Assembly: GCA_050084515.1 (NCBI GenBank) | Contig: CM114271.1 | Location: forward strand, 21,700,001 to 21,764,000 | Length of the DNA: 64,000 nucleotides | Source of the DNA: Blasia pusilla | Lineage: Eukaryota | Reading direction: 5' to 3' | The notes under the pieces: generated by a model | Database searches by the model: none | Seen by the model: the letters and a program-made list of their open reading frames with translations, nothing else | Told to the model about the DNA's origin: nothing | Program-made: the position numbers and the translations under genes | In this document: in pieces, positions 1 to 64,000 of the stretch | How positions within the stretch are numbered: the first letter of the stretch is position 1 | Layout: each line of letters starts with the position of its first letter

Positions 1-429
1 ATGGAGAGAGCTTGGGAGAGGGGAGAGGTATACCTGAAGGAGAGAGAGTTTGAGAGCTCATTCTCTCTTTGTTGAACCTTTTGGCATGAGGTGGCGGAGC
101 GATGGTCTTGCTTGCCTTGTGTGTATAACCCAAGCCTCTCATTAGGTGAGTGGATTTGGTTTGACATTAAGAGAGATATGTGAGAGTGCACACATGTGAG
201 AATTATGGTGTTGTGAGATAGATTTGATCATATTTTATTGGAACCATTTTGGTATTTTTTATCTCGTTGTTTGGATGCCATGAGTTAGCATGGGATCGTG
301 CGTATTTATGTGTGTGTTTGGTGACAGCGAAATGTATACACACGACAAAACATACAAAATACAATCCCAAGTACTTTTGTATATAACAATGGGAAGTAGC
401 TCTGGGGTTTATGATTAGATGATCTCGTT

Positions 430-1290
430 ATTAAATTCCTCCCTAAAGTGGTAGACTAGATAACAAGTAAAACAATGCTATCTACGAAGAGAACCGTCAC
501 GTTATATGGGAAAGGAAAATCGGGTGCAACTCCTTCTCTAGCCCTATCCATAATTGACGGACATCATCTATTCTCCTCAAGAATGGATTTTGGCAGAGTT
601 GGTTTCCCAAAACGGATAATCCACTCTCATTGGAAAAGTAATATTATCCCTCGTATGAAAATAAATCCCCGAAGATGATAAGTCTCTTCAAATAATCATC
701 TCCACATATTTCATACTGTTGAAGAAAAGATCTTAGCCAAGTCACTCTCCCAAAAGAGATAATCCAATCTCATTGTTAGAGCAAGCAAGTTGAATTCTAT
801 CCAATGAAGAGTAACAAGGGAGGCTTGAGAAATGAAATTGAAGGTGACGAACCCTTGAAAGTCCTTTCTTCTTTATATATTCACAAGGGATCTACAAGAG
901 TGCAAAGTAAGACTATTCTGATCTTGTGCCACATGGCTTCCTCTCAAGGCTTAGCCAATCCTTTTTGGACACAAGTAGATTAGATGCTATCTCTTCCAAA
1001 ATATCCTCATCAACTCACTTCATATCTTTCAAACTACCCCCAACTACCGTAGTCACCAACCTAGAAAATTTTATTTTCATTAATACACTAATCCACAACT
1101 TTACTTTTATACTTTCATATCTTATTTCTTATCTTGTTTTCCTTAAGTTGGGCTCACACAAATAGAACACTATAAAAATGTTTAAATATGTAAAATTTAT
1201 TTTTTAAGAGAAATTACTTAATAATTATAAAACTCTTTGTAGCATTAATAAGATAAGAGTTTACAGAATGGATCATTTTACTATACAACA
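430..1290 (-). repeat. Dispersed repeat, probably an LTR fragment in minus orientation (second copy at ~4734-5935)
   Basis: ~530-1290 aligns by eye with ~5160-5935 (e.g. cctttcttctttatatattcacaagggatc / ccctcctctttatatactcacaagggatc). The minus strand begins TGTTGTATAG and contains a TATATAAAG box. No coding motif or TSD found. Confidence 0.45.
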
Positions 1291-1599
1291 ATGAAGTGTA
1301 GTTACTTTCCAATGGGGTTTGTGATTTGAGATGGGAGTTGTTGGCCATTGGGAGTTTGGAAAGAGTTTTTTTACTTGCTAGTACTTTGGCCAATGGTGTT
1401 GAGATGGGTGATATTCGCCATCTTTACATTATAGCCAATACCCTCAATGACATGAGACAATCTAGAAAGAAGTCATAGAGGAGGAGACGCATATGTAGAT
1501 GCGGATGGGAGGTTCGACATGATGCTCGAGGAGATTGTAATACCATGGAGGTTGCTGCACCACATGGAGTAGTTAGTGTTAACTATGTAGTAGAGTGAT

Positions 1600-3990
1600 G
1601 GCATGCGAGCTCAGCTTATCCAAGCTAGTTTGAAAGGTTGAGGATGAGCATGAGTGTTGAGTGTGCATGAGGCCGTGTGTGTCATCACTCGGTTAGCATT
1701 AACGTAGATGAGCTAGTGAGGAGTGTGGGAGACTCTCGGTGAGTTTGAGTGCTTGAGTGTGTGAGGTAAGGTTGTCATCACAACGTTCTGCCCGAGTAGG
1801 GGGAGAACGAAGTAGTTCGATCAATGGTAGTGGATTTACATGGAGTGGAGTGAAGTATCAAGGGGTTTTGAGTGAGTAACCACCCCGACTCCCATATGTG
1901 GCTGGATCGTCATCATTGGATATCGAGTTTGGTGACAAGATTGCAAATGGAGATAATTTCATGTGGAGGGGGATGGAGAACATGAGCAACCAAGGCATGC
2001 GTCATTTCTTAGGTGCAGTAGGCACTATTGATCTAGAGGATTTCATATAGGAGTTTGGCAAATGGTTTGACTTCCAGGAGATACGATCGAGCCCCTATAG
2101 AGATTGATACCTGGAGGATGTATTGAGCCCCAAGGTATGTGTTCACTAGTGTCTGCGAAGTGTATGATGGGATAGTGAGAGGGAATAGGCCTATACCATT
2201 AGGCCGGGGACTAGATGGAGATGATATGTGGCTGTGAGGGCAATGAGGTGGGAGAGATCTATGGCGTTAGTGCCCCCCCTCCCCCCCCAATTTCAATGCT
2301 TTTGTGGAATTCTTTTGACAGTTGGGGAGGAGCGACCAGGGCATGGAGACCGACCAGCTGAAGAGTCTATAGGTTTCTCAGTGAAGATCAGGTGAGAGTC
2401 TAATAGAGGTGTTCACATGCATATAGCAACGAATCATTGCCACGTATGGATTGACTGAGGCACAATTAGTGCAATATTGATATGGGGTTATGTGCCGGGA
2501 ACTACAGGGGAGAGTCCGAGATGCAATGTTGCTTCACTCGATGAAACCCATATTGAAGGTTGTCTACGAGTTGTCTAAATAGATTGAGCTTAACATGAGT
2601 GAGGAGCAGGTGTTGAACACAAGATTTTCCCGAGAGTCCACATTCTATGAGAAGGAGAAGCCCTACGGATATCCCAACGTGCGCCGATACAGTTGGAGCA
2701 GGCTGATGTGCCCATCAAGCAGGGCGAGTATTGTGAGTCCATGAGTCAACGGCCTGTACGAACGTACGTTGCCCAAGGGACTAGAAATGGCTTATTAGAT
2801 GTGTGTTGGGCCTCGTGGTGTTGGGCCTCGTTGGAGGGACTATACACAGAATGGTAGAGGGCTGAGGGCGTGTTCGATTATTTAAGAGGCACCTAAGATG
2901 CCCCTCCCCCCCGGTACAATTGCAATATGACTCTTGTCACCAATACAATCACACCAAAGATAGGTGTTTGGATATTCATCAAGAGGCACGTCCAAAGGTA
3001 GTCCGCGGGCCTAGGGGCGATCGCCTTGAGAAGTTTCTGATCGTGGTAGTAGAGGTCCACCACTTGTCAGAGGAGATGGAGTGCATGCACCGAAGGCGAT
3101 GCTTCTCTCACTTATCGATAAATTGGGGAGGTAGACTTGAGATCATCTACATTGGATGGCTCCTTCACTTCTTATTACAATACAAGAGAGGGTTTCTTTG
3201 GCATGGGACTAATGTGTAGTGTGGCTCTGGTAAACGTTGTTGCAATAGTGACTCGGGGTGTTGTAAGAGGGACGGAGCCACATTGAGATAGGGTTGAGAT
3301 AGACCCACAGGAGGGAACTGATGGGCGGAATGCAAGGGTTGGTTGGTCACTTATATTGTTGAAGGCACTACATACACCATGAATGGTGCCTAGATAACCA
3401 TTGGTGCCCACAAGTGGGGCATGTAGGTGCATCAACATCACTAGAAGTTGGAGAGACAACTCCTATGCTGGCTCAAGTGGATCCAAAGTTGATCATACTA
3501 TTGGAGGTGGTCACCAGGTTGAGCTAGACTCCTTTGTTTTCCGCCATGGAGTTGGTGACGTTGGGAGTTAGATCAGCGAGGATGTTCCGACAGGTTGTCA
3601 CGTTATATGAGTGTGGAGATGTGACTACCTCTTGTTTGGCGGTGGCTATTGTTAAGGTGGTGGACATGCCCTTGGAGGATGTGCTTGCAATGTCTCCCAC
3701 TCAATCATGGCAAGTTACGGCGGCGAAGCTGATGGATATGCCAACTCGACCAGCCATAGAGCGAGCCACATATGATAACACCAGGTGTGGTGTTTTTGGA
3801 CAATCAAGATGGAATGTTTTGCTTGGTTAGTGCCATAGATACATTGTATCACTTGCAACAAGTCCTATTTGATTCGGGAATGCAACCCTTGATGTTAGGG
3901 AAGGAGATTGTTTTGGCATTGGGGTTACAGAAAAACGACATTGAGTCTTGTCCCTTTCAAATACAAACATCTATTGAGGAGTGTAAATGA
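1600..3990 (+). mobile_element. Decayed Ty3/gypsy 5' internal region (gag, zinc knuckle, aspartic protease), DNMT-carrying family
   Basis: Colinear with 12100-14560. Gag start MRHFLGAVGTIDL at 1998, CHQYNHTKDRC knuckle at ~2935, protease motif VLFDSGMQPLMLGK at ~3860-3903. Many stops and frameshifts. Confidence 0.8.
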
Positions 3991-4083
3991 CCTCGTGAGG
4001 CTGGCCTAGAGTTTTTCCTTTATCCTAGAGTAAACAGGGTCAAGTGACAATCGAGCTTTTGGAATGGAGACGTTTATACTTTT

Positions 4084-4580
4084 TGTCACATCTTATTTCG
4101 ACGTAGTTATAGTTCTATTGCGTCGACGACATAGAGAGTCAGCAGACTCTCTTGAATGTAACTTTGTCCCAAGGTGTCGGATGAGGTTGAGGATAGGTCC
4201 GTTGTGTTAGGAACGTCATTTCTGACAACTTTCTTGTTGAGGTCTTTCACAAGCGGATGACTTGTTGAGCAAGTCACGCCCCTGTAACCTGTGTGCGCAG
4301 GTTACAAGGCGGATAGCTATTTTTAGGGGAAGAGCCTTTTGGCTCTTCCCAACCCTGAATAAGGGAGGAAGATGGCTTTCCCAAGCCATCTTTCTCATGT
4401 TGAGCCTTAGGAGCGCCTCTCTTGTATAGACGTGTGTGGGTGTGTAGGAGTTAGGGTGCTAGCATCCAGATTCTCTCATAGCGGAGGGTGGATGTGGTTC
4501 GATATGCCGATGTAGATTCATGAGTGGAGTTTTATGCGAAGTGAGGTGTTTTTACTACTTGATTTTACATGAGAAAGATA
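4084..4580 (+). repeat. LTR fragment, family A (TGTCAC...CACGACA)
   Basis: Starts TGTCACATC. The core ggctatttttaggggaagagccttttggctcttcccaacc also occurs at ~6725 and ~10860; downstream LTR sequence matches 15296-15656. Confidence 0.7.
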
Positions 4581-4733
4581 CGAGGGGCCAGGGAATTTTT
4601 TGGTTGCAATTGCAGGTAAGCAAGCAAGTAGCCTCAGTAGGGAGCCCTTGGAGACGCGTTGTCGTATCGAGAGCCTTTATTGGAGTAAGGGCATGCCTTC
4701 TAGCTGCGGCAGACGTGGTCGATGCAAGGTGAA

Positions 4734-5935
4734 CTCTCCAAGAAGTTTTCATTTTTCAATACAAAATTATTATGTATACTCTTCATTCTTTCACGACAAG
4801 TATCACAAATGGAAGTGCCGAGGCGATCACTTCTTCATAACATCCGACCCCAAAATTCATTATTATAAAATCCCTATAAACTACTTTACGCTTGTACATG
4901 ATGAAGATAGCACAACTAGTGTTAAATCTTACTTGAGCAGGCCTATTGACGTCCATCGATTGCTATATAAGGACATAAAAAAATACAATCCTATGTCCTT
5001 CCATATGTGAAGATAGGAAAAATCATCGGAGTTGGAGATTTCATGACCTTGTTCATGAACGCCTTCCCAAAGTGATAAACTAAATAGCGAGTGAACCAGT
5101 GTCTATCTACAAAGAGTACCTTGATATGGTAAAGAATGAGGAAAGGAAAGTCGGGCACAACTCGTGCTCCACCCCTATCCATGCTTGATACCCATTCTCT
5201 ACTCTCCTCAAGAATGGGCTTTGGCGGAATTAATTTCCCAAGAGGGGTAATCCACTCTCATTGGGAAAATAACAAGCCAAAACATTCACTATTTTAGTTT
5301 GTCTAAACTTCTCTAAGATGACAAGCCTCTCATCTCCACACACACCACACTCTAGAAATCTCTTGAAGAATAGACCATGGTCAAGTTATTCTCCCAAGAA
5401 GAATGATCCACTCTCATTGGAAGAGCAAGCAATCCTAAAGCCATACACTCAAGAGTGATACGAGAGAATCAAGATGTGAAATAGAAGGTGATGAATCCCT
5501 GAAGGTCCCTCCTCTTTATATACTCACAAGGGATCCACAAGAATACGAAATATAGCTACTCTTATATAGTGCCACATGGTTATCTCTCAAGACTTAGCCA
5601 ATCATATTTTGACAAAAGTAAATTTCCTCTTATCTCTTCCAAAATATCCTCTTTTATCCATTTGATATTTTCCAAAGTTCCCCAACTATCCTAACCACCA
5701 ACCAAGAATATTAAATCAATAACCTCACTATTTTACTTTTATAAAGTCATATTTTATTTATTATCTCTTTTTATTATTTTTATTATTCTAGGCCGGCATA
5801 AAAGAGGCACCATAAAGAGGTATAAATATGGGAATTTCTTTTTTTCTAAGTTAATTTACTTAATACTAATAAAACTCTATCTAACACTTAATGAAGAGGA
5901 GTTTACACACTAGCTGATTTTACTATACGATAGTG
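4734..5935 (-). repeat. Second copy of the 430-1290 repeat (probable LTR fragment)
   Basis: AT-rich insert within gypsy sequence, homologous to 530-1290. Confidence 0.45.
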
Positions 5936-6542
5936 TGTATGACATTTGTTTATCATTTTTATGTTTGGGAGGTCGTACACAAAAGCGCTATCCATTTTTC
6001 ACAGATTTCGTTGGTGAGGGTTGATGGGGGACAACAACATAGTGGAGCGGTAGTAGCGCTCAGATGTAGCTCAGACAGTATTATCGACGCATGACTAGTG
6101 AGTGTCGAGAGAGAGAAGCTTTGGGAACATCAGCCACCATGAGGGGGGCTAGTGAGAGCTAGGTCATAGCCGCCTAGGTTGGCTAGGATTAGGTTGCGGG
6201 CACGGAACCTAAGGGTTACGGAGTCGGGAGCCGGAATGAGGCAAGACATGGAAGCGATCAGGTTGGTGGGTCGGCTAATGTAGTGGTGGGCACCATGACG
6301 TCTGGTATCGGGATTCAGGCGTGCCTCCTACACACGACAACCTATACGTTAGAGCGGGGGTTTAGGGTCCGGAGTCTGAAGAGACTGCAGTTCGGGGCCA
6401 TGCATCATTAAGGCGGAGTTGCGCATAGGGTTGCACACCAAAGGTAGGTGGATGGGTTGTGCCCAACCTCGGAGGAAGGAAGGAGATAGAAGGGATAGGG
6501 CGCGAGCATAAGGACGCAAGTTTTTAAGGCTGTGAGGGGAGA

Positions 6543-6975
6543 TGTCACATCTGAGTAGTCGATAGGCCGAGATATATCGTGGATAGGACGTAGGAGCCAG
6601 CGGACTATCTTGAGTGTAACTTTGTCCCACGGTGTCGGATGACAACTTTCATGTTGAAGTCTTTTAGAGCCGGGTGACTAGGTCACCCGCCCCTGATAAC
6701 CTGTGCGTGTAGGTTACCAAGGGGATGGCTATTTTTAGGGGAAGAGCCTTTTGGCTCTTCCCAACCATATATAAGAGAGGAGGATGGCTTTCTCATTTTT
6801 CTCATGTTGAGCCGTTGGAGCACCTCTCTTGGATGTGTGTGAGATAGGACTAGGGTGCTAGCGTCTGGATTCCTTGATAGCGCAGGGTGGATGAGACTCA
6901 ATATGCCGATGTAGATTGAGGAGTGGAGTTTAAGGCCGGGTGTGCCATTTTTACTACTATTTATTTTACATGAGA
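6543..6975 (+). repeat. LTR fragment, family A, preceded by a purine tract
   Basis: gaggggaga (PPT-like) directly precedes TGTCACATC; homologous to 4084-4580. Confidence 0.7.
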
Positions 6976-6979
6976 AAGA

Positions 6980-7460
6980 TGGCTTAGGTTGGGACCTACT
7001 GTGTTGCTAGACGCAGCGAGAGTTGGACCACGTGCCCATCGTCTACGATGGTGGTGGACGAACCTGATACCATTAGAGGAACTGAGTCGAGCATACGATG
7101 GAGTCCAAAGAGCACCACATCTCACAATGGATGCTATTTTGGGATCAGGGCATCGATCTGAGGTGGTGACGCGGGATGATAGACCACCGTTGGCAATGGT
7201 CAATAGGGTGGGGGAGTTGAGGGCAGCCTTACCTACGTTGGTGAGCTTCCTAGCATCCCATGCCTTTCGTCAAGGAGGGTTAGGCATGATTTGGGATGAG
7301 GTGACCTGAGCATTAGAGGATCCTAGAGTAGATGAGCGCGAGCGCGCCATGGGGTTTGCTACAGGTATTACGGTGGTGCCAGGTATGATTGAGGCATTTT
7401 GGAGATAGGTGTTGGGGTAGGTGATGGACCTCAAGTGTCTCACATGGATATTTAGCCTAG
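6980..7460 (+). pseudogene. Gypsy-borne DNMT3-like C5-cytosine methyltransferase, C-terminal half (motifs VIII-X)
   Basis: LLDAARVGPRAHRLRWWWTNL resembles DNMT3 IDAxxVSAAHRARYFWGNL. ERERAMGFATGIT...R*VLG*VMD resembles EMERVFGFP..YT...RQRLLGRSW. Confidence 0.8.
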
Positions 7461-7756
7461 GTATGGCTGAGCAGAGACGAATGCGAGTGTCATCCATATC
7501 GTCACGAGTTGGACCATTGCCTATAGGGTCTGTACAAGCATTGGCTGGGGGCAAGACGAGGAGAGATAGGCACCCATGGACTTCCTGGGACGTCGTTCAA
7601 GCAGAGAGTGCGAAGGCGGCCATGGAAGCACATGTTCAGTTTTTGGATGTGGAGCATGGTCTAGGAGGTCAGAGTGAAGCGGCTGTTGCGAAGGTGGCTA
7701 GGGTGGCTACATAGAAACCAAAGCCGAAGGTTGCGTCCTCTCTGAGTGAGGGCACG

Positions 7757-8825
7757 ATGGAGACTTGGGAGCCTGTGATAGGTCTCAAGTTGATAGGAGG
7801 AGAGCGACAACGAGTTCATAGGTTTCTGAGAGGGCATGTAAGTTGTTTTGCCTTCAGTATGAGAGACTTGGGTACGCTGAAGGGTCCCGAGATACGGATT
7901 GAGTTGGCTAATGATACGCCGATCTTTCATCGACCCTACAAATATTCTGATATGAAGCGAGCCTTGATTCAGAGCACGAGTCAGAACTTGTTGGAGGCAG
8001 AACTTGTGGAGTTATCACATGTGGAGTATGCATTTGCCACAATCATGCCGACGAAGAAGGATATGTATGGCAGTTGGACGGATAGGCGGATGTGTGGAGA
8101 TTACCGTCCTATCAACCGACAGACGAGATCAGATCGGTACGCCATGCCTACTCCTGAGGAGATCTTTCATGCGGTAGGGCATGCAAAGATCTTCAGTACT
8201 TTAGATCTCCGTGTTGGCTATCATCAATTTCCTATCACGTTGGAGGACAAGGAGAAGACAACATTCTAGGGGATAGATCAGTTCGGGAGAGATTGCTTGT
8301 ATCAGTGGCGATTCTTACCATTTGGGTTGAAGAACGCGCATGTAGAGTTTCTGAGAGTGATGGATAGAATTCTGGCTGGCTTGGATTTGTTACGATGTTA
8401 CAAAGATGATATTCTTATCTTTAGTTCCACGGTTGAGGAGCATGAGCGACACTTGGAGGAGGTGTTTCGGAGATTGCAGTTACATGGACTGAAGTTACAT
8501 CCAGGCAAGTGCAGATTCTTTCAAGAGTAGATTGAGTACTTGGGACACACCATATACGCGAGTGGGTTAGGCATTCAACAGACGAAGGTGGAGGCTATTG
8601 CGCAGATTCCATGCCCTACAGATGTGAGCCGAGTACGAGCGTTCCTGGACTGGCAAACTTCTATCGATGGTATGTCAAGGGTTTAAGTGCGATCCCAAAG
8701 TCTTTGACCTTGTTGACGAGACTTGATCAGGTTTGGTCGTGGGGAGATGATCAGGAACGAGCATTTCAGGAGCTCAAGGACAGGATGACATCCTCAACCC
8801 ATTTAACAAAGACCGGTTAGGGGTT
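7757..8825 (+). pseudogene. Ty3/gypsy reverse transcriptase (disrupted)
   Basis: RMCGDYRPINRQT, LDLRVGYHQ, LPFGLKNA, CYKDDILIFS (YxDD), GLKLHPGKC, YLGH, GLANFYR; in-frame stops and a frameshift; truncated at 8829 by another LTR. Confidence 0.92.
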
Positions 8826-8828
8826 TCC

Positions 8829-10855
8829 TGTGATACCCACAATTTTGTACTTTTGAAGAAATATATCTTTTCATTCAACGAAGACTTGTATATACATTAT
8901 AATTTTGATTATTATTTATTATCATGGGGAGGAATGAGTAAGATTAAAGTGAATCACGAAGCTCTAAGGACAAGGCAGAGAGATAGAAAATCAAGGATGT
9001 GCCTAAGAGGAGAGGGGACTAAAATAACGAAGTCTCAAGACCCAGCAAGAAGCTTCGGAACGACAACGAAGCTCAACGAAGCTCTGTCTATGAAGTGCTT
9101 CGCTCTATAACGAAGCATAATGAAGCAAGAAGAAGAAGAGAAAGAAGTACTTCGCTCTTGTACGAAGCATGAAGAACAAAGCATCTAGAACAAGAACCAA
9201 GAATGGAGAGCTTCGTCTTCAGATCAGGAGAAAGAGCTTCGTCCTCAAGCAAAGCAAAAGAGGTCCACACTTAGCAGCAAAGCGAAGCTAAGATTGACAG
9301 TGATTTCAAGCGATACATAGTTAGAACAGTTAAAATAGGAAGAGACGCAACCCTTTGTATCAAATTGGTCGTTATGACAGTTTTGTTCTGCGGATTCATA
9401 ACCATCATAGGAAAAGCAAAGAATACCATAGATCTTGGTAGTTACAAAAGTTGAAGAGCCATCAACTTCATCAAAACCGCTTCGAATCTTTGGATCATTC
9501 CTCCTTCAGAGAGTATTTAAGAAGCATAGAAATAGCTATCATTATCATTCTCTTACGAAGTCCTCATGCTGTAGGAATGGTCCTAGTAAGGAAGTAGTAC
9601 CCTCTCGAGCTTGTATACACTTTGAAGCTTTCTCATTCTTGATGGAGTAGTAAAGCAATCATTCATTCATTCATTCAGATGTGCGATGCTTATGTCTGAG
9701 TATTCTTTTTGGGTCTGCAGAGTGAGGAGTGAATCAGGCGAACCTTTCTCATCAATGGAATAATCAACATAAAGTTGTAGGAAATCTGTTTGACAGAGAG
9801 TAGCCTGCCAAGACGGATTGAGTTCCGAAAGTAGGAGAAGCCAACTTTCATGTTGAGGTCTCTATGAGGTTTCTTGATATCGAGAGGAAATCTACCTGAG
9901 CATGTTGTCAACTCCACTAGAGAGAATTGAGAAAAGAACCTTTGGTACTAAGAAAGTTACAAAGATATTGATAAGACATTGAATATGAATCATACACATT
10001 TAAATACAACTATTACAACAGAATTGTGATTTCGAACTCTCTTTTCATCAAACAATGATCATGTTGGGGATCAAACTTATTAAACGATTGTAAAATAGAA
10101 ACTCTAGTACATTACATAGAGAACCAGAAACTTTTTGGCGCTACTGCCGAGGATCATAAGCTTTGCTGGAGAGGGAGAGAGACACATGGGAAATCCAGGA
10201 GCGGGGAAAGAAGCCTCGTCTCCTATAAGATCCAACCAGCTAGTTCTTACTGAAGACCATCTGCTATCTCTAGCTATCCTCCTCAGACAATGGATGAAAG
10301 AAGATAACAACCGGTTCGCTGCATTGGTGCTAGAAAAGATATAACAATTAATTAGCATTGTCAAAAAACCAGTCGCCGAACGGTGCTTTGCCCATGACCG
10401 TCAATTGTACTTGGTCATGACCCGGTACTTCTGTTTATGGGAGGAAAACCTGGCAGGAAGATTAAGAGCACCTGCACACTCATGTAGGCTTTAGGAATTA
10501 GGAAGATTTAATTTCCCTCCATGAACCCCTACCTTGTGGCGATCGTGGGTGCAGAAGTAAGCTCCCGAATTCCAGAAGGGACTCATGGAAGTCTCCCGAC
10601 CCTCTTCGCGAGATCAGCGAGCAGATCGACGCAATAAGCAACAAGAAGATCACCCGTCTTGGAGACCGCCGGGGGTGTCTCCCAGTCTTCGTCTTCGCAC
10701 GAAGCCCAAGAGCAAGAAGAGGGACAGGAATACGCTCCCCACCACGTCTCCAGCCAGCTCGCAGTCGGACGAAGAGTCAACCTGGAATCCCTTTAGGGAC
10801 TCCGGGGACAAGGAGCCGACCAAATCAACTAGATCAGAACCGCTGCCTCCTCCAA
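8829..10855 (+). mobile_element. LTR retrotransposon family B: 5' LTR (~8829-10130), PBS and 5' internal region, truncated
   Basis: Starts TGTGATACCC and is colinear with 37436-39385. tttttggcgctactgccg at ~10133-10150 resembles the Athila-type PBS TGGCGCCGTTGCCG. Confidence 0.8.
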
Positions 10856-11245
10856 GAGGATGGCTATCTTTAGGGGAAGAGCCTTTTGGATCTTCCCAAC
10901 CCTATATAAGAGAGGAGGATGGCTTTCCGAAGCCATCTTTCTCATGTTGGGCCGTTGGAGCACCTCTCTTGTATGTGTGTGAGATAGGACTAGGGTGCTA
11001 GCGTCTGGATTCCTTGATAGCGCAAGGTGGATGAGGCTCAATATGCCGATGTAGATTGAGGAGTGGAGTTTTAGGCCGAGTGTTCCGTTTTTACTACTCT
11101 TTATTTTGTTGTGTGATCTCCATGTATATGTATGAGTTGATTTTTGTACATGTGTGGATCGACCCGTGTGTGGGGAAGATCGGTGTTGGGTGGTGTAGAT
11201 GTGACCAGCGATGTATGTTGTGTAGCGATATGTATGCACACGACA
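10856..11245 (+). repeat. LTR family A, 3' part ending CACGACA
   Basis: Homologous to 6720-6965 and 15296-15656; ends ...gcacacgaca. Confidence 0.75.
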
Positions 11246-14200
11246 TAGAAGAAGGAGTCGAGATGGGCCTATTAGGGAGAGCGGGGAGCCAAGGAGGGCT
11301 CGGCCAAATTTCGAAGGAAGAAAGGAGTAGGTTAGGGAAAGAGCGCGGCCCAGGCTGCATAGGGCACCGCGTGGAGCCATTATGGCTCTAAGATACGAGA
11401 GAAGGCTGGCGAGCACATCCAAGGGATGGGTTGAGCCAAGACTGGGGCCCACAAAGGGCCGCATGCCCGTACGAGGGAGGTTGGGAGGTTGGCAGCAGGT
11501 GGGAGAGAAAGAAAAGAGCCATTATGCCTTCGCGACACAGGGAAGGAAGAAGTTCGAGTGAGATTGGCGGGGTCGAGTAATGGGTCCGTGGTTGAGGTCA
11601 CATGGAGACCAGGTAGGCCAAGGTTTCATGGTAGGCAGGGGTACCAAGTCAAGGTCAACGTGGTTGGAGCTAACCTGGTAGAGCGAAATAGTGTTGAGAC
11701 AAGATTTTCTTGGGTGCGGTTGATTGAAGGCAAGATGAGGATTTGCACCGACAGTTGATGTTGGAGAGTTGATGACAGAGTGTTAGTATGCCAATGGATA
11801 GTCTACATCTGCTAACGGGAGGTTTGAAGTGCTGGTCAAGGAGAGTGTCGTGCCGTAGAGGTGGCCATACCACATGGAGGAGTGAGTGTTGACAGTGCAG
11901 TAGGTTGGAGGGCATGATCAGGCTACCCATTCGAGTCCCTTTTCCCGCACTTATCTTGTGTGATTTAGAGTAATGGGTATTGGGTAGTTACTCGTGTTAG
12001 ATTGGTATAGTCATGGTGATGAGTGTAGACTCCTTTCATGTGTAGCATGTTGGTGGATATACGGCGGTTGCCGAGTAGGGGTCGTGTGTATGACTCGAGT
12101 GTATGTTTGTAACTTAGGTGAGTTAGTCACGAGGCTCATGTTGAGCCCGAGTGTTGAGTGTACATGAGGCCGGGTGTGTTGTCACGGGATTATCATTAGC
12201 GTAGGTGAGCTAGTGAGGAGTATGGGAGACTCTCGGTGAGTCTGAGTACTTGAGCGGGTGAGACAAAGTTGTCATCACGGCGTTCTTCCAAGGTTCAGAA
12301 GAACAGGGTAGTGCAAGCAGTGGGAATGGAGTGACATGGAGTGGCGTGAGGTATTGAGGAGTTTCTAGTGAGGAACCATCTTGACTTTCGTGGTTGGATC
12401 GTCCTCACTAGACAGCAGGTATATGGTGACGAGATCGTAGACGGGGACGATGATACGTGGAGAGAGATGGACGACATGGGCCACCGAGGCATGCGTCATT
12501 TCTCGGGTGCGGTAGGCACCATAGATTTAGATGACTTCACCTAGGAGTTTGACACGTGGTGCGACTTCTAGGAGATACGGACCCCTATGCGGTTCAACCT
12601 TTTTATGGCATTAAAAGGGGTTGTTCCAGCACTTGGAGGGTCCGCCGATGGATGATTTCATGGATTTCCAATCTGTAGAGATCGATGCTTGGAGAGTGTA
12701 TTGGGCTCCAAGGTATGTTTACACTAGTGGCCGTGAGGGGTATGATGGGATAGTGACAATGGAGAGACCTTCACCATCAGCCCGAGGACTAGATGGAGGG
12801 GATGGCAGTGAGAGTGGTGAGGTGGCAAAGACCTCTCGTGGTAGAGGACCGCTGAGTTTCAGTCCTACAGTGGAGTTGGGGCGGAGCAACCAAGGTTTGT
12901 GGACCGACAAGCTGAAGAGTCTACAAGATTTTCAGCAGAGATCGGGTGAGAGTCTGAGGGAGGTGTTCATGCGCATACGACGGTTGATTGTTGCCATATA
13001 TGGGATGATTGAGGCGTAGTCAGTACAATATTGGTCCGGGGTGCTCGATGAGGAGCTATGGAGGAGAGTTTGGATGTGATGTTGCTTCACACAGCGAAGC
13101 CCACATTGAAGGTGGTCTTCAAGTTGTCTGAGCAGGTAGAGCTCAACATGAGTGAGGAGCATATGGTGACCACAGGATTTTCGCAGGATTTGATGGGTCG
13201 ACGAGTAGGAGTAGACCCACATGTGCCCCAACATGCACCATTACCACAGGAGCGGGCCAGTGGACCCAAAGAGCAGGGCGGGTATCACGAGCCAATGAGG
13301 CAACGGCCCGTATCGGCTTATGTTTCCCAACAGGGACCAGGGTTGGCTTGTTGGACGTGTAGTGGGCACATAGGCAGAAGGACTACCCACAACATGGGAG
13401 AGGGCCACGGGCACCTCCGATTGCTCAGGAGCCATAAAGGATGGCCCCACCACAATTACACTATGATCATTGTCACCGATATGGTCACACTAGGGATAGG
13501 TGTTATGATCTTTGCCGGGAGGTACATCTAGGGATAGGCAGAGGACTTGGGTTCGAGAGAGTTGGTGGAGATCGAGTGGTGGATGATCGTGGTGGTAAAG
13601 TGCCATCACCACTCAGGGGAGATAGAGGACGTGCACCCAATGCAACATCCTCACTCACATCGATCAGTTGGAGCAGAGGACTGTTGCCATGACGATGATG
13701 CAGCCACTGATAGGCATGGAGCCGAGAGTAGCTAGTGTGGCTCTAGCCTCCACATCGTATCAGGAGACTGGGGAGTACTATACAAGGTTGAGGTTTATGT
13801 GTAGTGCGACTTAGGTTGAGGCTGATGCAGTGGTGACTTGCGGTGCTGCAAGAGTAACGGAGCCATCAAGAGATGGGGTTGAGATTGACCCACAGGAGGG
13901 GACCGATGAAAGGCAGGCGAGTGTTCCCCAGTTGTTCACATTGTTAGAGGCACATCATACACCGTCGACGGTGCCTCAACAACCGGTAGTACCCACCAGT
14001 GGGATAGGTGTGTTGACGTCACAAGGAGTTGGAGAGACCACTCCTATGCGGGCTTGGGTGGAGCCAATGTCAACCATGTTGTTGGAGGTGGCCACTAGGG
14101 TGAGCCACACTCCATTGTTTTCCGCCATGGAGTTGGCAACGTTGGGAGTTGGACGAGTGGAGGTATTCCTGCTGGCCGCCACATTGTGTGAGCGTGGAGA

Positions 14201-15295
14201 GGTGACTGCCTCTCATTTAGAGGTAGTTGAGGAGGTGGTGGACTTTCCCTTGGAGCAGGTGCTCGGGACGTCCTCCATTGAGTCATGGCATGCGGCGGTG
14301 GCAAAGTTGGTAGATATGCTAGTTAGGCCAGCAATAGAGCGAGCCATGATCTCACCAGGTATGGTGTTGTTGGATAATCGAGCAAGAGTTTTTCGGTGGG
14401 TTAGTCCCATAGGTACGGTGTACCACCCGTAGCGCGTCTTACTTGATTCGGGAGCGCAACCCTTGATGTTAGGGAAGGTGACGTGTTTGGCATTGGGTTT
14501 ACGAAAATGTGACATTGAGTGTTGTCCCTTTCAGACATAGACCTCTAGTGGGGGCGTATCACCCACGCAATACATGACTCGATAGGAGTTGGTGGTTAGA
14601 CTCGAACCAGAGCATGACTCGAATAGTGCACTCGCGCGATTACGACACTAGAAGAGTCGTATGAGGTGTTGGTAGGGAGTATAGTGTTGTATCCCCTTGG
14701 TTTCATTCTGGTTTTTTGGGAGGAGACGGTTTCTTATCGACTAGGATGGCGATCAGGTGATGGACGGATGAGCCATCTACCGATGTTGTTTGCAGGTAGT
14801 AGTGGTGGTCGACCACGTGAGGATATGGTGATCACGTTGGCAGCATTCATAGGCGATATTTGCTGATCATGAGGGTTCGGGGAGAGGGGCACACATGCGA
14901 AGGACATTCTCGTAGTGGATAGTCCCACAGAGAGACATGCCAAGAAGGGTGTCTCTTCCCATGGTGCGGAGCTTCATTATTATTATTGGGGATGAGCGTT
15001 GAGATGCAAGGAGTGCACATGAGCTTCTGAGGCAGGCGTGGAGCCGTGGTTACGATTGGAGCAGGGTACGAGAGTATTAGATCTCTTCAACGGGATCAAA
15101 GGCAGGTTGCTACAGTGTGGCAGTATTGTAGGGATGACGACACCAATGGTGCTAGATGTGTATAGCTAGGAGATCATGTCAGGGACATATGTGTATGCTA
15201 TCTAGAGTTAGGGGGACCCAACTGCCAGCTAGGGGGGCGGTTGTGGGGTCCTAGTGTATATGCATGAGTATGTTTCATTTATGTGTAGATCTATC

Positions 15296-15656
15296 CGTCC
15301 AACCCTATATAAGGAAGCAAGATGGCTTTTCCAAGCCATCTTTCTCATGTTGAGCCTTAGGAGCGATTCTCTTGCATAGACATGTGTGAGTGTGTAGGAG
15401 TTATGGTGCTAGCGTCCAGATTCTCTCATAGCGGAGTATGGATGTGGTTCGATATGATGATGTAGATTCATGAGTGGAGTTTTAGGCCGTGTGAGCCGTT
15501 TTTACTACTTGATTTTGTTGTGGGATCCTAGTGTATATGCGTGAGTATGTTTTATTTATGTGTAGATCTACCCATATGTTGGGGAAGATTGGTGTTGTAT
15601 GGCGTATAGATGTGACCAGCGATGTGGGTTGTGTAGCGATGTGTATGAGCACGACA
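15296..15656 (+). repeat. LTR family A fragment
   Basis: Homologous to 10895-11245; ends agcacgaca. Confidence 0.7.
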
Positions 15657-15680
15657 TGTTGGATATCATAATAGTGTATA

Positions 15681-17030
15681 GAGGAGGGTGTTAGAGTATT
15701 AGATCTCTTCGCACGGATATGCACGCAATAGGTTGCAATATTGTAAGTACGCATAAGAGTGGGTTAGTATCTTTATGTGGAGCGAGACGAGATCATATGA
15801 TTAGTCTCATTGTGCCATGTAGCAAGGTTGGTCTAGAGGTATCTTGACTTATTTCTCATATTTGCAGTACGGGAGGTATTAGCATGAACTACCCGCCAAA
15901 ATTTTTTTGTTAGGGGTACATGACCTAGATAGGGTTGGCATGATTTTTTTGGTGATTGCTAGATGGCCATGTCAAGGTCATTCATCGGCTGGTTGAGGGT
16001 TGGGATTGCAAGATTCAAGGTTAGGGGTATTTTGGGAGATGTTGTGACTATTACAATACTTGCAAGAGACTCAAACTTGTTCTCTAGCATACATTTTGAA
16101 GAACGTACCATTGTTGGGAGACTCTCGTGCACGAGTGGCCACGAGAGTGTATCAGGTGAGTTCGTGGTTGGGACTTGTCATATTGTTGGATGGGTCGAGA
16201 GTTGGATCGTGCGCACATTGTCCATAGTTGGGGTGGAAAGACTTTCTACCATGAGAGGTAGCGAGGCAAGCTTATGATGGAATTCAGAGAGCACCACACT
16301 TGAAAGTGGATATTATCTTAGGTCTACGACATTGGTCTTAGGTGGTCACACGAGATATGAGACCACTATTGGCGATAGCTAATAGGATGGGGGAGTTGAA
16401 GGTAGCCTTACCTATGTTGGTGAGCTTCTCAACATCCCATGCCTTTCATTAGCAAGGTTGCACAAAAATGGACAAGTTTGTCCATGGGATGGACATGCCG
16501 AACGGGTCCTCCATCCACGCTCGAGCCCCACTATGAGCCCACTAAGCTCATAATATAGACTCGGGCTGGACAAGATCGCAACTCGTTTTGTAGCCTGCAT
16601 GATTCCCACAAGGTGGGCTGCGCTACGCGTGCCCTAAGCCCTCCCTACTCAGCCCTCATGCCCATCCTGAGCGAGCTTGCCAAGGGCTACAAAATAAGTG
16701 TGGGCTCGGCCATCCCGGGTCTAACTTATGGGCTTGACGGGGTCGGGTACAAACCGCGGATATCGTGGTCCACACACACATGTCCGTCCTAGGGATGGTC
16801 ACTAGTCCGTAGACACAAACTTTTTCCATGTGCAACTTTATTCATCAGGGAGGGCCAAGCATGATATGGGATGAGGAGACCCGAGCATTAGAGGAGGCCA
16901 CTGTGGTTGAGTGCGAGTGTGCCATGGGGTTTGCTATGGATCCTACAACGGTACTAGACGTGATAGAGGCATTACGGAGACAAGTGTTGGGGTAGGTGAT
17001 GAACCTCAACTATCTCACATGGATAGTTAG
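15681..17030 (+). pseudogene. Gypsy-borne DNMT3-like C5-cytosine methyltransferase domain (motifs I-X), pseudogenised
   Basis: Manual translation gives motif I GVRVLDLFARI...YLYVERD (15687-15789; a second motif I, RVLDLFNGI, at 15071), motif IV LVIARWPCQGHS (WPCQG 15964-15978), motif VI YILKNV (16090-16107, ENV to KNV), motif VIII LLDGSRVGSCAH, and motifs IX/X ECECAMGF...RRQVLG after the MITE. Confidence 0.85.
16453..16840. mobile_element. hAT-type non-autonomous element (MITE), 388 bp
   Basis: Imperfect TIRs caaggttgcaca / tgtgcaacttta; 8-bp TSD ttcattag (16445-16452) / ttcatcag (16841-16848); the empty site is visible in the homologue at ~7266. Confidence 0.8.
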
Positions 17031-17241
17031 ACTAGATATGGATGAGAAGAGGCAGATGTGAGTGTTATCTGCATCATCACGTCTACAAGTTAGTGCATTG
17101 CCTATAAGGTCCGTAGAGACATTGAAAGGGGGTGAGACGAGGAGAGATAGGCACTCATGGACTTCCTGGGACGTCGTTCGAGCATAGAGTGCGGAGGCAG
17201 CTAGAGTAGCACATATGCATTTTTTCTAGTGTGGAGCATGA

Positions 17242-18244
17242 TGTCGGGACCCTCATGACCAAACGAGTGCCAAAGCGGAACATCGGAACATTAGCGGGCG
17301 CATGCTAAGATGGTTTGCGCGTTGGAGTGGTCTCGAAGAAGAGACAAGAGACAAGATGCAAGCGAGGCTTCGCGTTTAAGATGTTGTGTTCGCGACTGAG
17401 AAACTTGGACCAAACGCGGAACAAGAATTGAAAGGAGTTGAGTCTAGAAAGTGGGTTGCCAAAGAAAGGAATCCGGATTTGGGACGCCATTAGCGTTTGA
17501 GAGTTTTGAATGTATTTATGGCCATAACTTTTAGCGCCAAGATGCGTTTGGATTGAAAAAGGGTGCGTTAGAAGGCTTATGGAAAGCAGGTTCAAATGCA
17601 CTAAAGATCTTTGCAAACGCATAAGCAGTGGCTGAGAAACAACCCGGAAACGACTGTAAGTAGAGTCGGGTTGAGGGCCACAATGAAGGGCCCGACCCTC
17701 CTTTCCCAAAGGTGGGGCGTTATTGGAGAACCCCAGAAGTACTAGTAAGGGGAAAGGTCTCCAAGAGTGCTTGGAACTCGAACCCCACTTTGGGCGCCAC
17801 GGGGCGGCTCAAGGGCATGGAACGGATCGAGAGTTTGGGGTTGGGTTGGAAAACCTGAACCAAGTCTATGGAGGCGATTTTAGACGTCCCTCTTGAATTT
17901 CACTCTGCGACTCAATTACTTGGGTCTCGGTTTGGAACTCACACGAGGTCCGTTGAACAGTTGGGATCGCTAGGCGCGCAAGTGCCGTTTTAGGTTCCTG
18001 GACTAATCAGGAAGTATGTTCCAAGTCTTGAAGGACTTACCATGTTTTAGAAACTAGGAAGTAAGGAAGGTTGAGCTTGATGAGACGCCGAGTTGAGAAC
18101 TCGGTGGGTTGGAACGCTGGTTGGCCCAGACCCGACTAAAGAGAGTGCGTGTTTGGGTGCAGATCCGCGATGAGATTGTGTCCTACTGAACGTAAGCTTC
18201 CGCAACAATAAAGATTGACTTTCAAGGAGAGTAGGGGCACGACA
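17242..18244. repeat. Solo LTR, family C (~1.0 kb)
   Basis: TGTCG...CGACA termini; homologous along its length to 49334-50365. Confidence 0.85.
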
Positions 18245-21200
18245 GACTAGGTATGGATGAGAAGAGCCAGATGTGAGTGTCATCTGCATCGTCACGTCTA
18301 CGAGTTAGTGCATTGCCTATAAGGTCCATAGAGACATTGAAAGGGGGGTGAGACGAGGAGAGATAGGCACTCATGGACTTCTTGGGACGTCGTTCGAGCA
18401 TAGAGTGCGGAGGTAGCTAAAGTAGCACATATGCATTTTATCTAGTGTGGACCATGATGTGGGAGGTCAGAGTGGGATGGTTGTAGCAGAGGTGGCTGAG
18501 GTTGCTACTACATTGCAACCAAAGCTAGAGGTCTCGTGATGGGTCTCGAGTTAACAAGAGAAGAGAGGCGAAAAATACATAGGTTCTTGAGTGGGCATAT
18601 GGGTTGTTTTGCTTTCAGTATGAGAGACTTGGGTACTTTGAAGGGTCTCAAGATACGAATAGATTTGGCTAGTGATACACCGATCTTTTGTCAATCCTAC
18701 ACATATTTCGACATAGAGAGAGCCTTGATTTAGAGTAGGAGTTAGAACTTGTAGGAGGCAAGATTGGTGGAGTTATCGCATGGGGATTATGTATGTGCCA
18801 TAGTCATTCGACGAAGAAGGATATGTATGGTAACCGGGCAGATAGGCGGATGTGTGGAGATTTTTGTCTTATCAACTGACACATGAGGTTAGATGGATAC
18901 ACCATACCTACTCATGCCGAGATATTTGATGCGGCAAGGGACGCAAATATTTTCAGTACTTTCGATGTCTATCAAACGCGTTTTGACTTGATCTGTTGGA
19001 TTTCTTGTACTAACGGTTCCATTATTGATGAAGCAACTAAAATCAAAATTAAAATACGCGGAGAGATATGAGAGGGACAAGTTTATTTAGTGATATTTAG
19101 TGAAGTGGAAGTTTTTAACAAGCATATTTATATTATTACCGGAGAACACCTTTTCAAACTCGTCTACTTTTGACCTCTGCAGTTCCAATCAATAGAATTG
19201 TCTTTCCTATTGAACTAATTAAAAAATTAAAAATTGATTCAAACTAACAATTGAAAAATTTGAAAAGTAATTATCATTTTAGAAGGTAATTTAAATCTAT
19301 TGGGTATTACGATACTTTCCCTATTTACTTACAACTAGTGAGGTGTGCTCTGCAAGTGTAGATTTCAAAATCTCCATCATTAACTCTCTTCAACCATACA
19401 CGATCATAAAAATGAAAAATGTCATACTTTAGGGCGGCACGAAGAAGAAATAATTCGAACTTAATGGACACGTGTCGAATGGGGAGGAGGGTATGAATCG
19501 AGAGGAGGTTCGCTAATAATAATATAGATTATTAATTTAATATCTCTCCCGGTAACTCTTGTCCCAAATTTTTGTTAGGAAGTACAAAGGACATGGCCGT
19601 ATGTACTATACGGTGAACAAGAACCGTATAAGACCGTACGGATGATTTCTGCCGGCCGAATGTACGGATGATATCGAACATCACATGATTTCACGTCGAG
19701 GACACATAGTCGAGGACACCAAATGGTTTCACACTTTCACTTCTCCAGAATTATTGCGTCGACAAGTGACACGCTTGAAACAAAGAAATGTCTTTTCGCC
19801 CGATTCCACTGGAGACAATGAAAACCAAGTGGAAAGTAAACGTGTTTCAAACTTGGGACTTCAGCCCATGGGGCATCGCATCACACATTTTGCCAACTTC
19901 TGGGGGATTCCTATGAAAACTGGCGCGAGAGGTAGATTCTCTCGCGCCTTGGATTTTTGGGTAATAGAATCGTTTCGACTCCATGAAATACTCCGCAAGA
20001 GTTCAGGTTTGTAGTGAGTGATCATGATCCGATCTTCCCCTCGCTCAAATTGCATGATGAAACTACAGTAACCTGAGCAAGAAGAATCGTTCGTCTGAGA
20101 CAATTAACACACCAACGATATTCTGTGGTTAGACAAACGAATCTTTCAGAACTACCGGTGGTAACTTGTAAGGTAAGACCCTGGGTCCTGACTCTCTGTT
20201 CTTCGGTGTAGTAGAGAAAACTGTGTCTTGTAGTGAAACAGGTACTATGGCAGTTATTGATGAACACTACCGGCGTGACATCTCATTTATTGTCTTCTAC
20301 CAAGCCCTCCAACAAATCCGATGAATTATTTACCAGGTCAATATCCTTCTAGCCAACTGGTCAGTCGTGTATGCAAGAGAACGGGTTGAAATCGAATTCC
20401 GAATCCAAAAATCCAGCAACTACTATTTCTTCCAAATTTTCGACGGGTACGAACGCACCAACAAAATAAGCGCAGGACATTTCCAGGTCAGCGAACAACG
20501 CCAAAGAGCATGGCAATGGCCCTGGAAGGCTGGAATCACAACGATGGCATCTTTTGGCCAACATTCTTCATCACAACTCTCAATGTTAGCCATTTATGAA
20601 AACAACCTTATTCATAAACGAACGATAAGAATGTGAGAAGCAGTGATAAATTGCAGATCAGACACTCGACACATTGACTGACTCTAGAGCACGGTTACAA
20701 ACGATCGTTTTCCCCACTTAGACTTAAGATTCAAACAATGAGCTGTGTCAAAGACAGCCTTTATCCAAATAAGTGACTACTGCGATTATGCGTCGCACCA
20801 ACTAAAGGGGGAAAGCACTCATACATAAAGGAACTTACAAATCCGCCGCGAATCAGCTCCATCGTGAAGGATGACAACCCGTGCACGAGTGAACTAGTGT
20901 TGCGAACGGAGTGGATGGGCAAATTGGATCGGACCCCGCCTGCCCTTTATCTTTCGATGACCTGTCAATCTATTCAATTCCAAAAGTGAACCGTTCGGCC
21001 AGTTATGACCTGTAATTCGTTTCCCCGGTTTGTAAAGAAGCAATAACCATGCATGGTATTCAAGACCCGATCCGTTCTTCGCTCCATAATCCGTCTGGAA
21101 GCCAGGTGGACGAAAGATCAGAGCTCGCCTGTTCAACTGGTCATTTACTAAACTGACCCGTTATTCAGTTGTCACCCTCGTTTCCTTTGCTTAGGTAGCC

Positions 21201-21379
21201 TCTACGCCTTAACTAAGTTACGACTCGATCGGATACGGCAACGCACGCAATCCCACTGGAGGGGAAGCTGATATACGATCCATCCGGCAAGGCCATCCTT
21301 TTGATCAATAGCCCGCTGCAAAATCCGTTTGTGGCCGCCTATTGTATTTGTAGTGCGTCTGCCGGCTTCCGCTTTCGAG

Positions 21380-23056
21380 TCATATTAGGGCGTCTCATAC
21401 AGCCCGACATAGGGGTCGCGACGTCCCTCTCCGCCTTTGACCGTAAATGTTGACAAGCCATTCAAAGTAAATAGTAGGGCGTCTCATAAGCGAATCGGAC
21501 CGTTTTCATCATGTGCCCTCGGAAGTAGACGTTCACCTCGGGCCGGACGTCCAAGACTAAACAAGCTGTAGGGTAAATTGGTATATGGTCAGATATTATC
21601 TGACCATATACCAATATGGTCAGATAGATATGGTTTGTGTACGAGAGCGTCTCATAAACAAGCTGTAGGGTAAATTGGTATATGGTCAGATAATATCTGC
21701 CGATGCCATATGAGGTAGACGCTCACTTTTTTTAGGCAGGACGTCCAAGATTAGTGTGTATCTAATAGGGCGTCTCAAGTTCTAGACGTTTAGGGTCTGT
21801 AAATTTTTTTTATGGATTTATGTCCGGTTGAATGCGGGGTGCCGGAGGAGGTGGGCGTGCACCTCTTACGGCAGGATGTCCACCTAATTTTCTCATCTAT
21901 TTAGGTCATGAGGTGTATTTTGTACGGTACCTAACAAAATTAAATGTACTTGGACGTAATCATAAGTCGTCCATTATGACCAAATACCAAGAAGATGTCG
22001 TGAGACCTACGTCCCGCATTATGATATGCTCTAATAGGCGTCTCACTTGGAGGATGTAAAATTTTTGATGTCCGTTAAACGTTTGGTGATCATAAAACAT
22101 GGACGATTTCCATTTATGGCCGAAGAACTTCACTTTTGACAATTCCATAATTTTAAGGGCGTATGGCTTAAATACACGCACATGGGACATCCGATTGTAT
22201 GAGGTGAGCGTCCACCTCCGACGGCATCCCGCACCCACGGATGGCATTTGGCCGTATAAAAATTACGATACGATCCGTTTGTGAGACACCCTAATTCACA
22301 CACCCTATAAATCACGGAATCTAATATTATGAACTTCCCCGGAATATAAATGATGAAAAGTTTAAAAAAATTGACATCCTTCAAAATGAGATGCCCTAAT
22401 GGAGAATGCATCTAGCGTGCCTCTAGCATAGTGTACCTAACTCACACGCCATAGAAATCATGGAATCTATATTATTATGGGAGATTGATTTATTGATTTG
22501 CAAACACCTCTACGTTTGACATATGACAATTATACAACAAGAAAATTTTTCACATGTTACGGACAATTTTTTTTTACATTATTAATCTCTTTCCTTCATA
22601 GGTTATACATTAACTCTTAAACATTTTTTTACATCCCATGGGCATCTTACTAATATAATAACTTTCTTGAAGTAAGTGAAAAGATTTACGTTGTCCAAAG
22701 GAGACTCCACATTAGAGAATGCGGGTGAATCGTCCGAAACGGAGCGGGACGTAGTTGGTGTGTGTCTAGCATAGTTTTTTGAGACGTCTTATTAGGGTCT
22801 CAGAAACGTATCTTAGACTCCGACGTACGAAACCATAATTCTGTGAATGGCCAAATGCTCTGCTTGCTTGGATGCGGGGTCAACTACTATGGCCCGAACG
22901 TCAAAAACATATTTGTGTGCGTTTAAGTCGCAAGCCCTCCAAGTTACGAAATCTCTCAATATAAACGTTCCTCGGACATAAATGAAAACCGTCTCTATGG
23001 TCAAGAGCTTGAAGGACGTCCAAATGTTACGGCCTCCAAGTGACACGCCCTATTAA
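21380..23056. repeat. Foldback/long-inverted-repeat element(s) upstream of KCR
   Basis: The motif (taa)tagggcgtctca is repeated on + (21385, 21474, 21763, 22032) and inverted (22282, 22387, 22780, 23041). ~21820-21882 is imperfectly inverted against ~22185-22250. Confidence 0.5.
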
Positions 23057-23512
23057 CGTCTATGTGATGGAAGTTCACGAAGACTATTCCGTCTATCGCC
23101 GTCATCAGGTGAGTGATTGAGACTGGGACGAACGAAAACAGGAAAGACACTTAATTCGAACGTGCTTCTTTGACGGGAACGCAGCCATAACGGACGGACG
23201 GAGTGTCGCAGCGTGTCCGTGTCCTGCGGCGCTGCCGCAAGCTCTGTTACGGTTTCCTTTCAGGACGGCAGATATGTTTCGATAATGTTCCTCTTCTTCT
23301 TCGCTGGGTAGAGATGGAAATGTCGTCTTTGCCGAGGTCGCTAGAGGAAGGGAGCGTGGAGGAGTGAGTGCCTGCGTGTGACTTCGAAGGAGGCAGATTC
23401 TGTAGTAAGCCGTAGAGGAGCGAGGGACGGTGATGTGAAGAGTGCGAAGCCGAGGTTGGAAGGGCAGGGATAAGAGGCGGAGGCTGAGAGTGGTGGGAAG
23501 AGGAAAAACGCG

Positions 23513-26500
23513 ATGGAGGGATCCAGTTCAGAATACGTGGTTTTGTTGATCTTCTCAGCGCTGGGATTTCTGCATGTGTTGCGTGCGGTTTCGCAATTCG
23601 CCAGATGGATTTGGGTAACGTTCTTGAGGCCTGCGAAGAAGCTGTCTAAGTATGGATCATGGGCACTGGTGACTGGCGCAACAGATGGTATCGGACGATC
23701 CATGTGCATGCAGCTGGCGCGTCAAAAAATCAATGTGGTGGTAGTCGGCCGATCTCCTGCGAAAGTTCAAGAAGTGGTGAAGGAGCTGGAGACGAAGCAC
23801 AAAGTGCAAGTGCGATCAGTGGTTGTGGATTTCACCGATGGGGATCTTAATGCTAAGATGACAGCAATTGAAAGCGCCATTACAGGCTTGGAGGTAGGCA
23901 TACTAGTGAACAGCGTCGGGCTTTCATACCCTTACGCTCGTTTCTTCCACGAGGTTGATGCGGAGCTCACTTTCAACCTCATCAGAGTCAACGTCGAAGT
24001 GACGACTCGAATGGTGCAGTTGGTACTTCCTGCCATGCTCAAGCGCAGACGAGGGGCCATTGTCAATGTTGGATCTGGAGCTGCATCGTGTCTTCCCTCA
24101 GATCCTCTATATGCACTTTACGCTGCATCCAAAGCGTATGTTCTTTTCTTTTTGAACTCCATGTCATGTCAGAGATTGAGATGATTTATTGTCTCTGTGC
24201 GTGTTCGTGTGAGAGAGAGTACTTATTAAGTAGTGCCTGTCATATCCTTACGAACATAAACCCGCCCTGGTGGGACGGTGCTAGAAACTGGGATGGGTGT
24301 TGAGAGAGGAAGAAGGTAACGGTACCACATGAGAGGACGGAGACATTTTGATGTAGTGTGAGTGCTCAGCATACATAGCGTTTGTGCGGAGCTTCGAAGT
24401 GTCAACCAAGAGGCTCTTCACAACACTCTCTATCTCACCTGATTGGTATCCCCAATACACGCTACGTACCAGTGCAGCAGCTTTAGGCAGTGAATCTTCA
24501 TTGCTGAATGTGTGGAATAGTTCAAGTGTTATCAGCTTAGCAATATGAGTATATATACGCTCTTGCTCTCTGTTTTGTGAATTTTGTCCAGGAGACCAGG
24601 AAATGACTAGAGGTTTCATCCCCGTCATCACACAAGGTGCAGAATTTTGGATGTGTTCCAATCCTGCTTTTCTTGCGGTTCCAGGGGATTGGCCCCGTCC
24701 TGAATGTGAACTTCAACCGGGTTCCTAAGTGAGGGGTTCCCTGCAATAGTTCTTAAGTTTCCCACGGAGGAAGACATTTTCATGGCTTCCTCCGTGGTGT
24801 TTTGCTGTGAGTGTTTTCCTACTCCTTTGTTTTAATGGTATCAACAAGTGGTTCTCCTCTTGTTCCCACAGTTCAGGCCCTGTAGAGAGGTTGTCCGATT
24901 GGACGGTGCATGGACTCTTGAACTTCTATTGTCGAAAATTTGGCATGCTTTACTGGGCCTCCTTTAGGTCGAAACGGTCCTTATTAACACTTTAGGATAG
25001 CTATCGGAATCCTTTACCTCCGCCACTTCAACTTGGCGATGTCAAGTCTATCCTCTGGGGGCTCTCACACCAATTTTGTGTAGAAGCCCACATCATACTC
25101 ATAATTCTTTCAGCTGCACAGCTTCAAGCCTGTCCCTCTGTTTGGTGTTGTCAATTCCTACTGCTGCACCAAATTCCAGTTAATGATGAATGGTGTGCAG
25201 AATGACAGAGCACTGTGTCATGGGCCTTCTTGAAGTCCAAGAAGAAGTACCAGGTGGGCTTCCCTTCATTTTTTGTACCCTAGAAAATCTGATGGAAGGT
25301 GCAGATGTGATCCGCACATCATATGGACAAAGACAGAAAGAGATTGTACACACTAAGTAGTGACTGTCGTAGCCTTGTGACCTTAGACCCTGCACCCTGG
25401 TTGGATGGTTCTAGAGACGGATGGGTTTAGAGAGAGGAAAGAGACTACTCATTAAGTAGTGCCTGTCGTAGCCTTGTGACCATAGACTCGGCGCCCTGGT
25501 TGGACGGTGCTTGAGACTGGGATGAGTGTAGAGAGAGGAAGAAGTGAAGAAAGTACCATATGAGAGAAGGTTGACACTCTCATATAGTGTGAGTGCTGAC
25601 CAAACAATGTATTGGTGGGGAGCTTCCAAGTGTCAACCAAGAAACTCTTCACCACACCATCTACTTTACCTGATTGGGATCCCCAATAGACTTTACTTAC
25701 CAGTGTAGCAGCTTTGGGCAATGAATCAAGGCTACTGAATGTGTTGAACAATTCTGGTGTTACCAGCTTAGCAATATCAGCATATGCTCTTGCTCTGTGT
25801 GTTGTGAATTTTGTGCAGGAGACCAAGTAATGACTAGAGGCTTCATCTCCATTGTCACACAAGTCGTAAGATTTTAGTTGTGTTCCCATCCTGCTTTTCG
25901 TATGGTTCAAGGAGATTGCCCACTCCTAAACTTGAACTTGAGCGGGGGTTCCCAAGCAAGGGGTTCCCTGCAAATAGTTCTTCAGTTCAGCCTTTTCGGG
26001 ATATACCATCCAAGAGAAAGAGGTCAGACATTTTCATGGCTTCCTCCGTGCTGTTCTGTTGTGAGCGTTTGCTCGCGGCTTTGGTTATGGTATCCACAAA
26101 TGCTTTCTCACCTTGCTCCCACAGTTCAGGCCCTGCTGGGAGCTTGGTTGCTTGCACAATCTCTTGAACCTTTTTTCGTCCAAGATTTGGCCTGCCTTAT
26201 CGGTCTTCTTTGGGTCCAAGTTTTCCCCATCACCTCTTTAGGATAGCGATGGGAGTCAATTGTCTCCAACTGCCTCCACCATTTCAACTTGGCAATGTCA
26301 CGTCTATCCTCCAAGGGGTTCACTCCGAGTTCTGATCTCACACCAACTCTGGGTGTGAGGATGCTGATGTCATACCCCGGAACGCCTTCAGCTGCACAGC
26401 TTCAAGCCTGTCCCTTGTTTGGTGTTGGCAGCCCACACTGCTGCCCCATATTCCAGCGAGGGACAAATGGTAAGCAAAATGACAGAGCGCTTTACTTCTG

Positions 26501-29500
26501 TTGTGATGTCCCGGCAGTGTAGAAATCTTGACAGTCCGTTCACCTTCTTGTAGCCTTTCTCAGTAGTCTTTTTAAAAGGTTGGATGCAGCATGGGGAGTA
26601 TCTGGTAGGTGACCCATCCCGATACTATTCTGGCCCAAAGGCGCTTAACTGCAGAGTTCTGATGGGACCTGGTGTAGTAGCCCTGGTAAGACCGCGACAA
26701 AGAGAGAATGAATCAATGAATTCATTTATTGCCCATGGGGGTTTCTGAGTAAGGATCATGGGACTTTGATTTGTTGAATGTGCAAGAATTGAGCAGGGAG
26801 AGCCCCTACAAAGAGAACCTAATAGGTCTTCTGGTCCTGGTGGTGTTCCCCAGCCTTCACACACACAAGTTTAGAACTTGGCAATCTGAACCTGATTCTG
26901 TAAGTCATGAAGTAAGAGATCTGCGAACTCAAGTCTGATGTACTGATGGTACGTGCACTTAAAGAGAGATTTTTTCATCATCCAGAATTCCTTAGCGACA
27001 ATCCCTACATAATCTGTCCTACATTTTTGGTTTGAGAACTTTCTTTTCTCTAACGCTGTTGAGCCATATCTAAACTAGGCAGTGCATGATAGAGTTTAGT
27101 GGACGTTTTGGCAGAGACGTTAGAAGCCTGTTCAGTAGACTGCTGGGTATTCATGATGGTGCAATAACGTTGCATCCTTTCACCATTTTTCTCACACTGG
27201 CTGCATCCCCTCTCCCATAGCTTTTGGGGCAACCCAGGTAAGAGAGATATAGTTTTGTGCAAAATCTCCATGTGGTCTTTGTTAGGTGCTTGCTAGCAAA
27301 TCATCGACTGAGATTCCCCACTTGTCAAGTCATACACTGCACTCCTGGCACTAGTTTTCGCCCCAGTTATCAGCACTGTCCATGGAAGCTTGGAAGTCTC
27401 GTGCAGAGAGGTGATTAGGACCGTCCTCTGTTGTAGCTTGGTGTTGTTGAAGGATGGTGATCAGGCTTTTGATTGAATGAATCTTTAGAGACAGAGAGAG
27501 ATTGCACTTATTAAGTATTGCCTGTTGTAGCCTTGTGACCATAGATCCCATGCTCTGGTTGGATGGTGCTAGAGAGTGGGATGGGTGTAGAGAGAGGAAG
27601 AAGTGAAGAAGGTACCATATGAGAGGAGGGAGACACTGTCATGTAGTGTGATTGCTGACCATAGAAAGGGTTGGTGCGGAGCGTCCAAGTGTCAACAAGG
27701 AAGATCTTTGCAACCGGGTCCATTTCCTGATTGGGATCCCCAATACACATTACTTACCAGTGCAGAAACTTTGGGACGTGAATTTAGGCTACTGAATGTG
27801 TTCAACAGTTCTGGTTTTACCAGATTAGCAATATCAGCATCTGCCCTTGCTCTGTGTATCATGATTTTTGTGCAGGAGACCAAGTAGTGACTAGAGGTTT
27901 CATCCCCGTCATCACAGAAGGTGCAAGAGTTAGTTGTGTTCCCATCCTGCTTTTCTTATGGTTCAAGAAGATTGCCCCCGTCCTCAACTTGAACTTAAGC
28001 CGAAAATAGTTCTTCAGTTCTGCTTGTTCAGGTTATACAGTCAAGAGAGAGGTCAAACATTTCCATTGCCTCCTCCATGCTGTGCTGTTGTGAGAGTTTG
28101 CCCACTGCTTTGGTTATGGTATCCACCCATGGTTTCCCACAGTCCAGGTCCTGCAGGAAGCTTGGTTGCTTGCACAATCTCAAAACCTCTTCTGTCCAGG
28201 ATTTCGCCTGCTTTGGTTCGTTCTTTTGGTCCAAAGTTTCCCCATTGCCTCTTTATTATAGTGATAGGAATCCATTGCCTCCAGCATTCGGCCACTTCAA
28301 CTTGGCAACGATTCTGGAAAATATCCTCCAGTGTTTCCACTCCAAGTTCTTATCTCACACCAACTCTGGCTGTTCGTGAGGGAGCTGACATCATACCCTG
28401 AGATGCTTCCAGCTGCAACGCTTCAAGCCTCTCCCTTTGTATGGTGTTGCCATCCCACACTGCAGCATCATATTCCAGTGAGGTATGAATGGTATGCAGA
28501 ATGACAGAGTGCTTTACTTCTGATGTGATGTCCCGGCAGTGTAGGAAACTTGACAGTCTGTTCACCTTCTTGTGACCTTTCTCAGTAGGTCTTCTTAATG
28601 TGGGCATCCCACGTGCTGTTTTCTGAGATTTCAATGTCTAGGTAAATGTATGTGGGCACTCAGGTGATCTTCTGTTCACCCCAGTGAGTGCTGGTCCTGG
28701 TCCTGGTCCTTGCTATTGACTATCATCACATCGGACTTCAACACATTCACGTCCATGCCCCCACATGTCACTATCTCTCCTTTCATGGGGTATCTTTTTC
28801 TGAACACTTGAGATTATTCCAAATCACATTGAATCTAGAGCAAACTCTAAATAAAACATCCTCTGCTTGCATGTGAATTGCAAACTTGTTGGACCTCCAA
28901 GTAGAGATTCTATGTGCTGCCCATCCTTAAGATCCTAGTCTGATGTGCACTGCTGGGCTGGGCTAGTTTCACTACATCGGAGAATATGGGTCCGGTTGGT
29001 AAGTCAGCAGCTTTTGTAACAGCTGATTTCCATTACCAGGCAGTCCTGTTTATCTACAGCTGGGGCTTGACCCCCACATGAATTGAATGGGTTCATGATT
29101 ACCATAATGGTGGACTTGACCCAGGAGGTGTTTCTTTAGCATTCCAGCACAGATATCTGCCTTGAATTTGATGACTACTCTAATCAACGTCTGTACTTGT
29201 AATATTATTCCCTTGGCTGAAAAATTCTGTTCTAGACCTCAGGAGTGTATGTGATAATTAGCAGAAAACCAAATGTGAATGCCATTACTAAGTAGGATTT
29301 CCTGTGTCTTTCAGCTCCCTTGAAACTTGTGACTTGTTGGATATTGCTAAATGCGGAACAATCAGTTTCTGTCTGATGGATCGTTTGATTCTGAGAAGTT
29401 GAAATACTCTGAGTGCATGCGAGGAAGCTCAAATGTAGCGCTGACAAAGTGTTTGATTTTGGACAGGTTTGTTGATCAATTTTCTCGGTCTCTTTATGTG

Positions 29501-30028
29501 GAATACAAGCACAGTGGTATTGATGTGCAGTGCCAGGTAAATTCATGAAGTTATTAGGTCTCCTATCATAGTGCTTAGTTTGTATACTGGCTCTGTTTCC
29601 GCATCTATGGCAAGTGGCAGGAATATGAGGATGTCACAGGTAGAGTCAGGGTACCCTGGACTCTACCAAAATCCAGGTAGCCCATATGTAGTTCATTACA
29701 TTCTCTGGACAGGATTGAGGTTTATTTTTTGGGTGTTCCCTTGGTGCTAACTTTGGTTTGTCAACTGCAGGTACCCTTGTATGTCGCAACAAAGATGTCT
29801 AAAATCAGAAAAGCCTCACTTGCTGTTCCCTCTCCAGACACCTATGCCAAAAGTGCTCTTCACTCAATAGGTTATGAACCTAGGTGTACACCTTACTGGG
29901 TACACTCAATGATGTGGTGGCTCATCTGGGTTCTTCCTGAGTCTATCATCGACACTGTCCGGTTAAGGAGCAGCTTGGATGTCAGGAAAAGAGGTCAGGC
30001 TAAGGACACTCGGTACAAGAAGGAGTAA
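23513..30028 (+). CDS. KCR1: Very-long-chain 3-oxoacyl-CoA reductase (beta-ketoacyl-CoA reductase, SDR family); exons 23513-24135, 29467-29536, 29771-30028; 316 aa
   Basis: N-terminal hydrophobic anchor, [105 protein letters not shown], dilysine C-terminus. GT-AG introns keep the frame (623+70+258=951 nt). Confidence 0.96.
24225..25260 (-). mobile_element. LINE 3' fragment, copy 1 (intronic, antisense)
   Basis: C-terminal Zn finger CTLCDDGDETSSHFL; homologous to the two following copies. Confidence 0.7.
25450..26590 (-). mobile_element. LINE 3' fragment, copy 2
   Basis: RSELGVNPLEDRRDIAKLKWW (post-RT region) and DLCDNGDEASSHYLVSC (Zn finger). Confidence 0.75.
27510..28625 (-). mobile_element. 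LINE 3' fragment, copy 3
   Basis: SLEYDAAVWDGNTIQRERLEALQL...VR*ELG, typical of the non-LTR RT thumb region (RPxLEYxxxVW...LExVQ). Confidence 0.75.
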
Positions 30029-32436
30029 GTGTACAATGTGGGGACGGAGGCTAATCCACGTGGCTTCTCACTTAGGCTGAGTCAGTCTTGACAAAATCGG
30101 AAAAGAAGTTACACAATGTGAGTGTTAAGATGTGTAGTTGGAATCACTTCGAGCAGGATGTCAAGGCTTGGCTTCATGTAGACCTACTTGGTTCAGAAGA
30201 AACAGGACATCAACAACCCGGTTCAAATGGGAACAAGGCTATTTGAGTTTTCCTGACAACTTTCATCGGTTGTGGGTTTCCTCAGAGTAGTGTAGCTTTC
30301 ATGAAAAGTCTAGAATTCTCCTTTCATGTAGTCCAGATTTCTTGTGTAGTGTAACATGCATTGGTCAACTCAAAACGTTCTTCTAGGTGTGAAGTGTGTT
30401 GCAGTACACGAAAGCAAACCCTAACTCAAGGAAATGAGCTTTCAGATGCGACTCATGACATGATTCCTCAAAGATTTTGGTACTAGTGATCAGTGCAGGT
30501 GGCATTGCATGCATTTTTTTGCTCCGATGTGTCCTTGTTGATTCAAAATAAGGATTGTCTGGCTCAACCTTCCAGAATCTTGCCATCTGCACAGGAAAGT
30601 TTCTACTTCTTGATCTTGATTGCTGAACAACTTGGAAAAAATGTCATCAAGCTTTTTGGTGTTCAGATACTGACAGATCCTCAAGCGCTGTACCAAGTGA
30701 TGATGACCTTGTGTTCTTTTTCACTTTCTCTCCTCCGGCATCGGTGTCCTCGTTTCTGTTCACTGTTCCGATCCAGACTTGGTTTTGCTCCTAGGATTCA
30801 AATCTTCAGACAGACAGACCCCCCAATCACATCCTCTTCTGTAATTCATTTTGCAGTAGAAACCATTTCATCGTTTCCTTAACCCAAAGATGCATCCACA
30901 GTTTGGTTGCAGAGTGCAGGTGGAATATCGTGAGTGATGGGCAGGCAGGCAGTTCGTATCCCGCGAAATTACGTAGGGTCAAGGTGTCGTTGTCCATTTG
31001 AGACCACGCACTATCACCAAAAGGTGTGTCAAGGGCGGGACGAGTTTACCAGTTTTGCTGGTCGTGTTTAGCGGACTCGTACACTGTTTAAGTGAGGCAA
31101 ACGATTTGTTCACGTCCAATGGGTTTGATGACGAAACCTCGGCTTTAAAGGATGACATCTTTCTGGAAACGTGAGGCGGGCGCGAAAGCGACGGAAAAAA
31201 AATGCTCTGAAATTATGGTGTGGTGATTAACCAACAAGCCCCACCAATGGGAACACAATGTATCGGGTTTGATGGTCAATATGCCATAAACCTGAAACGT
31301 AGAGATGTGTTAACCCAAATCACAGTGTCCCATGGAAGGTTTGTTGTTGCTCTGGAAAGTGTAATTATGGAAATTCCTCCGTCGAGAGTTGAGCGTGTCT
31401 CAATGCGTTTTCCCTCGGGGAAATAGTAAGTGATACCATCTTAAAGGAAATCTAAGTGTGAACAAAGCCTGAAAGGTCCAACATTCCTTCCAAAATCCCT
31501 TGTCCTGAGTCGACTCAAAGAACACCTAGGTTAGAAATCACCCGCCACCCAAAAACCAAGATTAAATATGAAATGGACGAAATTAGTGAAACAATTGTGT
31601 ATTGCCATGTCATGGATGGGAGTGGACGGGTTAATCATGTTATCCATAAGTTCAAATTAAATTTTTGTCGTTGTATATAGGAAATATTGTTTTGGTGTCC
31701 AATTGTCACGTGTCAAACATACATGTGTTGCAAATCTCCAATAATAATACAATTCACCGATTTGTCTAGTAATCCTTTAGAGATTCTCTAAAGGTAAACA
31801 TGTCATTCCGGGAAGGAGTAGATCTTGCATACAATTAGTGAAATAATATGATCTTGCATACAATTAGTGAAATTATAAAATACTAACAAGTTTAGAATTT
31901 TGAAACATTATGTGTTGTCTCTATAAGTTCTAGTTTTTTTTTTTCTAGATTATCCACGCGTCCTATGCACGTACGTATTAATTATTTTCTTTTCCACCTC
32001 TCTTGTCTCACTGAGTAATCAATAAATGAATATTCAATGGAATGAAAATAAAAATAATTTTCATGAAAATTAGAATGTCATTTAAAATTAAAAAACATTT
32101 TCGTGCCCAAGTTAGCAACACGAGCATGCTAACTAGTGCGGAACCATGGTCACTGCGAGGTGTGAGGCAAAGACGCCACACGCTCCGGTTGCGATAGGGA
32201 CAACACCTTACGTAATCCCTACTTCATAACAAGACGTGTCATTCAACAACATAATGAACAAGTCAATGCGTGCATGTAGGCTGCGCAAGGCGGTTCCTCA
32301 ACTTACACACATGGAATACGGCCACATTTCACAACACTACAAAGCGAGAAGATTCACGGAGGTCCAAGCGCCCCCTCGTTGTCAACCAGCAAATGGCGAC
32401 CTTCCCTTTGCCTTTCTGACAAAGGGAAGGTCAGTG

Positions 32437-33838
32437 CAGGGTTCGGGGAGTTTTTTTTGGAATTGTCAGACGATTACTGGTATATCTATTAATGAATCGG
32501 TTTTTATTTTTTTGGTATCGGATGTATCCGAACATACTCTTAATTGCCCAGTATTTTCTGGTATTTTTCTTTCGGATCGGTTTAAATCTGAAAATTTCTT
32601 TTCCTCCTTCCATATATATCCGCCCTTTTTTTTCCTATTCCGGCCAATTTCCCGGCCGAATTTTCCATTTCCGAAAAAATCTTCTGGAAGAAATACAAAC
32701 TGAACACAAAGGAGCAGCCGATGAGAAGCATGCCAATATGGCATGAGAAAATCCAATGAGTGAGGAAAGGGAGTTATGGATGCAACCGGGTAGAGCCACT
32801 GCGGGAGATGTGCGGACCTAACGAAGCTATGGACTGAGCCCAACCGTGGAGGCAACGGAGCTATGCATGTGGAAGTGTATGCATGTGAAAGTGTTGAACT
32901 GCAGCAGATACGTAGCAAAGCTGGGTGTGGAGCCGAGAAGCCTCTTAGTAAAGTAGCAGAGCTACGGAGGTGAAAGCAAGTGAAACCGCTGATTGAAGCT
33001 ATGGACAAAGTAGAGTTGAGAGGATTTGAAACGTTAGAAAGTGCAGCGGGAAACTAAGAGTACGACGCAAAAATTAGGGAGATTCGGAGTGTGAAGTGCG
33101 GACTCCAGAGCAGCGACACTGCGTTGTACAAATCCGATTCATCCAAATGCAAATCTGAATCCGAATCATCCAAATGAATCCGAATCATCCAAATGCAAAA
33201 GCTAGAGAGCAAAGTGCGGACTCCGGAGCAACAGTACTTCGTGGTGTGGGACTGCGGATCACGAGTCATTAGAATGCAAAAGCAAGGAAGAGAGCGAAGT
33301 GTGGAAAGAAAGTGATCAGAAATGATCCGAATGCAAAAGCAAAAATGGCTTGGAGAGCCTCTGGGTGGAGTCTCCATCCAACAGCCAGGCCCGTAGCTCA
33401 GGATGGGTTGGTGCCAAGCCATCATCCAATCCCCATCGGACTACTCACATTACTATTCTAATTTGGAAATGAGGGCACCATTTGCACCTGAACCACTGAG
33501 ATTTAGCAGTCTCCCCAAGGCGATCCAACCATACGTCACAACAACCAATCATGTACGAGCATCGGTTTTCCAACACTCCGGAAGTCACTCGATCATATTC
33601 CGCTCATTGGAAATACCATCCCAGCCTTAAACCGACAGTCCTGTTTGGACATGGACACTTACAGGTTACTTCCAGCCAGATACCTGTCCTCTACCGACAT
33701 CACTCATGTATGCCAATCAAATGCCGAAATGCTCCTAGAGTCTCTCGGAAACCCTGCCGGCAAACTGAAATAGTGAAGGGTAAATTAAAAAAACAGCCGG
33801 CCAAGGTTACTCGCAACCCCGGATCTCCCCGAACATTG
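32437..33838. mobile_element. hAT-type non-autonomous DNA transposon, 1402 bp
   Basis: TIRs cagggttcggggag / ctccccgaacattg; 8-bp TSD ggtcagtg (32429-32436) / ggtcaatg (33839-33846); short internal tandem aatccgaatcatccaaatg at ~33131-33200. Confidence 0.85.
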
Positions 33839-34499
33839 GGTCAATGTCGAGAGTTTCAAAGGTAGCTGTCGTCAGTGTCGAGAGTAAGAACGTGTCCGAA
33901 AGCGAATCGTTTTCCCCACCGCCCTCTTAACTCTGCACCTTTCAATCCACGTCCATAATCGGACGTGGATTGAAAGGTGAAAAGTTACTTCCAATTTAGC
34001 CATCGCTCAACTTCCAATCTCCACAACTATCCGAGACACCCAAACTGAAAGACCATTCGCGAAGCCCATCATGTCATCCTTTTGTCCTTCTGGAAAGGTT
34101 AGAAAACCCTGTTCATGATTTTGATTCATGAGTAATTATCAAAGACTTGGGCTCGTGACTAATCGCGAGAACTCGGCCTCGTTCATGCATTTATTCACTT
34201 TCATAATGTTGGCCTACTACCACCGAACGAAACTTGCGAGAGTAGTTTTGTGTTCGGGACTAGTATTATCATCTTGAGGCGTTCCCGTAAGCCTCGACCT
34301 GCACTACCACAGTTAAACTATAAACTATACATGGTTCGTAGTCATTAGGGAGGGTCATTTTATCAGATATCCGGAATCGCCCACACTACTTCCGCAAGAG
34401 GAGGGGGAAGGAAAACCTACTTCTACCCTAAACAACACATGGTGCAGGTGGTCAAGGTCTACAGGAGCCCCCACTACCTACACACAAGACGAAGACAAA

Positions 34500-35400
34500 G
34501 ACTTGAATTGCTCAGCCATGTCAATGGGCAATAAGATACATGAGTGAGGAATTCAGGTAAAGCATGTAAATACTGCAAAGATAATCACCCTAAACTCTGT
34601 AAGAGAAATCATTCCAGAAGGAAGCAAGGTACCAATAAATACCCCGGGCTAAATTCAGAAGCGCCATGGAACTCAGTACTTCGGACAAGTTTGAAATGTG
34701 CTCATTCCCAACAGGTGCTTTGTCATCCACATCAGTCTGCTCGATAAGGTAGATACTTTAAGGGGTAACTCCGATAACCAAGGAACATGTTCCTTCTCCT
34801 CAAAGGTGGACACTCTCCTCTTTAACCGGATTGTACAAACAATCTTGGCAAGCATGTTCTGTTTGGATGCCCCCATCAAATGTTTTGTGTCCTTAATTAA
34901 GACAACATTCATCTTACCTCCATGGTTTTCCACCACTAGAAATTCAGTCAATCCCTTCTTCTGGAAATATGAGTTTAACCATACATGGTCCCCCACCAAC
35001 CGGACTTTGGGTCAGAATGCAACATTAAAGCCAGCATATATCGCGGCATGTTCTAGACACTTATAAATTTCCAAAGGAATTCCTAAGATAATCCAATCAT
35101 CCAAATACATTTTGGAGTGCGGATGCGAGCGCTTCCACACAATATCAGCTAAAAAAAAACTGAACTAGAACTGCTATGTACTATGGGGCTGACCCATGTC
35201 TCAAGATCACCCTGGTTTCATGATAGAAGACCGGTCATGTTTTCATGTTTTTTAACCTAAATTCCCAACAAGCGCAGCCCGCTGGCATCTAAAAACATCG
35301 GCTGCCCTGATATGGCCCTAATGTTTTTGTCCTTGCTGGACTTAAACCTACCTCCCCTATTGGATCAAAAATAGTAAATTTTGATGACGGACTTCCAATG
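34500..35400 (-). pseudogene. Possible highly decayed RT/RNase H (DIRS-like?)
   Basis: The minus strand reads MYLDDWIILG (~35110-35081) and further on DVDDKAPVG...LLNLARGIYW; other RT motifs are not clearly recognisable. Confidence 0.3.
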
Positions 35401-36199
35401 TTACTAATGACCTTCAAACCTACACAATACCAAAAAAAAAGCACAATTCAACAAGATTATGAGAACCATCGCATTAGCATTGCAAAAACGGATCATCATA
35501 CCTTAGGGCTTAATTTCAGCAAGAGTTTCAGAAGGCACCCACTCACCGTATTTCTGAATGTTGAGTACCCAGGGCTCGTCGAAGACAGGAGTTAGTCGAC
35601 CGCTATTGTCCGTAGCAATGAGCCAAAGAGAGAGGAGCGTGAACCAGGAGCAGACGAAAAGACCCAAGGGATCAGCAAAGTGCACAGAGCATAATCTCCA
35701 ATAAAACAACAAGCACAGCCGCAGCCGATCCATGAGCGAAATCAAGCCAATGAACCAAGAGCTGAAGAGAGAGGAATGCAACCATAGAGGATCTTAGTAA
35801 CCGATAATTCACCAAGCCTATGACCAAATTTGAGTCAAGGACCGAGGAGCCAAGAGAAAGGCCGAGGAGAAAGACCGCGACAGAGGATTCAAAGAAGTAG
35901 AGGCATGATCAGCAAACACCAAACCCCGATCGCGGACGTGTAAGAGGTCACTTCAAACCTATAAGATTTGCCAAGAAAGAAATCTATAGCCCATGTTGGG
36001 AAGCCATCTCATAATCACTCAAGCCTTGCAGCAAAGCGACCCTAACACGACGACCAGCCAAGGACTCAGCAATCTATCACTCAACTTTGCTCAACTGTAA
36101 GAAGGGATCCGGAGCAACAGCCAAGGCGAAACAAGGCGAAGAGCTCGATCTGCTCTATGGTCGCGACAAGCTTGAGGCGCGAAGGAGCGAATGATGCCC

Positions 36200-36390
36200 G
36201 ACCTTTGATACAGCTTGATCTGCGCCAAGGAGCAAACGACAACCGAAAGCTCATGCAGCAAAGGCCTTTGATACAGCTCGATCTCAACTGCACTAAGGAG
36301 CAAACGTCGACCGACAACAACGAGCAGCAATGGCTTTTGATACATCTTGATCTGCATTGCGCCAAGAGCAAATGATGACCAAAAGCTCGG
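36200..36390. repeat. Three imperfect ~65-bp tandem repeats
   Basis: Unit core ctttgatacagcttgatct...gcgccaaggagcaaacg occurs three times. Confidence 0.65.
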
Positions 36391-37435
36391 ATAGCAATGG
36401 CCTCAATTACACCGGTTGAAAAAATGTCGACCGAGAGCTCAAACGGCAATACAGATCGATCGGCACTGCTTCGATCTCAATCTCAAAGTCGAACAACAAT
36501 GACCAAGGAGCAACGAACAGCAACCAAACGAGCTAGGATCTCAAAAGAAACAGATCAAAGGGCGGATGGGAAGAAAGAACCTGAGCGAGCGCAGCAGTGA
36601 AGAGTGGAAGGAGAGGAGCTCGATCGAGCCCAGCACCAAAGTGCGGAAGGAGCTCAATCGAGCCTAACAGCAAAGGGACTCGATCAAGAAGCAACTGCAG
36701 AGCGACAACCAAGCCAAGGAGCGAAGCAACTAGACCGAGCTTTGGGACAAGAATGATGGCGACGAGGAGCAAAGGAACAGGACCGAGATTTGCAACTAGA
36801 AAAATAGCGGCCCAAACTCGACCATGAGCTCCTCGACTGGAATAGAAAACCTCGTGTGAAACCCCACTGATATGAACAAACAGTAGAGGGAAACCTTGAC
36901 TCGAACAAAAAACTTTGTCCTAAACCTCGAGGAGCGACGAGCCAACAGCGCCAAGTGAGCAGAGGAGCCTACACACCAAGGGAGCCAAGACACGGACGGA
37001 GAGCGTCCGTATCTATCTCTGTCCATGAGAAGACGGAGACGGATGCCCTCATGATGTCGTTCGGACGCCGTTGCACCGAACGTCGACTCCGTCCGTCTCT
37101 CCAGCGGACGTCCTCTACTACGTCCGTCCCTCCAACAGACGGGGATGGGGCCGAGGGACGCCATCGGGACCTATCTAAACACCTCTTTGCCAATATCCAA
37201 GGTCTCTCGCCGCTAGCTACAGACCCTGAAATCGATGCCCAAAGCTGCTCGAACTAGCAGCTACCCTACGCGGCTTCAATGCAAAGCCGGGACAACCCAT
37301 GGGCTTTGAGATCGGGATCCTACTGATCCCTACCACTACCACGAGACATAAAGGCTACACATCCAACATTAGGAAATTTGAGCATCATCATTGGAATATA
37401 CCGTTGTAGATGTTCTCTCTAAGTTTCCATCCTAT

Positions 37436-39798
37436 TGTGATACCCACAATTTTGTACTCTTGAAGAATATATCTTTTTATTCAACGAAGATCCTTGTATA
37501 TTATGATTTTGATTATGATTATTTATTATTATGAGGAAGAATGAGTGAATCACGAAGCTCCTGGGACAAGGCAGAGAGATGGAAGATCAAGGATTTGCCT
37601 TAGAGGAGAGGAAAACGCAATAACAAAGTCTCAAGACTCAGAACGAAGCTCAACGAAGATGTACGAAGCTCTGTCTATGAAGTGCTTCGCTACATAACGA
37701 AGTATAACGAAGAAAAGAAGAAAGAAGTACTTCGCTCTTGTACGAAGTACAAAGCACGAAGCACCGGAAATAAGAACGAAGCATGGAGTACTTCGTCCTC
37801 ATGAAGTCCAGCGAAGCGAAGCTAAGAAGGATTGTGATTTCAAGGGACACATGTTAGAACAGTTAGACTAGGAAAGGGCGCGACCCTTTGTATCAAATTG
37901 GTAGTTAAGACAATTTTGTACCGCGGATTCACAGGGATCATAGGAAAAGCTAAGAGAACCATAGATCTAGGTAGTTAGAAATAGTGAAGAGACACTAACT
38001 TCATCAAGAACGTTTTGAATCTTTGGATCACTTCCACTCCAGAAAATATTTAAGAAGCAAGGCAGAAGCCATAATCATCATTCTCTTACGAAGTCCTTAT
38101 GTTGTAGGAATGGTCTGAGCAAGAGAGTAGTACCCTCTCGAGCTTGTATACACTTTGAAGCTTTCTTGTTCTTGATGGAGTAGTAAAGCAATCATTCATT
38201 CATTCTGATGTGCGATGGTTATGTTTGAGTATTCTTTTTGGGTCTGCAGAGTGAAGAGTGAATCAGGCCAACCTTTCTCATCAATGAAATAATCAACATG
38301 AGTTGTAGGAAATCTGTTTGACAGAGAGTAACCTGCCGAGACGGATTAAGTTCCGAAAGTAGGAGAAGTCAGCTTTTATGTTGAGATCTTTGTGAGGTTT
38401 CTTGATGTCGAGAGGAAAATCTACCTGAACATGCTGTCAATTCCACTAGAGAGAATCGAGAAAAGATCCTTTGGTACCAAGAAAGATCAGAAGATAATGA
38501 TAAGACATTGAATATAACTCACACACATTTAAATACAACTATTACAACAGAATTGTAATTCCGAACTCTCTTTTCATCAAACAATCATCCTCTTGGGGAT
38601 TGAATTTATTAAAACGACTGTAAAATAAAAACTCTTGTACATTACATATAGCAAGAAACTTTTTTGGCACCGCAATCCCCATGTATATCTCTCCCTTTTC
38701 TTTGCTGAAAAGGGAGAGATATACATGGGGAATCCGGAAGTGGGGAAAGAAGCCTCGTCTCTTGGAAGACCCAACCAGCTAGTTCTTACTAAAGACCATA
38801 TGATATCTCTAGCTATTCCCCTCACACAATGGATGAAAGAAGATAACAACAAATTTGCTGCATTGGTGCTAGAAAAGATAGAACAATTAATTAGCCTTGT
38901 CAATAAACCGAATTAACGATTGCTCCCATGAACGTCAGTTGTACTTGGTGATGACCCGGTACTTCTGTTTATGGGAGGAAAACCTAGCAGGAAGATTAAG
39001 AGCACATGGCACACTTCTGTAGGCTTAGGAAGTAGAAACCTTTAATTTCCCTCCATGGACCCCTACCTTTTTGCGACCGTGGGTGCGGAAGCAAGTTCCC
39101 GGATCCCAGGAGGGGCTCATGGAAGGCTCCCGGCCCTCTTCGCGAGATCAGCGAGCCGATCGACGGAGTAAGCAACAAGAAGATCACCCGGCTTGGAGAC
39201 CTCCTGGGTTGTCTCCCGGTCTTTGTCTTCGCACGAAGCCCAAGAGCAAGAAGAGGGACAGGAACAAACTCTCCACTACGTCCCCTGCCAGTTTGCAGTC
39301 GGACGAAGAGTCAACCTGGGACCCCTTTGGGGAGTCTGGGGACGCAGGGCCGACCAAATCAACTAGAGCGGAGCCGCTTCCTCCTCCCTCCCGAGCCTCA
39401 AGCCCGGGACCCGGCAGTAGACCATTCCCCATGGCCAATACTAGGAAGACGCTGCTAAGGTACCCCACCTTTGCTGGGGGACAGCGAGATGATGTGGACA
39501 ACTTTGTGCTGGAATTTACCCATGTAGCCAAGGCAAATGGGGAGGAGGACTTGTTGCGAGTCTTTCCTGGCCTGCTCAAGAAGCGAGCAAGCCAGTGCTA
39601 CGAGGGTCTCGGAGCAAACGTCATGGAAACATGGAAAAGGGTATTGGAGTCCTTCCTACATGAGTTCCGCGACCTGGAGTTCGAGGACAGGCTTCTTACG
39701 AAGGTTCGCGACCTGAAACGAAAAAAGAAGGAAACTCTCCGGGAGTACACACAAAGGTTTCGCAGCCTGGTGAATAAACTGGAACACACCACTACCTC
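37436..39798 (+). mobile_element. LTR retrotransposon family B: 5' LTR, PBS and gag, truncated by the MULE-like element
   Basis: TGTGATACCC start; homologous to 8829-10855. ORF 39071-39907 contains the gag-like YPTFAGGQRDDVDNFVLEF...LKKRASQCY...ETLREYTQRFRSLVNKL; sequence switches to the DNA transposon at ~39799. Confidence 0.85.
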
Positions 39799-40316
39799 GC
39801 AATATGTGCTCCGTCCTAGGAGACACCATCATGTCCTGAGCCAGGTAGTAGGAATCCAACACGTCTTAGAGAAGAGAGGAAGCCTAAGACTTGTTAGACG
39901 AAACTAGGGGAAGGTGCAAAAGTGAAGAAGCCTGCCAAAATGCCTGTAAAGTTGGACTAAGAAGGAAAGAGTCCGATCACTCACGCAGCCAACCTGTCGG
40001 AATTTGACAGGTTTCCTGGAAGTGGTTAAAAAGATGGAGTGGTCAAAAAATTAAAAGTTGCAACCCGTGGCAATTCGACGGGTTGCAATATGAAGTGTCA
40101 GAGTACATAGACGATCACAATCGACAAGACCAAAAAATATATTCAACAAACTTTTACAAAAGCCATCATCGTTTGAAAAAATCTTGTCCTTTATTACATC
40201 CAAAGGAATCTCGGAATTGTACATTTGATCTATTCTATGAATTCTTATGCCTCATCATCAAATAAATCCCTACTCCAAAATGTTGTAGTAAAGCTGGGTC
40301 CTTGAGTTCTTTGAAC

Positions 40317-43300
40317 TCACTTGTCATCGTCCGAGAGCTCCTCCAGAATTATTGTCGGCCTTGCCTTCCTGATTTTTGGAATGGTGGGAAGTGACGATGG
40401 TGTCACTACCAATGGTGGGTCTGGAACCGGAGCTGTTGGCTTCGGAGGAAAGTTGTACGCCCCAACTAGCCTGTCGTAATCTGCCTTTGTTTCTTTGCAA
40501 AGGTCAAACAGTTCCTGCCTTTCCTCAAGGCAGAGAATGTTCCTACCACTCTGCCAAGCGCCTCTGATACTCACCCCTGAAAGGGCCACTAAGTCAAACA
40601 CCAAGTCACCCAACCTTAAGCAGAGCTCGATGAGCGTTTGCATCAGCGCCGACGACTTTTCCCTTCCTCCAAGTAAGGGGGTACCATTTTCCATGTAAAT
40701 TCCCGGGGGGGATTTGTATAAACTATCTAAGTTGTACCCATAAGAGCATGGATCCACTGGATCGAGGATCTGAAACACTTGGAAGTTGTGCTCGGGCCTT
40801 ACAAAATAGTAGACAAAAGGAGTGGTCCATCTGTAAAGAAGCACGTTGGAAAAATGTCAGCAACAAGAAAGAGCTAATTTGAGTATGCAACAACAAGAAA
40901 GGTATACTATCAAAATGGTAACACAATGTGCAACTCGTCCCCAAAGAACTTCGCTTAACCCCAGAGAACTTAGTTATAGTCCTAACATTGGAGCAACTGT
41001 CGGAGTCCGACGGGTTGTTTTACAAGTGTTAGTGATTATTTTTGCCATGAGCAACCCGTTGGAAGGCGACAGGTTGATGGCTTAGAGCAACCCATGGTTG
41101 GCTAAGAGCAACCTAACGTCGGTTCAGACGGGTTGCATCATTCTAGAAACACAAGGAAAAGCATAAGCACTTGCAACCCGTCAGGTTCCAACGGGTTGCA
41201 TTCACCCAATGGAGACTTGCGGTAAATTTGCAACTCGTCGTTTTTATACGGATTGCACCACCGAAGTCTCCAACTCAGACAATCGGACGGGTTGCATACA
41301 GAGATGAAACCCGTCGGAGCAAGACAATTTGGATATGGATTTAGAGCCCTTACCCGGATTTGACTCGTCGCGGATCCGAGTGGGTACTTGTTCTTGATGA
41401 CACACGATTGCGTCGTCCTCCACTTCAGCGACCTCTTGACGCACTGCAGGTTGAAAAGCGTGTCCTCACTCCCTCCAGTCAAAACCAAGAAACAGCCCCT
41501 ATCACAAAGATAAGCGTCTGCAAAGGAAAACAGGAGCGCGATCTGGTCATAAGAAAGAGGGACATTCCAGTCTGGGACACCGTCGGACGGATTCTCGTCC
41601 CACAAGCGCAACCCGGAGGGCAAATCAACGACGAGGAGATCCACCGCCACCTCCTTGACCTCCTCATGGACCGTCGAGGGAGCATGCATGTTTTGTTGAA
41701 GCTTCCGTCCCAGCGTTGTTAATTTGTCAATGGCGGGTGTCGACGCTTGGGAACTCAAACTTTTCAGCTCATCCAGAAGATTCGTGCAGTGAATAATGAC
41801 GCTTGTCTTGGTCGTTGTTTCTCTATGTCTTCCCAAGGATGATGGAGTGTATTCCACATCTTGGTCTGCTCCTTGGGACAAACTTGGCACTTCTCGCTTC
41901 TGCTTCTCCCCAGTCTGCGGTCGGCTTGTTGGGGTCTCTATTACCTCAGACTCTGGTGGAGTTTTTTTGGCAGAGGACCTGGTCCGACCCTCTCTCCCCG
42001 CTCGCCCGGATGATTCCGCCTCTCGCCTTGAATTCTCAGCCTTTTTTTGGGAAGACTGGGCCTCGGAATTCTTCGATCCCCTCGCCTTGGCTTTGAGACC
42101 CGCTGTAGATTTATCCTTGGCGGTGACAACCTTGGACACCAACTCCACTGTCTCGATGGCTTGCTCCTCCGCATCTCCTTCGAAAAAGTCTTCAGGCTGC
42201 ACGAAATTGGGGATGTCGTCCCTACCTACGGCCACTGCATCATAGAGCAGGCGTAGATTTTTCTCGGTTATGTCCTCAGGGTCGTTGAAGTCCAGCCAGA
42301 TCAGGCAATTCTCCACCTCGTTGTCGGACATGCTTTGAGCCATCTCCATGTCGTACATGGAAAATGTCTCTCCATCAGGCGGAGAAGCCCACAATTTGCA
42401 GGCTGCCGGTATTTTTTGCCACGTACTTGAATTCTTACAATGGACGAGGTACCTGAACACCATGCGTTGGGCAGCTCTTAGTCAAGATGCATCGGCCGCC
42501 TGCTCTTGAAGATATCGCTTTTTCTTTGCGAAATCCCTTTTCTTCACCTCTATTTCTTCATCAAGGTCTGCTTGAGGGAGGATGTGATCCTTGAACATCG
42601 TCTTGAAGCGTGGATTTTTTATGGGCTTGTCCCGCATGTCATCAAGGCAAAGTTCGAAATCTTTAGCACTCTCCAGGTTTTCTTCCTCCGGAACTGGGTC
42701 TATTTTTTTCAGCTCCGCTTGGAGACCCACAAGCATGGAATCCCCGAGAAGCCGCAACACGTCCCAAAATGACCATTCACAGAGCCTGTGGGAGATCATT
42801 GGATCAGAGACACCCGGAGGATGGTGTGCCGCCCTCTTTTGGGCCTATGTGCCCTCAAGACTAATTTTCATCAGTTGGATTCTCCTAAATTCCGAAATTC
42901 CAGACAAGGCAAATCGTTGGACGCGGTCGAGAGACACTTTCTCCCCAATCTGACCCTACGGATCTTCATCCCTCTTGCGCTGGCGCTTGATTATCGCCTT
43001 TAGCTCCTTGTAGAAATCGGGGCCAAGTTTGGGGTTGTGAATGGTGATGTAGCGCTGCATCTTGCTTGCAGTGTACTTCGTAGCTGCAAATACTGTAGCT
43101 TGGATGAACTTAGCACGCTCAGACAAAGATACTTTCTCCCTCCACTCCAGCTCCAATGAAGCGCTCTTCTTGGCGGCCTGTATCTTCGACCAGCAAAGGA
43201 TTATCACGGCTGCATCTTGGGAAATAAATGTATTTGCCCATGTCTTTTTTTTTATTTGAGCCCCCTTTGCCAGCATCTCATTTACAAGGGCGTCGCCCAA

Positions 43301-45308
43301 GAACCCCTTGTACTGTGTCGGGTGCATCGTTAGCACTTTCTTCACCCGATCGCAATCCTGGATCCAATGGTGGGTGACATTCCCCTCGGATACAATCATG
43401 CACATCCAAACTCAATATAAGAAATTTTGCAAGCTACATGGGTTCCTGCAACCCGTCGGACTTCGACAGGTCGTCATACCTCATGGTCGGAATGGTAGCT
43501 ACGAGCTAAATTTTGCAACCCATCGGAGTCTGACGGATTGCATTCAGATTTGTGATTGTCTAGTTTCAACCCGTCGGACTCCGACGGGTTGTCAAATAAT
43601 TTGTATTCAGAGAGTGGTCTCCACGAGAAAAGTGAACATATCAACCCGTCGGAGTTCGACAGGTTGCGCAATTTCATGTAAAGTTGCAATGTGACGCCAA
43701 AAATCAAGGTCCCCTACTCTAATCATCTTCCTATGCCGGCGAATGCAACGCGTCGGAGTCCGACGAGTTGCTTTCGCCAAAAAATCCTAAAAAGCGACAG
43801 TCGAGCAACTCGTCGGACTCCGACGAGTTGCTTTCGGCCAAAAACATCCTAAAAATAGCGGCCCGTCAGCAACTCGTCGGACTCTGACGAGTTGCTTTCG
43901 GCCAAAAACATCCTAAAAACAACAACCTGTCAAGCAACTCGTCGGACCCTGACGAGTTGCTTTCGGCCAAAAACATCCAAAAAACAGCGGCCAATCAAGC
44001 AACTCGTCGGACTTCGACGAGTTTTGTTACCACTAGTTAAACAACTCGTCGGAGTCCGACGGTTTGCACCAATCAAAATAAAAGAAAGAGGAAACTTACG
44101 TGTTCATGGCATGCATGGCCATCTCCACCGTCGCCATGTGATGAGGGTATGGATGTAGCACGACTTCCTTCACGCAAAAATGCGCCTCCAATGAGTTTTG
44201 GCGCTCCTCTGCAAACTGGGTCCACGCCATAAACCTATGGTTTCCATCCTAGATGAAGAAATACAGGTTCCGCATCCTGCTGAATTTCGTCCCCTCAATC
44301 GCCCTTCTGAATTTGTGATCTCTCATCCTCCAGAATGTGTCGAGCGCCTCCAAGTCCTCCTCTGTCACCAGCGCTTGGGTTCCATGTTCATCATAAGGCT
44401 GAACATAGAACGGAGGGAAGTTGTCGACGTAGGATGTTGTCGCTGCTGATTGTTTCAGCTTCGCAATATCCTCGTCAGACTAAATTTCGCGGACTTACTC
44501 AATTGTCCGCAATTGGCAAAGTGGAATTCTCGGGGCGTTCTGGCCCTCCATCAATGCCATCTGCTTTACCACCTGTCACAATGGGGACAAGGTCAATAAA
44601 CTACACTGAATTGCCAATGAATTGCAACATGGGCCTTCACATAACTCAAAGAACAAAGATCATATATTACCCGCTCGAAGATTGGGTCGATGTCTTGGCC
44701 CGCCAACTGCTTTGGGACATCAGTTGGCAAGTCCACTGGAAACTCGTTGATCCGATAGAGGTCAATTTCTTCTGCCGGGCTAAGAGACGAGGAAGACCGC
44801 TCTCCTGCTTCTTCGGAGATGTCCACCATCTCCTGCTGGCGGTCCTCATGACCTCATTGTCCGTCACTTGAACTTTGCCCATTTCCTCAGCCGATTTTAT
44901 ATTGATTGTGTCTCCGGACTTCATCAGAGACATTTCGTGCATCTCAACACTTTCGGTTGGACGGGCCAAGCTTTCTTCAATGGCAATCGCTTTTTCCCTT
45001 CGAGCTTTTGCCAATTCTCCTCTCCTCACCGACGCGTCTAGACGCTTCTTTTCACGCTTCTCCTCGACGATCCTTTTCTTCAAGGCCTGCGACGCCTCAG
45101 CCTCTGCGTTCTATTTTTTTCAATCGCCTCCTTAACACGTTCTGCAAGAAGCTCTTGCCTGTGCATCTCCGCTTCCCTTTCGCGCTCCTCAATCTCTTCC
45201 TGCCTTATCTCATTGGCCGAACGAGGCCCTGGAGATGGTGACGCAAGAATCCTGGACTTGGGAGTAAAGCTCCCAGCCTTGCTTGCTTGAGTTTTTTTTC
45301 CTCGTCAT
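40317..45308 (-). pseudogene. ParB-like/N4C-N6A DNA methyltransferase-like fusion gene, copy A; exons ~45308-44100, ~43397-41354, 40830-40317
   Basis: Coiled-coil N-terminus; VREI*SDEDIAKLKQS...PPFYV and YFFI*DGNHRFMAW (DGNHR at 44248-44234); VDLLVVDLPSGL (DLPS 41626-41615); REKSSALMQTLIELCLRLGDLVFDLVALSGVSIRGAWQSGRNILCLE. GTAAG donors at 44099 and 41353; first acceptor mutated; several stops and frameshifts. Confidence 0.8.
43744..44066. repeat. Tandem ~60-bp units, each containing a palindrome (intron 1 of the ParB-MTase gene)
   Basis: Unit agcaactcgtcggactccgacgagttgctttcggccaaaaacatcctaaaaa...; a perfect 29-bp palindrome (1-nt centre) at 43804-43832. Confidence 0.9.
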
Positions 45309-45528
45309 TGTTCCCGAAAATGCCACCTCCTCGATAACGAAATTACTTTCTGTGCAGGATGAGTCGCGTTGATGAGTCGCTCCGATGAGTCGCCTCAATG
45401 AGTTGCCTCGATGAGTCGCTCGAATCGTCTCGCGATGAGTGGTCGTGTAAAGCGCCCCTTGGTATCTGGTCCGCTAAAGAGCAATCAAGATCCCGAAACA
45501 AAAAACCTGAAATGAGCGAACGCTAGCC

Positions 45529-45536
45529 TATTTATA
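45529..45536 (-). promoter_or_regulatory. Candidate TATA box of the ParB-MTase gene
   Basis: TATAAATA on the minus strand ~220 bp upstream of the ATG; conserved in copy C at 59188-59195. Confidence 0.45.
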
Positions 45537-46628
45537 CTTTTCGAGCCGTTGGGCTCACCGTTGGGTCGCATCGTCATTTCGACGGCGACGTGTCGGCCGT
45601 TATGGAGGTCTGGACGTGAAAACCACCAACCCAACGGTCTTCGACGGGTTGGAGGCATCCGTCCTAGCCGAGATATCCTAGAAACCCGTCGGAGTCCGAC
45701 AGGTTGCCTGCCTCCACCGTCTTAGGGGAAGAACGCGAGGTACCCGCGCGACCCGTTGATGACCAACGGGTTGCACCCTTCCCTCGTCTTGGGATAACAA
45801 GGCGGGATACCTGCGCAACTTGTCGAAGGCCAAAAGGTTGCACGATTCCTTCATGTGAGCGTTACAAGGCGAGGCACTTGCGCAACCCGTCGGAGGCCGA
45901 CGGGTTGCACGCTTCCCTCATCTTGGGGTAATAGGCGGGGTACCTGCGCAACTTGTCGGAGGCCGACGGGTTGCACGCTTCCTTCATGTAAGCGTAACAA
46001 GGCAAGGTACTTGCGCAACCCTTCGGAGGCCGGCGGGTTGCACGCTTCCCTCATCTTGGGGTAATAGGCGAGGTACTGGGCAACTCGTCGGTTACAGACA
46101 CGTTGCACTTTTTTCTATCCCTCGGGCAACAATGTGACAATAGATAGTTCTGAGGCAACCTCTTGCAATCCGACGGGTCACAAGGTCTACCCTGAGTTGG
46201 ACAATCCCGTAACAATCCCCAGCTATTAGTTACCTTAGCAAATGCAAGGGATGTCTCGTGTTTGATGCTAGCAAAATCGTCTCAAAAGACCATTAGTCGG
46301 CATGAAGGGTGTACCAACCCAACGGACTCCAACGGCTTCCAATTTGCATTGGGACACGGAAACAAAAAATGGAATTGGGTGCTTTGCAACCCACGTCTCT
46401 GATTCCCAAATTCTGCAACCCATCGGACTCCGACAGGTTGCAACAAAATTGAATCCATCATGTCAAAAAATCTCACCTACCAAAATTCATCTTGTCAGTC
46501 AAATTCTGTCAAGAGAATCAGAGTCCCTATTCACTTTAAATTGAACATTCTCATTCTTATTCTCATTCCCATACCCATTCTTATCCTCATTCTTATTCTC
46601 TATCTCCTCCCGGTGGAATCTTCTCGGA

Positions 46629-49600
46629 ATGGATAATTATGTGAAGCTCACTTGTGGCAGTCATCTAGCGGCCCTTCCTCAATCAAAAATCGTTCGACCG
46701 CAAGCTCGTGAGTCTTTCATACCAATGGATGAAAATTTTCTCTCAGTTCGATTTCTTCTCCAAATTGGAACCATCTTTATATCCAAGGATGTTAGGATGG
46801 ACGGTATGGAGGACATAATAGGTGAGACAATCCAGCGAATGATTGCAGACCGTAAAGTATGGAATCTCCTACCTCTAGCAAATGATCAATACAGAGTTTA
46901 CGGCTTGCCTCTGAATTCCTCTGTTTCCCAAGTAGATGGTCGAGAATTTCCTAGTTCACCGAGCTCTACTTTGGCAACTCCTAGCTCAGTAGATCCGGCA
47001 TCGGCTCCAACTTCACACGTTCGTTACAATGGTGTACTTCCTGAAGAAATTCCCGATGTTGTCAACCTCAGTGGATCGGTCAGACACCAACCGGGCCCTC
47101 TGTCTGCCTACTCGTTCCTCTTGCGGATATCAGGCAATAGTTTGCTATCGCCTCTGGCCTTGAAAATGTTCAAGCACATTCTTGTCAATGAGCTGCGGCC
47201 CACGTACGATGGTAATTATATTTTTGGGTTGCCTCCACTTGCTGCTCCTGCTCAAAAGAAAGATGGAGGACGCTTGAAGGGTATGGACAGAAAGTCTGAT
47301 TGTCATCGATGGTGCAGGCTTCAACGGACTAGTGCTTCAATTTCAGATGGTCCTTGGATTTTCTCCCACCGCCAATTCGTTGGAGCCTTGGAGTGTAGAA
47401 GTCCAACATGCCCGTATCTAGAGCACAACGGACAAGTCAATACATTGCAATTCCCCCCCAAGAATGCAGAAACTCCATATGAGGTCGGTGCCACCATACC
47501 GCCGGGAGGTCATCGATGTCCTCATTGTCAAGCATCCCCTTTTTGCGAACTTTTTATGGTATTACTACTTGACACGAGAGATAACCAACGAGTAATTGGA
47601 GATGAACAGGATAGCCTGGATGTTCAAGTCGGGTTGGAGCGTGTCCTCCATACATATTCTTCATTATCCATGACTTGGGCTCCACGTCAAAGTACACAAG
47701 GCTGGCAATTCATGTTGGCTCCCACACTCATCCTGTGACCGATGCAATTCAGAGACACATCAAGGAGGATGTGGCAAAGAAAGTGGCCGAGATCTTGAGA
47801 AACTCTCCGGGTTCAAAGCCCGGAGTGATCAAGCTAACAACAGCATCACAAATTTGCAAACAATTGCTTGGAATCCTTGGATAGGGCGAGATCACGGCTG
47901 CTGAGGAGAAACAACCTTGGGAAAATCTCGCATTTCTCGCTGATCGTGAATGCTTCCGAATTTTTGCGTCAAATACGGGTACTCGATGGAAAGACGGCCA
48001 AAATGGATTTCATTGCCAGAATCAAGGCCAACTCCATATTTCCATTCATTTAGAGATGGCAATTCATGGGCTAGGGAGGCAAAGGATCCAGGGTCGATGT
48101 CTTCAAAATGTCAACGACAGGTCCGTCGAGTGGCCTCGATCTTATAGATCGAATGAGGGAAGGGGAAGATCTTTACGGTAGTTGGGTAAGCTTTGATATT
48201 TGCTACAGAGTGCTGAACGGATGGTTGAAAATGGGTGCTCATGTTTATGACCATGTGGAGAAGGGACTCAAAACTATATTTGTCTGTGAAGTAAAAGCAA
48301 AAGACATTGGCAGTTTGAAGATCTGTTGGTTACTCTTATTAGAGGTGGTGAAGGAAAACAAAAGGCCACCTCCGGAAATTTATGGGTTCATGGCGGACAA
48401 TGCACAACCTGGGTGGATTGCTATCAGGGAAGTGTTTTGGGGTGGGGAGGTTCAACCGGAGAGAGAAAGGTCGGATGCTTTCCATTGGCAACAATCTGTG
48501 ACCCGCTACACCAAATCTTGCATCAAGGAGAATAAGAGGAGGGAGCATGTCACTCTACTCCAACGCTGCAAGGACAACAAAACCTTGAAACAGGCCATGG
48601 AATGCCAAGAAGAAATTCATGGGTGGTGGAGGAAACATGCGATTGAGGGGAAGTACAAAGAGTTATGCTCTTGGTTGAGTTAGTGGACTGTACAAATGAG
48701 ACAATGGGGAAACTTCATGCGGGAGGTGAGTTCACTAATTTGTCTCGCTGAAAATTGTTTGAAGAGTTGCAGCTAAAGGTGAGAAGCGTGGGCACTATAG
48801 GGATTTCAAACCAAAGAAACCAAGCAATTTGTCGGATGCGACATGTTGCCTCCCTGAGTGTTCAACCCATCGCTTATCGACGTGTTTCCTGAGTGTGCAA
48901 AGAGTCGAAACCTGACGGGTTGCAAGTCGCACAGCCAAATTTACTTGCAACCCATCCGAATCATACGGGTTGACGGGTTGCCTGAGAGTGCAACTAGTCA
49001 GAAAAGGACAGGTTGCAAGTGGCATGGCCAAATTTACTTGCAACCCGTCAAAATTCGACGGGTTGCACTAGGTGGTTCATGGGTGTTGCAACACGTCGGA
49101 ACCAATAGGTTATAGAGTCATTCATGGGATACCTCCAACTTGCAACCCGTCACGTTTCGACATGTAGCTTTTTTTTTTGCTCATAGAGCTATTTTGGTTC
49201 CCTTATCACAGTGTCGTTGTTGCAGGGATTGAACATTTATGAAAATGCCTTCTGCCCCAACACAAGTGGAGCATAAAGTGTTCATTCCTCGTGGAGGTCA
49301 TCACAAGCATGCCAAAGAATTTCACTTGTGGAGTGTCACGACCCTCATAACCAAACAACACCAAATAGGCGCCAAGCGAAACATCAGAACTCAAGTGAAC
49401 TCACGCTGCGAGGTTTGCGCTTTGGAGAGGCGTTTGGAAAAGTCTCTTGGAAAAGTTTAAGAGACAAAACGTAGAACAGATCTAGAGTTGTGTGTTTCAT
49501 GCGTTAGTGGTCACAACCAGAAACCTAGACCAAACGCGAGCCAAGACTTGAGATGAGTTGAGTCTTGGGAGGTTGGTTGCCAAAGAGGTGAGAACCAGTT

Positions 49601-50957
49601 TGGAACACGACTAGCGTTTGGGAGAGTCTGACTGTGTTTAGGACCATAACTTTAAGCTTTGAGATGCATTCGGGACAAGTAAGAGCGCGTTGGAGAGATG
49701 ATCTTAAGACGCTTCCAACGCACTAAAGATCTCAGAAAATGCATAAGTATAGGCTCAGATATTGGCCGAAAACAATTGAGAGAGCAATCGGGTTGAGGGC
49801 CAATTGGAGAGGCCCAGATATTTTTCCCTAAATGTAGGAGGCCCTCATAGATCCCCAGAAGTACTAGTAAGGGAGTTCTCTCAGAGATGTCTCGGAACAC
49901 GAATCCCCACTTTGGGCGCCAAACGGCGTTTCAGAGACGGGATGGAACGGGAGTTTGGCGTTGGAACTCGAAACCCAAACCTGATCCAAGGGAGTGGACT
50001 TTGTACGCCACACTTGGATTCCAACCCGAGATTCACTTCGTGCGAGTCTTGGTGAGGAACTCATTGGATGTCCATCAGACAATTGGAACCGCTAGGCGCG
50101 AAACAGCGTTTCAAGTTCCTGAACCGACCAGAAAGTCTGTCCCAAGTCTTTCAAGATTTGTCCGTGTTGTAAACCGCGAAACTAGGAAGGTTGAGCTTGA
50201 TGAGAGTCAGAGACAAGAACTCAGAAAGTAATCCCGCTGATTGATCCAAGACCCGACTAACCAAAGTGTGTGTTTGGATGCAGATCACCGTTGAGAGCAT
50301 GACCTACTGAACGCACGCTTCCGCAACCAACAAGATTAACGTTCAAGGAGAGTAGGCGCACGACATGGAGGCATGCCAACAAGACCAGGCAAGAGCAATG
50401 CTACAGTCTGCAGCATCCCATATCTTCCTCACAAAAGGCATAACAAAAGGAAGGGGGCCTTTGATCTACGAGCTCTATGTCAGGGCGGCTGTGAGATCGG
50501 GTGATGAGAAACTCTATGTGGAAGCCTTCAATCGGTGCGTAGCAGGAACTCCCCTCGAGCAAGACGTACACATTGGTGGGGATATTTGTGGGCGCATTTC
50601 AAGACGTCACATACAGATGGTGGTAGAGCAGTCCGAGCGAGACTCGTGGAGACTATATAAGTATCTTGACTTCAGGCAGGTGAAGAGGCAACATCGAGGA
50701 ACGAATCCGATGATTGATTTGGATGAGGAAATTATGCCGCCTAGGTATTCGGGGACCCCGGATTGCTCCCAAATCCATAATGGAGTAACTTCTCCAAAAT
50801 CAGTGAATGTTTTATTTCAAAAGCCCTTGGTTGCTGGAAGTTCGCAACATCCGGTCGCTGGGGTGGTTCAACAATATGGGATTCCGGTCATGGAGGTGGA
50901 TTACAACCTGAAACGGTGGCATATATCTCGGAGCAACCCTGGACGTGGACCCACTTG
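46629..50957 (+). pseudogene. MULE-type DDE transposase, copy A (intron 48726-49225; solo LTR inserted; C-terminus truncated)
   Basis: Cys/His N-terminal domain (GALECRSPTCPY, CPHC, RLAIHVGSHTHPV); D1 in WVSFD; D2 in GFMADNA; DAFHW (the C/DxxH motif); WLS*W...QWG; after in-frame splicing PNTSGA*SVHSSW, with the expected catalytic E replaced by TAA at 49274-49276. Confidence 0.85.
49334..50365. repeat. Solo LTR, family C, inserted in the transposase exon
   Basis: TGTCACG...CGACA termini; perfect 5-bp TSD TGGAG (49329-49333 and 50366-50370); removing it restores RISLVEACQQDQAR. Confidence 0.93.
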
Positions 50958-52487
50958 GGGGGCTGGTATTCTGGCAGGAGAGAGGAAGAGAGGAGAGGAA
51001 GAGAGGAAGAGAGGAGAGTCTCTCTTCAAAAAGGAAGAAAGGAGAGGAAGAGAGGAAGAGAGGAAGAGAGGAGAGTTCTTGATGACCCACGATTGCGCCG
51101 TCCTCCACTTCAGCGACCTCTTGACGCACTGCAATTTGAAGAGCTCGTCCTCGCTCCCTCCAGTCAAAACTAAGAAACAGCCCATGTCACTGAGATAAGC
51201 GTCTGCAAAGGAAAATAGGAGCGCGATCTGGTCATAAGAAAGAGGGACATTCCAGTCCGGGACCCCGTCGGATGGATTCTCGTCCCACAAGCGCAACCCC
51301 GAGGGCAAATCAGCAACGAGGAGATCCACCGCCACCTCTTCGACCTCCCCATGGACCGTCCAGGGAGCATGCGGGTTTCGTTGAATTTCGTCCCAGCGTT
51401 GTCAATTTCTCAATGGCGGGTGTCGACGCTTGGGAACTGAAACTTTTTAGCTCATCCTGAAGATTCGTGCAGTGAAGGATAACGCTTGTCCGGGTCGTTG
51501 TTTCTCTATGTCTTCCCAAGGATGATGGAGTGTATTCCACATCCTGGTCTGCTCCTTGGGACAACCCTGACGCCTCTCGCTTCCGCTTCTCCCGAGTCTG
51601 CGTTCGGCTTGTTGGGATCTCTATTACCTCAGACTCTGGTGGAGTTTTCTTTGCGGAGGACTTCGTCCGACCCTCTCTCCCCGCTCGCCCGGACGATTCT
51701 GGCTCTCGCCTTGAATCTTCAGCCTCTCTTTGGGAAGACTCAGCCTCGGAATTCTTCGATCCCCTCGCCTTGGCTTTGAGACCCGTTGTAGATTTCTCCT
51801 TGGCGGTGACGACCTTGGACACCAACTCCGCTATCTCGAGGGCTTGCTCCTCCCATCTCTTTTGAGAAGTCTTCAGGCTGCACAAAATTGGGGATGTCGT
51901 CCCTACCTGCGGCCACTACATCATAGAGCAGGCATAGATCTTTCTCCGTTATATCCTCAGGGTCGTTGAAGTCCAGCCAAATCGGGCAATTCTCCACCTC
52001 CCAATCGGACATGCTTTGAGCCATCTCCATGTCGTACATGGAAAATGGCTCTCCATCAGGCGGAGAAGCCCACAATTTGCAGTCTGTCGATATTTTTTGC
52101 CATGTACCTACATTCTTACAATGGACGAGGTACCTAAACACCCTGCGTTGGGCAGCTCTTAGTTGAGATGCATCGGCTGCCTGCTCCTGAAGATCTCGCT
52201 TCTTCTTTGCGAAATCCCTTTTTTTCGCCTCTATTTCTTCGTCAAGGTCTGCCTGAGGGAGGATGCAATCCTTGAACATCGTCCTGAAACCAGGGTTTTT
52301 AATGGGCTTGTCCCGCATGTCATCAAGCCAAAGTTCAAAATCCTCAGCACTCTCCAGGTTTGCTTCCTCCGGAATTGGCTCTATTCTTTTCAACTCCGCT
52401 TGGAGACCCACGAGCATGGACTTCCTGAGAAGCCGCAACGCATCACAAAATGACCATTCACGGAGCCAGTGGGAGATCACTAGATGA
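50958..52487. mobile_element. Mutator-like element copy B: left terminus fused to an internal fragment of ParB-MTase exon 2
   Basis: GGGGGCTGGTATTCT plus GA-rich terminus (50958-51075), then 51076-52487 homologous to 41390-42806 and 55436-56836 (DLPS at 51311-51300). Confidence 0.8.
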
Positions 52488-53612
52488 GGGGGCTGGTATT
52501 CTAGCAAGAGAGAGTAAGAGAGGAGAGGAAGAGAGGAAGAGAGGAGAGTCTCTCTTAAAAAAAAGGGCCAAATCCGCCTCCTCTCTTCAAAACTTTTTGA
52601 CATATTTGAAATTTTTGTTTGCTTTCAAATTCATGAAATCTTTAGAAGAGAGTAGGTAGTGGTCCACATTCGGGCCTAAAGAAACCTCCTTTTTCCAGGG
52701 GGCGAAAAAAAAGTAGACATCATAAGACCACTACAAACATTTTTCCATCACTCTCCATGTGAGCCTAAGTTTCTTAACATTGCCTGTCTCGGTCTACAAT
52801 AAGCAGTGCCCATGGGTATTTTTGTTGCGGGACCACTCGGATGCGCATCGGTACGATGCCAACCTCTCTTTTTGCAGGGATTGTTGCCTGCATCATGGCC
52901 TCCCTTGAATTGCCTCATAACCCACTTTCTGTTGGTTATGAATTGTGTCTGCTCAAGACCAACTTTGTGAAATGTGAACACATGATACGATAATTGAACC
53001 AAAAGATTGTTAGCTGTCTAGAGTAAAGAGGAACTGATGTGCCTTCATTCAGATCCTAAATCTGAGAAACCGAGAAGCTGCACCCCTCCCAACCCGTCGA
53101 AATTTTATAGGTTGCAACTCTTGCAACCCGTCGGAATCAGATGGCTTGCACCCCTTGCAAGCAAGTTCACCATAACAAAGGAAAGATTTTGAGAAGTGAT
53201 TCCCTTCCACCCTGCACCCATGAAAATCCAACAGGTTGGGAATCCGAAATGGTAATCCGCAGGTAGTAGAAATCCTGCACATCTTAGACAAGAAAAGAAG
53301 CCTACAACTGGTTTGACGAATCTAGGGGAACGAGCCAAAAGTGAAGAAGCCGGCCACAATGCGTCAGAAGTTGGTCTCAGAGGGAAAGAGTCCGATCACT
53401 CAAGCAGCCAACCTGTCGGAATCCGACAACTTGCCTGGAAATGGTTAAAAAGTTGCAATGGTCAAAAAGTGAAAAGTTGCAACCCGTCGGAATCATACGG
53501 GTTGCAAAATTGTCATTCTGAGTAGCTAGAAGAACGCAATCCACAAGTCCAAAAAAAATATTCAGCAAACTTTTCCAAACACCATTATCGGTTGAAAAAA
53601 TCTCGTCCTTTA

Positions 53613-53945
53613 TTACATCCGAAGGAATCTCGGAAATTTATATTTGACGTAGTCTATGATTTCTTCAGCCTCGTCATCTACAAATCTACTCCTAATTCTC
53701 CAAGGTTCCTGTACAAAAGGAATGTCCTGGGATACAAATGGCTCCTCTAGCCGATTGTAGACTGGGATCGAAAATGTTGGCAAATTTGAGAGCCTTGGTC
53801 CCTCCCCCCCCTCCTCTAGGTACACCATAACGGTCCCATGTAACCTGATTTGAGTCCCACCGCCTTCCTCGGCAGTATATCTTGTACGCTTTGCAATGAG
53901 ACACCCATCCAGTATCAATATGTGCTCCGTCATTGGAAATACCAT
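53613..53945 (-). CDS. Small ORF (110 aa) of unknown function inside the transposon
   Basis: ATG-initiated open frame with protein-like composition; its 3' part is duplicated in degenerate form at ~54310-54400 and ~40190-40290. Confidence 0.3.
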   Translation of the reverse strand: MVFPMTEHILILDGCLIAKRTRYTAEEGGGTQIRLHGTVMVYLEEGGEGPRLSNLPTFSIPVYNRLEEPFVSQDIPFVQEPWRIRSRFVDDEAEEIIDYVKYKFPRFLRM

Positions 53946-54434
53946 GATGGCAATCCAAGAGGTAGTAGGAATCCAACACGTCTGAGAGAAGAGAAGAAGC
54001 CTACGCCTTGTTTGACGATACTAGGGGAAGGTGCCAAAGTGAAGAAGCCCGCCAAATTGCCTCTTAAGTTGGACCAATAGGGAAAGAGTCCGATCACTCA
54101 CGCAGCCAACTTGTCGGAATCCGACAGATTGCTTGGAAATGGTTAAAAAGATGCAGTGGTCAAAAAGTGAAAAGTTGCAAACCGTGGAAATCCGACGGGT
54201 TGCAAAATAGAAGTCCTCGGAGTACATAGACGATCACATTTGAAAAGACATAAAAGATATTCAGCAAACTTTTAGAAACACCACCATCGTTCAAAAAAAT
54301 CTTGTCCTTTATTACATCCGAAAGAAGCTCGGAACTGTACATTTCATCTATTCTATGAAATCTTTTGCCCTCGTCATCAAATAAATCCCTACTCCAAACG
54401 CTGCAGTCAAGCTGGGTCCTTGAGTTCTTTGAAC

Positions 54435-57400
54435 TCACTCGTCATCGTCCGAGAGCTCTTGCAAAATTATTGTCGGCCTTGCCCTCCCGATTTTCGGAAT
54501 CGTGGGAAGTGACGATGGTGTCACTACCAATGGTAGGTCTGGAACCGGAGCTCTCGGCTTCAGAGGAGAGTTATACGCCCCAACTAGCCTGTCGTAATCT
54601 GCCTTTGCCTCCTTGCAAAGGTCAAATAGTTCCTGCCTTCCCTCGAGGCAGAGAATGTTCCTGCCACTCTGCCAAACGCCTTTGATACTCGCCCCTGAAA
54701 GGCCCACTAAGTCGAACACCAAGTCACCCGGCCTTGAGCAGAGCTCGATGAGCGTTTGCATTAGGGTTGGCGATGTTTCCCTTCGTCCAAGTAGTGGGGT
54801 ACCGTCTTGCATGAAAATTTCCGGGGGGGAATTGTATAAACTATCTAAGTTGTACCCATCAGAGCATGGATCCACGGGATCCTGGATCTTAAACACCTGG
54901 AAGTTGTGCTCGGGCTGAACGAAGCAGTAATCATAGGAGTGGTCCATCTGTAAAGAAGCACGTTGGAAACAATGTCAGCAACTTGGCCACTGGTCTACTC
55001 TCAATATGGTGACATAATGTGCAACACGTCACCAAAGAACTTTGCTTAAGCCCAGAGAACTTCTTTATAATACTAACATTGGAGCAACCTGTCGGAGTCC
55101 GACCGGTTGTTTTTGTCCATGACCAAACCGTCGGAAGGCGACGGGTTTCTGTCTTAGAGTGGAGAAGAGGGAAAACGCATTACCACCGGAAGCACAGGGA
55201 AAAAGCATAAGCACCTGCAGGTGCTTATGCTTTTTCCCTGTGCTTCCGGAAAGGTGCAACCCGTCTGAAAGCGACGGGTTGCTCTCAGCCAAGCATGGGC
55301 TGCTCTAAGCCAGCAACCTATCGCCTTCCGACGGGTTGCTCACGGACAAAAACAACACGTCGGAGAAATACAATCTGGAGACAGGAATAGAGCCTTACCC
55401 GAATTTGACTCGTCACGGATCCGAGTGGGTACTCATTCTTGATGATCCACGATTGCGCCGTCCTCCACTTCAGTGACCTCTTGACGCACTCGAGGTTGAA
55501 AAGCTCGTCCTCGCTCCCTCCAATCAAAACTAAGAAGCAGCCCCTGTCACTCAGATAAGCGTCTGCAAAGGAAAACAGGAGCGCGATCTGGTCATAAGAA
55601 AGGGGAACATTCCAGTCTGGGACCCTGTCGGACGGATTCTTGTCCCATAATCGCAACCCCGAGGGCAAATCAGCGATCAAGAGATCCACCGCTACCTCTT
55701 CGACCACCCCATGGACTGTCCAGGGAGCATGCCCATTTCGTTGAAGCTTCCGTCCCAACGTTGTCAATTTGTCGATGGCGGGTGTCGACGATTGAGAACT
55801 GAAACTTTTCAGCTCATCCAGTAGATTCGTGAACTGAAGGATGACGCTTGTCCGGGTCGTTTTTTCTCTATGTCTTCCCAAGGATGATGGACTATATTCT
55901 CCTTGGGACAACCCTGGCGCCTCTCGCTTCCGCTTCTCCCGAGTCTGTGGTTGGCTTGTTGGAGTCTCTATAACCTCAGACTGTGGTGGGGTTTTTTTCG
56001 CAGAGGACCTCGTCCGACCCTCTCTCCCCGCTCGCCCGGACGATTCAGGCTCTGGCCTTGAATCTTCAGCCTCTCTTTGGGAAGACTCGGCCTCAGAATT
56101 CTTCCATCCCCTTGCCTTGCCTTTGAGACCCGCTGTAGATTTGTCTTTGGCTATGTGGACCTTGGAAGCCAACTTCGCTGTCTCGAGGGCTTGCTCTTCC
56201 GCATCTCCTCCGAAAAAATCTTCAGGCTGCACAAAATTGGGGATGTCGTCCCGTCCTGCGGCCACTGCATCATAAAGCACGCGTAGATCTTTCTCGGTAA
56301 TGTCCTCAAGGTCGTTGAAGTCTAGCCAAATCGGGCAATTCTCCACCTCCCAATCGGACATGCGCTCAGCCATCTCCGTGTCGTACATGGAGAATGTCTC
56401 TCCATCAGGCGGAGAAGCCCACAATTTGTAGGCTGCCAGTATTTTTCCCCGGGTACCTGCATTCTTACAAGGGACGAGGTACCTGAACACCATACGTTGG
56501 GCAGATCTTACTCGAACTGCATCGGCCGCCTGCTCCTGAAGATCTCGCTTCTTCTTTGCGAAATCCCTTTTTTTTCCCTCAATTTCTTCGTCAAGGTCTG
56601 CCTGAGGGAGGATGCAATCCTTCAACATCGTCTTGAAACCTGGGTTTTTGATGGGCTTGTCCCGGATGTTATCAAGCCAAAGTTCAAAATCTACAACACT
56701 CTCCAAGTTTGCTTCCTCCGGAAGTGGCCCTATTCTTTTCAGCTCCGCTTGGAGACCGTCGAGCATGGACTTCCCGATAAGCCGCAACGCGTCCCAGAAC
56801 AACCATTCGCGGAGCCAGTGGGAGATCACTGGATCAGAGACACCCGGAGGATGGTGTGCCGCCCTCTTTTGGGCCTCTGTGCCCTCGAGACTGATTTTCA
56901 TCAGTCGTATTCTCCTAAATTTTCTTATTCCAAACAAGGCAAATCGATGCACGCGATCGAGAGACACTTTCTCCCCAATCCGACCTTGCGGATCTTCATC
57001 CCTTTTCCGCTTGCGCTTGATTATCGCCTTTAGCACCTTGTAGAAATCCGAACCAAGTTCGGGGTTGAGAATGGCGATATAGCACTGCATCTTGCTTGCC
57101 GTGTACTTCGTAGCTGCAGATACTGCAGCTTGGATGAATTTTGCATGCTCAGACAGAGATACTTTCTCCCTCTGCTCCAGCTCCAATGCAGCGCTCTTCT
57201 TGGCGGCCTGTATCTTCGACCAGCAAAGGATTGTGACGGCTGCATCTTGGGAGATAAATTTATTTGCCAAAGTCTTCTTTTTGATTTGTGCACCCTTTTC
57301 CAGCATCTCATTTACAAGGGCGTCGCCCAAGAACCCCTTGTACTCTGCCGGGTGCGTCGTTAGCACTTTCTTTCCCCGATCGCAATTCTGGATCCAGTGG

Positions 57401-58932
57401 TGGGTGACATTCCCCTCCGATACAATCCTGCACATCCAAACTCAATATAAGAAAATTTGTAAGTTACATGGGTTCTGCAACCCGTCGGACTCTGATAGGT
57501 CGTCACAGCTCAAGGTTGGATTGTAGCAACGAGCTAAATTATGCAACCCATCGGAGTCCGACGGATTGCATTCAGATTTGTGATTGCCTGGTTTCAACCC
57601 GTCGGACTCCGACGGGTTGTTAGATAGTCCGTATCAAAAGTGAACATATCAACCCGTCAGAGTCCGACAGGTTGCGCAATTTCAATGAAAGTTGCAATTT
57701 GACGCCAAAAATGTAGCTCCCAACTTCCGAATACAATGTGTCGGACTCCGACGAGTTGCTTTCGGCCAAAGACATCAAAAAACCTCCAAAAATAGCTTCG
57801 AGTCAAGCAACCCGTCGGACTCCGATGAGTTGCTTTCTTCAAAAAACATCCAAAAAATGGGGCGAGTCGAGCAACTCGTCGGACTTCGACGAGTTGCTTT
57901 GGGCCAAAAACATCCTAAACCTGTGGTGAGTCGAACAACTCCTCGGACTCCGACGAGTTGCTTTCAGCCAAAAACATCCTAAACCATTGATCAATCGAGC
58001 AACTCGTCGGAGTTCGACGAGTTGCTTTGGGCCAAAAACATCCCAAAAATAGTGGCGACTCAAACAACTTGTCGGAGTCCGACGGTTTGCAGCAAGAAGA
58101 AACTTACGTGTTCATGGCATGCATGGCCATCTCCACCGTTGCAATCGGCAGAGTGGAATTCTCGGGGCGTTGTGGCCCTCCATCAGTGCCATCTGCTTTA
58201 CCACCTATCACAACGGGGACAAGATCAATAAGCTACAGTGAATTGCCAATGAATTGCAACATGGGCCTTCACATAATTCAAAAAACACATATCCTCTCTT
58301 ACCCGCTCGAAGATTGGGTCGGTGTCTTGGCCATCCAACTGCTCTGAGACAGCAGCTGGCAAGTCCACTGGAAACTCGTCGATGCGATAGAGGTCGATTT
58401 CTTCCGCCGGGCTTAGAGACGAGGATGACCGCTCTCCTGCTTCTTCAGCGATGTCCACCATCTCCACGCTGGCGGTCCTCATGACCTCATCGTCCGTGAT
58501 CTGAACTTTGGCCGTTTCCGCTATATTGATTGTGTCCCGGGACTTCATCGGGGACATTTCCCGCATCTCAACACTTTTGGTTGGACGGGCAGGGCTTTCT
58601 TCAATGGCTATTGCTTTTTCCCTCCGAGCTTTAGCCAATTCTGCTCTCCTCACCGACGCGTCCAAACGCTTCTTTTCTCGCTTTTCGTCGGCGACCCTTT
58701 TCTTCAAGGCCTGCGACGCCTCTGCCTCTACGTTCTATTTATCGAGCGCCTCCTGTACACGTTTTGCAAGAAGCTTCTCCTTGTGCATCTCCGCTTCCCT
58801 TTCTCGCTCCTCGATTTCTTGCTGCCTTATCTCATTGGCCGAACGAGGCCCTGGAGATGGTGACGCAGGAGTCCTCATGGACTTGGGAGTGAAGCTCCCA
58901 GACTTGTTTGCTTGAGATTTTTTCCTCGTCAT
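54435..58932 (-). pseudogene. ParB-like/N4C-N6A methyltransferase-like fusion gene, copy C; exons 58932-58108, 57427-55399, 54947-54435
   Basis: Canonical GT-AG junctions give MHAMNT|IVSEGNVTHHW and SQIR|MDHSY in frame; exons 2 and 3 are open (705-aa and 170-aa ORFs). VDLLIADLPSGL (DLPS 55671-55660); RETSPTLMQTLIELCSRPGDLVFDLVGLSGASIKGVWQSGRNILCLE. Exon 1 has stops and lacks the DGNHR segment (deletion at ~58140). Confidence 0.82.
57470..58092. repeat. Palindrome array in intron 1, copy C
   Basis: About ten copies of caac(c/t)cgtcgga-n-tccgacg(g/a)gttg at roughly 60-bp spacing. Confidence 0.9.
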
Positions 58933-60465
58933 TTTTCCCAGAAATGCCTCCACCCATGTGCACGATGAATCGCTTGATGAGTCGCCTTGCTGATGTCGAG
59001 ATGAGTCACCTTGATGGGTAGCTCGAATCGTCTCGCGATCGTTCGCTCGAACCATCTTGCGATCGTTCGCTCGTATCGTCTCGCGATGAGTCGCCGTGTA
59101 AAGCGCCCCTTGGTATCTGGTCAACAGCTGCGCGGGAGAGCAATGGAGATCGCGAAATGAAAAACCGGAAATGAGCGATTTCTCCCCTATTTATACTTTT
59201 CGAGCCGTTGGGCTGACCGTTGGGTCGCATCGTCCTTCCGACAGCGACGTGCCGGCCGTTACGGAAGTCTGGACGTGAAAAACAGCAACCCGACAGCTTC
59301 GACGGGTTGTGCGCTTCCCTAGGGTTCAAGGCATCCGTCCTCGTGGCAACCCGTCGGAGTCCAACAGGTTGCGCGCGTCCGCCGTCCTAGGACGAGAACG
59401 CAAGGTGCGCAAGCAACCCGTCGGAGACCGACAGGTTGAGCGCCTCCGCTGTCTTCAGACAAGAATGCGAGGTACACGCGCAACTCGTCAGAGACTGACA
59501 GGTTGCGCGCCTCCGCCGTCTTCGGACAAGAACAGGAGGTACGCGCGCAACCCGTCGGAGATCGTTGGGTTGCACGCTTTGGAGACCGTTGGGTTGCAAC
59601 GCGGGCTTCCGTGCAACTCCTCGGAGGCCGACAAGTTGCACGCTTCCTTCATGTAAGCGAAACAAGGCAAGGCCCTTGCGCAACCCATCTGAGGGCGACG
59701 GGTTGCACGCCTCGCCGTCTTTGGGCAAGAAGGTGCGGCACCTGCGGAACTCGTCGGAAACAGACGGTTTGCACGCTTCCTTCATGTAAGTGTTACACCA
59801 TGAGATAATTGGGCAACCCCTCTGATGCCGACTGGTTGCGCGCCTCCGCGTCTTTGGGCAAGAAGGCGCGGTACCCGCGCAACTCGTCGGAGAGCGACGG
59901 GTTGCCAGCTTTGTTCATGTTTGCGTTACAAGGTAAGGCAGAAGCATGCAACCTGTCCAAAGCCAACAGGTTGCAGGATTCACTTAGCTTGGGTTAATAG
60001 TTGAGTTACCAGGGCAACCCGTCGGTTATCGACAGGTTGCACGCTTTTCTATCCCTCGGGAAACAATGCGACAACGTATTGTTCCAAGGAAACCCATTGC
60101 AATCCGATGGGTTACAAGATGTACCATGAGTTGGACAATCCCGCAAAACCAAGCGATATCTTGTGTTTGATGCTAGCAAAATCGCCTCAAAAGATCTTCG
60201 GTCGGCAAGAAGGGGATACCAACCCAACGGACTCCGACGGGTTCCAACAAAATGAAGTGTGTTTCGCAACGCACGTCTCTACTTCCCAAATCCTGTAACC
60301 CACCTGACTCGAGAGGTTGTAACAGAATTGAATCCATTGTATCAGACAATTTCACCTACCAAACTTCACCTTGTCAATCAAATTCTGTCAGGAGAATCTG
60401 AGTTCCTATTCACTATAAATTAAACATTCTCATTCTCAGTCTCCTCTTGTTGGAATCTTCTGGGA

Positions 60466-62158
60466 ATGGATACTTATGTGAAGCTCACTTATGGCAGTCA
60501 TCTAGCGGCCCTTCCTCAATCAAAAATCGTTCGACCGCAAGCTCTAGAGTCTTTCATAGCAGTGGATGAAAATTTTCTCTCTCTTCGATTTCTTCTCTAA
60601 ATTGGAACCATCTTTGTATCCAAGGATGTTAGGGTGGACGGTACGGAGGACATAATAGGTGAGACAATCCAGCCAGTGATTGCAGACCGTAAAGTATGGA
60701 ATCTCCTACCTCTAGCAAATGGTCAATACAGAGTTTACGGCTTGCCCCTGAATTCGTCTGTTTCCCAAGTAGACGATCGAGAATTTCCTAGTGCACCGAG
60801 CTCTACGTTTGCAACTCCTAGCTCAGTAGATCCGGCTTCGACTCCAACTTCACACACTCGTAACAATGTTGTTCTTCCTGAAGAGATTCCGGATGTTATC
60901 AACCTCAGTGGATCTGTCGGACACCAACCGGGCCCTCTATCCGCCTCCTCGTTCCTCTTTCGAATATCAGGCAATAGTTTGCTTTTGTCTCTGGCCTTGA
61001 AAATGTTCAAGCACATTCTTGTCGACGAGGTGCCGCCCACGTACGATGGTATTTGCATTTTTGAGTTGCCTCCACTTGTTGCTCTTGCTCAAAAGAAAGA
61101 TAGAGGATGCTTGAAGGGTATGGACAGAAAGTCTGATTGTATTTGGGGACCCCGGACCGCTCCCAAATCCGTGATGGAGACCCTTCTCCAAAATCAGTGA
61201 ATGTCTTATTTCAAAAGCCCTCCGTTGCTGGAAGTTTGCAACATCATGTCACTAGAGTGGTTCAACAATATGGGATTCCGGTAATGGAGGTGGATTGCAA
61301 CCTAAAACGGTGGCATATATCTCGGAGTAACCCAGGACATGGACCCACCTGAAGGGCAAGATCTGATGGCATTAGGAGAGCATGCGGCACTTTCCTAAAT
61401 AAGAACTGTACAAGGATTGGACGACCACTGCCTGGGTTTTGGGGATTCAAAACCTTTGATCGTTTCACGAGGACCGGGGATCAATTGAAGTACTTCTTCT
61501 GTCCAAATGAATCTTGCGCTTTCTGGAAGTCTTATCCGGATGCCATTGGAGCTCCGGGGAATACCCCCACGATTTGGCCCATCGTTACAGGTAAAAATTG
61601 CACTCAAGACGAAGTGGACAATCTTACAAGTGTCGGTTTCAGACTTGTAGACGGGGGAAGTTCGGAGCATGTTTGCATTATAGAGACCTTCGCATTTCGT
61701 ATTCAACCCAAGATTGATGTCAAGATGTACCGGAGAAGGTGGATGATCTCAATCCACTATTTCTGTTTGAGTCTAGAAATGGGGTGAAGAGAAACAGAAT
61801 GTGTAGGCCAATGGTGGAGAGAGCAAAGCGAATTGCATCAGCTTGAGAGGCAAAAATGGAGATCATCGCCACAAAAGATGTCAACAGTGGCAATGGAATA
61901 GGAAGGATGTATTGGATCAAGAAAAAAATTGTAAATTCAAGTGTCACAGGGGTGTATGTGGTGCACATCTGTTGCTTTCCCACATGTTCATGTGATGACT
62001 TTGTCCAAAGAGAGACAAGTGGCAAAAGGTTTTTTCCCTTGTAAGCACATGTACTATGTATTGCTGGCAGTTTTAAGAGAGTCGGAGGTAGGAGTAGGAA
62101 TCCACCAACCAATTTTGTCCCTCAAAGAAGTGCGAAGTATTTTAAACAAACCACTTTG
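60466..62158 (+). pseudogene. MULE-type transposase, copy C: DDE core deleted, C-terminal SWIM zinc finger retained
   Basis: 60466-61140 matches 46629-47303, then joins directly to the equivalent of ~50746. The C-terminus reads VYVVHICCFPTCSCDDF...FFPCKHMYYVLL (CxCxnCxH, with a 1-nt frameshift). Confidence 0.85.
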
Positions 62159-62580
62159 AGGATGCAAAATGAGGTTTTAGACTGTACTTTCATTTTTCCA
62201 TAACCTTCACTTTGAGCTTGAACTTCATTCAGCCTAGGGCAAATGATAGATTTTTTCCAGACCTTGGATGGAAAAAGTGATTGGTTCCACACTTATGATT
62301 CCACTGATTTTTCAGTTTTCTAAATTTTGTGCAATTTGCAACTCGTCGGACTCAGAGGGGTTGCCAAAATGTGGAAGAGGAAAAAAAACTGTGGGAGTGC
62401 TTAAGAACTAAGCAGAAAAGTGCAAAAAAAATCACACAGAAAGTTTCCTCTCTTCAACCCAACGGAAACTCTCTTCAAATCACAGGAAACTCTCTTCAAA
62501 TCACAGGAAACTCTCTTTTGGTTGAAGGTAGTTTCCTCTCTCCTCTCTCCTCTCTTCCTCTCTTCCTCTCCTCTTACCCC

Positions 62581-63560
62581 ACCTCGCATGTTAGGTACAC
62601 TCCCCTGGTTTGCATAGTTTTGTTGATGATACACTCCTCGACACAACCAACAAGTGAAGTTTGGCCCATGCTTATTACCATACAATGGCCTAAGTTTCAC
62701 ATGCATTGACTCTATGTAACCCCTTTTTGCTCCAAGTGTCACCACTTTCTCTCTAAGGCTACATGATTGTGTGTGTGGGATGGTTGATGCAAGTGGTGTC
62801 TTCATCGTGATCACAAAGAGCCCCTCCTTAGTGACTTGCAACTCAACATGCTCTATCAACAAGAATATCAACTTTTGTGTCAAGCCATTTGGTGATTATG
62901 AGATGATTTCCTACACTCACACATGTCTCAATAAGACACAATTGAGCATATGATACCAAGAATATATGGCTTGGGCCTCAATCACCCATGGATGGAAACA
63001 GTCAACCCTTGTTATTAGGTATAGGCCTCACATATATTCTTACCCTATAGATGTTTGAAGTTTTGGATGCTCAATAAATTCTCATTCCAAATATCTCAGT
63101 AGTTGTTTCCCAACTCCTTGAAGAACTCCACAAGCTCGTCAAATGTAGTCAGTTTCCATTGTCTAACTCTAGTTTCTCTCTAATCAACAATGTCTCCTAG
63201 CTCTCCATAAAGCTAGATGAGTCTGGGAGCTCAAGGTTGGTCATAGAAAGCCACAAAATATGATTGGTCACATCCACATAGTTTAGACATATGATTATTT
63301 ATCCTCCATGCCTCAATCTCTAATGCATGCATAGCGAGAGAACTTGTGGCAATCTTCCATTGATGGACCCTCCAAGTGTTGAAACACCATCCTCCAAGAA
63401 ATAAATGGATCATTCTTCCTTGCGTCTCATGGCCCCATGTGCATCAAACCATGCTATATAATCTACGGTGGAATCACTTAGCTCTTAGATTCTAGTTGCA
63501 ACCAAAAATTATTGGAGGACACCCTCCCACTATTGTCTCCTATCTCCCACAAGTGAAGTG
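62581..63560 (-). mobile_element. Decayed gypsy gag remnant
   Basis: LTQKLIFLLIEHVELQVTKE resembles PTLKVVFKLSEQVELNMSEE of the gag at ~13100; CWLCRGVYH knuckle; cut at 62580 by the DNA transposon end. Confidence 0.55.
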
Positions 63561-64000
63561 TGGTGCAAATGGTGGATCCCTATAAAGCGCTAGGAAAGTC
63601 TCTCTATAATGTGCCTTCCTCCTTTGAGGATGACTTGTGTGAGCACCACAAGCATTACTTGGATAGATACTCTCTATACCTCATTTCATTGTGCGTACAT
63701 CCTCCACCACTACTCTCACCAACCCTCCTCTCAAATATTTGAAAGGATATTGTGATCATTTTCATGCCTCTCTTATGTGATTCACTTTCACTTTTGCTCT
63801 CGTGGAGCAAACTAGCTCCTCAACAATCAATAGTGTTGGATTCTCAACATCCACTTCTATGAGTACCATTAATATGATCGGCCCCCTTGTATGAGGAGAA
63901 GCCTAGATTGATGGTTCTGACTTTGACGTCAAAGGAGTCATAGTAATATGACGTAGATGGTTTATGGAGTAACGTTACTAGGATTATCTAACCCTATATT

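Follow-up and report, generated by a model that had tools for sequence, protein, structure and literature searches.

The closest described system is KnitGypsy-Dnmt3, an element of a known kind published in 2018 from the charophyte Klebsormidium nitens (de Mendoza et al., PMC5890265), which the part of that paper drawn on here presents as a gypsy-type LTR element with a non-rearranged DNMT3-type domain inside Pol in a streptophyte host. Its yeast assay is given there as inconclusive, and no gypsy-DNMT3 is known to be enzymatically active. The same part of the paper describes SymbioDIRS-Dnmt3 and SymbioLINE-Dnmt of Symbiodinium, which are also retrotransposon-borne C5 methyltransferases but belong to other retrotransposon classes (tyrosine-recombinase DIRS and LINE) and to another host kingdom, and which it treats as an independent acquisition; SymbioDIRS-Dnmt3 is DNMT3-type and carried out de novo CG methylation in yeast.

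We analysed a 64,000-nt stretch of DNA (the window) in which an earlier note had read a Ty3/gypsy retrotransposon encoding a DNMT3-like methyltransferase between protease (PR) and reverse transcriptase (RT). The region very probably holds two old, dead and rearranged copies of a streptophyte Ty3/gypsy-type family with the polyprotein gag-protease-DNMT3-like methyltransferase-RT-RNase H-integrase, in a liverwort host. That this is a land-plant genome, as the note had supposed, agrees with an adjacent KCR-like gene that shares 78-79% identity with its counterparts in Riccia and Marchantia, and from this likeness we take the host to be a complex thalloid liverwort. The features of copy 1 are as follows.

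12467-18975, + strand: copy 1, decayed Ty3/gypsy-type element, ending by about 19068
10852..11245, + strand: LTR-like repeat X3 (core plus 'S' tail, terminal ...CA), 5' of the copy 1 leader and gag (blastn, X-copy alignment)
12467..14920, + strand: gag-protease (tblastn, Marchantia protein P0277 residues 1-801, 6 alignments, summed E 3e-120)
15023..15170, + strand: duplicate DNMT motif I stretch, a stub (aligns with 15681-15830 at 68% column identity; weak tblastn match)
15242..15656, + strand: LTR-like block X4, inside the DNMT domain (blastn, four-way X alignment)
15681..15872, + strand: DNMT motifs I-II, VLDLF at 15696-15710 (tblastn, P0277 residues 879-941 and P0007 residues 1287-1339)
15877..16503, + strand: DNMT motifs IV, VI and VIII with the target-recognition stretch (hhalign, tblastn; 7 in-frame stops)
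16448..16840, + strand: unclassified insert of ~390 nt absent from copy 2 (P0277 residues 1125-1152 partly align here again)
16819..17184, + strand: DNMT motifs IX and X with linker (tblastn, P0277 residues 1125-1246, E 1e-19; 2 in-frame stops)
17248..18243, + strand: ~1 kb insert from another repeat (17399-18244 is 71% identical to 49519-50365)
18500..18975, + strand: N-terminal part of RT (tblastn, P0278 residues 1249-1332 and P0079 residues 1412-1467)

On the + strand of copy 1 the order is DSG protease, I, IV, VI, VIII, IX, X and RT, which is the canonical C5-methyltransferase order, and all the motifs that had been reported between the protease and RT were located. The protease motif LLDSGAQ lies at 14439-14459, downstream of a degraded zinc knuckle at 13349-13369, and is followed by motif IV (WPCQGHS, 15961-15984), motif VI (16093-16116, reading KNV and not ENV), the motif VIII region (16183-16218, with R-x-R lost), motif IX (16909-16932) and motif X (16975-16992). 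The span first proposed for the element, 12491..18965, begins slightly too late, since gag already starts at 12467 and the LTR-like block at 10852-11245 lies upstream. Motif I needs a similar correction, in that VLDLF occurs twice, at 15074-15103 and at 15696-15722; the earlier reading picked the first (VLDLFNGIKG), which is the duplicated stub, and it is the second that aligns best with relatives. The bounds of the ~390-nt insert follow from blastn matches between the copies (7017-7268 with 16196-16447, and 7266-7658 with 16841-17240), and the tblastn alignments overlap there.

The second copy and the other pieces of the family in the window are these.

1645-8775, + strand: copy 2, decayed Ty3/gypsy-type element, ending at about 8825
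356..1286, + strand: non-coding stretch A1, 5' of copy 2 gag, repeated as A2
1645..3979, + strand: copy 2 gag-protease fragment (68-76% nucleotide identity to 12142-14553)
4084..4579, + strand: LTR-like repeat X1 (TGTCAC start, TATA box; four-way X alignment, blastn)
4980..5928, + strand: A2, second copy of A1, between X1 and X2 (blastn)
6543..6980, + strand: LTR-like repeat X2, adjoining DNMT motif VIII (92% identical to X3 over 256 nt)
6989..7660, + strand: C-terminal half of the copy 2 DNMT, in one frame with 3 in-frame stops (translation, tblastn, phmmer)
7805..8775, + strand: copy 2 RT, to the start of RNase H (RVT_1; tblastn, P0079 residues 1330-1649)
62605..63426, - strand: third gag fragment of the same family, isolated (tblastn, N-terminal residues 30-320 of P0277, P0278 and P0289, E 1e-5 to 1e-12)

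Copy 2 lacks motifs I-VI but retains motifs VIII (7004-7066), IX (7331-7357) and X (7397-7417) followed by RT, as had been noticed from 6980 to 8825, and 6974-8530 is a single reading frame with 5 stops. It keeps A-H-R-L-R and E-R-E-R-A-M-G-F, and its protease DSG motif, LFDSGMQ, is at 3865-3885. RVT_1 matches the read-through of 7715-8530 at E 1.4e-23 and the ORF 8270-8527 at 2.1e-17, and 7454-8209 matches 18244-18969 of copy 1 at 74%.

Neither copy could work today. Set against P0277, copy 1 shows 26 in-frame stops overall and 7 changes of frame (12 and 5 of them in gag-protease by tblastn), and its DNMT has 14 in-frame stops, 5 of which fall in the motif I-II stretch, with one frame change and three inserts. 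The copy 2 gag-protease aligns with P0277 residues 9-672 in six tblastn alignments (two overlapping) over three frames with 20 stops. Both copies are dead, with no working C5 methyltransferase ORF with intact catalytic residues in either, so the word "encoding" does not hold for this locus at present.

Translated with X at stops, 15877-16503 reaches 16.5 bits against PF00145 (E 0.006), below the 22-bit cut-off, and single ORF fragments of the window gave no match to this profile (0/28 and 0/3). The profile check proposed earlier therefore fails on the window's own translation and succeeds on the relatives, on which the assignment to the C5-methyltransferase family rests: PF00145 lies directly N-terminal of the window-matching stretch in 16/26 and 12/15 scanned relatives. 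With Pfam alone finding nothing above threshold, the motifs might be put down to chance resemblances in translated junk DNA. Yet hhalign of 15877-16503 against the family profile A3 gives a probability of 100% (E 1.1e-42, 52% identity), and the copy 2 DNMT half matches P0277 at 55% identity (E 2e-62) and P0276 at 58% (E 2e-66) by tblastn. A phmmer search with 6974-7714 against 1.84 billion representatives returned 693 matches at E<=1e-3, of which 16 reached E<=1e-30, and P0277 residues 1-1246 are collinear with copy 1, with a summed E of 3e-120 over gag-protease and 3e-56 and 1e-19 over the DNMT. Within the window the domain is found in two independent copies, which are 73-79% identical in nucleotides there. 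E values of 1e-42 to 1e-66 against relatives and profile, together with the two copies, refute chance, to which we give practically no credence.

The class of the enzyme was assessed on relatives, by the family profile A3 and the predicted structure of a member, and on that footing the element's methyltransferase is of the DNMT3 class by profile and fold, with an unrearranged motif order, in keeping with the "DNMT3-like" of the earlier note. The profile scores best with DNMT3A (1.3e-18), followed by DNMT3C (1.6e-17) and DNMT3B (7e-17), and less well with HaeIII (1.5e-8), DRM (2.2e-7) and DNMT2 (0.0025-0.005). The predicted structure superposes on DNMT3A/3B/3C catalytic domains with a Foldseek E of 1e-15 and a target-normalised TM of 0.75-0.78, and the best 50 matches listed are all DNMT3A, 3B or 3C. 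For P0079, a more distant member, DRM (1.3e-5) comes ahead of DNMT3A (0.012). Residues C408, Q409, E451, V453, H490, R491 and R493 are invariant in 10/10 family sequences, and intact members keep the F-G-G SAM loop, the P-C-Q cysteine, E-N-V, R-x-R and the E-R-E-R-A-M-G-F / L-G-Q-A tail.

The placement within a gypsy Pol is seen whole in the relatives. The intact gag-pol that had been sought is found in P0079 and P0152, where a single ORF carries zf-CCHC, Asp protease, PF00145 (profile positions 4-233), RVT_1, RNase H and integrase, and P0079 resembles Ty3 Gag-Pol in its RT-RNase H region (2.3e-91). The window itself contributes only PR and RT (RVT_1 1.4e-23) to the gypsy Pol order, with no match to RNase H or integrase in either copy by tblastn with relatives; the full PR-RT-RNaseH-INT order is that of P0079/P0152. 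The methyltransferase position is the same in these relatives and in collinear Marchantia and Sphagnum models, as the note had proposed for the element. A decayed host DNMT3 gene or retro-copy, fallen by accident among unrelated gypsy debris, could in principle look similar, since DNMT3 is a bryophyte host gene family in the parts of two papers drawn on here (PMC5890265; PMC6453930) and the region is a TE-rich patchwork. Several observations make this very improbable. The DNMT-RT junction is present in both window copies, and copy 2 carries it in a single frame; the Marchantia/Sphagnum gene models P0278 and P0289 each run from DNMT into RT in one tblastn alignment at 48-49% identity, and P0277 crosses from gag into DNMT. 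The domain is present in all 246 relatives collected; 165 of them combine it with PR, RT or INT, following either of two fixed arrangements, and the remaining 81 are DNMT-alone fragments. In trees that include no host DNMT3 or DRM proteins, the window's two rows group as sisters (97) within a bryophyte clade (99) of Marchantia, Calypogeia and Sphagnum, nested among element-borne sequences, and the PR-DNMT-RT class stands apart from an RT-DNMT-INT class (SH-aLRT 100). The repeated junction, the spanning alignments and the element-borne clade bring the host-gene reading close to refutation.

At the locus itself, what lies between protease and DNMT is, in copy 1, the motif I stub and an LTR-like block accompanied by a purine tract and, in copy 2, roughly 3 kb of non-coding and LTR-like repeats. 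Because such blocks and inserts interrupt both copies, PR-to-DNMT continuity here is uncertain, and an unbroken PR-DNMT reading is found in relatives only. The LTR-like X blocks of the window number four; they show TG...CA ends and a TATA box, and two are preceded by a purine tract. No clean or complete pair of LTRs was established around the copies, nor was a primer-binding site or a target-site duplication.

Copy 1 may be two side-by-side pieces and not one element with later insertions, a reading that is compatible with the family assignment and that we think quite possible without favouring it. The left piece, 10852-15656, would be a non-autonomous derivative with an internal deletion (LTR, leader, gag, PR, DNMT stub, purine tract, LTR), the right piece a 5'-truncated DNMT-RT fragment at 15657-19068, and the like order in copy 2 (gag-PR, X, DNMT-RT) an old segmental duplication of the composite. 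X4 does resemble a 3' LTR, with TG...CA ends, a TATA at about 15306 and a purine tract immediately 5' (15210-15239), and it contains a short internal direct repeat (15240-15296 = 15517-15573); a purine-rich tract, at about 6480-6542, also lies just 5' of X2. X3, 5' of leader and gag, sits where a 5' LTR is expected, and the motif I stretches on either side of X4 are just 68% alike, which is the divergence between copies 1 and 2 (68-79%) and unlike a fresh target duplication. Against two pieces, the end of the left deletion and the start of the right truncation would lie at most about 45 codons apart, an odd coincidence if they were independent, and the second copy 1 insert (17248-18243) also has a long flanking duplication, with 220 nt of linker (17029-17247 = 18244-18463) repeated at 94%, a hint of insertion by a repair-type mechanism. 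X3 is truncated at its 5' end by another TE fragment, which leaves a target-site duplication uncheckable, and no tRNA primer-binding site was recognisable by eye after X3.

Across the window, two DNMT-bearing relics and one extra gag fragment of the family are present. Coding parts show near-baseline read depth at >=95% likeness in one DNA run (about 1-5 per bin), whereas the X3 bin (10673-11339) reaches 224. Of the suggestion that a charophyte lineage persisted and amplified here, amplification is thus not shown, while persistence from streptophyte algae, with vertical descent from charophyte elements, is plausible because the same PR-DNMT-RT class occurs in more distant relatives from the charophyte Closterium. 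In intact family members the methyltransferase is translated as part of Pol; as has been proposed for algal elements, its targets might be cytosines in the DNA that the element itself reverse-transcribes or in chromatin close by.

Compared with known systems, the catalytic domains of host DNMT3A/3B/3C (2qrv, 6w89, 8tci) are the best profile and fold match and share the canonical motif order and the motif VIII string A-H-R-x-R-x-x-W-x-N, but the element domain is only about 22-24% identical to them, has no PWWP or ADD, has a longer motif VIII-IX stretch and lies inside a retroelement polyprotein. A second architecture, the RT-RNaseH-DNMT-integrase-PHD gypsy elements of Scenedesmus ('pol'), Haematococcus, Chlamydomonas eustigma, Cymbomonas and many other contigs, carries a homologous DNMT that is 34-46% identical to that of the window with the same motif VIII and IX strings; there, however, the DNMT follows RNase H instead of preceding RT, a C-terminal PHD finger is present, and the clade is separate.

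The nearest relatives are uncharacterised gag-PR-DNMT(-RT) models, automatically predicted, from Marchantia polymorpha (15 clusters, e.g., Mp_4g09160, Mp_6g11220, Mp_8g17980 and Mp_2g26090), Calypogeia fissa and Sphagnum fallax (BDL97_09G086500), which belong to the same family as the window copies. Their identity to the copy 2 DNMT half is 53-58%, they are collinear over gag-DNMT or DNMT-RT, and both trees put them in the same clade; unlike the decayed window copies they are long ORFs of 714-1333 aa. The Marchantia family looks much younger, since its copies are 82-99% identical to one another in the DNMT part. All are hypothetical proteins at source, and a literature search by identifier found no paper naming them; nor did a literature search find a description of gypsy-DNMT3 in land plants.

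KnitGypsy-Dnmt3 is likened here by its published description; Klebsormidium is absent among the named matches, where the nearest algal relatives are from Closterium. By that description, the family appears to share with it a DNMT3-type domain inside a gypsy Pol in a streptophyte. The part of PMC5890265 drawn on here also calls the 'A-coding-B-A-B' repeat layout of KnitGypsy-Dnmt3 unusual, and copy 2 shows the same pattern, with A1 (356-1286), gag-PR, X1, A2 (4980-5928) and X2 in that order and A1 and A2 70% identical over 965 nt (blastn). The host of KnitGypsy-Dnmt3 is an alga whereas that of the dead window copies is a liverwort, so that a rare kind of element so far described from algae very probably occurs in land plants as well, which adds a host lineage to an element type already known.

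In copy 1, a decayed gypsy relic at 12467-18975, the stop-to-stop ORFs of the + strand (12000-19500) are short and shifted, yet they contain all of the strings listed in the earlier note, which had proposed a Ty3/gypsy retrotransposon with a DNMT3-like cytosine methyltransferase between its protease and its reverse transcriptase (RT). These strings follow the DSG protease and precede RT in the order claimed, and their positions in copy 1 are as follows.

14439-14459, + strand: protease, LLDSGAQ
15074-15103 and 15696-15722, + strand: motif I, VLDLF, two occurrences
15961-15984, + strand: motif IV, WPCQGHS
16093-16116, + strand: motif VI, ILKNVPLL, with K replacing E
16183-16218, + strand: motif VIII stretch
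16909-16992, + strand: motifs IX and X
about 18500 to 18975, + strand: RT

Copy 2, a second relic at 1645-8775, is cleaner than copy 1, and here too the claim held: at 6974-8530, motifs VIII, IX, and X and then RT follow one another in one frame, which is interrupted by five stops. The RT of the window passes Pfam (RVT_1, 1.4e-23). Both copies are relics. When aligned to P0277, a gag-PR-DNMT protein of Marchantia, copy 1 breaks into 9 alignments and shows 26 in-frame stops, 14 of them in the DNMT part, together with 7 frame changes; its motif VI has become K-N-V, and its motif VIII has lost R-x-R. Copy 2 is without motifs I-VI, and no N-terminal half of the DNMT was seen upstream of it in a translation of 1-360; the DNMT half that remains has only 3 stops, and the strings of motifs VIII and IX are preserved in it. 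Neither RNase H nor integrase was found in either copy by tblastn with the relatives, which also located a third gag fragment. At the DNA level, the two copies match each other piecewise at 68-79% identity.

62605-63426, - strand: third gag fragment
1645-3979 of copy 2: matches 12142-14553 of copy 1
7017-7658 of copy 2: matches 16196-17240 of copy 1
7454-8209 of copy 2: matches 18244-18969 of copy 1

The coding strand of the relics (1-20000, +) is strongly G-rich (G 29-33% vs C 18-19%), with a GC skew of +0.17 to +0.30 in 2-kb windows over this region and near zero in the rest of the window. The CpG observed/expected ratio was 0.53-0.72 in the element and 0.72 in the whole window, a difference too small to bear on past methylation either way.

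Because the window itself is nearly silent in Pfam, the identification of the methyltransferase rests on its relatives. PF00145 was not matched by any of 28 single stop-to-stop fragments or 3 read-throughs of the window, and with X at the stops, 15877-16503 gave a sub-threshold match (E 0.006, 16.5 bits against a cut-off of 22, profile positions 66-118). The PF00145 identification of the read-through domain thus fell short in the window itself but was obtained from the family, since the same copy 1 stretch matches a profile of 10 family sequences with a probability of 100%, an E-value of 1.1e-42, and 52% identity, and the relatives pass. A phmmer search of 1.84 billion representative proteins with 6974-7714 as query returned 693 matches at E<=1e-3, 368 at E<=1e-10, and 16 at E<=1e-30. 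PF00145 lies directly N-terminal of the window-matching stretch in 16 of the 26 matches scanned with Pfam (in the relative P0007, for example, PF00145 is at 1345-1444 and the window match at 1448-1613), and it is carried by 12 of 15 closer relatives scanned. The catalytic columns do not vary among the ten family sequences: C and Q in P-C-Q, E and V in E-N-V, and H-R-x-R in motif VIII.

As to which class of methyltransferase this is, the best match of P0277 among solved structures is the DNMT3A catalytic domain (1.7e-8), followed by DNMT3B and 3C, with weaker matches to HaeIII (1e-3) and tobacco DRM (2.6e-3). The family profile gives the same leading class, with DNMT3A at 1.3e-18, DNMT3C at 1.6e-17, and DNMT3B at 7e-17, as against HaeIII at 1.5e-8, DRM at 2.2e-7, and HhaI at 1e-5, and its alignment consists of three collinear stretches that hold motifs I, IV-VIII, and IX-X. 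We also modeled P0276, a Calypogeia fissa relative, with AlphaFold2 using the family alignment as input. The block pLDDT is mostly 70-94 over residues ~300-640, which is the DNMT part, and the model is poor outside it (mean pLDDT 56). In a Foldseek search of the PDB with this model, the best 50 matches listed were all DNMT3A, 3B, or 3C chains, with a best E-value of 1e-15 and a target-normalised TM score of 0.75-0.78 over ~330-340 columns. For P0079, a more distant member, DRM (1.3e-5) scores above DNMT3A (0.012). Judged from the profile and predicted-fold matches of the relatives, the label "DNMT3-like" holds at the resolution of the DNMT3/DRM group, and the motifs keep the unrearranged DNMT3 order.

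The gypsy architecture is seen intact in P0079 (2188 aa) and P0152 (2327 aa), relatives in which a single ORF encodes, in order, zf-CCHC, aspartyl protease, PF00145 (profile 4-233), RVT_1, RNase H, and integrase, so that gag-PR-DNMT-RT-RH-INT is present with the DNMT between protease and RT. In its RT-RH part, P0079 matches the Gag-Pol structure of Ty3 (2.3e-91). Closer to the window, residues 1-1246 of P0277 (Mp_4g09160, 1278 aa) are collinear with copy 1, and P0278 (Mp_6g11220) and P0289 (Sphagnum fallax) each give a single alignment on copy 2 that runs from DNMT into RT at 48-49% identity. All 246 relatives collected carry the DNMT domain by jackhmmer annotation. The order is PR-DNMT, DNMT-RT, or PR-DNMT-RT(-INT) in 50 of these and RT-DNMT, DNMT-INT, or RT-DNMT-INT in 115; the other 81 are fragmentary and show only the DNMT domain. 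The window element is of the PR-DNMT-RT class. The DNMT domain occupies two fixed positions in Pol, preceding RT in streptophyte elements and following RNase H in those of chlorophytes, which shows a long history of the module inside gypsy elements of the green lineage. Members of the green-algal class (RT-RNaseH-DNMT-integrase; P0026, P0027, P0046, P0105, and others) have a PHD finger at the end, where chromoviruses have their chromodomain, and some also have a G-patch.

Among the closest relatives of the element's DNMT are those from Calypogeia fissa (56-58% identity). Marchantia polymorpha contributes 15 protein clusters at 53-55% identity to the window and 82-99% among themselves, some of which may be one locus annotated in two assemblies (the P0277 cluster has 18 member sequences), and one Sphagnum fallax model is a further close relative. 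The PR-DNMT-RT class also includes three proteins from Closterium sp. NIES-65 and NIES-53 (Zygnematophyceae), and named members of the other class come from the chlorophytes Scenedesmus, Haematococcus, Chlamydomonas eustigma, and Monoraphidium and the prasinophyte Cymbomonas. We built a FastTree tree from 172 DNMT-domain rows, comprising 2 window rows and 170 proteins with an envelope of at least 250 aa (76 of the 246 were shorter and were dropped). The window rows are sisters (support 97) within an 18-row clade (99) that holds 12 Marchantia rows, Calypogeia, and three further rows; the PR-DNMT-RT class and the other class form clades of 46 rows (81) and 125 rows (88), respectively, with one long-branched row outside both. 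A quick IQ-TREE search (LG+G4, no mixture model, SH-aLRT only) of 54 hand-picked rows gave the class split a support of 100; the rows comprised the 2 from the window, 40 from the PR-DNMT-RT class after removal of near-duplicates, and an outgroup of 12 from the other class. It also recovered a bryophyte clade of 15 rows (99). Besides the window pair (97), this clade contains Calypogeia, Sphagnum (with only 30% of its columns filled), 8 Marchantia rows, and three further rows; Closterium falls elsewhere in the PR-DNMT-RT class, grouped with P0079 (95). The order within the bryophyte clade departs from the species tree, as Sphagnum sits beside Marchantia (87) and the window, which is closer kin of Marchantia, does not. 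Given the short rows and the quick search, we give this branching order no weight.

The locus also contains four copies of a repeat, X1-X4, all in the element's orientation.

4084-4579: X1
6543-6980: X2
10852-11245: X3
15242-15656: X4

No further copies occur elsewhere within the window. The copies share a core of ~245 nt with a TATA box and have TG...CA ends, purine-rich tracts precede X2 and X4, and by these sequence features the repeats look like LTRs. X was also considered as an intron or internal promoter of the family, a reading dropped because the Marchantia ORFs are continuous through its position. X4 sits inside the DNMT of copy 1, between two motif-I stretches that are 68% alike, and copy 1 has two further inserts.

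16448-16840: insert of ~390 nt
17248-18243: insert of ~1 kb, flanked by a 220-nt duplication (94%)

The left part of copy 1 may be an element with an internal deletion that lies beside a truncated one; alternatively, a repair process that duplicated the flanks may have produced the inserts. The common order in both copies suggests that an old duplication of one composite may lie behind them. As a separate observation, two copy 1 inserts are flanked by long direct duplications, ~150 nt at 68% (15023-15830) and 220 nt at 94% (17029-18463), which far exceed the length of an ordinary target-site duplication.

A different retrotransposon is present in two copies (8829-10853 and 37436-39387, +) that are 82% identical over ~2 kb, and its ORF at 39029-39904 matches Retrotrans_gag (E 1.7e-9). 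The copy at 8829-10853 separates the two DNMT-bearing relics and ends abruptly at the start of X3. Blocks at 39900-47000, 51000-52200, and 53300-61000 are repeated in two or three copies at 83-93% identity, and their long ORFs (55318-57438, -, 706 aa; 41138-42478, -, 446 aa; 46545-47735, +, 397 aa) have no Pfam match; these blocks look like an unclassified repeat family. Within them are short tandem arrays (43801-44019, 45676-46076, 57803-58084, 59341-59874) with periods of ~64-67 and 133 nt, some units having a hairpin-like palindrome. The relics also have a neighbor in the window.

23474-24181, + strand: single-exon KCR-like short-chain dehydrogenase (very-long-chain 3-oxoacyl-CoA reductase homologue)

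The identity of this ORF is 78% with the protein of Riccia fluitans, 79% with that of Marchantia polymorpha, and 73% with that of Riccia sorocarpa, and the next matches are at ~62% (Ginkgo-like, Sphagnum). By this gene, the host is a complex thalloid liverwort distinct from those three species.

We mapped one DNA and three RNA runs on 1-20000 at 95% likeness or more, with depth summed over both directions; the RNA runs were read to 6-12% each, and the runs may come from another individual than the window's. DNA depth was 0.7-1.8 over the gag-PR bins of copy 2 (668-4002), ~0.9-4.7 over the DNMT bins of copy 1 (15342-16675), and 224 in the bin that contains X3 (10673-11339). In ~100 DNA reads, 11245 is followed by two letters and then by 6543, so in other genomic copies the end of the X repeat abuts its start. 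Most mapped reads are 95-99% alike and lie only partly on the stretch, which indicates that they come mostly from other copies. Read cautiously, the X repeat is abundant and the coding parts of both relics have few close copies. Thus, the claim that the lineage had amplified in this genome was not borne out in the one DNA run. RNA depth was at most 0.4 over the DNMT bins (15342-17342), and on a cautious reading the relics are without appreciable transcription in the sampled RNA runs. Separately, 51 reads from the three RNA runs join 303 to 11209 with 14 extra letters between, which indicates that another, transcribed copy of the abundant LTR-like repeat has those parts adjacent; many RNA reads also leave the sequence at 246 and 262.

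Hosts defend themselves against transposons mainly by cytosine methylation, which makes a transposon with a de novo methyltransferase paradoxical, and to our knowledge such enzymes have so far been reported only from dinoflagellates and one charophyte alga. In intact members, the DNMT domain is translated within Pol, between protease and RT, and so is made in the particle in which cDNA synthesis takes place. All ten aligned members retain the catalytic residues, which argues for selection on the domain. De Mendoza et al. (2018; PMC5890265) propose that retrotransposon-borne methyltransferases methylate retrotranscribed DNA, and describe de novo CG methylation in yeast by Symbiodinium DIRS enzymes and no methylation in the same kind of assay by KnitGypsy-Dnmt3, the gypsy element of Klebsormidium nitens, a result that the authors called inconclusive. 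Enzymatic activity and a role in the liverwort family are presumptive.

The earlier interpretation is supported in its core, and its observation is confirmed. The balance tips modestly toward the view that a gypsy lineage found throughout streptophytes, with its own DNMT3-type de novo methyltransferase between protease and RT, persists in land plants (in liverworts and Sphagnum at least), and that the Marchantia polymorpha family is young, multi-copy, and largely open-framed. The liverwort relics and their relatives in Marchantia polymorpha, Calypogeia, and Sphagnum, which are open-framed and multi-copy, bring the phenomenon into land plants. Marchantia polymorpha is a model organism with genetics and methylome tools, and if this view is true, a genetically tractable land plant could be used for testing what a transposon-encoded methyltransferase does, with cDNA self-methylation, mimicry of host marks, and interference with host de novo methylation as candidate roles. 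DNMT3 counts in bryophyte genomes may in that case be inflated by such elements.

In the literature searched, we found no account of a retrotransposon with a DNMT in any land plant, liverworts and mosses included. Marchantia and Sphagnum are absent from one survey table of PMC5890265, as is a Marchantia entry from a supplement of PMC12344493, and a 2026 preprint (10.64898/2026.05.21.726589) mentions "streptophytes (Gypsy-DNMT3)." Since public databases already list the proteins, as hypothetical, what is new is a host lineage and not a kind of element. The window contributes dead copies only, and its value is as a pointer to the land-plant branch and to apparently young copies in a model liverwort. 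The kind is already known (de Mendoza et al. 2018), and the land-plant branch is apparently undescribed. In copy 2, X1 and X2 bracket ~2 kb that hold a second copy of A, the stretch upstream of its gag (356-1286 = 4980-5928, 70%), so that the layout is A, coding, B, A, B; as a resemblance only, this is like the A-coding-B-A-B layout of KnitGypsy-Dnmt3 in the Fig. 4 legend of PMC5890265.

Follow-up and report, generated by a model that had tools for sequence, protein, structure and literature searches.

Nested copies of a large bryophyte DNA transposon with a methylase-like accessory gene and arrays of its own palindrome in Blasia pusilla

Introduction

The closest described systems are giant Plavaka (EnSpm/CACTA), Mutator and Zisupton elements of red algae, which measure 17–19 kb and carry the accessory genes PAG2 and PAG3. 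In the available part of that report, one gene with a PF01555 DNA-methylase domain and another with a ParB-like N-terminus are described, inverted-repeat tandem arrays adjoin the ParB-like gene, and, in the authors' proposal, the protein binds to the element that encodes it and modifies it; the ParB call there is weak too (HHpred E 0.29; bioRxiv 10.1101/2025.02.11.637652). Phage and plasmid ParB-methyltransferase fusions exist (PMC5512222), and fungal Kyakuja-Dileera-Zisupton/Plavaka transposons carry TET/JBP dioxygenase genes (PMC12730594). In Marchantia, MpDN4MT1a/b are prokaryotic-type beta-class N4-cytosine methylases, encoded by host genes, expressed in sperm and catalytically active (bioRxiv 10.1101/2021.02.12.428880). 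The ParB-fold proteins KorB (RK2) and VirB (Shigella) affect transcription from palindromic sites, and VirB offsets H-NS silencing (PMC10653881). Gene capture is frequent in Mutator-like elements (PMC6446971, PMC6431247).

Here we describe a locus in the bryophyte Blasia pusilla, within a 64,000-nt stretch of DNA (the window; positions are counted from its first letter). The initial annotation knew of no characterised plant system that combines such features; going by the available part of their description, the red-algal Plavaka, Mutator and Zisupton elements are a precedent (bioRxiv 10.1101/2025.02.11.637652).

Results

Copies and termini

Self-BLASTN resolved 39799–62580 into two long copies (A and C) and one fragment (B) of one element, nested:

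39799..50956, copy A: lacks the left terminal ~1.4 kb, its right side is cut off by a GA-rich end at 50956; holds the fullest transposase (+) together with the intergenic array and the accessory gene (−)
50957..51076, +, left-type end, GA-rich and G-tailed, built of two GA blocks; adjoins fragment B
51075..52487, −, fragment B, a 1.4-kb internal piece of the accessory gene, with 'VDLLVADLPSG'
52488..52562, +, left terminal inverted repeat of copy C, GGGGGCTGGTATTCT... and then GA-rich
53088..53506, left subterminal region of copy C, four palindromes
62530..62580, −, right terminal inverted repeat, TC-rich, ending in ...CCCC

Copy A (39800–44137 and 44509–47303) is 79–83% identical to copy C (53916–58145 and 58141–61140), and fragment B (51075–52488) is 90% identical to A 41390–42807 and 88% to C. 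The initial annotation had described three related copies, and these are 80–90% alike in pairs. It had also placed the block at 39799–62580, where homology sets in and the TC-rich ...CCCC end terminates, respectively. A 450-bp segment of copy C is doubled (53249–53695 and 53947–54398). None of the copies is intact: copy A has four stops in its ParB exon as well as frame breaks, and in copy C the ParB exon and DDE core are gone. Piecing together 52488–53915, 39799–50956 and 61358–62580 gives a whole unit of ~13.8 kb, in agreement with the 13–14 kb proposed earlier, and both genes are located between 52488 and 62580. Small ORFs had been counted as part of this unit; they were not confirmed, a family search with them giving no match.

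Two ends, at 50957 and 52488, are GA-rich and G-tailed; their inverted counterpart is at 62580. The 26-mer AGAGGAGAGGAAGAGAGGAAGAGAGG, with up to three mismatches, occurs only at 50989, 51038/51046 and 52519 (+) and at 62549–62574 (−), that is, five matches against none expected from 100 shuffles, and a G run precedes each plus-strand copy. The ends of the block align as imperfect inverted repeats, and 30 bp of the 52488..52562 end are 100% identical to the reverse complement of 62545–62574. The predicted G-tailed GA-rich end and its inverted partner were thus recovered, as characterised from the copies within this window alone. A check for target-site duplications found none flanking either GA-rich left end (50957 or 52488) and established none for the block. 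The right subterminal region also holds 21-bp repeats (62448–62517).

The accessory gene

The minus strand carries an accessory gene, seen in copies A and C as follows:

40317..40829, −, copy A last exon with stop codon, methylase motif I region 'GDLVFDLVALSGVS'; Pfam N6_N4_Mtase E 1.3e-3, profile positions 165–220
41350..43390, −, copy A large exon, encoding the helical middle domain, a low-complexity linker and a methylase-like N-terminal half ('VDLLVVDLPSG')
44063..44566, −, copy A ParB/Srx-like exon ('PRIPLCQL', 'DGNHRFMAW'), four in-frame stops
54435..54947, −, copy C last exon with stop codon, methylase motif I region; acceptor AG; Pfam N6_N4_Mtase E 4.9e-3
54948..55398, −, copy C intron, GT at 55398 and AG at 54948; four palindromes
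55399..57441, −, copy C large open exon (within the 707-aa ORF P0001), encoding the helical middle domain and the linker, with 'VDLLIADLPSG'
58240..58932, −, copy C first exon, K/E-rich N-terminus; ATG at ~58932 or 59055; frame interrupted by a single stop (58735)

Reading the sequence directly, a GT..AG intron joins the 707-aa ORF (55318–57441, −) to the exon at 54435–54947 (−). The large exon of copy A (41350..43390), delineated by tblastn of Riccia relatives, is split into three ORFs. The ParB/Srx-like exon of copy A ('PRIPLCQL ... DGNHRFMAW') matches the Riccia domain at E 5e-18 (tblastn, P0005 residues 153–313). It is missing from copy C, in which A 44137–44509 has no counterpart by self-BLASTN.

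The dN/dS ratio between copies C and A, in frame, is 0.34 over 678 codons, compared with 0.84–1.14 in four of five control frames and 0.48 in the remaining one, an antisense frame with common third positions. The ratio is 0.33 between C and B, and again 0.33 for the last exon. We conclude that the accessory gene is real and was under purifying selection.

Among 1.84 billion representatives, 31 relatives of the accessory protein were found at E ≤ 1e-3. Of 30 looked up, 22 are from Riccia sorocarpa and one is from R. fluitans, and the relatives are spread over at least eight different scaffolds; they are dispersed multi-copy proteins of Riccia liverworts. The Riccia copies keep the same architecture at ~25–33% identity to the window protein. 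One, R1sor_026403, combines a transposase-N-terminal-like part (E 2.7e-17 to 46725–47336) with the middle domain of the accessory protein, and the adjoining R1sor_026404 supplies a methylase-like part.

A local segmental duplication alone fails to account for the block, because the copies diverged under purifying selection and because gene models of Riccia sorocarpa have the transposase-like piece and the accessory gene adjacent or fused. We interpret the block as three nested, dead copies belonging to a single family of bryophyte cut-and-paste DNA transposons.

The methylase-like domain

Pfam N6_N4_Mtase (profile positions 165–220) matches two window exons and four relatives at E 9.4e-6 to 4.9e-3, in each case under the gathering score (best 26.2 against 26.7) and over the last quarter of the profile only. 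In a tblastn search of phages, all 15 weak matches fall on one motif I stretch, 13 of them in genes annotated as DNA methyltransferase or methylase. Against three such phage enzymes (from Lrm1, Javan91 and SMO_1P), hhalign gave 95% probability with E 3.5e-8 over 54 columns, and also 92% with E 5e-7. The Pfam, phage and hhalign matches support a beta-class N6/N4-methylase-like C-terminal half; the best PDB match of the copy C last exon is RsrI (E 0.24). Motif IV reads DLPSG in all three copies, not (D/N/S)PP(Y/F/W); among the Riccia relatives, nine retain the aspartate and read D[LMI]Px[GH], and a tenth reads HLPSG. The Pro-Pro-aromatic triad is thus absent from 3/3 copies and from 10/10 relatives covering motif IV, and ordinary N6-adenine or N4-cytosine methylation is therefore doubtful.

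The ParB-like domain

With an AlphaFold model of P0009, the best three of 314 re-aligned chains are all of the ParB family, namely Noc 7ol9_B (Z 6.5, 192 aligned), ParB-CDP 6sdk_A (Z 6.3, 180/199 residues, rmsd 5.5) and Noc 7nfu_A (Z 6.2), and the fourth chain has Z 4.7; no VIA Z score reaches 8, a level that, by the tool's own guidance, is common for unrelated models. An independent wide fold search placed KorB, a ParB DNA-binding domain, Spo0J and PadC in the top 50 of 48,161 chains (Z 4.2–5.3), and the best ParB-family match there was KorB of plasmid RK2 (Z 5.3, 179 residues aligned). No ParB-family chain was in the top 50 of a second model, P0013, from which the first half of the domain is missing; confidence in the predicted models is modest (pLDDT 60.6 and 66.8). 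Foldseek returned nothing at E ≤ 0.001 for either model. Pfam ParBc was matched by none of 59 window ORFs (E ≤ 1), none of the 31 relatives and none of 16 relatives at E ≤ 10 (0/16), and family profiles matched no PDB sequence at E ≤ 10. Together, the DGNHR motif and one fold search are only suggestive of a ParB-like N-terminal domain.

The architecture that best explains these data is a low-complexity N-terminus, a ParB/Srx-like domain, a helical domain that probably bears an HTH, and a beta-class N6/N4-methylase-like domain. Of the spliced ParB-methyltransferase gene that the initial annotation envisaged, the gene, its splicing and its methylase-like half held up; the ParB call is suggestive and has no sequence-profile match. 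The checks it had proposed gave a similarly divided answer. Profile searches recovered the methylase-like part (sub-gathering Pfam, hhalign E 3.5e-8) and gave no Pfam match for ParBc, MULE or SWIM; structure comparison put ParB-family chains on top in one search (Z 6.2–6.5), and Foldseek did not.

The transposase

The plus-strand gene starts at 46629 in copy A and at 60466 in copy C:

46629..48683, +, copy A transposase: N-terminal Cys/His-rich region, DDE-like core ('WVSFDI', 'GFMADNA', 'SDAFHW')
48684–50355, copy A transposase intron: five palindromes, and a fragment related to 17399–18244
50356..50956, +, copy A next transposase exon, candidate catalytic E ('LYVEAFN')
60466..62160, +, copy C transposase, internally deleted (no equivalent of A 47304 to 50744; junction near 61140), C-terminal part retained
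61985..62048, +, SWIM-like CxC...CxH (TGT TCA TGT ... TGT AAG CAC), 46 nt between

The copy A frame is disrupted between ~47560 and 48075. P0044 (residues 156–689) matches 47100–48755 at E 2e-83, and the exon at 50356..50956 matches a downstream exon of metagenome contig L001 (BLASTP, 41%, 56 aa, E 5e-11); homologues with 45–52% identity are present in other assemblies. The motif series D / D..D(2)H / EAxN is collinear. The SWIM-like motif has the form CxCx15CxH and, because 46 nt separate its halves, is split by a 1-nt frameshift. DDE and SWIM motifs were assigned by eye, and the transposase matched no Pfam family at E ≤ 10 and no PDB relative. The spliced DDE and SWIM transposase claimed earlier is thus borne out at the level of motifs and not by Pfam. 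Our best guess is a DDE-type, Mutator-like transposase, Cys/His-rich in its N-terminal region and bearing a SWIM-like finger C-terminally. Its gene and the accessory gene form a divergent pair around an intergenic region, as annotated.

The palindrome

A search of the window for the 29-bp palindrome TGCAACCCGTCGGANTCCGACGGGTTGCA, allowing up to 8/28 mismatches, found 67 sites, all at 39988–62337; none of five Markov simulations of the window contained a site. Besides the sites listed above, they include:

43447..44068, copy A accessory-gene intron, 10 palindromes; 65-bp tandem array at 43745–44023
45625..46442, copy A, between the divergent genes, 11 palindromes; tandem array of period 67 bp
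48896..49169, copy A, the five sites in the transposase intron (48684–50355)
57476..58091, copy C accessory-gene intron, 10 palindromes; tandem array of period 64 bp
59345..60246, copy C, between the divergent genes, 13 palindromes; tandem array of period 67/133 bp
62337..62365, lone palindrome, right subterminal

The arrays have a period of 64–67 bp, and the largest lies between the two divergent start codons. Most palindromes, at least 44 of the 67, occupy introns or the intergenic promoter region, in the interior of the element rather than at its ends; the termini proper are GA-rich and free of them. Within this window, from which the distribution is known, no site falls beyond the block or in any exon that could be defined, consistent with the earlier claim of dozens of copies in non-coding DNA. 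These data support a family of large DNA transposons whose ends are GA-rich and inverted, which carry two divergent genes, and whose palindrome is restricted to their non-coding DNA.

Discussion

The best explanation of the locus as a whole, to which we assign a probability of about 0.5, is a transposon family whose accessory protein acts on the family's own palindromes. This protein would bind the 29-bp palindrome as a dimer, with its ParB-like and helical part at the 13-bp half-sites; the palindromes are held in arrays in four types of place: the common promoter region, the two accessory-gene introns, the transposase intron and subterminal DNA. Once bound, the protein would bring its methylase-like domain to high local concentration on the DNA of the element and keep the gene pair expressed. 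The route may be a non-canonical modification or, since motif IV is DLPSG, occupancy that is SAM-dependent or purely structural, much as ParB-family regulators work from palindromic sites. Such binding might counteract silencing.

The palindromes might instead be transposase-binding or structural sites (subterminal and internal repeats such as are common in DNA transposons, or hairpin-prone minisatellites), with the accessory protein working elsewhere, for example on chromatin or RNA. Palindromes do occur in both subterminal regions (53088–53506 and 62337), the transposase has its own putative DNA-binding region in its Cys/His-rich N-terminus, and the arrays are ordinary 64–67-bp tandem repeats. 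We nevertheless consider this unlikely: at least 44/67 sites are in introns and the intergenic promoter region, the GA-rich termini hold none, a long two-fold symmetric site suits a dimeric HTH protein better than terminal-repeat recognition, and the red-algal precedent couples such arrays to a ParB-like gene.

The same promoter and intron palindromes could also serve a KorB-like autoregulator, a repressor or copy-number control that lowers transcription rather than relieving silencing. The KorB match (Z 5.3, 179 residues) and the position of the largest array between the divergent start codons fit such a role, which we regard as quite improbable given that the fold evidence is just as weak and that the conserved methylase-like domain, the intron arrays and the arrays distant from the promoter are left unexplained. 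That the accessory gene is mere cargo, of host or horizontal origin as in Pack-MULEs and with no role for the element, and that the palindromes are unrelated satellites, would accord with the frequency of gene capture by Mutator-like elements (PMC6446971, PMC6431247). It seems very improbable to us, as the gene is whole rather than a fragment, was under purifying selection between element lineages (dN/dS 0.34), has the same architecture in many dispersed Riccia copies (~25–33% identity) and again lies beside a transposase-like piece in Riccia.

An accessory protein acting on the element's own palindromes invites comparison with several described systems. KorB and VirB are bacterial and, as far as their source describes them, have no methylase domain, and the likeness here rests on weak fold matches. 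Compared by description, MpDN4MT1a/b are likewise prokaryote-type beta-class amino-methylase genes in a liverwort; no Marchantia protein is among the 30 accessory-protein relatives looked up. The fungal Kyakuja-Dileera-Zisupton/Plavaka elements are also DNA transposons with a DNA-modification-type enzyme as accessory gene, although of another enzyme class, and the available part of their description reports neither a ParB-like domain nor a palindrome array. Phage and plasmid ParB-methyltransferase fusions share the order of ParB-like then methylase domain, whereas the accessory protein has a ~600-residue helical and low-complexity insert between the two and its gene is eukaryotic and intron-bearing. 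Its C-terminal motif I half aligns with stand-alone phage beta-class N6-adenine methylases (hhalign E 3.5e-8); motif IV of the Lrm1, Javan91 and SMO_1P enzymes is D-I-P-Y and has D-[ILM]-P in common with the accessory family, which lacks the aromatic residue. These three phage enzymes have no ParB domain.

Compared by description, the Arabidopsis VANDAL/VANC system likewise consists of a Mutator-type element that encodes an accessory protein and has amplified a short motif within its non-coding DNA. To our knowledge, VANDAL motifs are short and not long palindromes, and VANC is neither ParB-like nor methylase-like. The red-algal elements, again compared by description and as far as the available part of it extends, share with this locus a large DNA transposon, methylase- and ParB-like accessory functions and inverted-repeat arrays. 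Their domains are in separate proteins (methylase with SET, ParB-like with 2OG-oxygenase), whereas here ParB-like and methylase-like parts are fused and no SET or oxygenase is seen. A bryophyte host, a transposase that is not detectably EnSpm or KDZ, and the DLPSG form of motif IV further set the Blasia element apart from its red-algal counterparts.

Three nested copies of one probably Mutator-like element

Self-comparison of the window showed that 39799–62580 is made up of related pieces of one element, arranged as follows.

Copies and ends of the element
39799–50956: copy A
50957: GA-rich, G-tailed end in front of fragment B
51075–52487: fragment B, 90% identical to copy A 41390–42807
52488: GA-rich, G-tailed end of copy C
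53916–62580: copy C, 79–83% identical to copy A and extending upstream of 53916 to the GA-rich end at 52488
62580: inverted counterpart of these ends, closing the block

The three GA-rich ends align with one another, and their core 26-mer has five matches in the window (none expected), with none elsewhere in it. The inverted ends at 52488–52562 and 62530–62580 align over ~70 columns with one 13-bp indel; within them, the 30 bp at 52519–52548 are 100% identical to the reverse complement of 62545–62574. The terminal inverted repeats expected of the Mutator superfamily (MULEs) are present, and such repeats, often long, are listed as a Mutator-like feature in the accessible text of PMC6446971. When the best-preserved parts are joined (52488–53915, 39799–50956 and 61358–62580), the result is a unit of ~13.8 kb, which bears out the 13–14 kb that the initial annotation had proposed from three related copies.

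Between 50957 and 52562, two GA-rich ends of the left type point the same way, and all that they enclose is 1.4 kb from the interior of the accessory gene; the arrangement resembles the outcome of abortive gap repair or of template switching as the element transposed. Copies A and C are 92% identical in the transposase N-terminus (46588–47303 versus 60425–61140; dS 0.11, dN/dS 0.66) and 88% identical in the accessory gene (41340–43420 versus 55399–57441; dS 0.27), and this greater closeness in the transposase N-terminus hints at recombination between element lineages. The CpG observed/expected ratio is 0.82–0.85 in the element and 0.67 to its left; we considered reading CpG depletion as a mark of methylation and dropped the idea, since the ratio is uninformative here.

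Target-site duplication and flanking sequence

MULE insertions are expected to be flanked by target-site duplications of 8–11 bp. In the flanks within the window, no duplication pairs either left end (50957 or 52488) with the right end at 62580. The 8-bp sequence ACCTCGCA does occur at both 39793–39800 and 62581–62588; 39799 is not a GA-rich end. The left copy of ACCTCGCA abuts the truncated left edge of copy A, within a retrotransposon gag ORF, and the right copy lies directly beyond the terminal repeat of copy C. The pair has the look of a target-site duplication around the entire 22.8-kb block, although the left edge is no terminal repeat. Resumption of the gag ORF (39029–39799) past 62580 would prove this duplication and is unsupported: the in-frame continuation after 62580 runs for 43 codons before it stops and has no match in the window.

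Elsewhere, the window holds remnants of decayed retrotransposons and one gene for a short-chain dehydrogenase. Two Ty3/gypsy-type pieces, 38001–39799 and 9468–10853, are 86% identical and include a domain of the gag type (Pfam Retrotrans_gag, E 1.7e-9); where the transposon block begins, the gag-bearing copy at 39029–39799 breaks off. A repeat of 0.85 kb at 49519–50365, within copy A's transposase intron, recurs 32 kb upstream at 17399–18244 with 71% identity; it is probably another small mobile element that is otherwise unlinked to the one described here. The open exon at 23474–24184 on the plus strand matches short-chain dehydrogenases (adh_short, E 5e-32) and is probably a host gene amid repeats.

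The accessory gene has liverwort relatives and has been under selection

In copy C, the 707-aa minus-strand ORF (P0001) ends at a GT donor at 55398, and a 451-nt intron joins it to an exon that reaches a stop at 54435; this exon structure is inferred from GT..AG sites and homology. The 707-aa ORF has no Pfam match and found nothing in a word-indexed protein search, and N6_N4_Mtase matches the last exon weakly. In phmmer searches of PDB sequences, the best hits were legumain for the ORF (E 0.33) and RsrI methylase for the last exon (E 0.24), neither of them meaningful.

HMMER, run over all 1.84 billion representatives, found 31 relatives of the accessory protein. The 30 that we looked up comprise 22 hypothetical proteins of Riccia sorocarpa, one of R. 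fluitans and seven assembly proteins; Riccia is a liverwort genus. The relatives are spread over many scaffolds, as expected of a mobile family. One of them, P0037 (1207 aa), has the entire architecture, running from a low-complexity N-terminus through an 'IPLCRL ... KFSTWDGNHRLITW' domain, a helical domain and a charged linker to a methylase-like domain in which 'LDLPTG' comes first and 'GDIVIDFAGGWGAT' last. With tblastn, the 'IPLCRL'-type first domain maps to copy A 44063–44566 and is interrupted there by four stops; the exon is gone from copy C.

Were the block a local segmental duplication only, its copies would be neutral duplicates of one dead insertion. Between copies C and A, dN/dS in the accessory gene is 0.34 over 678 codons; four of five control frames give 0.84–1.14, and the value is 0.48 for the antisense frame with the same third positions. 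The values for C versus B and for the last exon are both 0.33. A, B and C are thus no such duplicates and diverged while the protein was under selection, and we conclude from these sequence comparisons that the accessory gene was functional in the lineages from which these copies derive.

Two adjacent gene models in R. sorocarpa lend indirect support to linkage of transposase and accessory gene outside the window. In R1sor_026403 (P0031), residues 27–204 match the transposase N-terminus and residues 195–340 match the middle domain of the accessory protein, and the neighbouring R1sor_026404 (P0023) bears the methylase-like part.

The transposase is compatible with Mutator-like elements

The plus-strand gene of copy A, which has frame breaks, encodes an N-terminal Cys/His-rich region followed by a core with 'WVSFDI', 'GFMADNA' and 'SDAFHW'. 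A 1.67-kb intron precedes the exon at 50356–50956, which contains 'LYVEAFN' and has a homologue in the downstream exon of a metagenome contig (E 5e-11). Homologues at 45–52% identity occur in other assemblies. Scanning metagenomes with the transposase alignment yielded a single degenerate contig of 2 kb, which has neither accessory gene nor palindromes and was informative for that downstream exon only. By eye, D, D..D(2)H and EAxN motifs are collinear; the D(2)H motif is common to several transposase superfamilies. Copy C lacks the core (A 47304–50744) and retains the C-terminus, in which a SWIM-like CxC...CxH at 61985–62048 is readable only through one frameshift. A C-terminal SWIM zinc finger (CxCxnCxH) is described for Mutator-like elements in the accessible text of PMC6446971.

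No Pfam family, MULE, Transposase_mut and DBD_Tnp_Mut included, matched the transposase among window ORFs at E ≤ 1 or among its homologues (P0040–P0045) at E ≤ 0.1 to 10; Pfam SWIM matched neither window ORFs nor homologues, and the family profile found nothing among PDB sequences. Of the DDE and SWIM MULE transposase claimed at the outset, the motifs were recovered, by eye and across a frameshift, and the profile matches were not. The motif order and SWIM-like finger appear compatible with a Mutator-like element, an assignment that no profile confirms. We considered assignment to KDZ/Plavaka and dropped it in view of the G-run termini and the lack of a Pfam match; it may still apply.

The methylase-like domain has a conserved, non-canonical motif IV

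Pfam N6_N4_Mtase matches six family sequences at profile positions 165–220 (E 9.4e-6 to 4.9e-3), all below the PF01555 gathering score of 26.7 bits (best, 26.2 for P0035; window exons, 19.1 and 17.3). All 15 weak tblastn matches of P0037 in phage genomes cover the same motif I stretch, 13 of them in annotated DNA methyltransferase or methylase genes, and hhalign aligned family member P0038 with three phage enzymes at 95% probability (E 3.5e-8, 54 columns). The SAM-binding motif I of beta-class N6/N4 amino-methyltransferases is recognised by both hhalign and Pfam, and in the family alignment motif IV precedes a C-terminal motif I, as in the beta class of PF01555. The N-terminal half of the domain was aligned by no method, and the family profile of the methylase part found nothing among PDB sequences. 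Atlas features pointed to MT-A70 methylases at 0.80, which we treat as a lead only.

Motif IV reads DLPSG in copies A, B and C, and the canonical (D/N/S)PP(Y/F/W) is absent from all three and from all ten relatives that cover the motif. Nine of these ten have D[LMI]Px[GH] and the tenth has HLPSG (variants DLPTG, DMPSG, DMPIG, DIPTG, DLPTH, DLPKG and HLPSG). The phage enzymes have DIPY, so that D-[ILM]-P is common to both groups and the aromatic residue is missing from the family. In the three nearest phage adenine-methylase genes (L002–L004), motif IV is D-I-P-Y-N rather than DPPY, and the family's D-[ILM]-P may have been inherited from such a phage subgroup. DLPSG argues against plain N6-adenine or N4-cytosine methylation. 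We read the active site as remodelled and possibly inactive, in a state that is conserved and not a product of decay. Loss of the Pro-Pro-aromatic signature throughout the family would suit either a pseudo-methylase kept as a binding or regulatory module or a non-canonical chemistry.

A candidate ParB-like domain

The ParB-like domain is the weakest link of the whole reading. Pfam profiles of ParBc and its relatives matched none of 16 relatives at E ≤ 10, none of the 31 relatives and no window ORF, and family profiles of the ParB and middle parts found no PDB sequence. Where ParB and methyltransferase profile matches had been anticipated, the methyltransferase part held through hhalign and sub-gathering Pfam matches, and the ParB part drew no profile match.

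A member of the ParB/Srx superfamily would be expected to show the ParB N-terminal fold with a helical DNA-binding domain behind it. The AlphaFold model of accessory-family protein P0009 has a mean pLDDT of 60.6, ranging in the domain from <50 to ~88. Foldseek gave only matches at E > 0.1 for this model, in a list in which Noc, ParB and sulfiredoxins recur, and nothing at E ≤ 0.001 for either model. On re-alignment, the top three chains were Noc 7ol9_B (Z 6.5), ParB-CDP 6sdk_A (Z 6.3; 180 of 199 residues, chain residues 20–218) and Noc 7nfu_A (Z 6.2), with the next chain after these ParB-family members at Z 4.7. In an independent wide search of 48,161 chains, the 50 best included KorB, Spo0J, PadC and a ParB DNA-binding domain (Z 4.2–5.3). 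All ParB-family Z values are below 8, a level that, by the tool's own account, unrelated models commonly reach. The second model, of P0013, from which half of the domain is missing, retrieved no ParB chain. The helical middle domain gave no clear fold match; a CENP-B HTH (Z 5.2) stood among many ties.

A Gly-x-x-Arg type motif (DGxHR / GERRxRA) is a mark of the ParB/Srx superfamily. DGNHR, which is of this type, lies at 44248 in copy A and recurs in most Riccia relatives that span the region, with the variants DGNHQ and DGNQQ in two. Taking the predicted fold and the DGNHR motif together, we consider it moderately probable that the N-terminal domain is ParB/Srx-like.

A 29-bp palindrome is confined to non-coding DNA of the element

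The element carries a 29-bp palindrome, (T)GCAACCCGTCGGA-N-TCCGACGGGTTGC(A). Allowing ≤8 mismatches in 28 positions, we found 67 sites, all within 39988–62337, compared with none in five Markov simulations of the window. On average, 10.2 of the 14 arm pairs are complementary. Definable exons contain no site, and placement matches between copies A and C.

Placement of the palindromes
Copies A and C: left subterminal DNA, downstream of the accessory gene
Copies A and C: last intron of the accessory gene
Copies A and C: intron after the ParB-like exon, as a 64–65-bp tandem array
Copies A and C: 1.3–1.5-kb divergent intergenic region, as a 67-bp tandem array
Copy A: transposase intron
Copy C: a single site in right subterminal DNA

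A proposed model of self-recognition and its parallels

A long, two-fold symmetric site would suit a dimeric HTH reader, and so would sites placed within the shared promoter and within introns of the accessory gene itself. We propose that the ParB-like and helical part of the accessory protein recognises the palindromes, and that the bound protein would act on the element's own DNA, with anti-silencing, autoregulation or marking as the outcome. The most novel form of this proposal, to which we give a probability of roughly 0.3, is that in land-plant (liverwort-type) DNA transposons a phage- or plasmid-style ParB-HTH module, fused to a catalytically remodelled methylase, reads palindrome arrays set in the promoter, introns and ends of its own element and thereby shields it from host silencing.

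To our knowledge, transposon self-recognition and escape from silencing are understood in detail for very few systems, of which VANDAL/VANC is the usual example. The family described here offers a compact, testable bryophyte case: one selected protein combines a candidate sequence reader with a methylase-like domain, each element has one long, well-defined palindrome in dozens of copies, and many relatives are found in Riccia, a genus close to laboratory models.

Further parallels are fungal KDZ/Plavaka elements with TET/JBP, VANDAL/VANC, and phage ParB-methylases. We found no report of the combination in bryophytes in the literature searched; the supplements of the Bostrychia preprint may name more hosts. 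In its accessible text, a preprint on red algae describes Plavaka, Mutator and Zisupton elements that carry PAG2 (PF01555 and SET) and PAG3 (ParB-like and 2OG oxygenase), with inverted-repeat arrays adjoining PAG3 (bioRxiv 10.1101/2025.02.11.637652). On that text, these elements are the closest published case. The likeness is one of architecture alone (a ParB-like gene, arrays, a PF01555-type domain and a giant DNA transposon), whereas the SET and 2OG domains were not found in window ORFs or relatives; by analogy, the red-algal parallel points in the same direction as a palindrome reader. The general idea was already known; new here are the fusion of the two domains, the occurrence in a land plant, the remodelling of motif IV and the high regularity of the palindrome. 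ParB-like and methylase accessory genes, already observed in red algae, are here extended to land plants, in fused form. If our proposal is true, the split red-algal version and the fused version described here would together make a ParB-like reader, a DNA-modification-type domain and a site array a recurrent device of transposon self-recognition.

Follow-up and report, generated by a model that had tools for sequence, protein, structure and literature searches.

Transposon self-recognition and escape from host silencing have been worked out experimentally in very few systems, foremost among them VANDAL/VANC. As described by Hosaka et al. 2017 (PMC5735166), VANC accessory proteins, which carry DUF1985/DUF287 domains, bind short tandem-arrayed motifs in non-coding DNA of VANDAL21, namely its introns, the stretches between its genes and its ends, and both motif binding and hypomethylation are demonstrated there in Arabidopsis. 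In red-algal Plavaka elements, inverted-repeat tandem arrays are reported to adjoin ParB-domain accessory genes (10.1101/2025.02.11.637652), and Ectocarpus Sola1 is reported to encode a ParB-like and DNA-methyltransferase accessory protein on the strand opposite the transposase (PMC12477816); the hypothesis put forward in these accounts is that the algal accessory proteins bind and modify their own element. Such accessory genes of giant algal transposons, whether ParB-like or of methyltransferase type, were noticed recently and are so far known from description. At element ends, Muta1 transposase binding and excision are reported to rise with the number of subterminal repeats, a 10-bp terminal motif acting as a palindrome (PMC5499845), and the AtMu1c transposase is reported to bind and hypomethylate its terminal inverted repeats (TIRs) (10.64898/2026.08.24.746577). 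The palindrome arrays of Blasia pusilla analysed here appear to join the known but barely characterized kind represented by VANDAL/VANC and the algal ParB-accessory arrays.

The window, the whole 64-kb stretch of DNA that was analysed, contains two adjacent, decayed copies of a ~14-kb element, copy A from 39800 to ~53900 and copy B from 53916. The element combines a MULE-like transposase gene on the + strand with a divergent accessory gene on the − strand. The sequence-only reading had pictured a single element; with two copies present, about one site in every two is a paralogous repeat of another. In-frame stops and deletions mark both copies as decayed, and part of what is seen today is therefore neutral wreckage. 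The nearest Atlas clusters of the transposase are MULE / ZSWIM RNaseH-like (score 0.95), its ten best family-assigned Atlas matches all share one family or clan, and the D..D..DxxH pattern is visible in the alignment; Pfam MULE has no match among the window ORFs or those of 11 relatives.

As far as VANDAL/VANC is described in the report cited above, it and the Blasia element have in common an accessory gene beside the transposase, in a Mutator-like element there and a probably MULE-like one here. Both also carry a family-specific motif that is concentrated in introns, between genes and in the non-coding ends, has multiplied into tandem repeats and is completely different between related families. 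In contrast to the Blasia site, which is a 27-bp dyad, the described VANC motif is 9 bp long, non-palindromic and in one orientation. The accessory protein here is methyltransferase-like and without VANC domains (DUF1985/DUF287: no Pfam match in any copy A ORF), and binding and hypomethylation belong to VANC, whereas the Blasia palindromes are putative binding sites. With Plavaka PAG3 and Sola1, by their published descriptions, the Blasia element shares the build of a giant DNA transposon with a prokaryotic-type accessory gene transcribed opposite the transposase, and with PAG3 in particular the inverted-repeat tandem arrays beside the accessory gene, here in both introns and the promoter; the arrays are likened by description, not by repeat sequence. 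The algal elements are described as EnSpm/Plavaka or Sola1, unlike the MULE-like element of Blasia, and PAG3 is described with ParB plus a 2OG oxygenase, whereas the Blasia accessory gene, in which a ParB domain is unconfirmed, has a methyltransferase-like domain that reads D-L-P-S where DPPY would be usual.

The palindrome is sharply defined. A perfect copy of GCAACCCGTCGGA-N-TCCGACGGGTTGC lies at 43567-43591 and a 29-bp perfect palindrome, AGCAAC..GTTGCT, at 43804-43832, both as the sequence-only reading had them, and we find a second perfect copy of the former at 57595-57619. A motif scan of the window that allows <=3 mismatches returns 34 matches, where 100 shuffles predict 0.00; with <=6 mismatches among the 24 defined positions it returns 62, and 50 block shuffles return 0. 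The half-site GCAACCCGTC (<=1 mismatch) occurs 50 times forward and 46 times reverse, 96 in all compared with a mean of 2.8 in 20 shuffles, always within 39800-62400; of the 50 forward ones, 27 are paired with a reverse half-site at exactly +17. The site is a 27-bp dyad in which two 10-bp half-sites, one GCAACCCGTC and the other its complement, are set a fixed 17 bp apart and enclose a centre of 7 bp that is poorly conserved. The exact 25-mer has zero occurrences in 596 Gb of prokaryote contigs and none in viral contigs.

All 62 sites (<=6 mismatches) fall between 39990 and 62363, with none in 1-39989 or 62364-64000. DNA classed as non-coding makes up 10,501 of the 24,201 bp from 39800 to 64000 and contains 62/62 sites, which bears out the earlier claim that the motif keeps to non-coding parts and is absent from exons and from DNA outside the element. 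Palindrome-free exons are expected under every hypothesis, because coding sequence cannot accommodate array expansion. Sites occupy both introns of the accessory gene, the intron of the transposase gene, the divergent promoter and the end regions. In copy A, the left end segment, here called S (39800..40279), lies just 3′ of the accessory gene and holds palindromes at 39990-40014 and 40061-40085; a segment of ~0.45 kb corresponding to S is repeated in direct orientation at 53236-53702 and 53916-54405. The exon boundaries given below depend on splice sites read from the sequence itself. On the − strand, the 5′ exons of the accessory gene (44100..45304) contain a DGNHR motif at 44234-44248 and an in-frame TAG at 44249-44251; their counterpart is deleted in copy B. 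Intron 1 (43412..44099) holds 10 sites; among them are the perfect copy at 43567-43591 and those of a 64-65-bp tandem array (43745-44023) that bears a CTC..GAG variant. The large middle exon (41354..43411) is palindrome-free and terminates in a conserved VDL[LV][IV][AV]DLPSG...DWN...YLSDRG block, with D-L-P-S at a motif IV-like position. Predicted intron 2 (40831..41353; donor GTAAGG, acceptor ..TTTACAG) has sites at 40993, 41052 and 41174, together with several more degenerate copies, and the last exon (40320..40830) corresponds to the putative AdoMet-binding, motif I-like region of an amino-methyltransferase.

The divergent promoter shared by the two genes (45627..46440) holds 10 sites and a 67/133-bp tandem array (45683-46091) with the centre GGAGGCC. 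On the + strand, the 5′ part of the transposase gene (46629..48726), which spans a zinc-finger N-terminal region and the DDE core, is palindrome-free and carries an in-frame TAG at 48681-48683. The predicted transposase intron (48727..49225, GTGAGT...TTGCAG) has three sites, at 48898, 48948 and 49041, together with a 93-bp repeat and further copies that are degenerate. Towards its right-hand side (53090..53504), copy A has sites at 53090, 53124, 53409 and 53480, the last two within the repeated S segment. The counterparts in copy B (54107..60244) comprise sites at 54107 and 54178 in its S segment, 4 sites in intron 2 (55085-55338), 10 in intron 1 (57478-58089) and 13 in the promoter (59347-60244). 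One isolated site, at 62339..62363, lies past the point where the A/B match stops.

The sites are spaced at tandem periods of 64-65/129, 67/133, 93 and 34 bp, which agrees with the semi-regular spacing of ~60 bp described earlier. That most sites lie in tandem repeats is also what would be seen if they were functionless minisatellites, a palindromic fragment amplified by slippage and unequal exchange where the sequence is unconstrained. Such an origin would fit the difference in copy number between A and B (10 and 13 in the promoter), and arrays would be intolerable in exons anyway. Conservation between the copies likewise barely exceeds background: identity is 565/646 = 87.5% in the palindromes and 1448/1718 = 84.3% in other non-coding DNA, so that the palindromes are only slightly better conserved than their surroundings. 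Changes of the C>T or G>A type account for 119/212, and the best-kept palindrome positions are A/T positions, which is equally what C>T decay alone would produce. Against a minisatellite origin, the flanks of copy A's 32 sites form 25 clusters, with a median flank identity of 27.5%; the same 27-bp palindrome sits in at least 10 unrelated sequence contexts, and its half-site spacing is fixed. The two big arrays have unrelated spacers and share the palindrome alone. The shared entity is the palindrome itself, not a longer repeat unit. Distant relatives, moreover, independently bear different palindromes of the same size in equivalent places, with arms conserved above spacers across lineages, and we regard neutral amplification as quite unlikely to account for the sites.

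The relatives in question come from a comparison set of 80 metagenome loci whose transposase cores are 28-47% identical. The GCAACCCGTCGGA-N-TCCGACGGGTTGC motif occurs in 0/80 of them. Recurrent 24-27-bp palindromes of their own, often in tandem arrays, are present in 16/80 loci compared with 0/80 shuffles, a figure that takes in many short loci and several repeat assemblies of the same contig, and whose control is shuffling rather than unrelated DNA of the same organisms. In the closest relative (L001), three copies of a different 26-bp palindrome follow directly after the exon boundary equivalent to 48726/48727. In four others (L012, L026, L040 and L078), 51-bp tandem arrays adjoin a homologue of the D-[LV]-P-S exon of the accessory gene, so that arrays beside the accessory gene are found there as well. 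Across the array-unit consensuses of these four loci, identity reaches 87% over the arms (115/132), but 71% over the spacers (106/150) and 58% over the centre (14/24). As read from these loci, the palindrome sequence is shown to turn over between related elements, with size and position retained.

In our favoured reading, the element encodes a dimeric DNA-binding protein that has the palindromes as its cognate sites and would mark or regulate the element's own non-coding DNA; we give this reading about an even chance of being right. It is suggested by the fixed half-site offset, the unrelated flanks and the same-sized palindromes of the relatives in equivalent places, and also by arms that are better conserved than spacers and centre across four related lineages. 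The proposal of sites for a dimeric protein had already been made in the sequence-only reading and best fits the computed evidence; the binder would be either the transposase or the accessory protein, the latter being the somewhat more likely candidate.

If the transposase were the binder, the sites might serve transposition itself, through end recognition or pairing, with the internal arrays as by-products of, for example, abortive gap repair or self-insertion. Among the palindrome-bearing related loci, no protein is better conserved than the transposase, whose N-terminal region is rich in cysteine and histidine. Two sites lie ~200-290 bp from the left boundary of the A/B homology, and in two relatives (L047 and L037) the palindromes are within repeated end segments. 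En/Spm TnpA binds inverted 12-bp motif pairs. The subterminal repeats of Muta1, AtMu1 and En/Spm, in the accounts at hand, resemble the Blasia sites as short family-specific motifs in many copies, some of them palindromic or in inverted pairs, and there the element's protein binds them and copy number matters. Those repeats are described within the terminal few hundred base pairs, however, whereas ~26/32 copy A sites lie deep inside the element, in introns and promoter and remote from its ends. No terminal inverted repeat was detected between the left end and any candidate right end, the palindromes themselves excepted. Distant relatives also keep arrays in the same places, one particular intron and next to the accessory gene, which is not expected of repair debris. 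A role confined to transposition is unlikely on this evidence.

The palindromes could also act as structures rather than protein sites, either as RNA hairpins in introns or UTRs, with effects on splicing, stability or small RNAs, or as DNA cruciforms. All five sites tested (5/5) can form an 11-13-bp hairpin, at -12.7 to -16.1 kcal/mol as DNA with z of -5.1 to -7.0, and three of the five site clusters are intronic. The highest-density clusters nevertheless include the divergent promoter, and sites occur in genes of both strands as well as in the end segments. Mismatches of the G:T and A:C types are about equal in number within the introns of the gene on the minus strand (16-17 each per copy), which speaks against a hairpin because one formed from a single strand would favour one mismatch type. 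Stems of 11-13 bp are short for Dicer substrates. A search of Rfam matched no family, and covariation is minimal. The hairpin alternative raised in the sequence-only reading thus gains no specific support, and we consider structures of either kind very unlikely to be what the palindromes are for.

The same reading had taken the CCC..GGG and CTC..GAG arms as compensatory change. The CTC..GAG variant is real, with 8 fully complementary instances, but 7 of the 8 belong as units to a single tandem array, which lies at 43806-44000 in A and has its counterpart at 57872-58000 in B; the remaining instance is at 59614. An excess of double changes is confined to pair 5-21 and traces to about one ancestral array unit, and one-sided changes dominate at the remaining 12 arm pairs; the covariation amounts to about one event. 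The two variants do not mark protein subfamilies, because both occur in the same element.

The accessory gene, whose product we consider the somewhat better candidate binder, has a last exon that weakly matches amino-methyltransferases: Pfam N6_N4_Mtase at E 1.2e-3 (19.3 bits, below the cut-off of 26.7), PHROG DNA methyltransferase families at E 2.6e-4 and 1.4e-3, and M.RsrI at E 0.036, every methyltransferase match lying under curated cut-offs, and Atlas places the protein with MT-A70 clusters at 0.80 only. A PDB search with the 707-aa ORF gave no meaningful match, and among proteins of near length or shorter no homologues were found. A tblastn search of the accessory protein against the 80 related loci gave no match at 1e-3; relaxed search settings then exposed the conserved accessory-gene exon in related loci. 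Pfam finds no ParB or methyltransferase among 119 ORFs of two relatives (L059 and L047), a negative of little weight because Pfam barely detects even the window's own gene. The only ParB-like trace in the accessory gene is the DGNHR motif, which we take to be ParB/Srx-like. No ParB family is found by Pfam among 141 copy A ORFs (E<=0.05) or in the separate exon pieces of the accessory gene, nor by Pfam, PHROGs or NCBIfam when the broken exon is read through the stop as X. With no such family in these three collections and a site of 27 bp, much longer than parS, the earlier label 'parS-like' is not supported.

On the reading that we favour, a sequence-specific dimer encoded by the element would bind the 10-bp half-sites around the 7-bp centre. 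The sites have been multiplied, largely by tandem duplication, in all the non-coding parts (the shared promoter, three introns and the end segments), so that many dimers could coat the element's non-coding DNA. The purpose would most likely be self-recognition for regulation: binding may keep the two genes active against host silencing, may guide the methyltransferase-like accessory protein to the element, or both, and sites near the ends may also help the transposase to find the element. The locus supplies an explicit address code, a 27-bp dyad with defined half-sites, and the comparative evidence indicates that this code changes across lineages with size and positions (in the transposase intron and beside the accessory gene) kept; together these make binding and methylation experiments straightforward. 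With self-recognition of this sort, the phenomenon would reach into a further transposon superfamily and probably also into land-plant relatives.

A more specific version, which we regard as clearly improbable, would have a Mutator-like clade, probably bryophyte, take over a prokaryote- or phage-type ParB-like/methyltransferase-like protein, with the 26-27-bp palindrome arrays as a sopC/parS-like loading platform. The protein would load, spread and mark the DNA epigenetically, for instance with N6-methyladenine or N4-methylcytosine, or simply occlude the 5mC machinery, as a self-addressed means of anti-silencing whose address code would turn over between lineages with its geometry kept. F sopC consists of tandem 43-bp units with a short inverted repeat in each, RK2 KorB operators are palindromic and dispersed at promoters, and parS/ParB-type sites are 13-16 bp palindromes bound by a ParB dimer. 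The Blasia arrays resemble the first two as tandem direct repeats with one palindrome each and as palindromic operators scattered at the promoters of a mobile element, the kind of arrangement to which the 'parS-like' of the sequence-only reading points. The sites there are 13-16 bp, whereas those of Blasia are 27 bp with 10-bp half-sites 17 bp apart; a ParB helix-turn-helix protein, of which none is detected here, defines those systems, and a eukaryotic transposon that sits in a chromosome has no obvious need of partition.

Two further candidates were set aside. GANTC at the palindrome centre, considered as a possible CcrM-type methylation site, is kept in only 27/62 sites, the promoter array having GGAGGCC instead, and on inspection it is absent from three of the relatives' motif types (those of L001, L012/L026/L040 and L042/L044), so that it does not serve as a general explanation. 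Small MITE-like mobile modules are disfavoured by the lack of duplicated target sites, by the regular tandem periods and by positions that are conserved in relatives.

The palindrome is a 27-mer in its full unit, G-CAACCCGTCGGA-N-TCCGACGGGTTG-C, and its enrichment is real and far above chance. Both copies singled out by the sequence-only reading are present as claimed: the sequence from 43300 to 46600 holds the perfect 25-mer CAACCCGTCGGACTCCGACGGGTTG at 43567–43591 and a perfect 29-bp palindrome at 43804–43832. A motif scan of the window returned 34 pattern matches at ≤3 mismatches, where 100 dinucleotide shuffles predict 0.00, and 62 sites with ≤6 of the 24 defined positions mismatched, against 0 in 50 block shuffles. 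These 62 sites extend from 39990 to 62363, and the window's first 39,989 and last 1,637 bases contain none at ≤6/24 mismatches. The half-site GCAACCCGTC, at ≤1 mismatch, occurs 50 times in forward and 46 times in reverse orientation (shuffle mean 2.8), within the window only between 39800 and 62400. For 27 of the 50 forward half-sites a reverse half-site lies at exactly +17, which shows the geometry of the dyad to be fixed. The exact 25-mer has no match in the prokaryote genome collection or viral contigs.

Self-comparison shows that the element carrying the palindromes, MULE-like and ~14 kb long, is present as two neighbouring copies, A from 39800 to ~53900 and B from 53916 to at least 61380, which are 80–91% identical. 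Both are decayed: copy A carries in-frame stops at 44249–44251 and 48681–48683, while copy B is without a counterpart of A 44024–44509 and without most of the transposase (A 47303–50745). Coding and non-coding DNA were divided by ORF ends and by GT..AG sites read in the sequence, which place accessory intron 2 at 40831–41353 on the minus strand and the transposase intron at 48727–49225 on the plus strand; accessory intron 1, also read from the sequence, spans ~43412–44099 on the minus strand, its splice phase being ambiguous in this broken copy. With introns so predicted, all 62 sites fall within non-coding DNA, which by this division makes up 10,501 of the 24,201 bp from 39800 to 64000, in keeping with the earlier observation of no palindrome in exons or outside the element, although a lack of sites in exons is expected under any hypothesis. 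Copies A and B hold, respectively, 10 and 10 sites in accessory intron 1, 10 and 13 in the divergent promoter, 3 and 4 in accessory intron 2, 2 and 2 in the left S segment (the ~0.45-kb left-end piece), and 4 and 1 in the right-hand region; the transposase intron has 3 in copy A and is deleted in copy B. Further, more degenerate palindromes were seen by eye in the introns.

Since the window holds two copies of one element, about one half of the 62 sites is paralogous to the other. Tandem Repeats Finder called arrays with periods of 64–65/129 (43745–44023 and 57778–58084), 67/133 (45683–46091 and 59346–59940), 93 (48879–49065) and 34 (53079–53160), so much of the site multiplicity is tandem duplication; the 64–65- and 67-bp arrays bear out the ~60-bp spacing with intervening repeats described before. 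Tandem duplication invites a reading of the sites as a neutral minisatellite, which we regard as improbable. The palindrome is not tied to any single repeat unit: in the two large arrays it is the only common part, the spacers being unrelated, and the 32 sites of copy A form 25 clusters by their 20-nt flanks (a number inflated by register shifts within arrays), with a median flank identity of 27.5%, the random level. Counted cautiously, by region and repeat family, the copy A palindromes still occupy at least 10 contexts.

The argument from compensatory change is weak. A CTC..GAG alternative to CCC..GGG does exist, and double changes are in excess at the corresponding arm pair, 5–21 (11 observed vs 4.2 expected), the only one of 13 pairs to show this. 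Seven of the eight fully complementary 5–21 variants belong to one tandem array (A 43806, 43870, 43935 and 44000; B 57872, 57936 and 58000) and the eighth lies at 59614; the covariation of this pair can be reduced to roughly one or two events, and T at position 5 occurs nine times without a partner change. At the other arm pairs one-sided changes dominate, as at 6–20 (7 left-only, 15 right-only, 4 compensated vs 3.9 expected), and covariation does not support the palindrome in the way first proposed. Because both variants occur in the same element, they are array-specific and not markers of protein subfamilies. That the palindromes act as structural hairpins is distinctly improbable. Each copy could fold into a hairpin of 11–13 bp (−12.7 to −16.1 kcal/mol as DNA), as any palindrome trivially can; no Rfam family matches the palindromes. 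Pooled over both accessory introns, mismatches of the G:T and A:C types are nearly balanced (12 vs 10 in copy A, 12 vs 11 in copy B) and so give no sign of the strand-specific wobble that an RNA hairpin would leave. C>T or G>A changes make up 119 of the 212 departures from the motif consensus, 66 of the 119 at the four CpGs, a pattern consistent with deamination of methylcytosine in dead copies; the same decay accounts for the seemingly better conservation of A/T positions. CpG observed/expected is 0.67 in 1–39799 and 0.79–0.89 in copies A and B, and these ratios together with the motif decay suggest cytosine methylation in the host. Identity between A and B differs little between palindromes (87.5%, 565/646) and other non-coding DNA (84.3%, 1448/1718).

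The plus-strand transposase has no Pfam match. Its core ORF (48075–48680) has MULE / ZSWIM RNaseH-like clusters as neighbours in the Atlas language model (score 0.95), the ten best family-assigned matches all belonging to one family or clan. A full HMMER scan with the transposase gave 149 relatives, 7 of them at E≤1e-30, and among ten looked up those with names are all liverwort proteins at 45–47% identity, which points to a eukaryotic host with spliceosomal introns, and perhaps to a bryophyte. In the last exon of the accessory gene (40320–40830, minus strand) there is weak similarity to motif I of amino-methyltransferases, seen with Pfam N6_N4_Mtase (E 1.2e-3, short of the cut-off), with DNA methyltransferase families of PHROG (E 2.6e-4 and 1.4e-3) and with M.RsrI (E 0.036), each from a different library. 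Motif IV of amino-methyltransferases is (D/N/S)PP(Y/F/W); the accessory protein has D-L-P-S at the expected position, and D/N-[LV]-P-S is kept between the window (41400–41600 and 55560–55760, minus strand) and four metagenome lineages (L078 1094–1357, L012 972–1262, L026 ~2900–3200 and L040 ~1700–2000). The methyltransferase-like domain may, judged from these motifs, have changed catalytic properties or be a pseudo-enzyme that binds DNA. The sole basis of the ParB label is a DGNHR motif at 44234–44248, which we take to be ParB/Srx-like; the accessory exon, with its stop read as X, matches no ParB profile in Pfam, PHROGs or NCBIfam, and the name parS-like is unsupported as given.

To find relatives, the transposase core was aligned and the alignment used to scan contigs from metagenomes. 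Of 330 pattern-matching stretches, 191 were confirmed by tblastn and the best 80 of these kept as loci (28–47% identity), several being the same contig from different samples. The window motif is in none of the 80 loci, with a single 7-mismatch match in L029. Recurrent palindromes of their own, nearly all 24–27 bp, occur in 16 of the 80 loci against 0 of 80 shuffles, a comparison limited by having shuffles as its only control and by many short contigs and redundant loci. The closest relative, L001 (47% identity), carries three copies of TATTGCTAGCGCCGGCGCTAGCAATA; protein homology ends at L001 1081 and window 48728, with a GT donor there in both, and the three palindromes begin 21 bp inside the intron equivalent to that of window sites 48898–49065. 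A 24-mer occurs twice directly 3′ of the transposase ORF in L020, and a 26-mer twice in L072; L042/44 have TGCATTACCT-N6-AGGTAATGCA, and L037 and L047/48/50 have GGGAGTCAAAC-N5-GTTTGACTCCC and TCGGGACTCCC-N4-GGGAGTCCCGA. In L012/13, L026/27/59, L040 and L078, TTCAACTTTYR-N4-YRAAAGTTGAA forms 51-bp tandem arrays and dispersed copies. The array adjoins a stop-ridden exon (..VDLVLVDVPS..PWN..FLSDRGVVIIMHADDP..) in L078, L012, L026 and L040, homologous to ..VDLLIADLPSG..DWN..YLSDRG.. of the window, and L026 also weakly matches the motif-I exon. Among array-unit consensuses of the four lineages, arms are 87% identical (115/132), the centre 58% (14/24) and spacers 71% (106/150). Accessory gene, its unusual D/N-[LV]-P-S motif and adjoining array are thus conserved together, so that presence-or-absence patterns do not distinguish the accessory protein from the transposase as the binder. 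The GGA(G/C)TCC core of the window palindrome's centre also forms arms in palindromes of the L037/L047 lineage (GGGAGTC.., GGGACTCCC; in L047 at 692–718, 890–916 and ~1100), and is absent from the motifs of L001, L012/L026/L040 and L042. Within this core is GANTC, the sequence recognised by adenine methylases of the CcrM/HinfI type.

We give about even weight to the palindromes being a cognate-site array for an element-encoded dimeric DNA-binding protein, which would bind them and so address the element's own non-coding DNA. VANC of VANDAL21 is described as binding a 9-bp motif that varies from family to family and is arrayed, often in tandem, in introns and in the intergenic and terminal non-coding DNA (PMC5735166). 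The Sola1 element of Ectocarpus encodes, opposite its transposase, a protein with ParB-like and N4C/N6A methyltransferase parts, and the proposal is that it binds the element encoding it and modifies that DNA (PMC12477816); Dam-type methylases fused to ParB-HTH are described in chlorophytes and chytrids (Iyer et al., PMC4738411). Giant Plavaka elements of red algae have inverted repeats in tandem arrays beside ParB-domain accessory genes, homologues of which are present in Mutator elements of Chondrus (bioRxiv 10.1101/2025.02.11.637652). Of the two candidate binders we slightly favour the accessory protein over the transposase, because VANC and the algal ParB-type proteins offer analogies and because array and accessory exon are conserved as a pair. 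Sites that serve transposition only are an unlikely alternative, for which there are precedents: the AtMu1c transposase alone is reported to account for TIR binding and hypomethylation (bioRxiv 10.64898/2026.08.24.746577), and subterminal repeats of Muta1 to increase transposase binding and excision (PMC5499845). Arrays of this general kind are already known but barely characterised; new here are the explicit dyad, the conserved size and positions, and the sequence turnover across a MULE-like clade. A literature search for ParB plus methyltransferase in Mutator-like transposons matched only a Bostrychia preprint, and no paper was found on the 27-bp motif or on palindrome arrays in bryophyte MULEs.

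No terminal inverted repeats of the elements were found. Three directly oriented copies of the palindrome-bearing S segment (39800–40279, 53236–53702 and 53916–54405) are present and bracket copy A, ~13.4 kb apart. L047, a distant relative, has 0.77-kb direct repeats (386–1149 and 14208–14958; 78% identical, 13.8 kb apart) with the transposase between and no second element beyond the right-hand one, and L037 has repeated segments at 7199–7725 and 12612–13127. The elements may carry terminal direct repeats, or insert beside one another. A 1.4-kb piece of the accessory large exon (51075–52488, 90% identical to 41390–42807) is inserted 3′ of the copy A transposase gene, flanked by a 75-bp GA-rich repeat (50958–51032 and 52488–52562); its appearance suggests ectopic repair or conversion. 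In the 5′ region of the accessory gene, copy A has 5.2 copies of the 13-bp tandem repeat GATGAGTCGCCTC (45358–45423), and copy B, at the equivalent place (59013–59094), ~3 copies of a different, 24-bp repeat. The window from 1 to 39800 is a mosaic of other repeats, with a retrotransposon gag (Pfam PF03732, 39029–39907) immediately left of copy A and a 1.6-kb repeat common to 9275–10853 and 37809–39387 (86% identical).

Follow-up and report, generated by a model that had tools for sequence, protein, structure and literature searches.

Gene remains at the locus

The window, by which we mean the whole 64-kb stretch of DNA analysed, contains three copies of one element as detected by self-BLAST. 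The minus strand of one of them, copy A, holds a decayed pseudo-exon (44100..44572) which, on the grounds of homology, predicted fold and in-frame stops, we assign to a putative N-terminal domain of the ParB/sulfiredoxin (Srx) fold. In frame 1, this strand reads VVKQMALMEGQNAPRIPLCQLRTIE, a stop, VREI, a stop, SDEDIAKLKQSAATTSYVDNFPPFYVQPYDEHG...NLYFFI, a stop, and DGNHRFMAWTQFAEE...VEMAMHAMNT, and the ParB-type reading with DGNHR and a terminal AMHAMN that had been proposed in the earlier note is thus present in the letters. The note had placed this reading at 44100..44510, across a frameshift and stops. The three in-frame stops are real (TAA at 44497-44495 and TAG at 44482-44480 and 44251-44249), whereas the apparent shift is a 98-base intron (44573..44670, minus strand, GTAATA...GACAG) that splits an upstream exon from the ParB exon. 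The extent originally given was too short: a single exon runs without internal frameshift from 44572 to 44100, between an AG acceptor (44574-44573) and a GTAAGT donor (44099-44094), and spells IPLCQL (44527-44510), DGNHR (44248..44234) and AMHAMN (HAMN at 44113-44102). The candidate upstream exon (44671..44829, minus strand, within the open reading frame 44593..44829; boundary inferred) would encode an acidic or low-complexity N-terminus, MVDISEEAGERSS...DPIFER, and the spliced join of ...DPIFER to VVKQMAL... fits the F..I(I/V)..Y.M stretch that lies ahead of IPLCRL in relatives.

Downstream on the same strand, a large exon (41387..43405) covers the helical, ParB-HTH-like region, the middle of the protein and the N-terminal half of a putative methylase, including DLPSG (methylase motif IV) at 41626-41612. 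The C-terminal half of the methylase follows in a further exon (40317..40844), with FDLVALSG of the motif I region at 40598-40575. For the exon starting ...SEGNVTHHWIQ, no in-frame AG acceptor was found; the likely acceptor, the AG at 43412-43411, is one base out of frame, and copies A and C may either share a frameshift or use another acceptor.

Copy C (53916..61140, minus strand, about 80-83% identical to copy A) retains an open frame of 705 amino acids (P0002, 55318-57435), the C-half of the methylase (54435-54947), as well as two palindrome arrays (57778-58084 and 59346-59940). The claim that the ParB segment is present in copy A and deleted in copy C held on both counts: self-BLAST connects position 44137 of copy A with 58145 of copy C, and 44509 with 58141, placing the deletion junction at about 58141-58145, and the alignment shows copy C to be missing about A 44132-44508 (about 376 bases), with the junction out of frame. 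Copy B is a fragment (51075..52488, minus strand) that comprises only the middle and the methylase N-half and is 90% identical to A 41390-42807.

Copy A is a pseudogene, and because of this nothing works at the locus. It has six premature stops, three in the ParB exon and three in the exon 41387..43405 (at 42958, 42847 and 42484, two of them TAG and the last a TGA, where copy C has CGA). RNA depth is zero over 44214-44514 in three RNA runs with the same species label; on 9,001 bases of the locus these runs place only 12, 11 and 12 reads, which are almost all 95-99% alike and so probably stem from other copies. The stops in the ParB exon are confined to TAA and TAG, in a frame that is otherwise well preserved, as would be expected if copy A were a living gene encoding a working ParB-methylase, with TAA and TAG read as amino acids through a variant code or readthrough. 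We consider this extremely improbable and reject stop-codon reassignment, given the premature TGA, along with two TAG, in the next exon and the 705 codons of copy C that are free of all three stop types under the standard code. Moreover, no single reassignment fits the relatives, in which the three stop positions correspond to W, Q and a variable residue, other long open frames in the window end normally, and the ParB exon lacks RNA reads. Holding dead copies only, the window is of value as a pointer to a family and not as a working system.

Relatives and predicted fold of the N-terminal domain

A library of 1.84 billion proteins yields 102 matches to the ParB exon with E<=1e-3, of which 28 have E<=1e-10 (best match, E 1.2e-20, 37% identity), and the resemblance is therefore beyond chance. 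A further 54 metagenome loci also match. In all 20 loci that reach the end of the domain, several of which are near-duplicates of one another, a GT donor lies exactly two bases past the conserved Asn codon, as it does in the window; this phase-2 donor counts towards a eukaryotic gene. In an alignment of 35 sequences, N111 and H112 are invariant, and D109, G110, R113, R28 and N157 are conserved at 90% or more, giving the loop consensus (W/F)DGNHR(L)xAW with a nearly invariant DGNHR. All 31 named matches of one long relative, P0013, are hypothetical proteins of the liverwort Riccia sorocarpa, so that, on the sequences, the family is multicopy in this species. Its loop varies among paralogues, with WEGNHR in P0105 (1244 aa) and WDGNHQ in P0013.

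Domain libraries miss this module. None of the 102 relatives matches a ParB-clan Pfam family at E<=0.001, and among 35 relatives searched with Pfam, only below-cut-off matches to DUF1015 (2/35) and DndB (1/35), which we take to be members of the ParB clan, were obtained. The family profile found no ParB among the PDB sequences, the sole match being the ribosomal protein eL24 (E 0.036); hhalign of the family alignment against phage P1 ParB, a single sequence and hence a weak template, gave a probability of 0.2; and neither P0002 nor the family alignment found a match in word-indexed protein searches, a weak form of evidence. The ParB module is invisible to Pfam, and no sequence-profile method recognises ParB in it.

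The AlphaFold model of the exon has a pLDDT of 91.1, and its top Foldseek match is the ParB chain 6sdk_A (probability 0.97, E 0.036), with no match at E<=0.001. Of 48,161 chains searched, 14 matched and 13 of these are ParB/Srx proteins, Srx, SerK and SbnI among them. For the relative P0012, nine of the ten rows returned with the ESM Atlas model are ParB_N/HTH_ParB clusters, with TM scores of 0.38-0.45, all below 0.5. In the exon model, DGNHR occupies residues 109-113, at the start of helix 111-123, and the G-x-x-R phosphate loop is conserved at this strand-to-helix junction. These models predict a three-dimensional fold of the ParB N-terminal/sulfiredoxin type and support the ParB/Srx interpretation advanced earlier. 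With sequence-profile evidence for ParB absent and structural scores in the middling range of the tools, the resemblance could be a coincidence, and the domain a lineage-specific alpha/beta domain unrelated to ParB/Srx. We regard this as very unlikely given the near purity of the structural match list, the position of the G-x-x-R loop in the place of the ParB P-motif, and the concordant independent Atlas models; in addition, ParB-fold proteins of phages are likewise fused to an N6/N4 methylase (PMC12704722).

The domain departs in several respects from the canonical CTP-dependent DNA clamps ParB, Noc and KorB. The Box II of canonical ParB is GERR (GERRxRA). This GERRxRA box is absent here and (W/F)DGNHR(L)xAW is found instead; with GNHR in place of GERR, CTP-clamp behaviour is not implied. 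There is also no Pfam or HMM match to these proteins, and the C-terminus is a methylase as opposed to a dimerisation domain. The domain might accordingly be an enzyme (a nuclease, kinase-like protein or NTPase; compare Srx, SerK/SbnI, DndB and DUF262) or a regulator of the fused methylase, and not a parS-type binder, a reading that we consider rather unlikely but that several observations favour: the DG-x-HR loop is nearer to non-canonical orphan ParB/Srx members than to GERR; Srx, SerK and SbnI appear among the structural matches; and the weak Pfam matches are to DUF1015 and DndB. The same direction is indicated by PMC12704722, in which orphan ParB folds were shown to bind not just CTP but also ATP or GTP.

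Long relatives and the predicted methylase

Intact relatives are single proteins of about 1,100-1,250 residues in three parts. Structure models suggest that the first is an N-terminal ParB/sulfiredoxin-fold domain with a predicted nucleotide-phosphate loop, (W/F)DGNHR, and that the second is a helical region overlaying the helix-turn-helix DNA-binding domain of ParB; the two together overlay on ParB at an rmsd of about 6 A. The third part, past a long linker, is by sequence a predicted C-terminal beta-class N6-adenine/N4-cytosine DNA methylase in which motif IV precedes motif I. Riccia P0105 combines WEGNHR with the methylase motifs in one polypeptide, so the proposal that the DGNHR domain and the methylase belong to one gene, which intact members lacking DGNHR in frame with the methylase would have contradicted, stands. 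Four collinear blocks link P0105 to copy A, extending from the ParB part through methylase motif I, and the methylase C-half exon 40317..40844 corresponds to its residues 1035-1143.

Pfam N6_N4_Mtase matches this exon at E 0.0013 (19.2 bits), and the PF01555 scores in the window, 19.2 and 17.4 bits, are both under the cut-off of 26.7. The same is true of the long relatives, 3 of 14 of which give a PF01555 match, the best, P0119, reaching 25.9 bits against that cut-off. Against the DpnA-type methylase 5hek_A, the family profile reaches E 5.6e-5 along 128 profile positions, motif I among them; the matches to M.RsrI and N4CMT are weak, and PHROG DNA-methylase families match 5 of the 14 members (best 1.6e-6). 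At the profile level, the family is thus homologous to beta-class DNA methylases of solved structure, and its motif I follows motif IV.

The consensus of motif IV in such enzymes is (D/N/S)PP(Y/F/W). The family does not conform to it: copies A and C have DLPSG and Riccia proteins DMPSG, DMPTG or DLPTG, which together give D(L/M)P(S/T)G, and P0087 has DVPFG. Because of this departure from the consensus, the predicted catalytic activity may be lost or altered.

Transposon context, palindromes and possible roles

Divergent from the ParB-methylase gene, on the plus strand, are the open reading frames of a probable Mutator-like (MULE) transposase (46629..48683, comprising 46629-47738 and 48108-48683). 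The nearest ESM Atlas clusters of the transposase-like frame carry MULE (score 0.94, 167 shared features), which we treat as a lead only; Pfam gave no MULE match at E<=1, window self-BLAST detected no terminal inverted repeats of at least 150 bases, and target-site duplications were not found either. DNA reads cover 48127-48427 about 300-fold, compared with a depth of 2-8 over most of this gene. In three related loci (L042, L045 and L047), a homologue of the transposase-like frame is encoded on the opposite strand, at a distance of about 4.2 kb from the ParB-like exon. The ParB-methylase gene is probably arranged head-to-head with a Mutator-like transposase, and the exon is very probably the decayed remnant of the first large exon in an accessory gene that is carried by a transposon and encodes the ParB-like, helical and methylase parts.

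The element carries many copies of its own 27-base palindrome, and tandem arrays flank the ParB exon on both sides. The intron immediately following the exon contains one of these arrays (43745..44090), in which the palindrome GCAACTCGTCGGA-N-TCCGACGAGTTGC occurs six times with a 65-base period. The other (45683..46091), built from a related palindrome in about 6 units with a 67-base period, occupies the interval that separates the ParB-methylase gene from the divergent transposase-like gene. The half-site GCAACNCGTC occurs 52 times, always in the 40-63 kb part of the window and never in 1-39 kb, and the 23-base palindrome core has 32 matches against 0 expected. Other loci have different arrays beside the exon, such as the 13 copies of TGAGGTGCC-N6-GGCACCTCA in L003, and differing palindromes again in L018, the L023-26 group, L046 and L048/49. 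Nevertheless, the association of palindromes with the ParB-like exon is statistically weak: a palindrome family of at least 3 copies was present in only 9 of 29 loci of at least 4 kb, many of them duplicates, and two such families also occur in 1-39 kb, the half of the window that serves as control.

Our likeliest working model for intact copies, which we place just short of an even call, is that the ParB-like module would recognise the palindromes of the element in the way that ParB recognises parS, possibly clamping or spreading in an NTP-dependent manner, and would thereby recruit the methylase to the DNA of the same transposon, which the methylase might mark or protect from silencing. If the domain were instead an enzyme or a regulator of the methylase, the palindromes would be unrelated transposase-binding sites or hairpin-forming subterminal repeats. 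Indeed, they could be transposase sites, since, as expected of such sites, they are spread across the whole element, also far from the gene. Under the working model, transposons with DNA-binding and DNA-modifying proteins of their own could mark themselves epigenetically, a little-explored strategy in eukaryotes.

ParB-like and methylase accessory proteins and palindrome arrays have already been reported for transposons of brown, green and red algae (PMC12477816; 10.1101/2025.02.11.637652). One of the closest known cases is the accessory protein of Ectocarpus Sola1-1_Ec32 (Dinatale et al. 2025, PMC12477816), which is encoded on the strand opposite to the transposase, contains a ParB-like part and a DNA methyltransferase predicted to make 6mA or 4mC, and has been proposed to act on its own element by binding and modifying it. 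It resembles the present family, in architecture, as one long protein (1104 aa versus about 1244 aa in Riccia) with an N-terminal ParB-like part and a methylase in a large DNA transposon; here, too, both modules appear to belong to one transposon-borne protein opposite a transposase. It differs in the superfamily, Sola1 as opposed to the probable Mutator-like element here, and in the host lineage, and the window copy, unlike the Ectocarpus gene, is a pseudogene.

In red algae, according to Petroll et al. (10.1101/2025.02.11.637652), PAG2 and PAG3 occur in Plavaka (EnSpm), Zisupton and Mutator elements, and tandem inverted repeats adjoin the ParB-like accessory genes. As in the present case, the ParB-like N-terminal domain is seen only by remote or structural methods (best HHpred match 7BNR, E 0.29), and a PF01555 methylase is found on the same elements; by contrast, the ParB-like domain with a 2OG-oxygenase (PAG3) and the methylase with a SET domain (PAG2) are separate proteins there, whereas here both modules are in one. 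Fusions of ParB CTPase folds to N6/N4 methylases, known from phages and prophages, are enriched in phages (PMC12704722) and share with our family both the two-module architecture and the association with mobile elements. The eukaryotic gene differs in its introns, its linker of about 600 residues and its GNHR loop, and tblastn of P0105 against 50,697 phage and 72,556 plasmid records found nothing at E<=0.01.

The accessory gene known from algal transposons thus appears to have a large unannotated family elsewhere, with named members in a liverwort and many on environmental eukaryotic contigs; this family has a conserved intron and palindrome arrays of its own, and current domain libraries miss its ParB module entirely. 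A broader reading, which we consider unlikely, is that the exon belongs to a large eukaryotic family that Pfam does not see, whose ParB-type module and element-specific palindrome arrays would have co-evolved into a transposon-encoded self-recognition system of the 'ParB-parS plus methylase' kind, at work in bryophytes and algae alike and perhaps including DUF3723. Model-based comparison suggests that the ParB-like module may correspond to DUF3723, a conserved and unexplained accessory gene of the giant Starship transposons of fungi; in the literature searched, no paper names both 'DUF3723' and 'ParB'. If this were true, giant transposons of eukaryotes in different kingdoms would make recurrent use of a module of the bacterial partition type. 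HMMER matched PF12520 (DUF3723) to 0 of 26 family members at E<=10 and to 0 of 35 at E<=1, so the link comes from the language-model lead, in which the nearest clusters of the ParB-plus-helical part of P0012 are DUF3723 (score 0.96, 189-190 shared features).

The ParB-like exon of copy A and its decay

The ParB-like exon of copy A, one of three copies of a transposon-like element in the window, is a pseudogene remnant. It is a single minus-strand exon (44572..44100) between an AG acceptor (44574-44573) and a GTAAGT donor (44099-44094), and its one-frame translation with X at stops (P0001, 158 residues, VVKQMALMEGQNAPRIPLCQLRTIEXVREIXSDEDIAKLKQS...NLYFFIXDGNHRFMAWTQFAEE...VEMAMHAMNT) confirms the ParB-like reading with DGNHR (44248-44234, minus strand) and internal stops described in the earlier note. 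The frameshift that the note placed inside this segment is not there; the apparent frame change is the upstream intron of 98 bases (44670..44573, minus strand, GTAATA...GACAG). Within the exon, in-frame stops occur at 44497 (TAA), 44482 (TAG) and 44251 (TAG), and three further premature stops in the next exon are evident against the open frame of copy C, where TAG corresponds to CAA, TAG to GAG and TGA to CGA. Because these six stops in copy A include all three kinds, a variant genetic code is ruled out. From three RNA runs with this species label, 12, 11 and 12 reads mapped across 9 kb; 44214-44514 received none of them, consistent with dead copies. Separately, in the region 43350-43470 (minus strand), the exon starting ...SEGNVTHHWIQ is not preceded by an in-frame AG acceptor in copy A; the likely AG (43412-43411) misses the frame by a single base, and this off-by-one reading holds in copy C too.

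The three copies were delimited by self-BLAST: copy A at 39800-47303, copy C at 53916-61140 (~80-83% identity to copy A), and copy B, a fragment at 51075-52488 with 90% identity to A 41390-42807. In copy C, self-BLAST joins A 44509 to A 44137, and the alignment shows an out-of-frame junction and the loss from copy C of ~376 exon bases, DGNHR among them (approximately A 44132-44508); the segment thus is indeed present in copy A and deleted from copy C, as had been noticed from the sequence alone. Elsewhere, copy C keeps an open frame of 705 codons (P0002, 55318-57435). Ten genomic reads of run X11 connect 43669 with 45882, leaving out 2212 bases and carrying ~36 other letters in their place, which indicates that elsewhere in the genome there are copies entirely devoid of the ParB exon and of the exons upstream of it. 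Derivatives with internal deletions seem to be common.

Fold, sequence family and associated methylase

The assignment of the P0001 domain to the ParB/sulfiredoxin (ParB/Srx) fold, proposed previously, is well supported by structure prediction. The AlphaFold2 model built with the alignment has a pLDDT of 91.1 and a pTM of 0.85, and the top Foldseek rows are ParB 6sdk_A (probability 0.97, E 0.036), Noc, Srx and SbnI, none at E<=0.001. Four more structural matches are SspE, BrxU, a Dnd-system protein and Osa, proteins of the DUF262/DndB/ParB-Srx type. Membership among the canonical CTPase-clamp ParBs is not supported, because the loop reads GNHR, not GERR; this loop has more in common with the DG-x-HR loops found in orphan ParB/Srx members. 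Such orphan members are described as possibly binding ATP or GTP besides CTP (PMC12704722).

Searched exhaustively with HMMER, a set of 1.84 billion representative sequences yielded 102 matching proteins at E<=1e-3, of which 28 reach E<=1e-10; the top match has E 1.2e-20 and 37% identity. In an alignment of 35 sequences, N111 and H112 of DGNHR are invariant, and D109, G110 and R113, as well as P17, C19, V27, R28, W77, F105, W117, V134 and N157, are conserved in at least 90%; of the window's stops, 108 is W or F in most relatives, 31 is Q in many and 26 falls at a variable position. The motif ...MHxxN is near-terminal in most short relatives, which end right after it. As in the window, the Asn codon is followed after exactly two bases by a GT donor in all 20 metagenome loci that reach the domain end, several of them duplicates; thus, the gene is eukaryotic, with an old, conserved intron. 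Pfam matched P0001 only to DUF1015 (E 0.004, below the cut-off) and, over 35 members, DUF1015 in two and DndB in one; ParB-clan families gave no match at E<=0.001 over all 102 relatives, the family profile did not find ParB among PDB sequences, and hhalign produced no match to phage P1 ParB.

In intact relatives, the motif and the methylase share one reading frame, the arrangement on which the earlier reading depended: P0105, a 1244-aa database protein, holds all parts, namely, the ParB-like part (IPLYRL...WEGNHR, ~residues 155-290), a helical middle region and a methylase with LDMPSG and the motif I region IDFAGGWGAT, and matches copy A collinearly over four tblastn blocks (44533-44063, 43390-42719, 42139-41468 and 40670-40326). 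A helix-turn-helix in the helical region, as guessed previously, is a plausible prediction. The family is multicopy, given that all 31 named matches of P0013, another long relative, are hypothetical proteins of the liverwort Riccia sorocarpa. The methylase assignment is based on sub-threshold PF01555 matches in the window (19.2 and 17.4 bits), PF01555 in 3 of 14 long relatives (best 25.9 bits against a cut-off of 26.7), the match of the family profile to the DpnA-type adenine methylase 5hek_A (E 5.6e-5), and PHROG DNA-methylase families in 5 of 14 members; M.RsrI and rotifer N4CMT match the same profile weakly. Methylase activity is uncertain because motif IV reads D(L/M)P(S/T)G in place of DPPY.

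Relation to known transposon accessory genes

The feature is a new member of an already known class of transposon accessory genes. An Ectocarpus Sola1 element is reported to encode a 1104-aa accessory protein with ParB-like and DNA-methyltransferase parts, from the strand opposite to that of its transposase (Dinatale et al., PMC12477816), and red-algal transposons to carry ParB-like (PAG3) and PF01555 (PAG2) accessory genes, with tandem inverted repeats adjoining PAG3 (Petroll et al., 10.1101/2025.02.11.637652). Fusions of the ParB fold with N6/N4 methylases are described as enriched in phages (PMC12704722), and those of ParB-HTH with a different, Dam-type methylase clade as present in chlorophytes and chytrids (Iyer et al., PMC4738411). 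For land plants, the literature searched yielded no ParB-like report for Marchantia or bryophytes.

The boldest lead is a possible kinship with DUF3723, which a literature listing gives as an accessory gene conserved in the giant Starship transposons. The nearest ESM Atlas clusters by features to residues 100-420 of P0012, a protein relative of window 42956-44572, are fungal DUF3723 families (score 0.95-0.96, 167-190 shared features); HMMER is unsupportive, with no match of PF12520 (DUF3723) in family members, and no paper naming DUF3723 together with ParB was found in the literature searched.

Palindrome arrays, transposase-like ORFs and surrounding repeats

Copy A contains two tandem palindrome arrays: GCAACTCGTCGGA-N-TCCGACGAGTTGC at 43745-44090 (65-base period), in the intron directly 3' of the ParB exon, and a related palindrome at 45683-46091 (67-base period), upstream of the gene. 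The half-site GCAACNCGTC occurs 52 times in the window, always between 40 and 63 kb. Different palindrome arrays adjoin the ParB-like exon in metagenome loci L003, L018, the L023-26 group, L046 and L048/49; in L003, 13 copies of TGAGGTGCC-N6-GGCACCTCA (1751-5814, period ~138 bases) flank both sides of the exon (4299-4724), the window's layout in a different sequence. Given that arrays lie beside the exon in only 9 of 29 loci of at least 4 kb and that two palindrome families with at least three copies occur in the control half of the window as well, the link between array and exon is suggestive, short of statistical proof.

Head-to-head with the ParB-like gene lie transposase-like ORFs at 46629-47738 and 48108-48683, for which the nearest language-model clusters carry MULE (Mutator-like transposase; score 0.94), a lead only to their identity. 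A homologue of the second ORF lies on the opposite strand ~4.2 kb from the ParB-like exon in L042, L045 and L047. Genomic reads under the same species label are ~300-deep at 48127-48427, compared to 2-8 over much of the gene, with depth ~190-305 across 48127-48728; of 3002 reads, 2873 are only 95-99% alike and hence derive from numerous other copies. The repeat family to which the transposase-like core belongs is very abundant.

Several repeat families are nested in the window itself (8829-10853, for example, matches 37436-39387 at 82%). A retrotransposon gag ORF (39071-39907, plus strand, Pfam E 1.5e-9) adjoins the left end of copy A, and a weak reverse-transcriptase match lies at 7757-8269 (plus strand). 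The only ordinary host-type gene noticed is an ORF at 23513-24184 (plus strand) whose short-chain dehydrogenase domain is clear (adh_short, E 4.3e-32); three tandem units of ~1.0-1.1 kb each, with 70-79% mutual identity, occupy 24211-28598.
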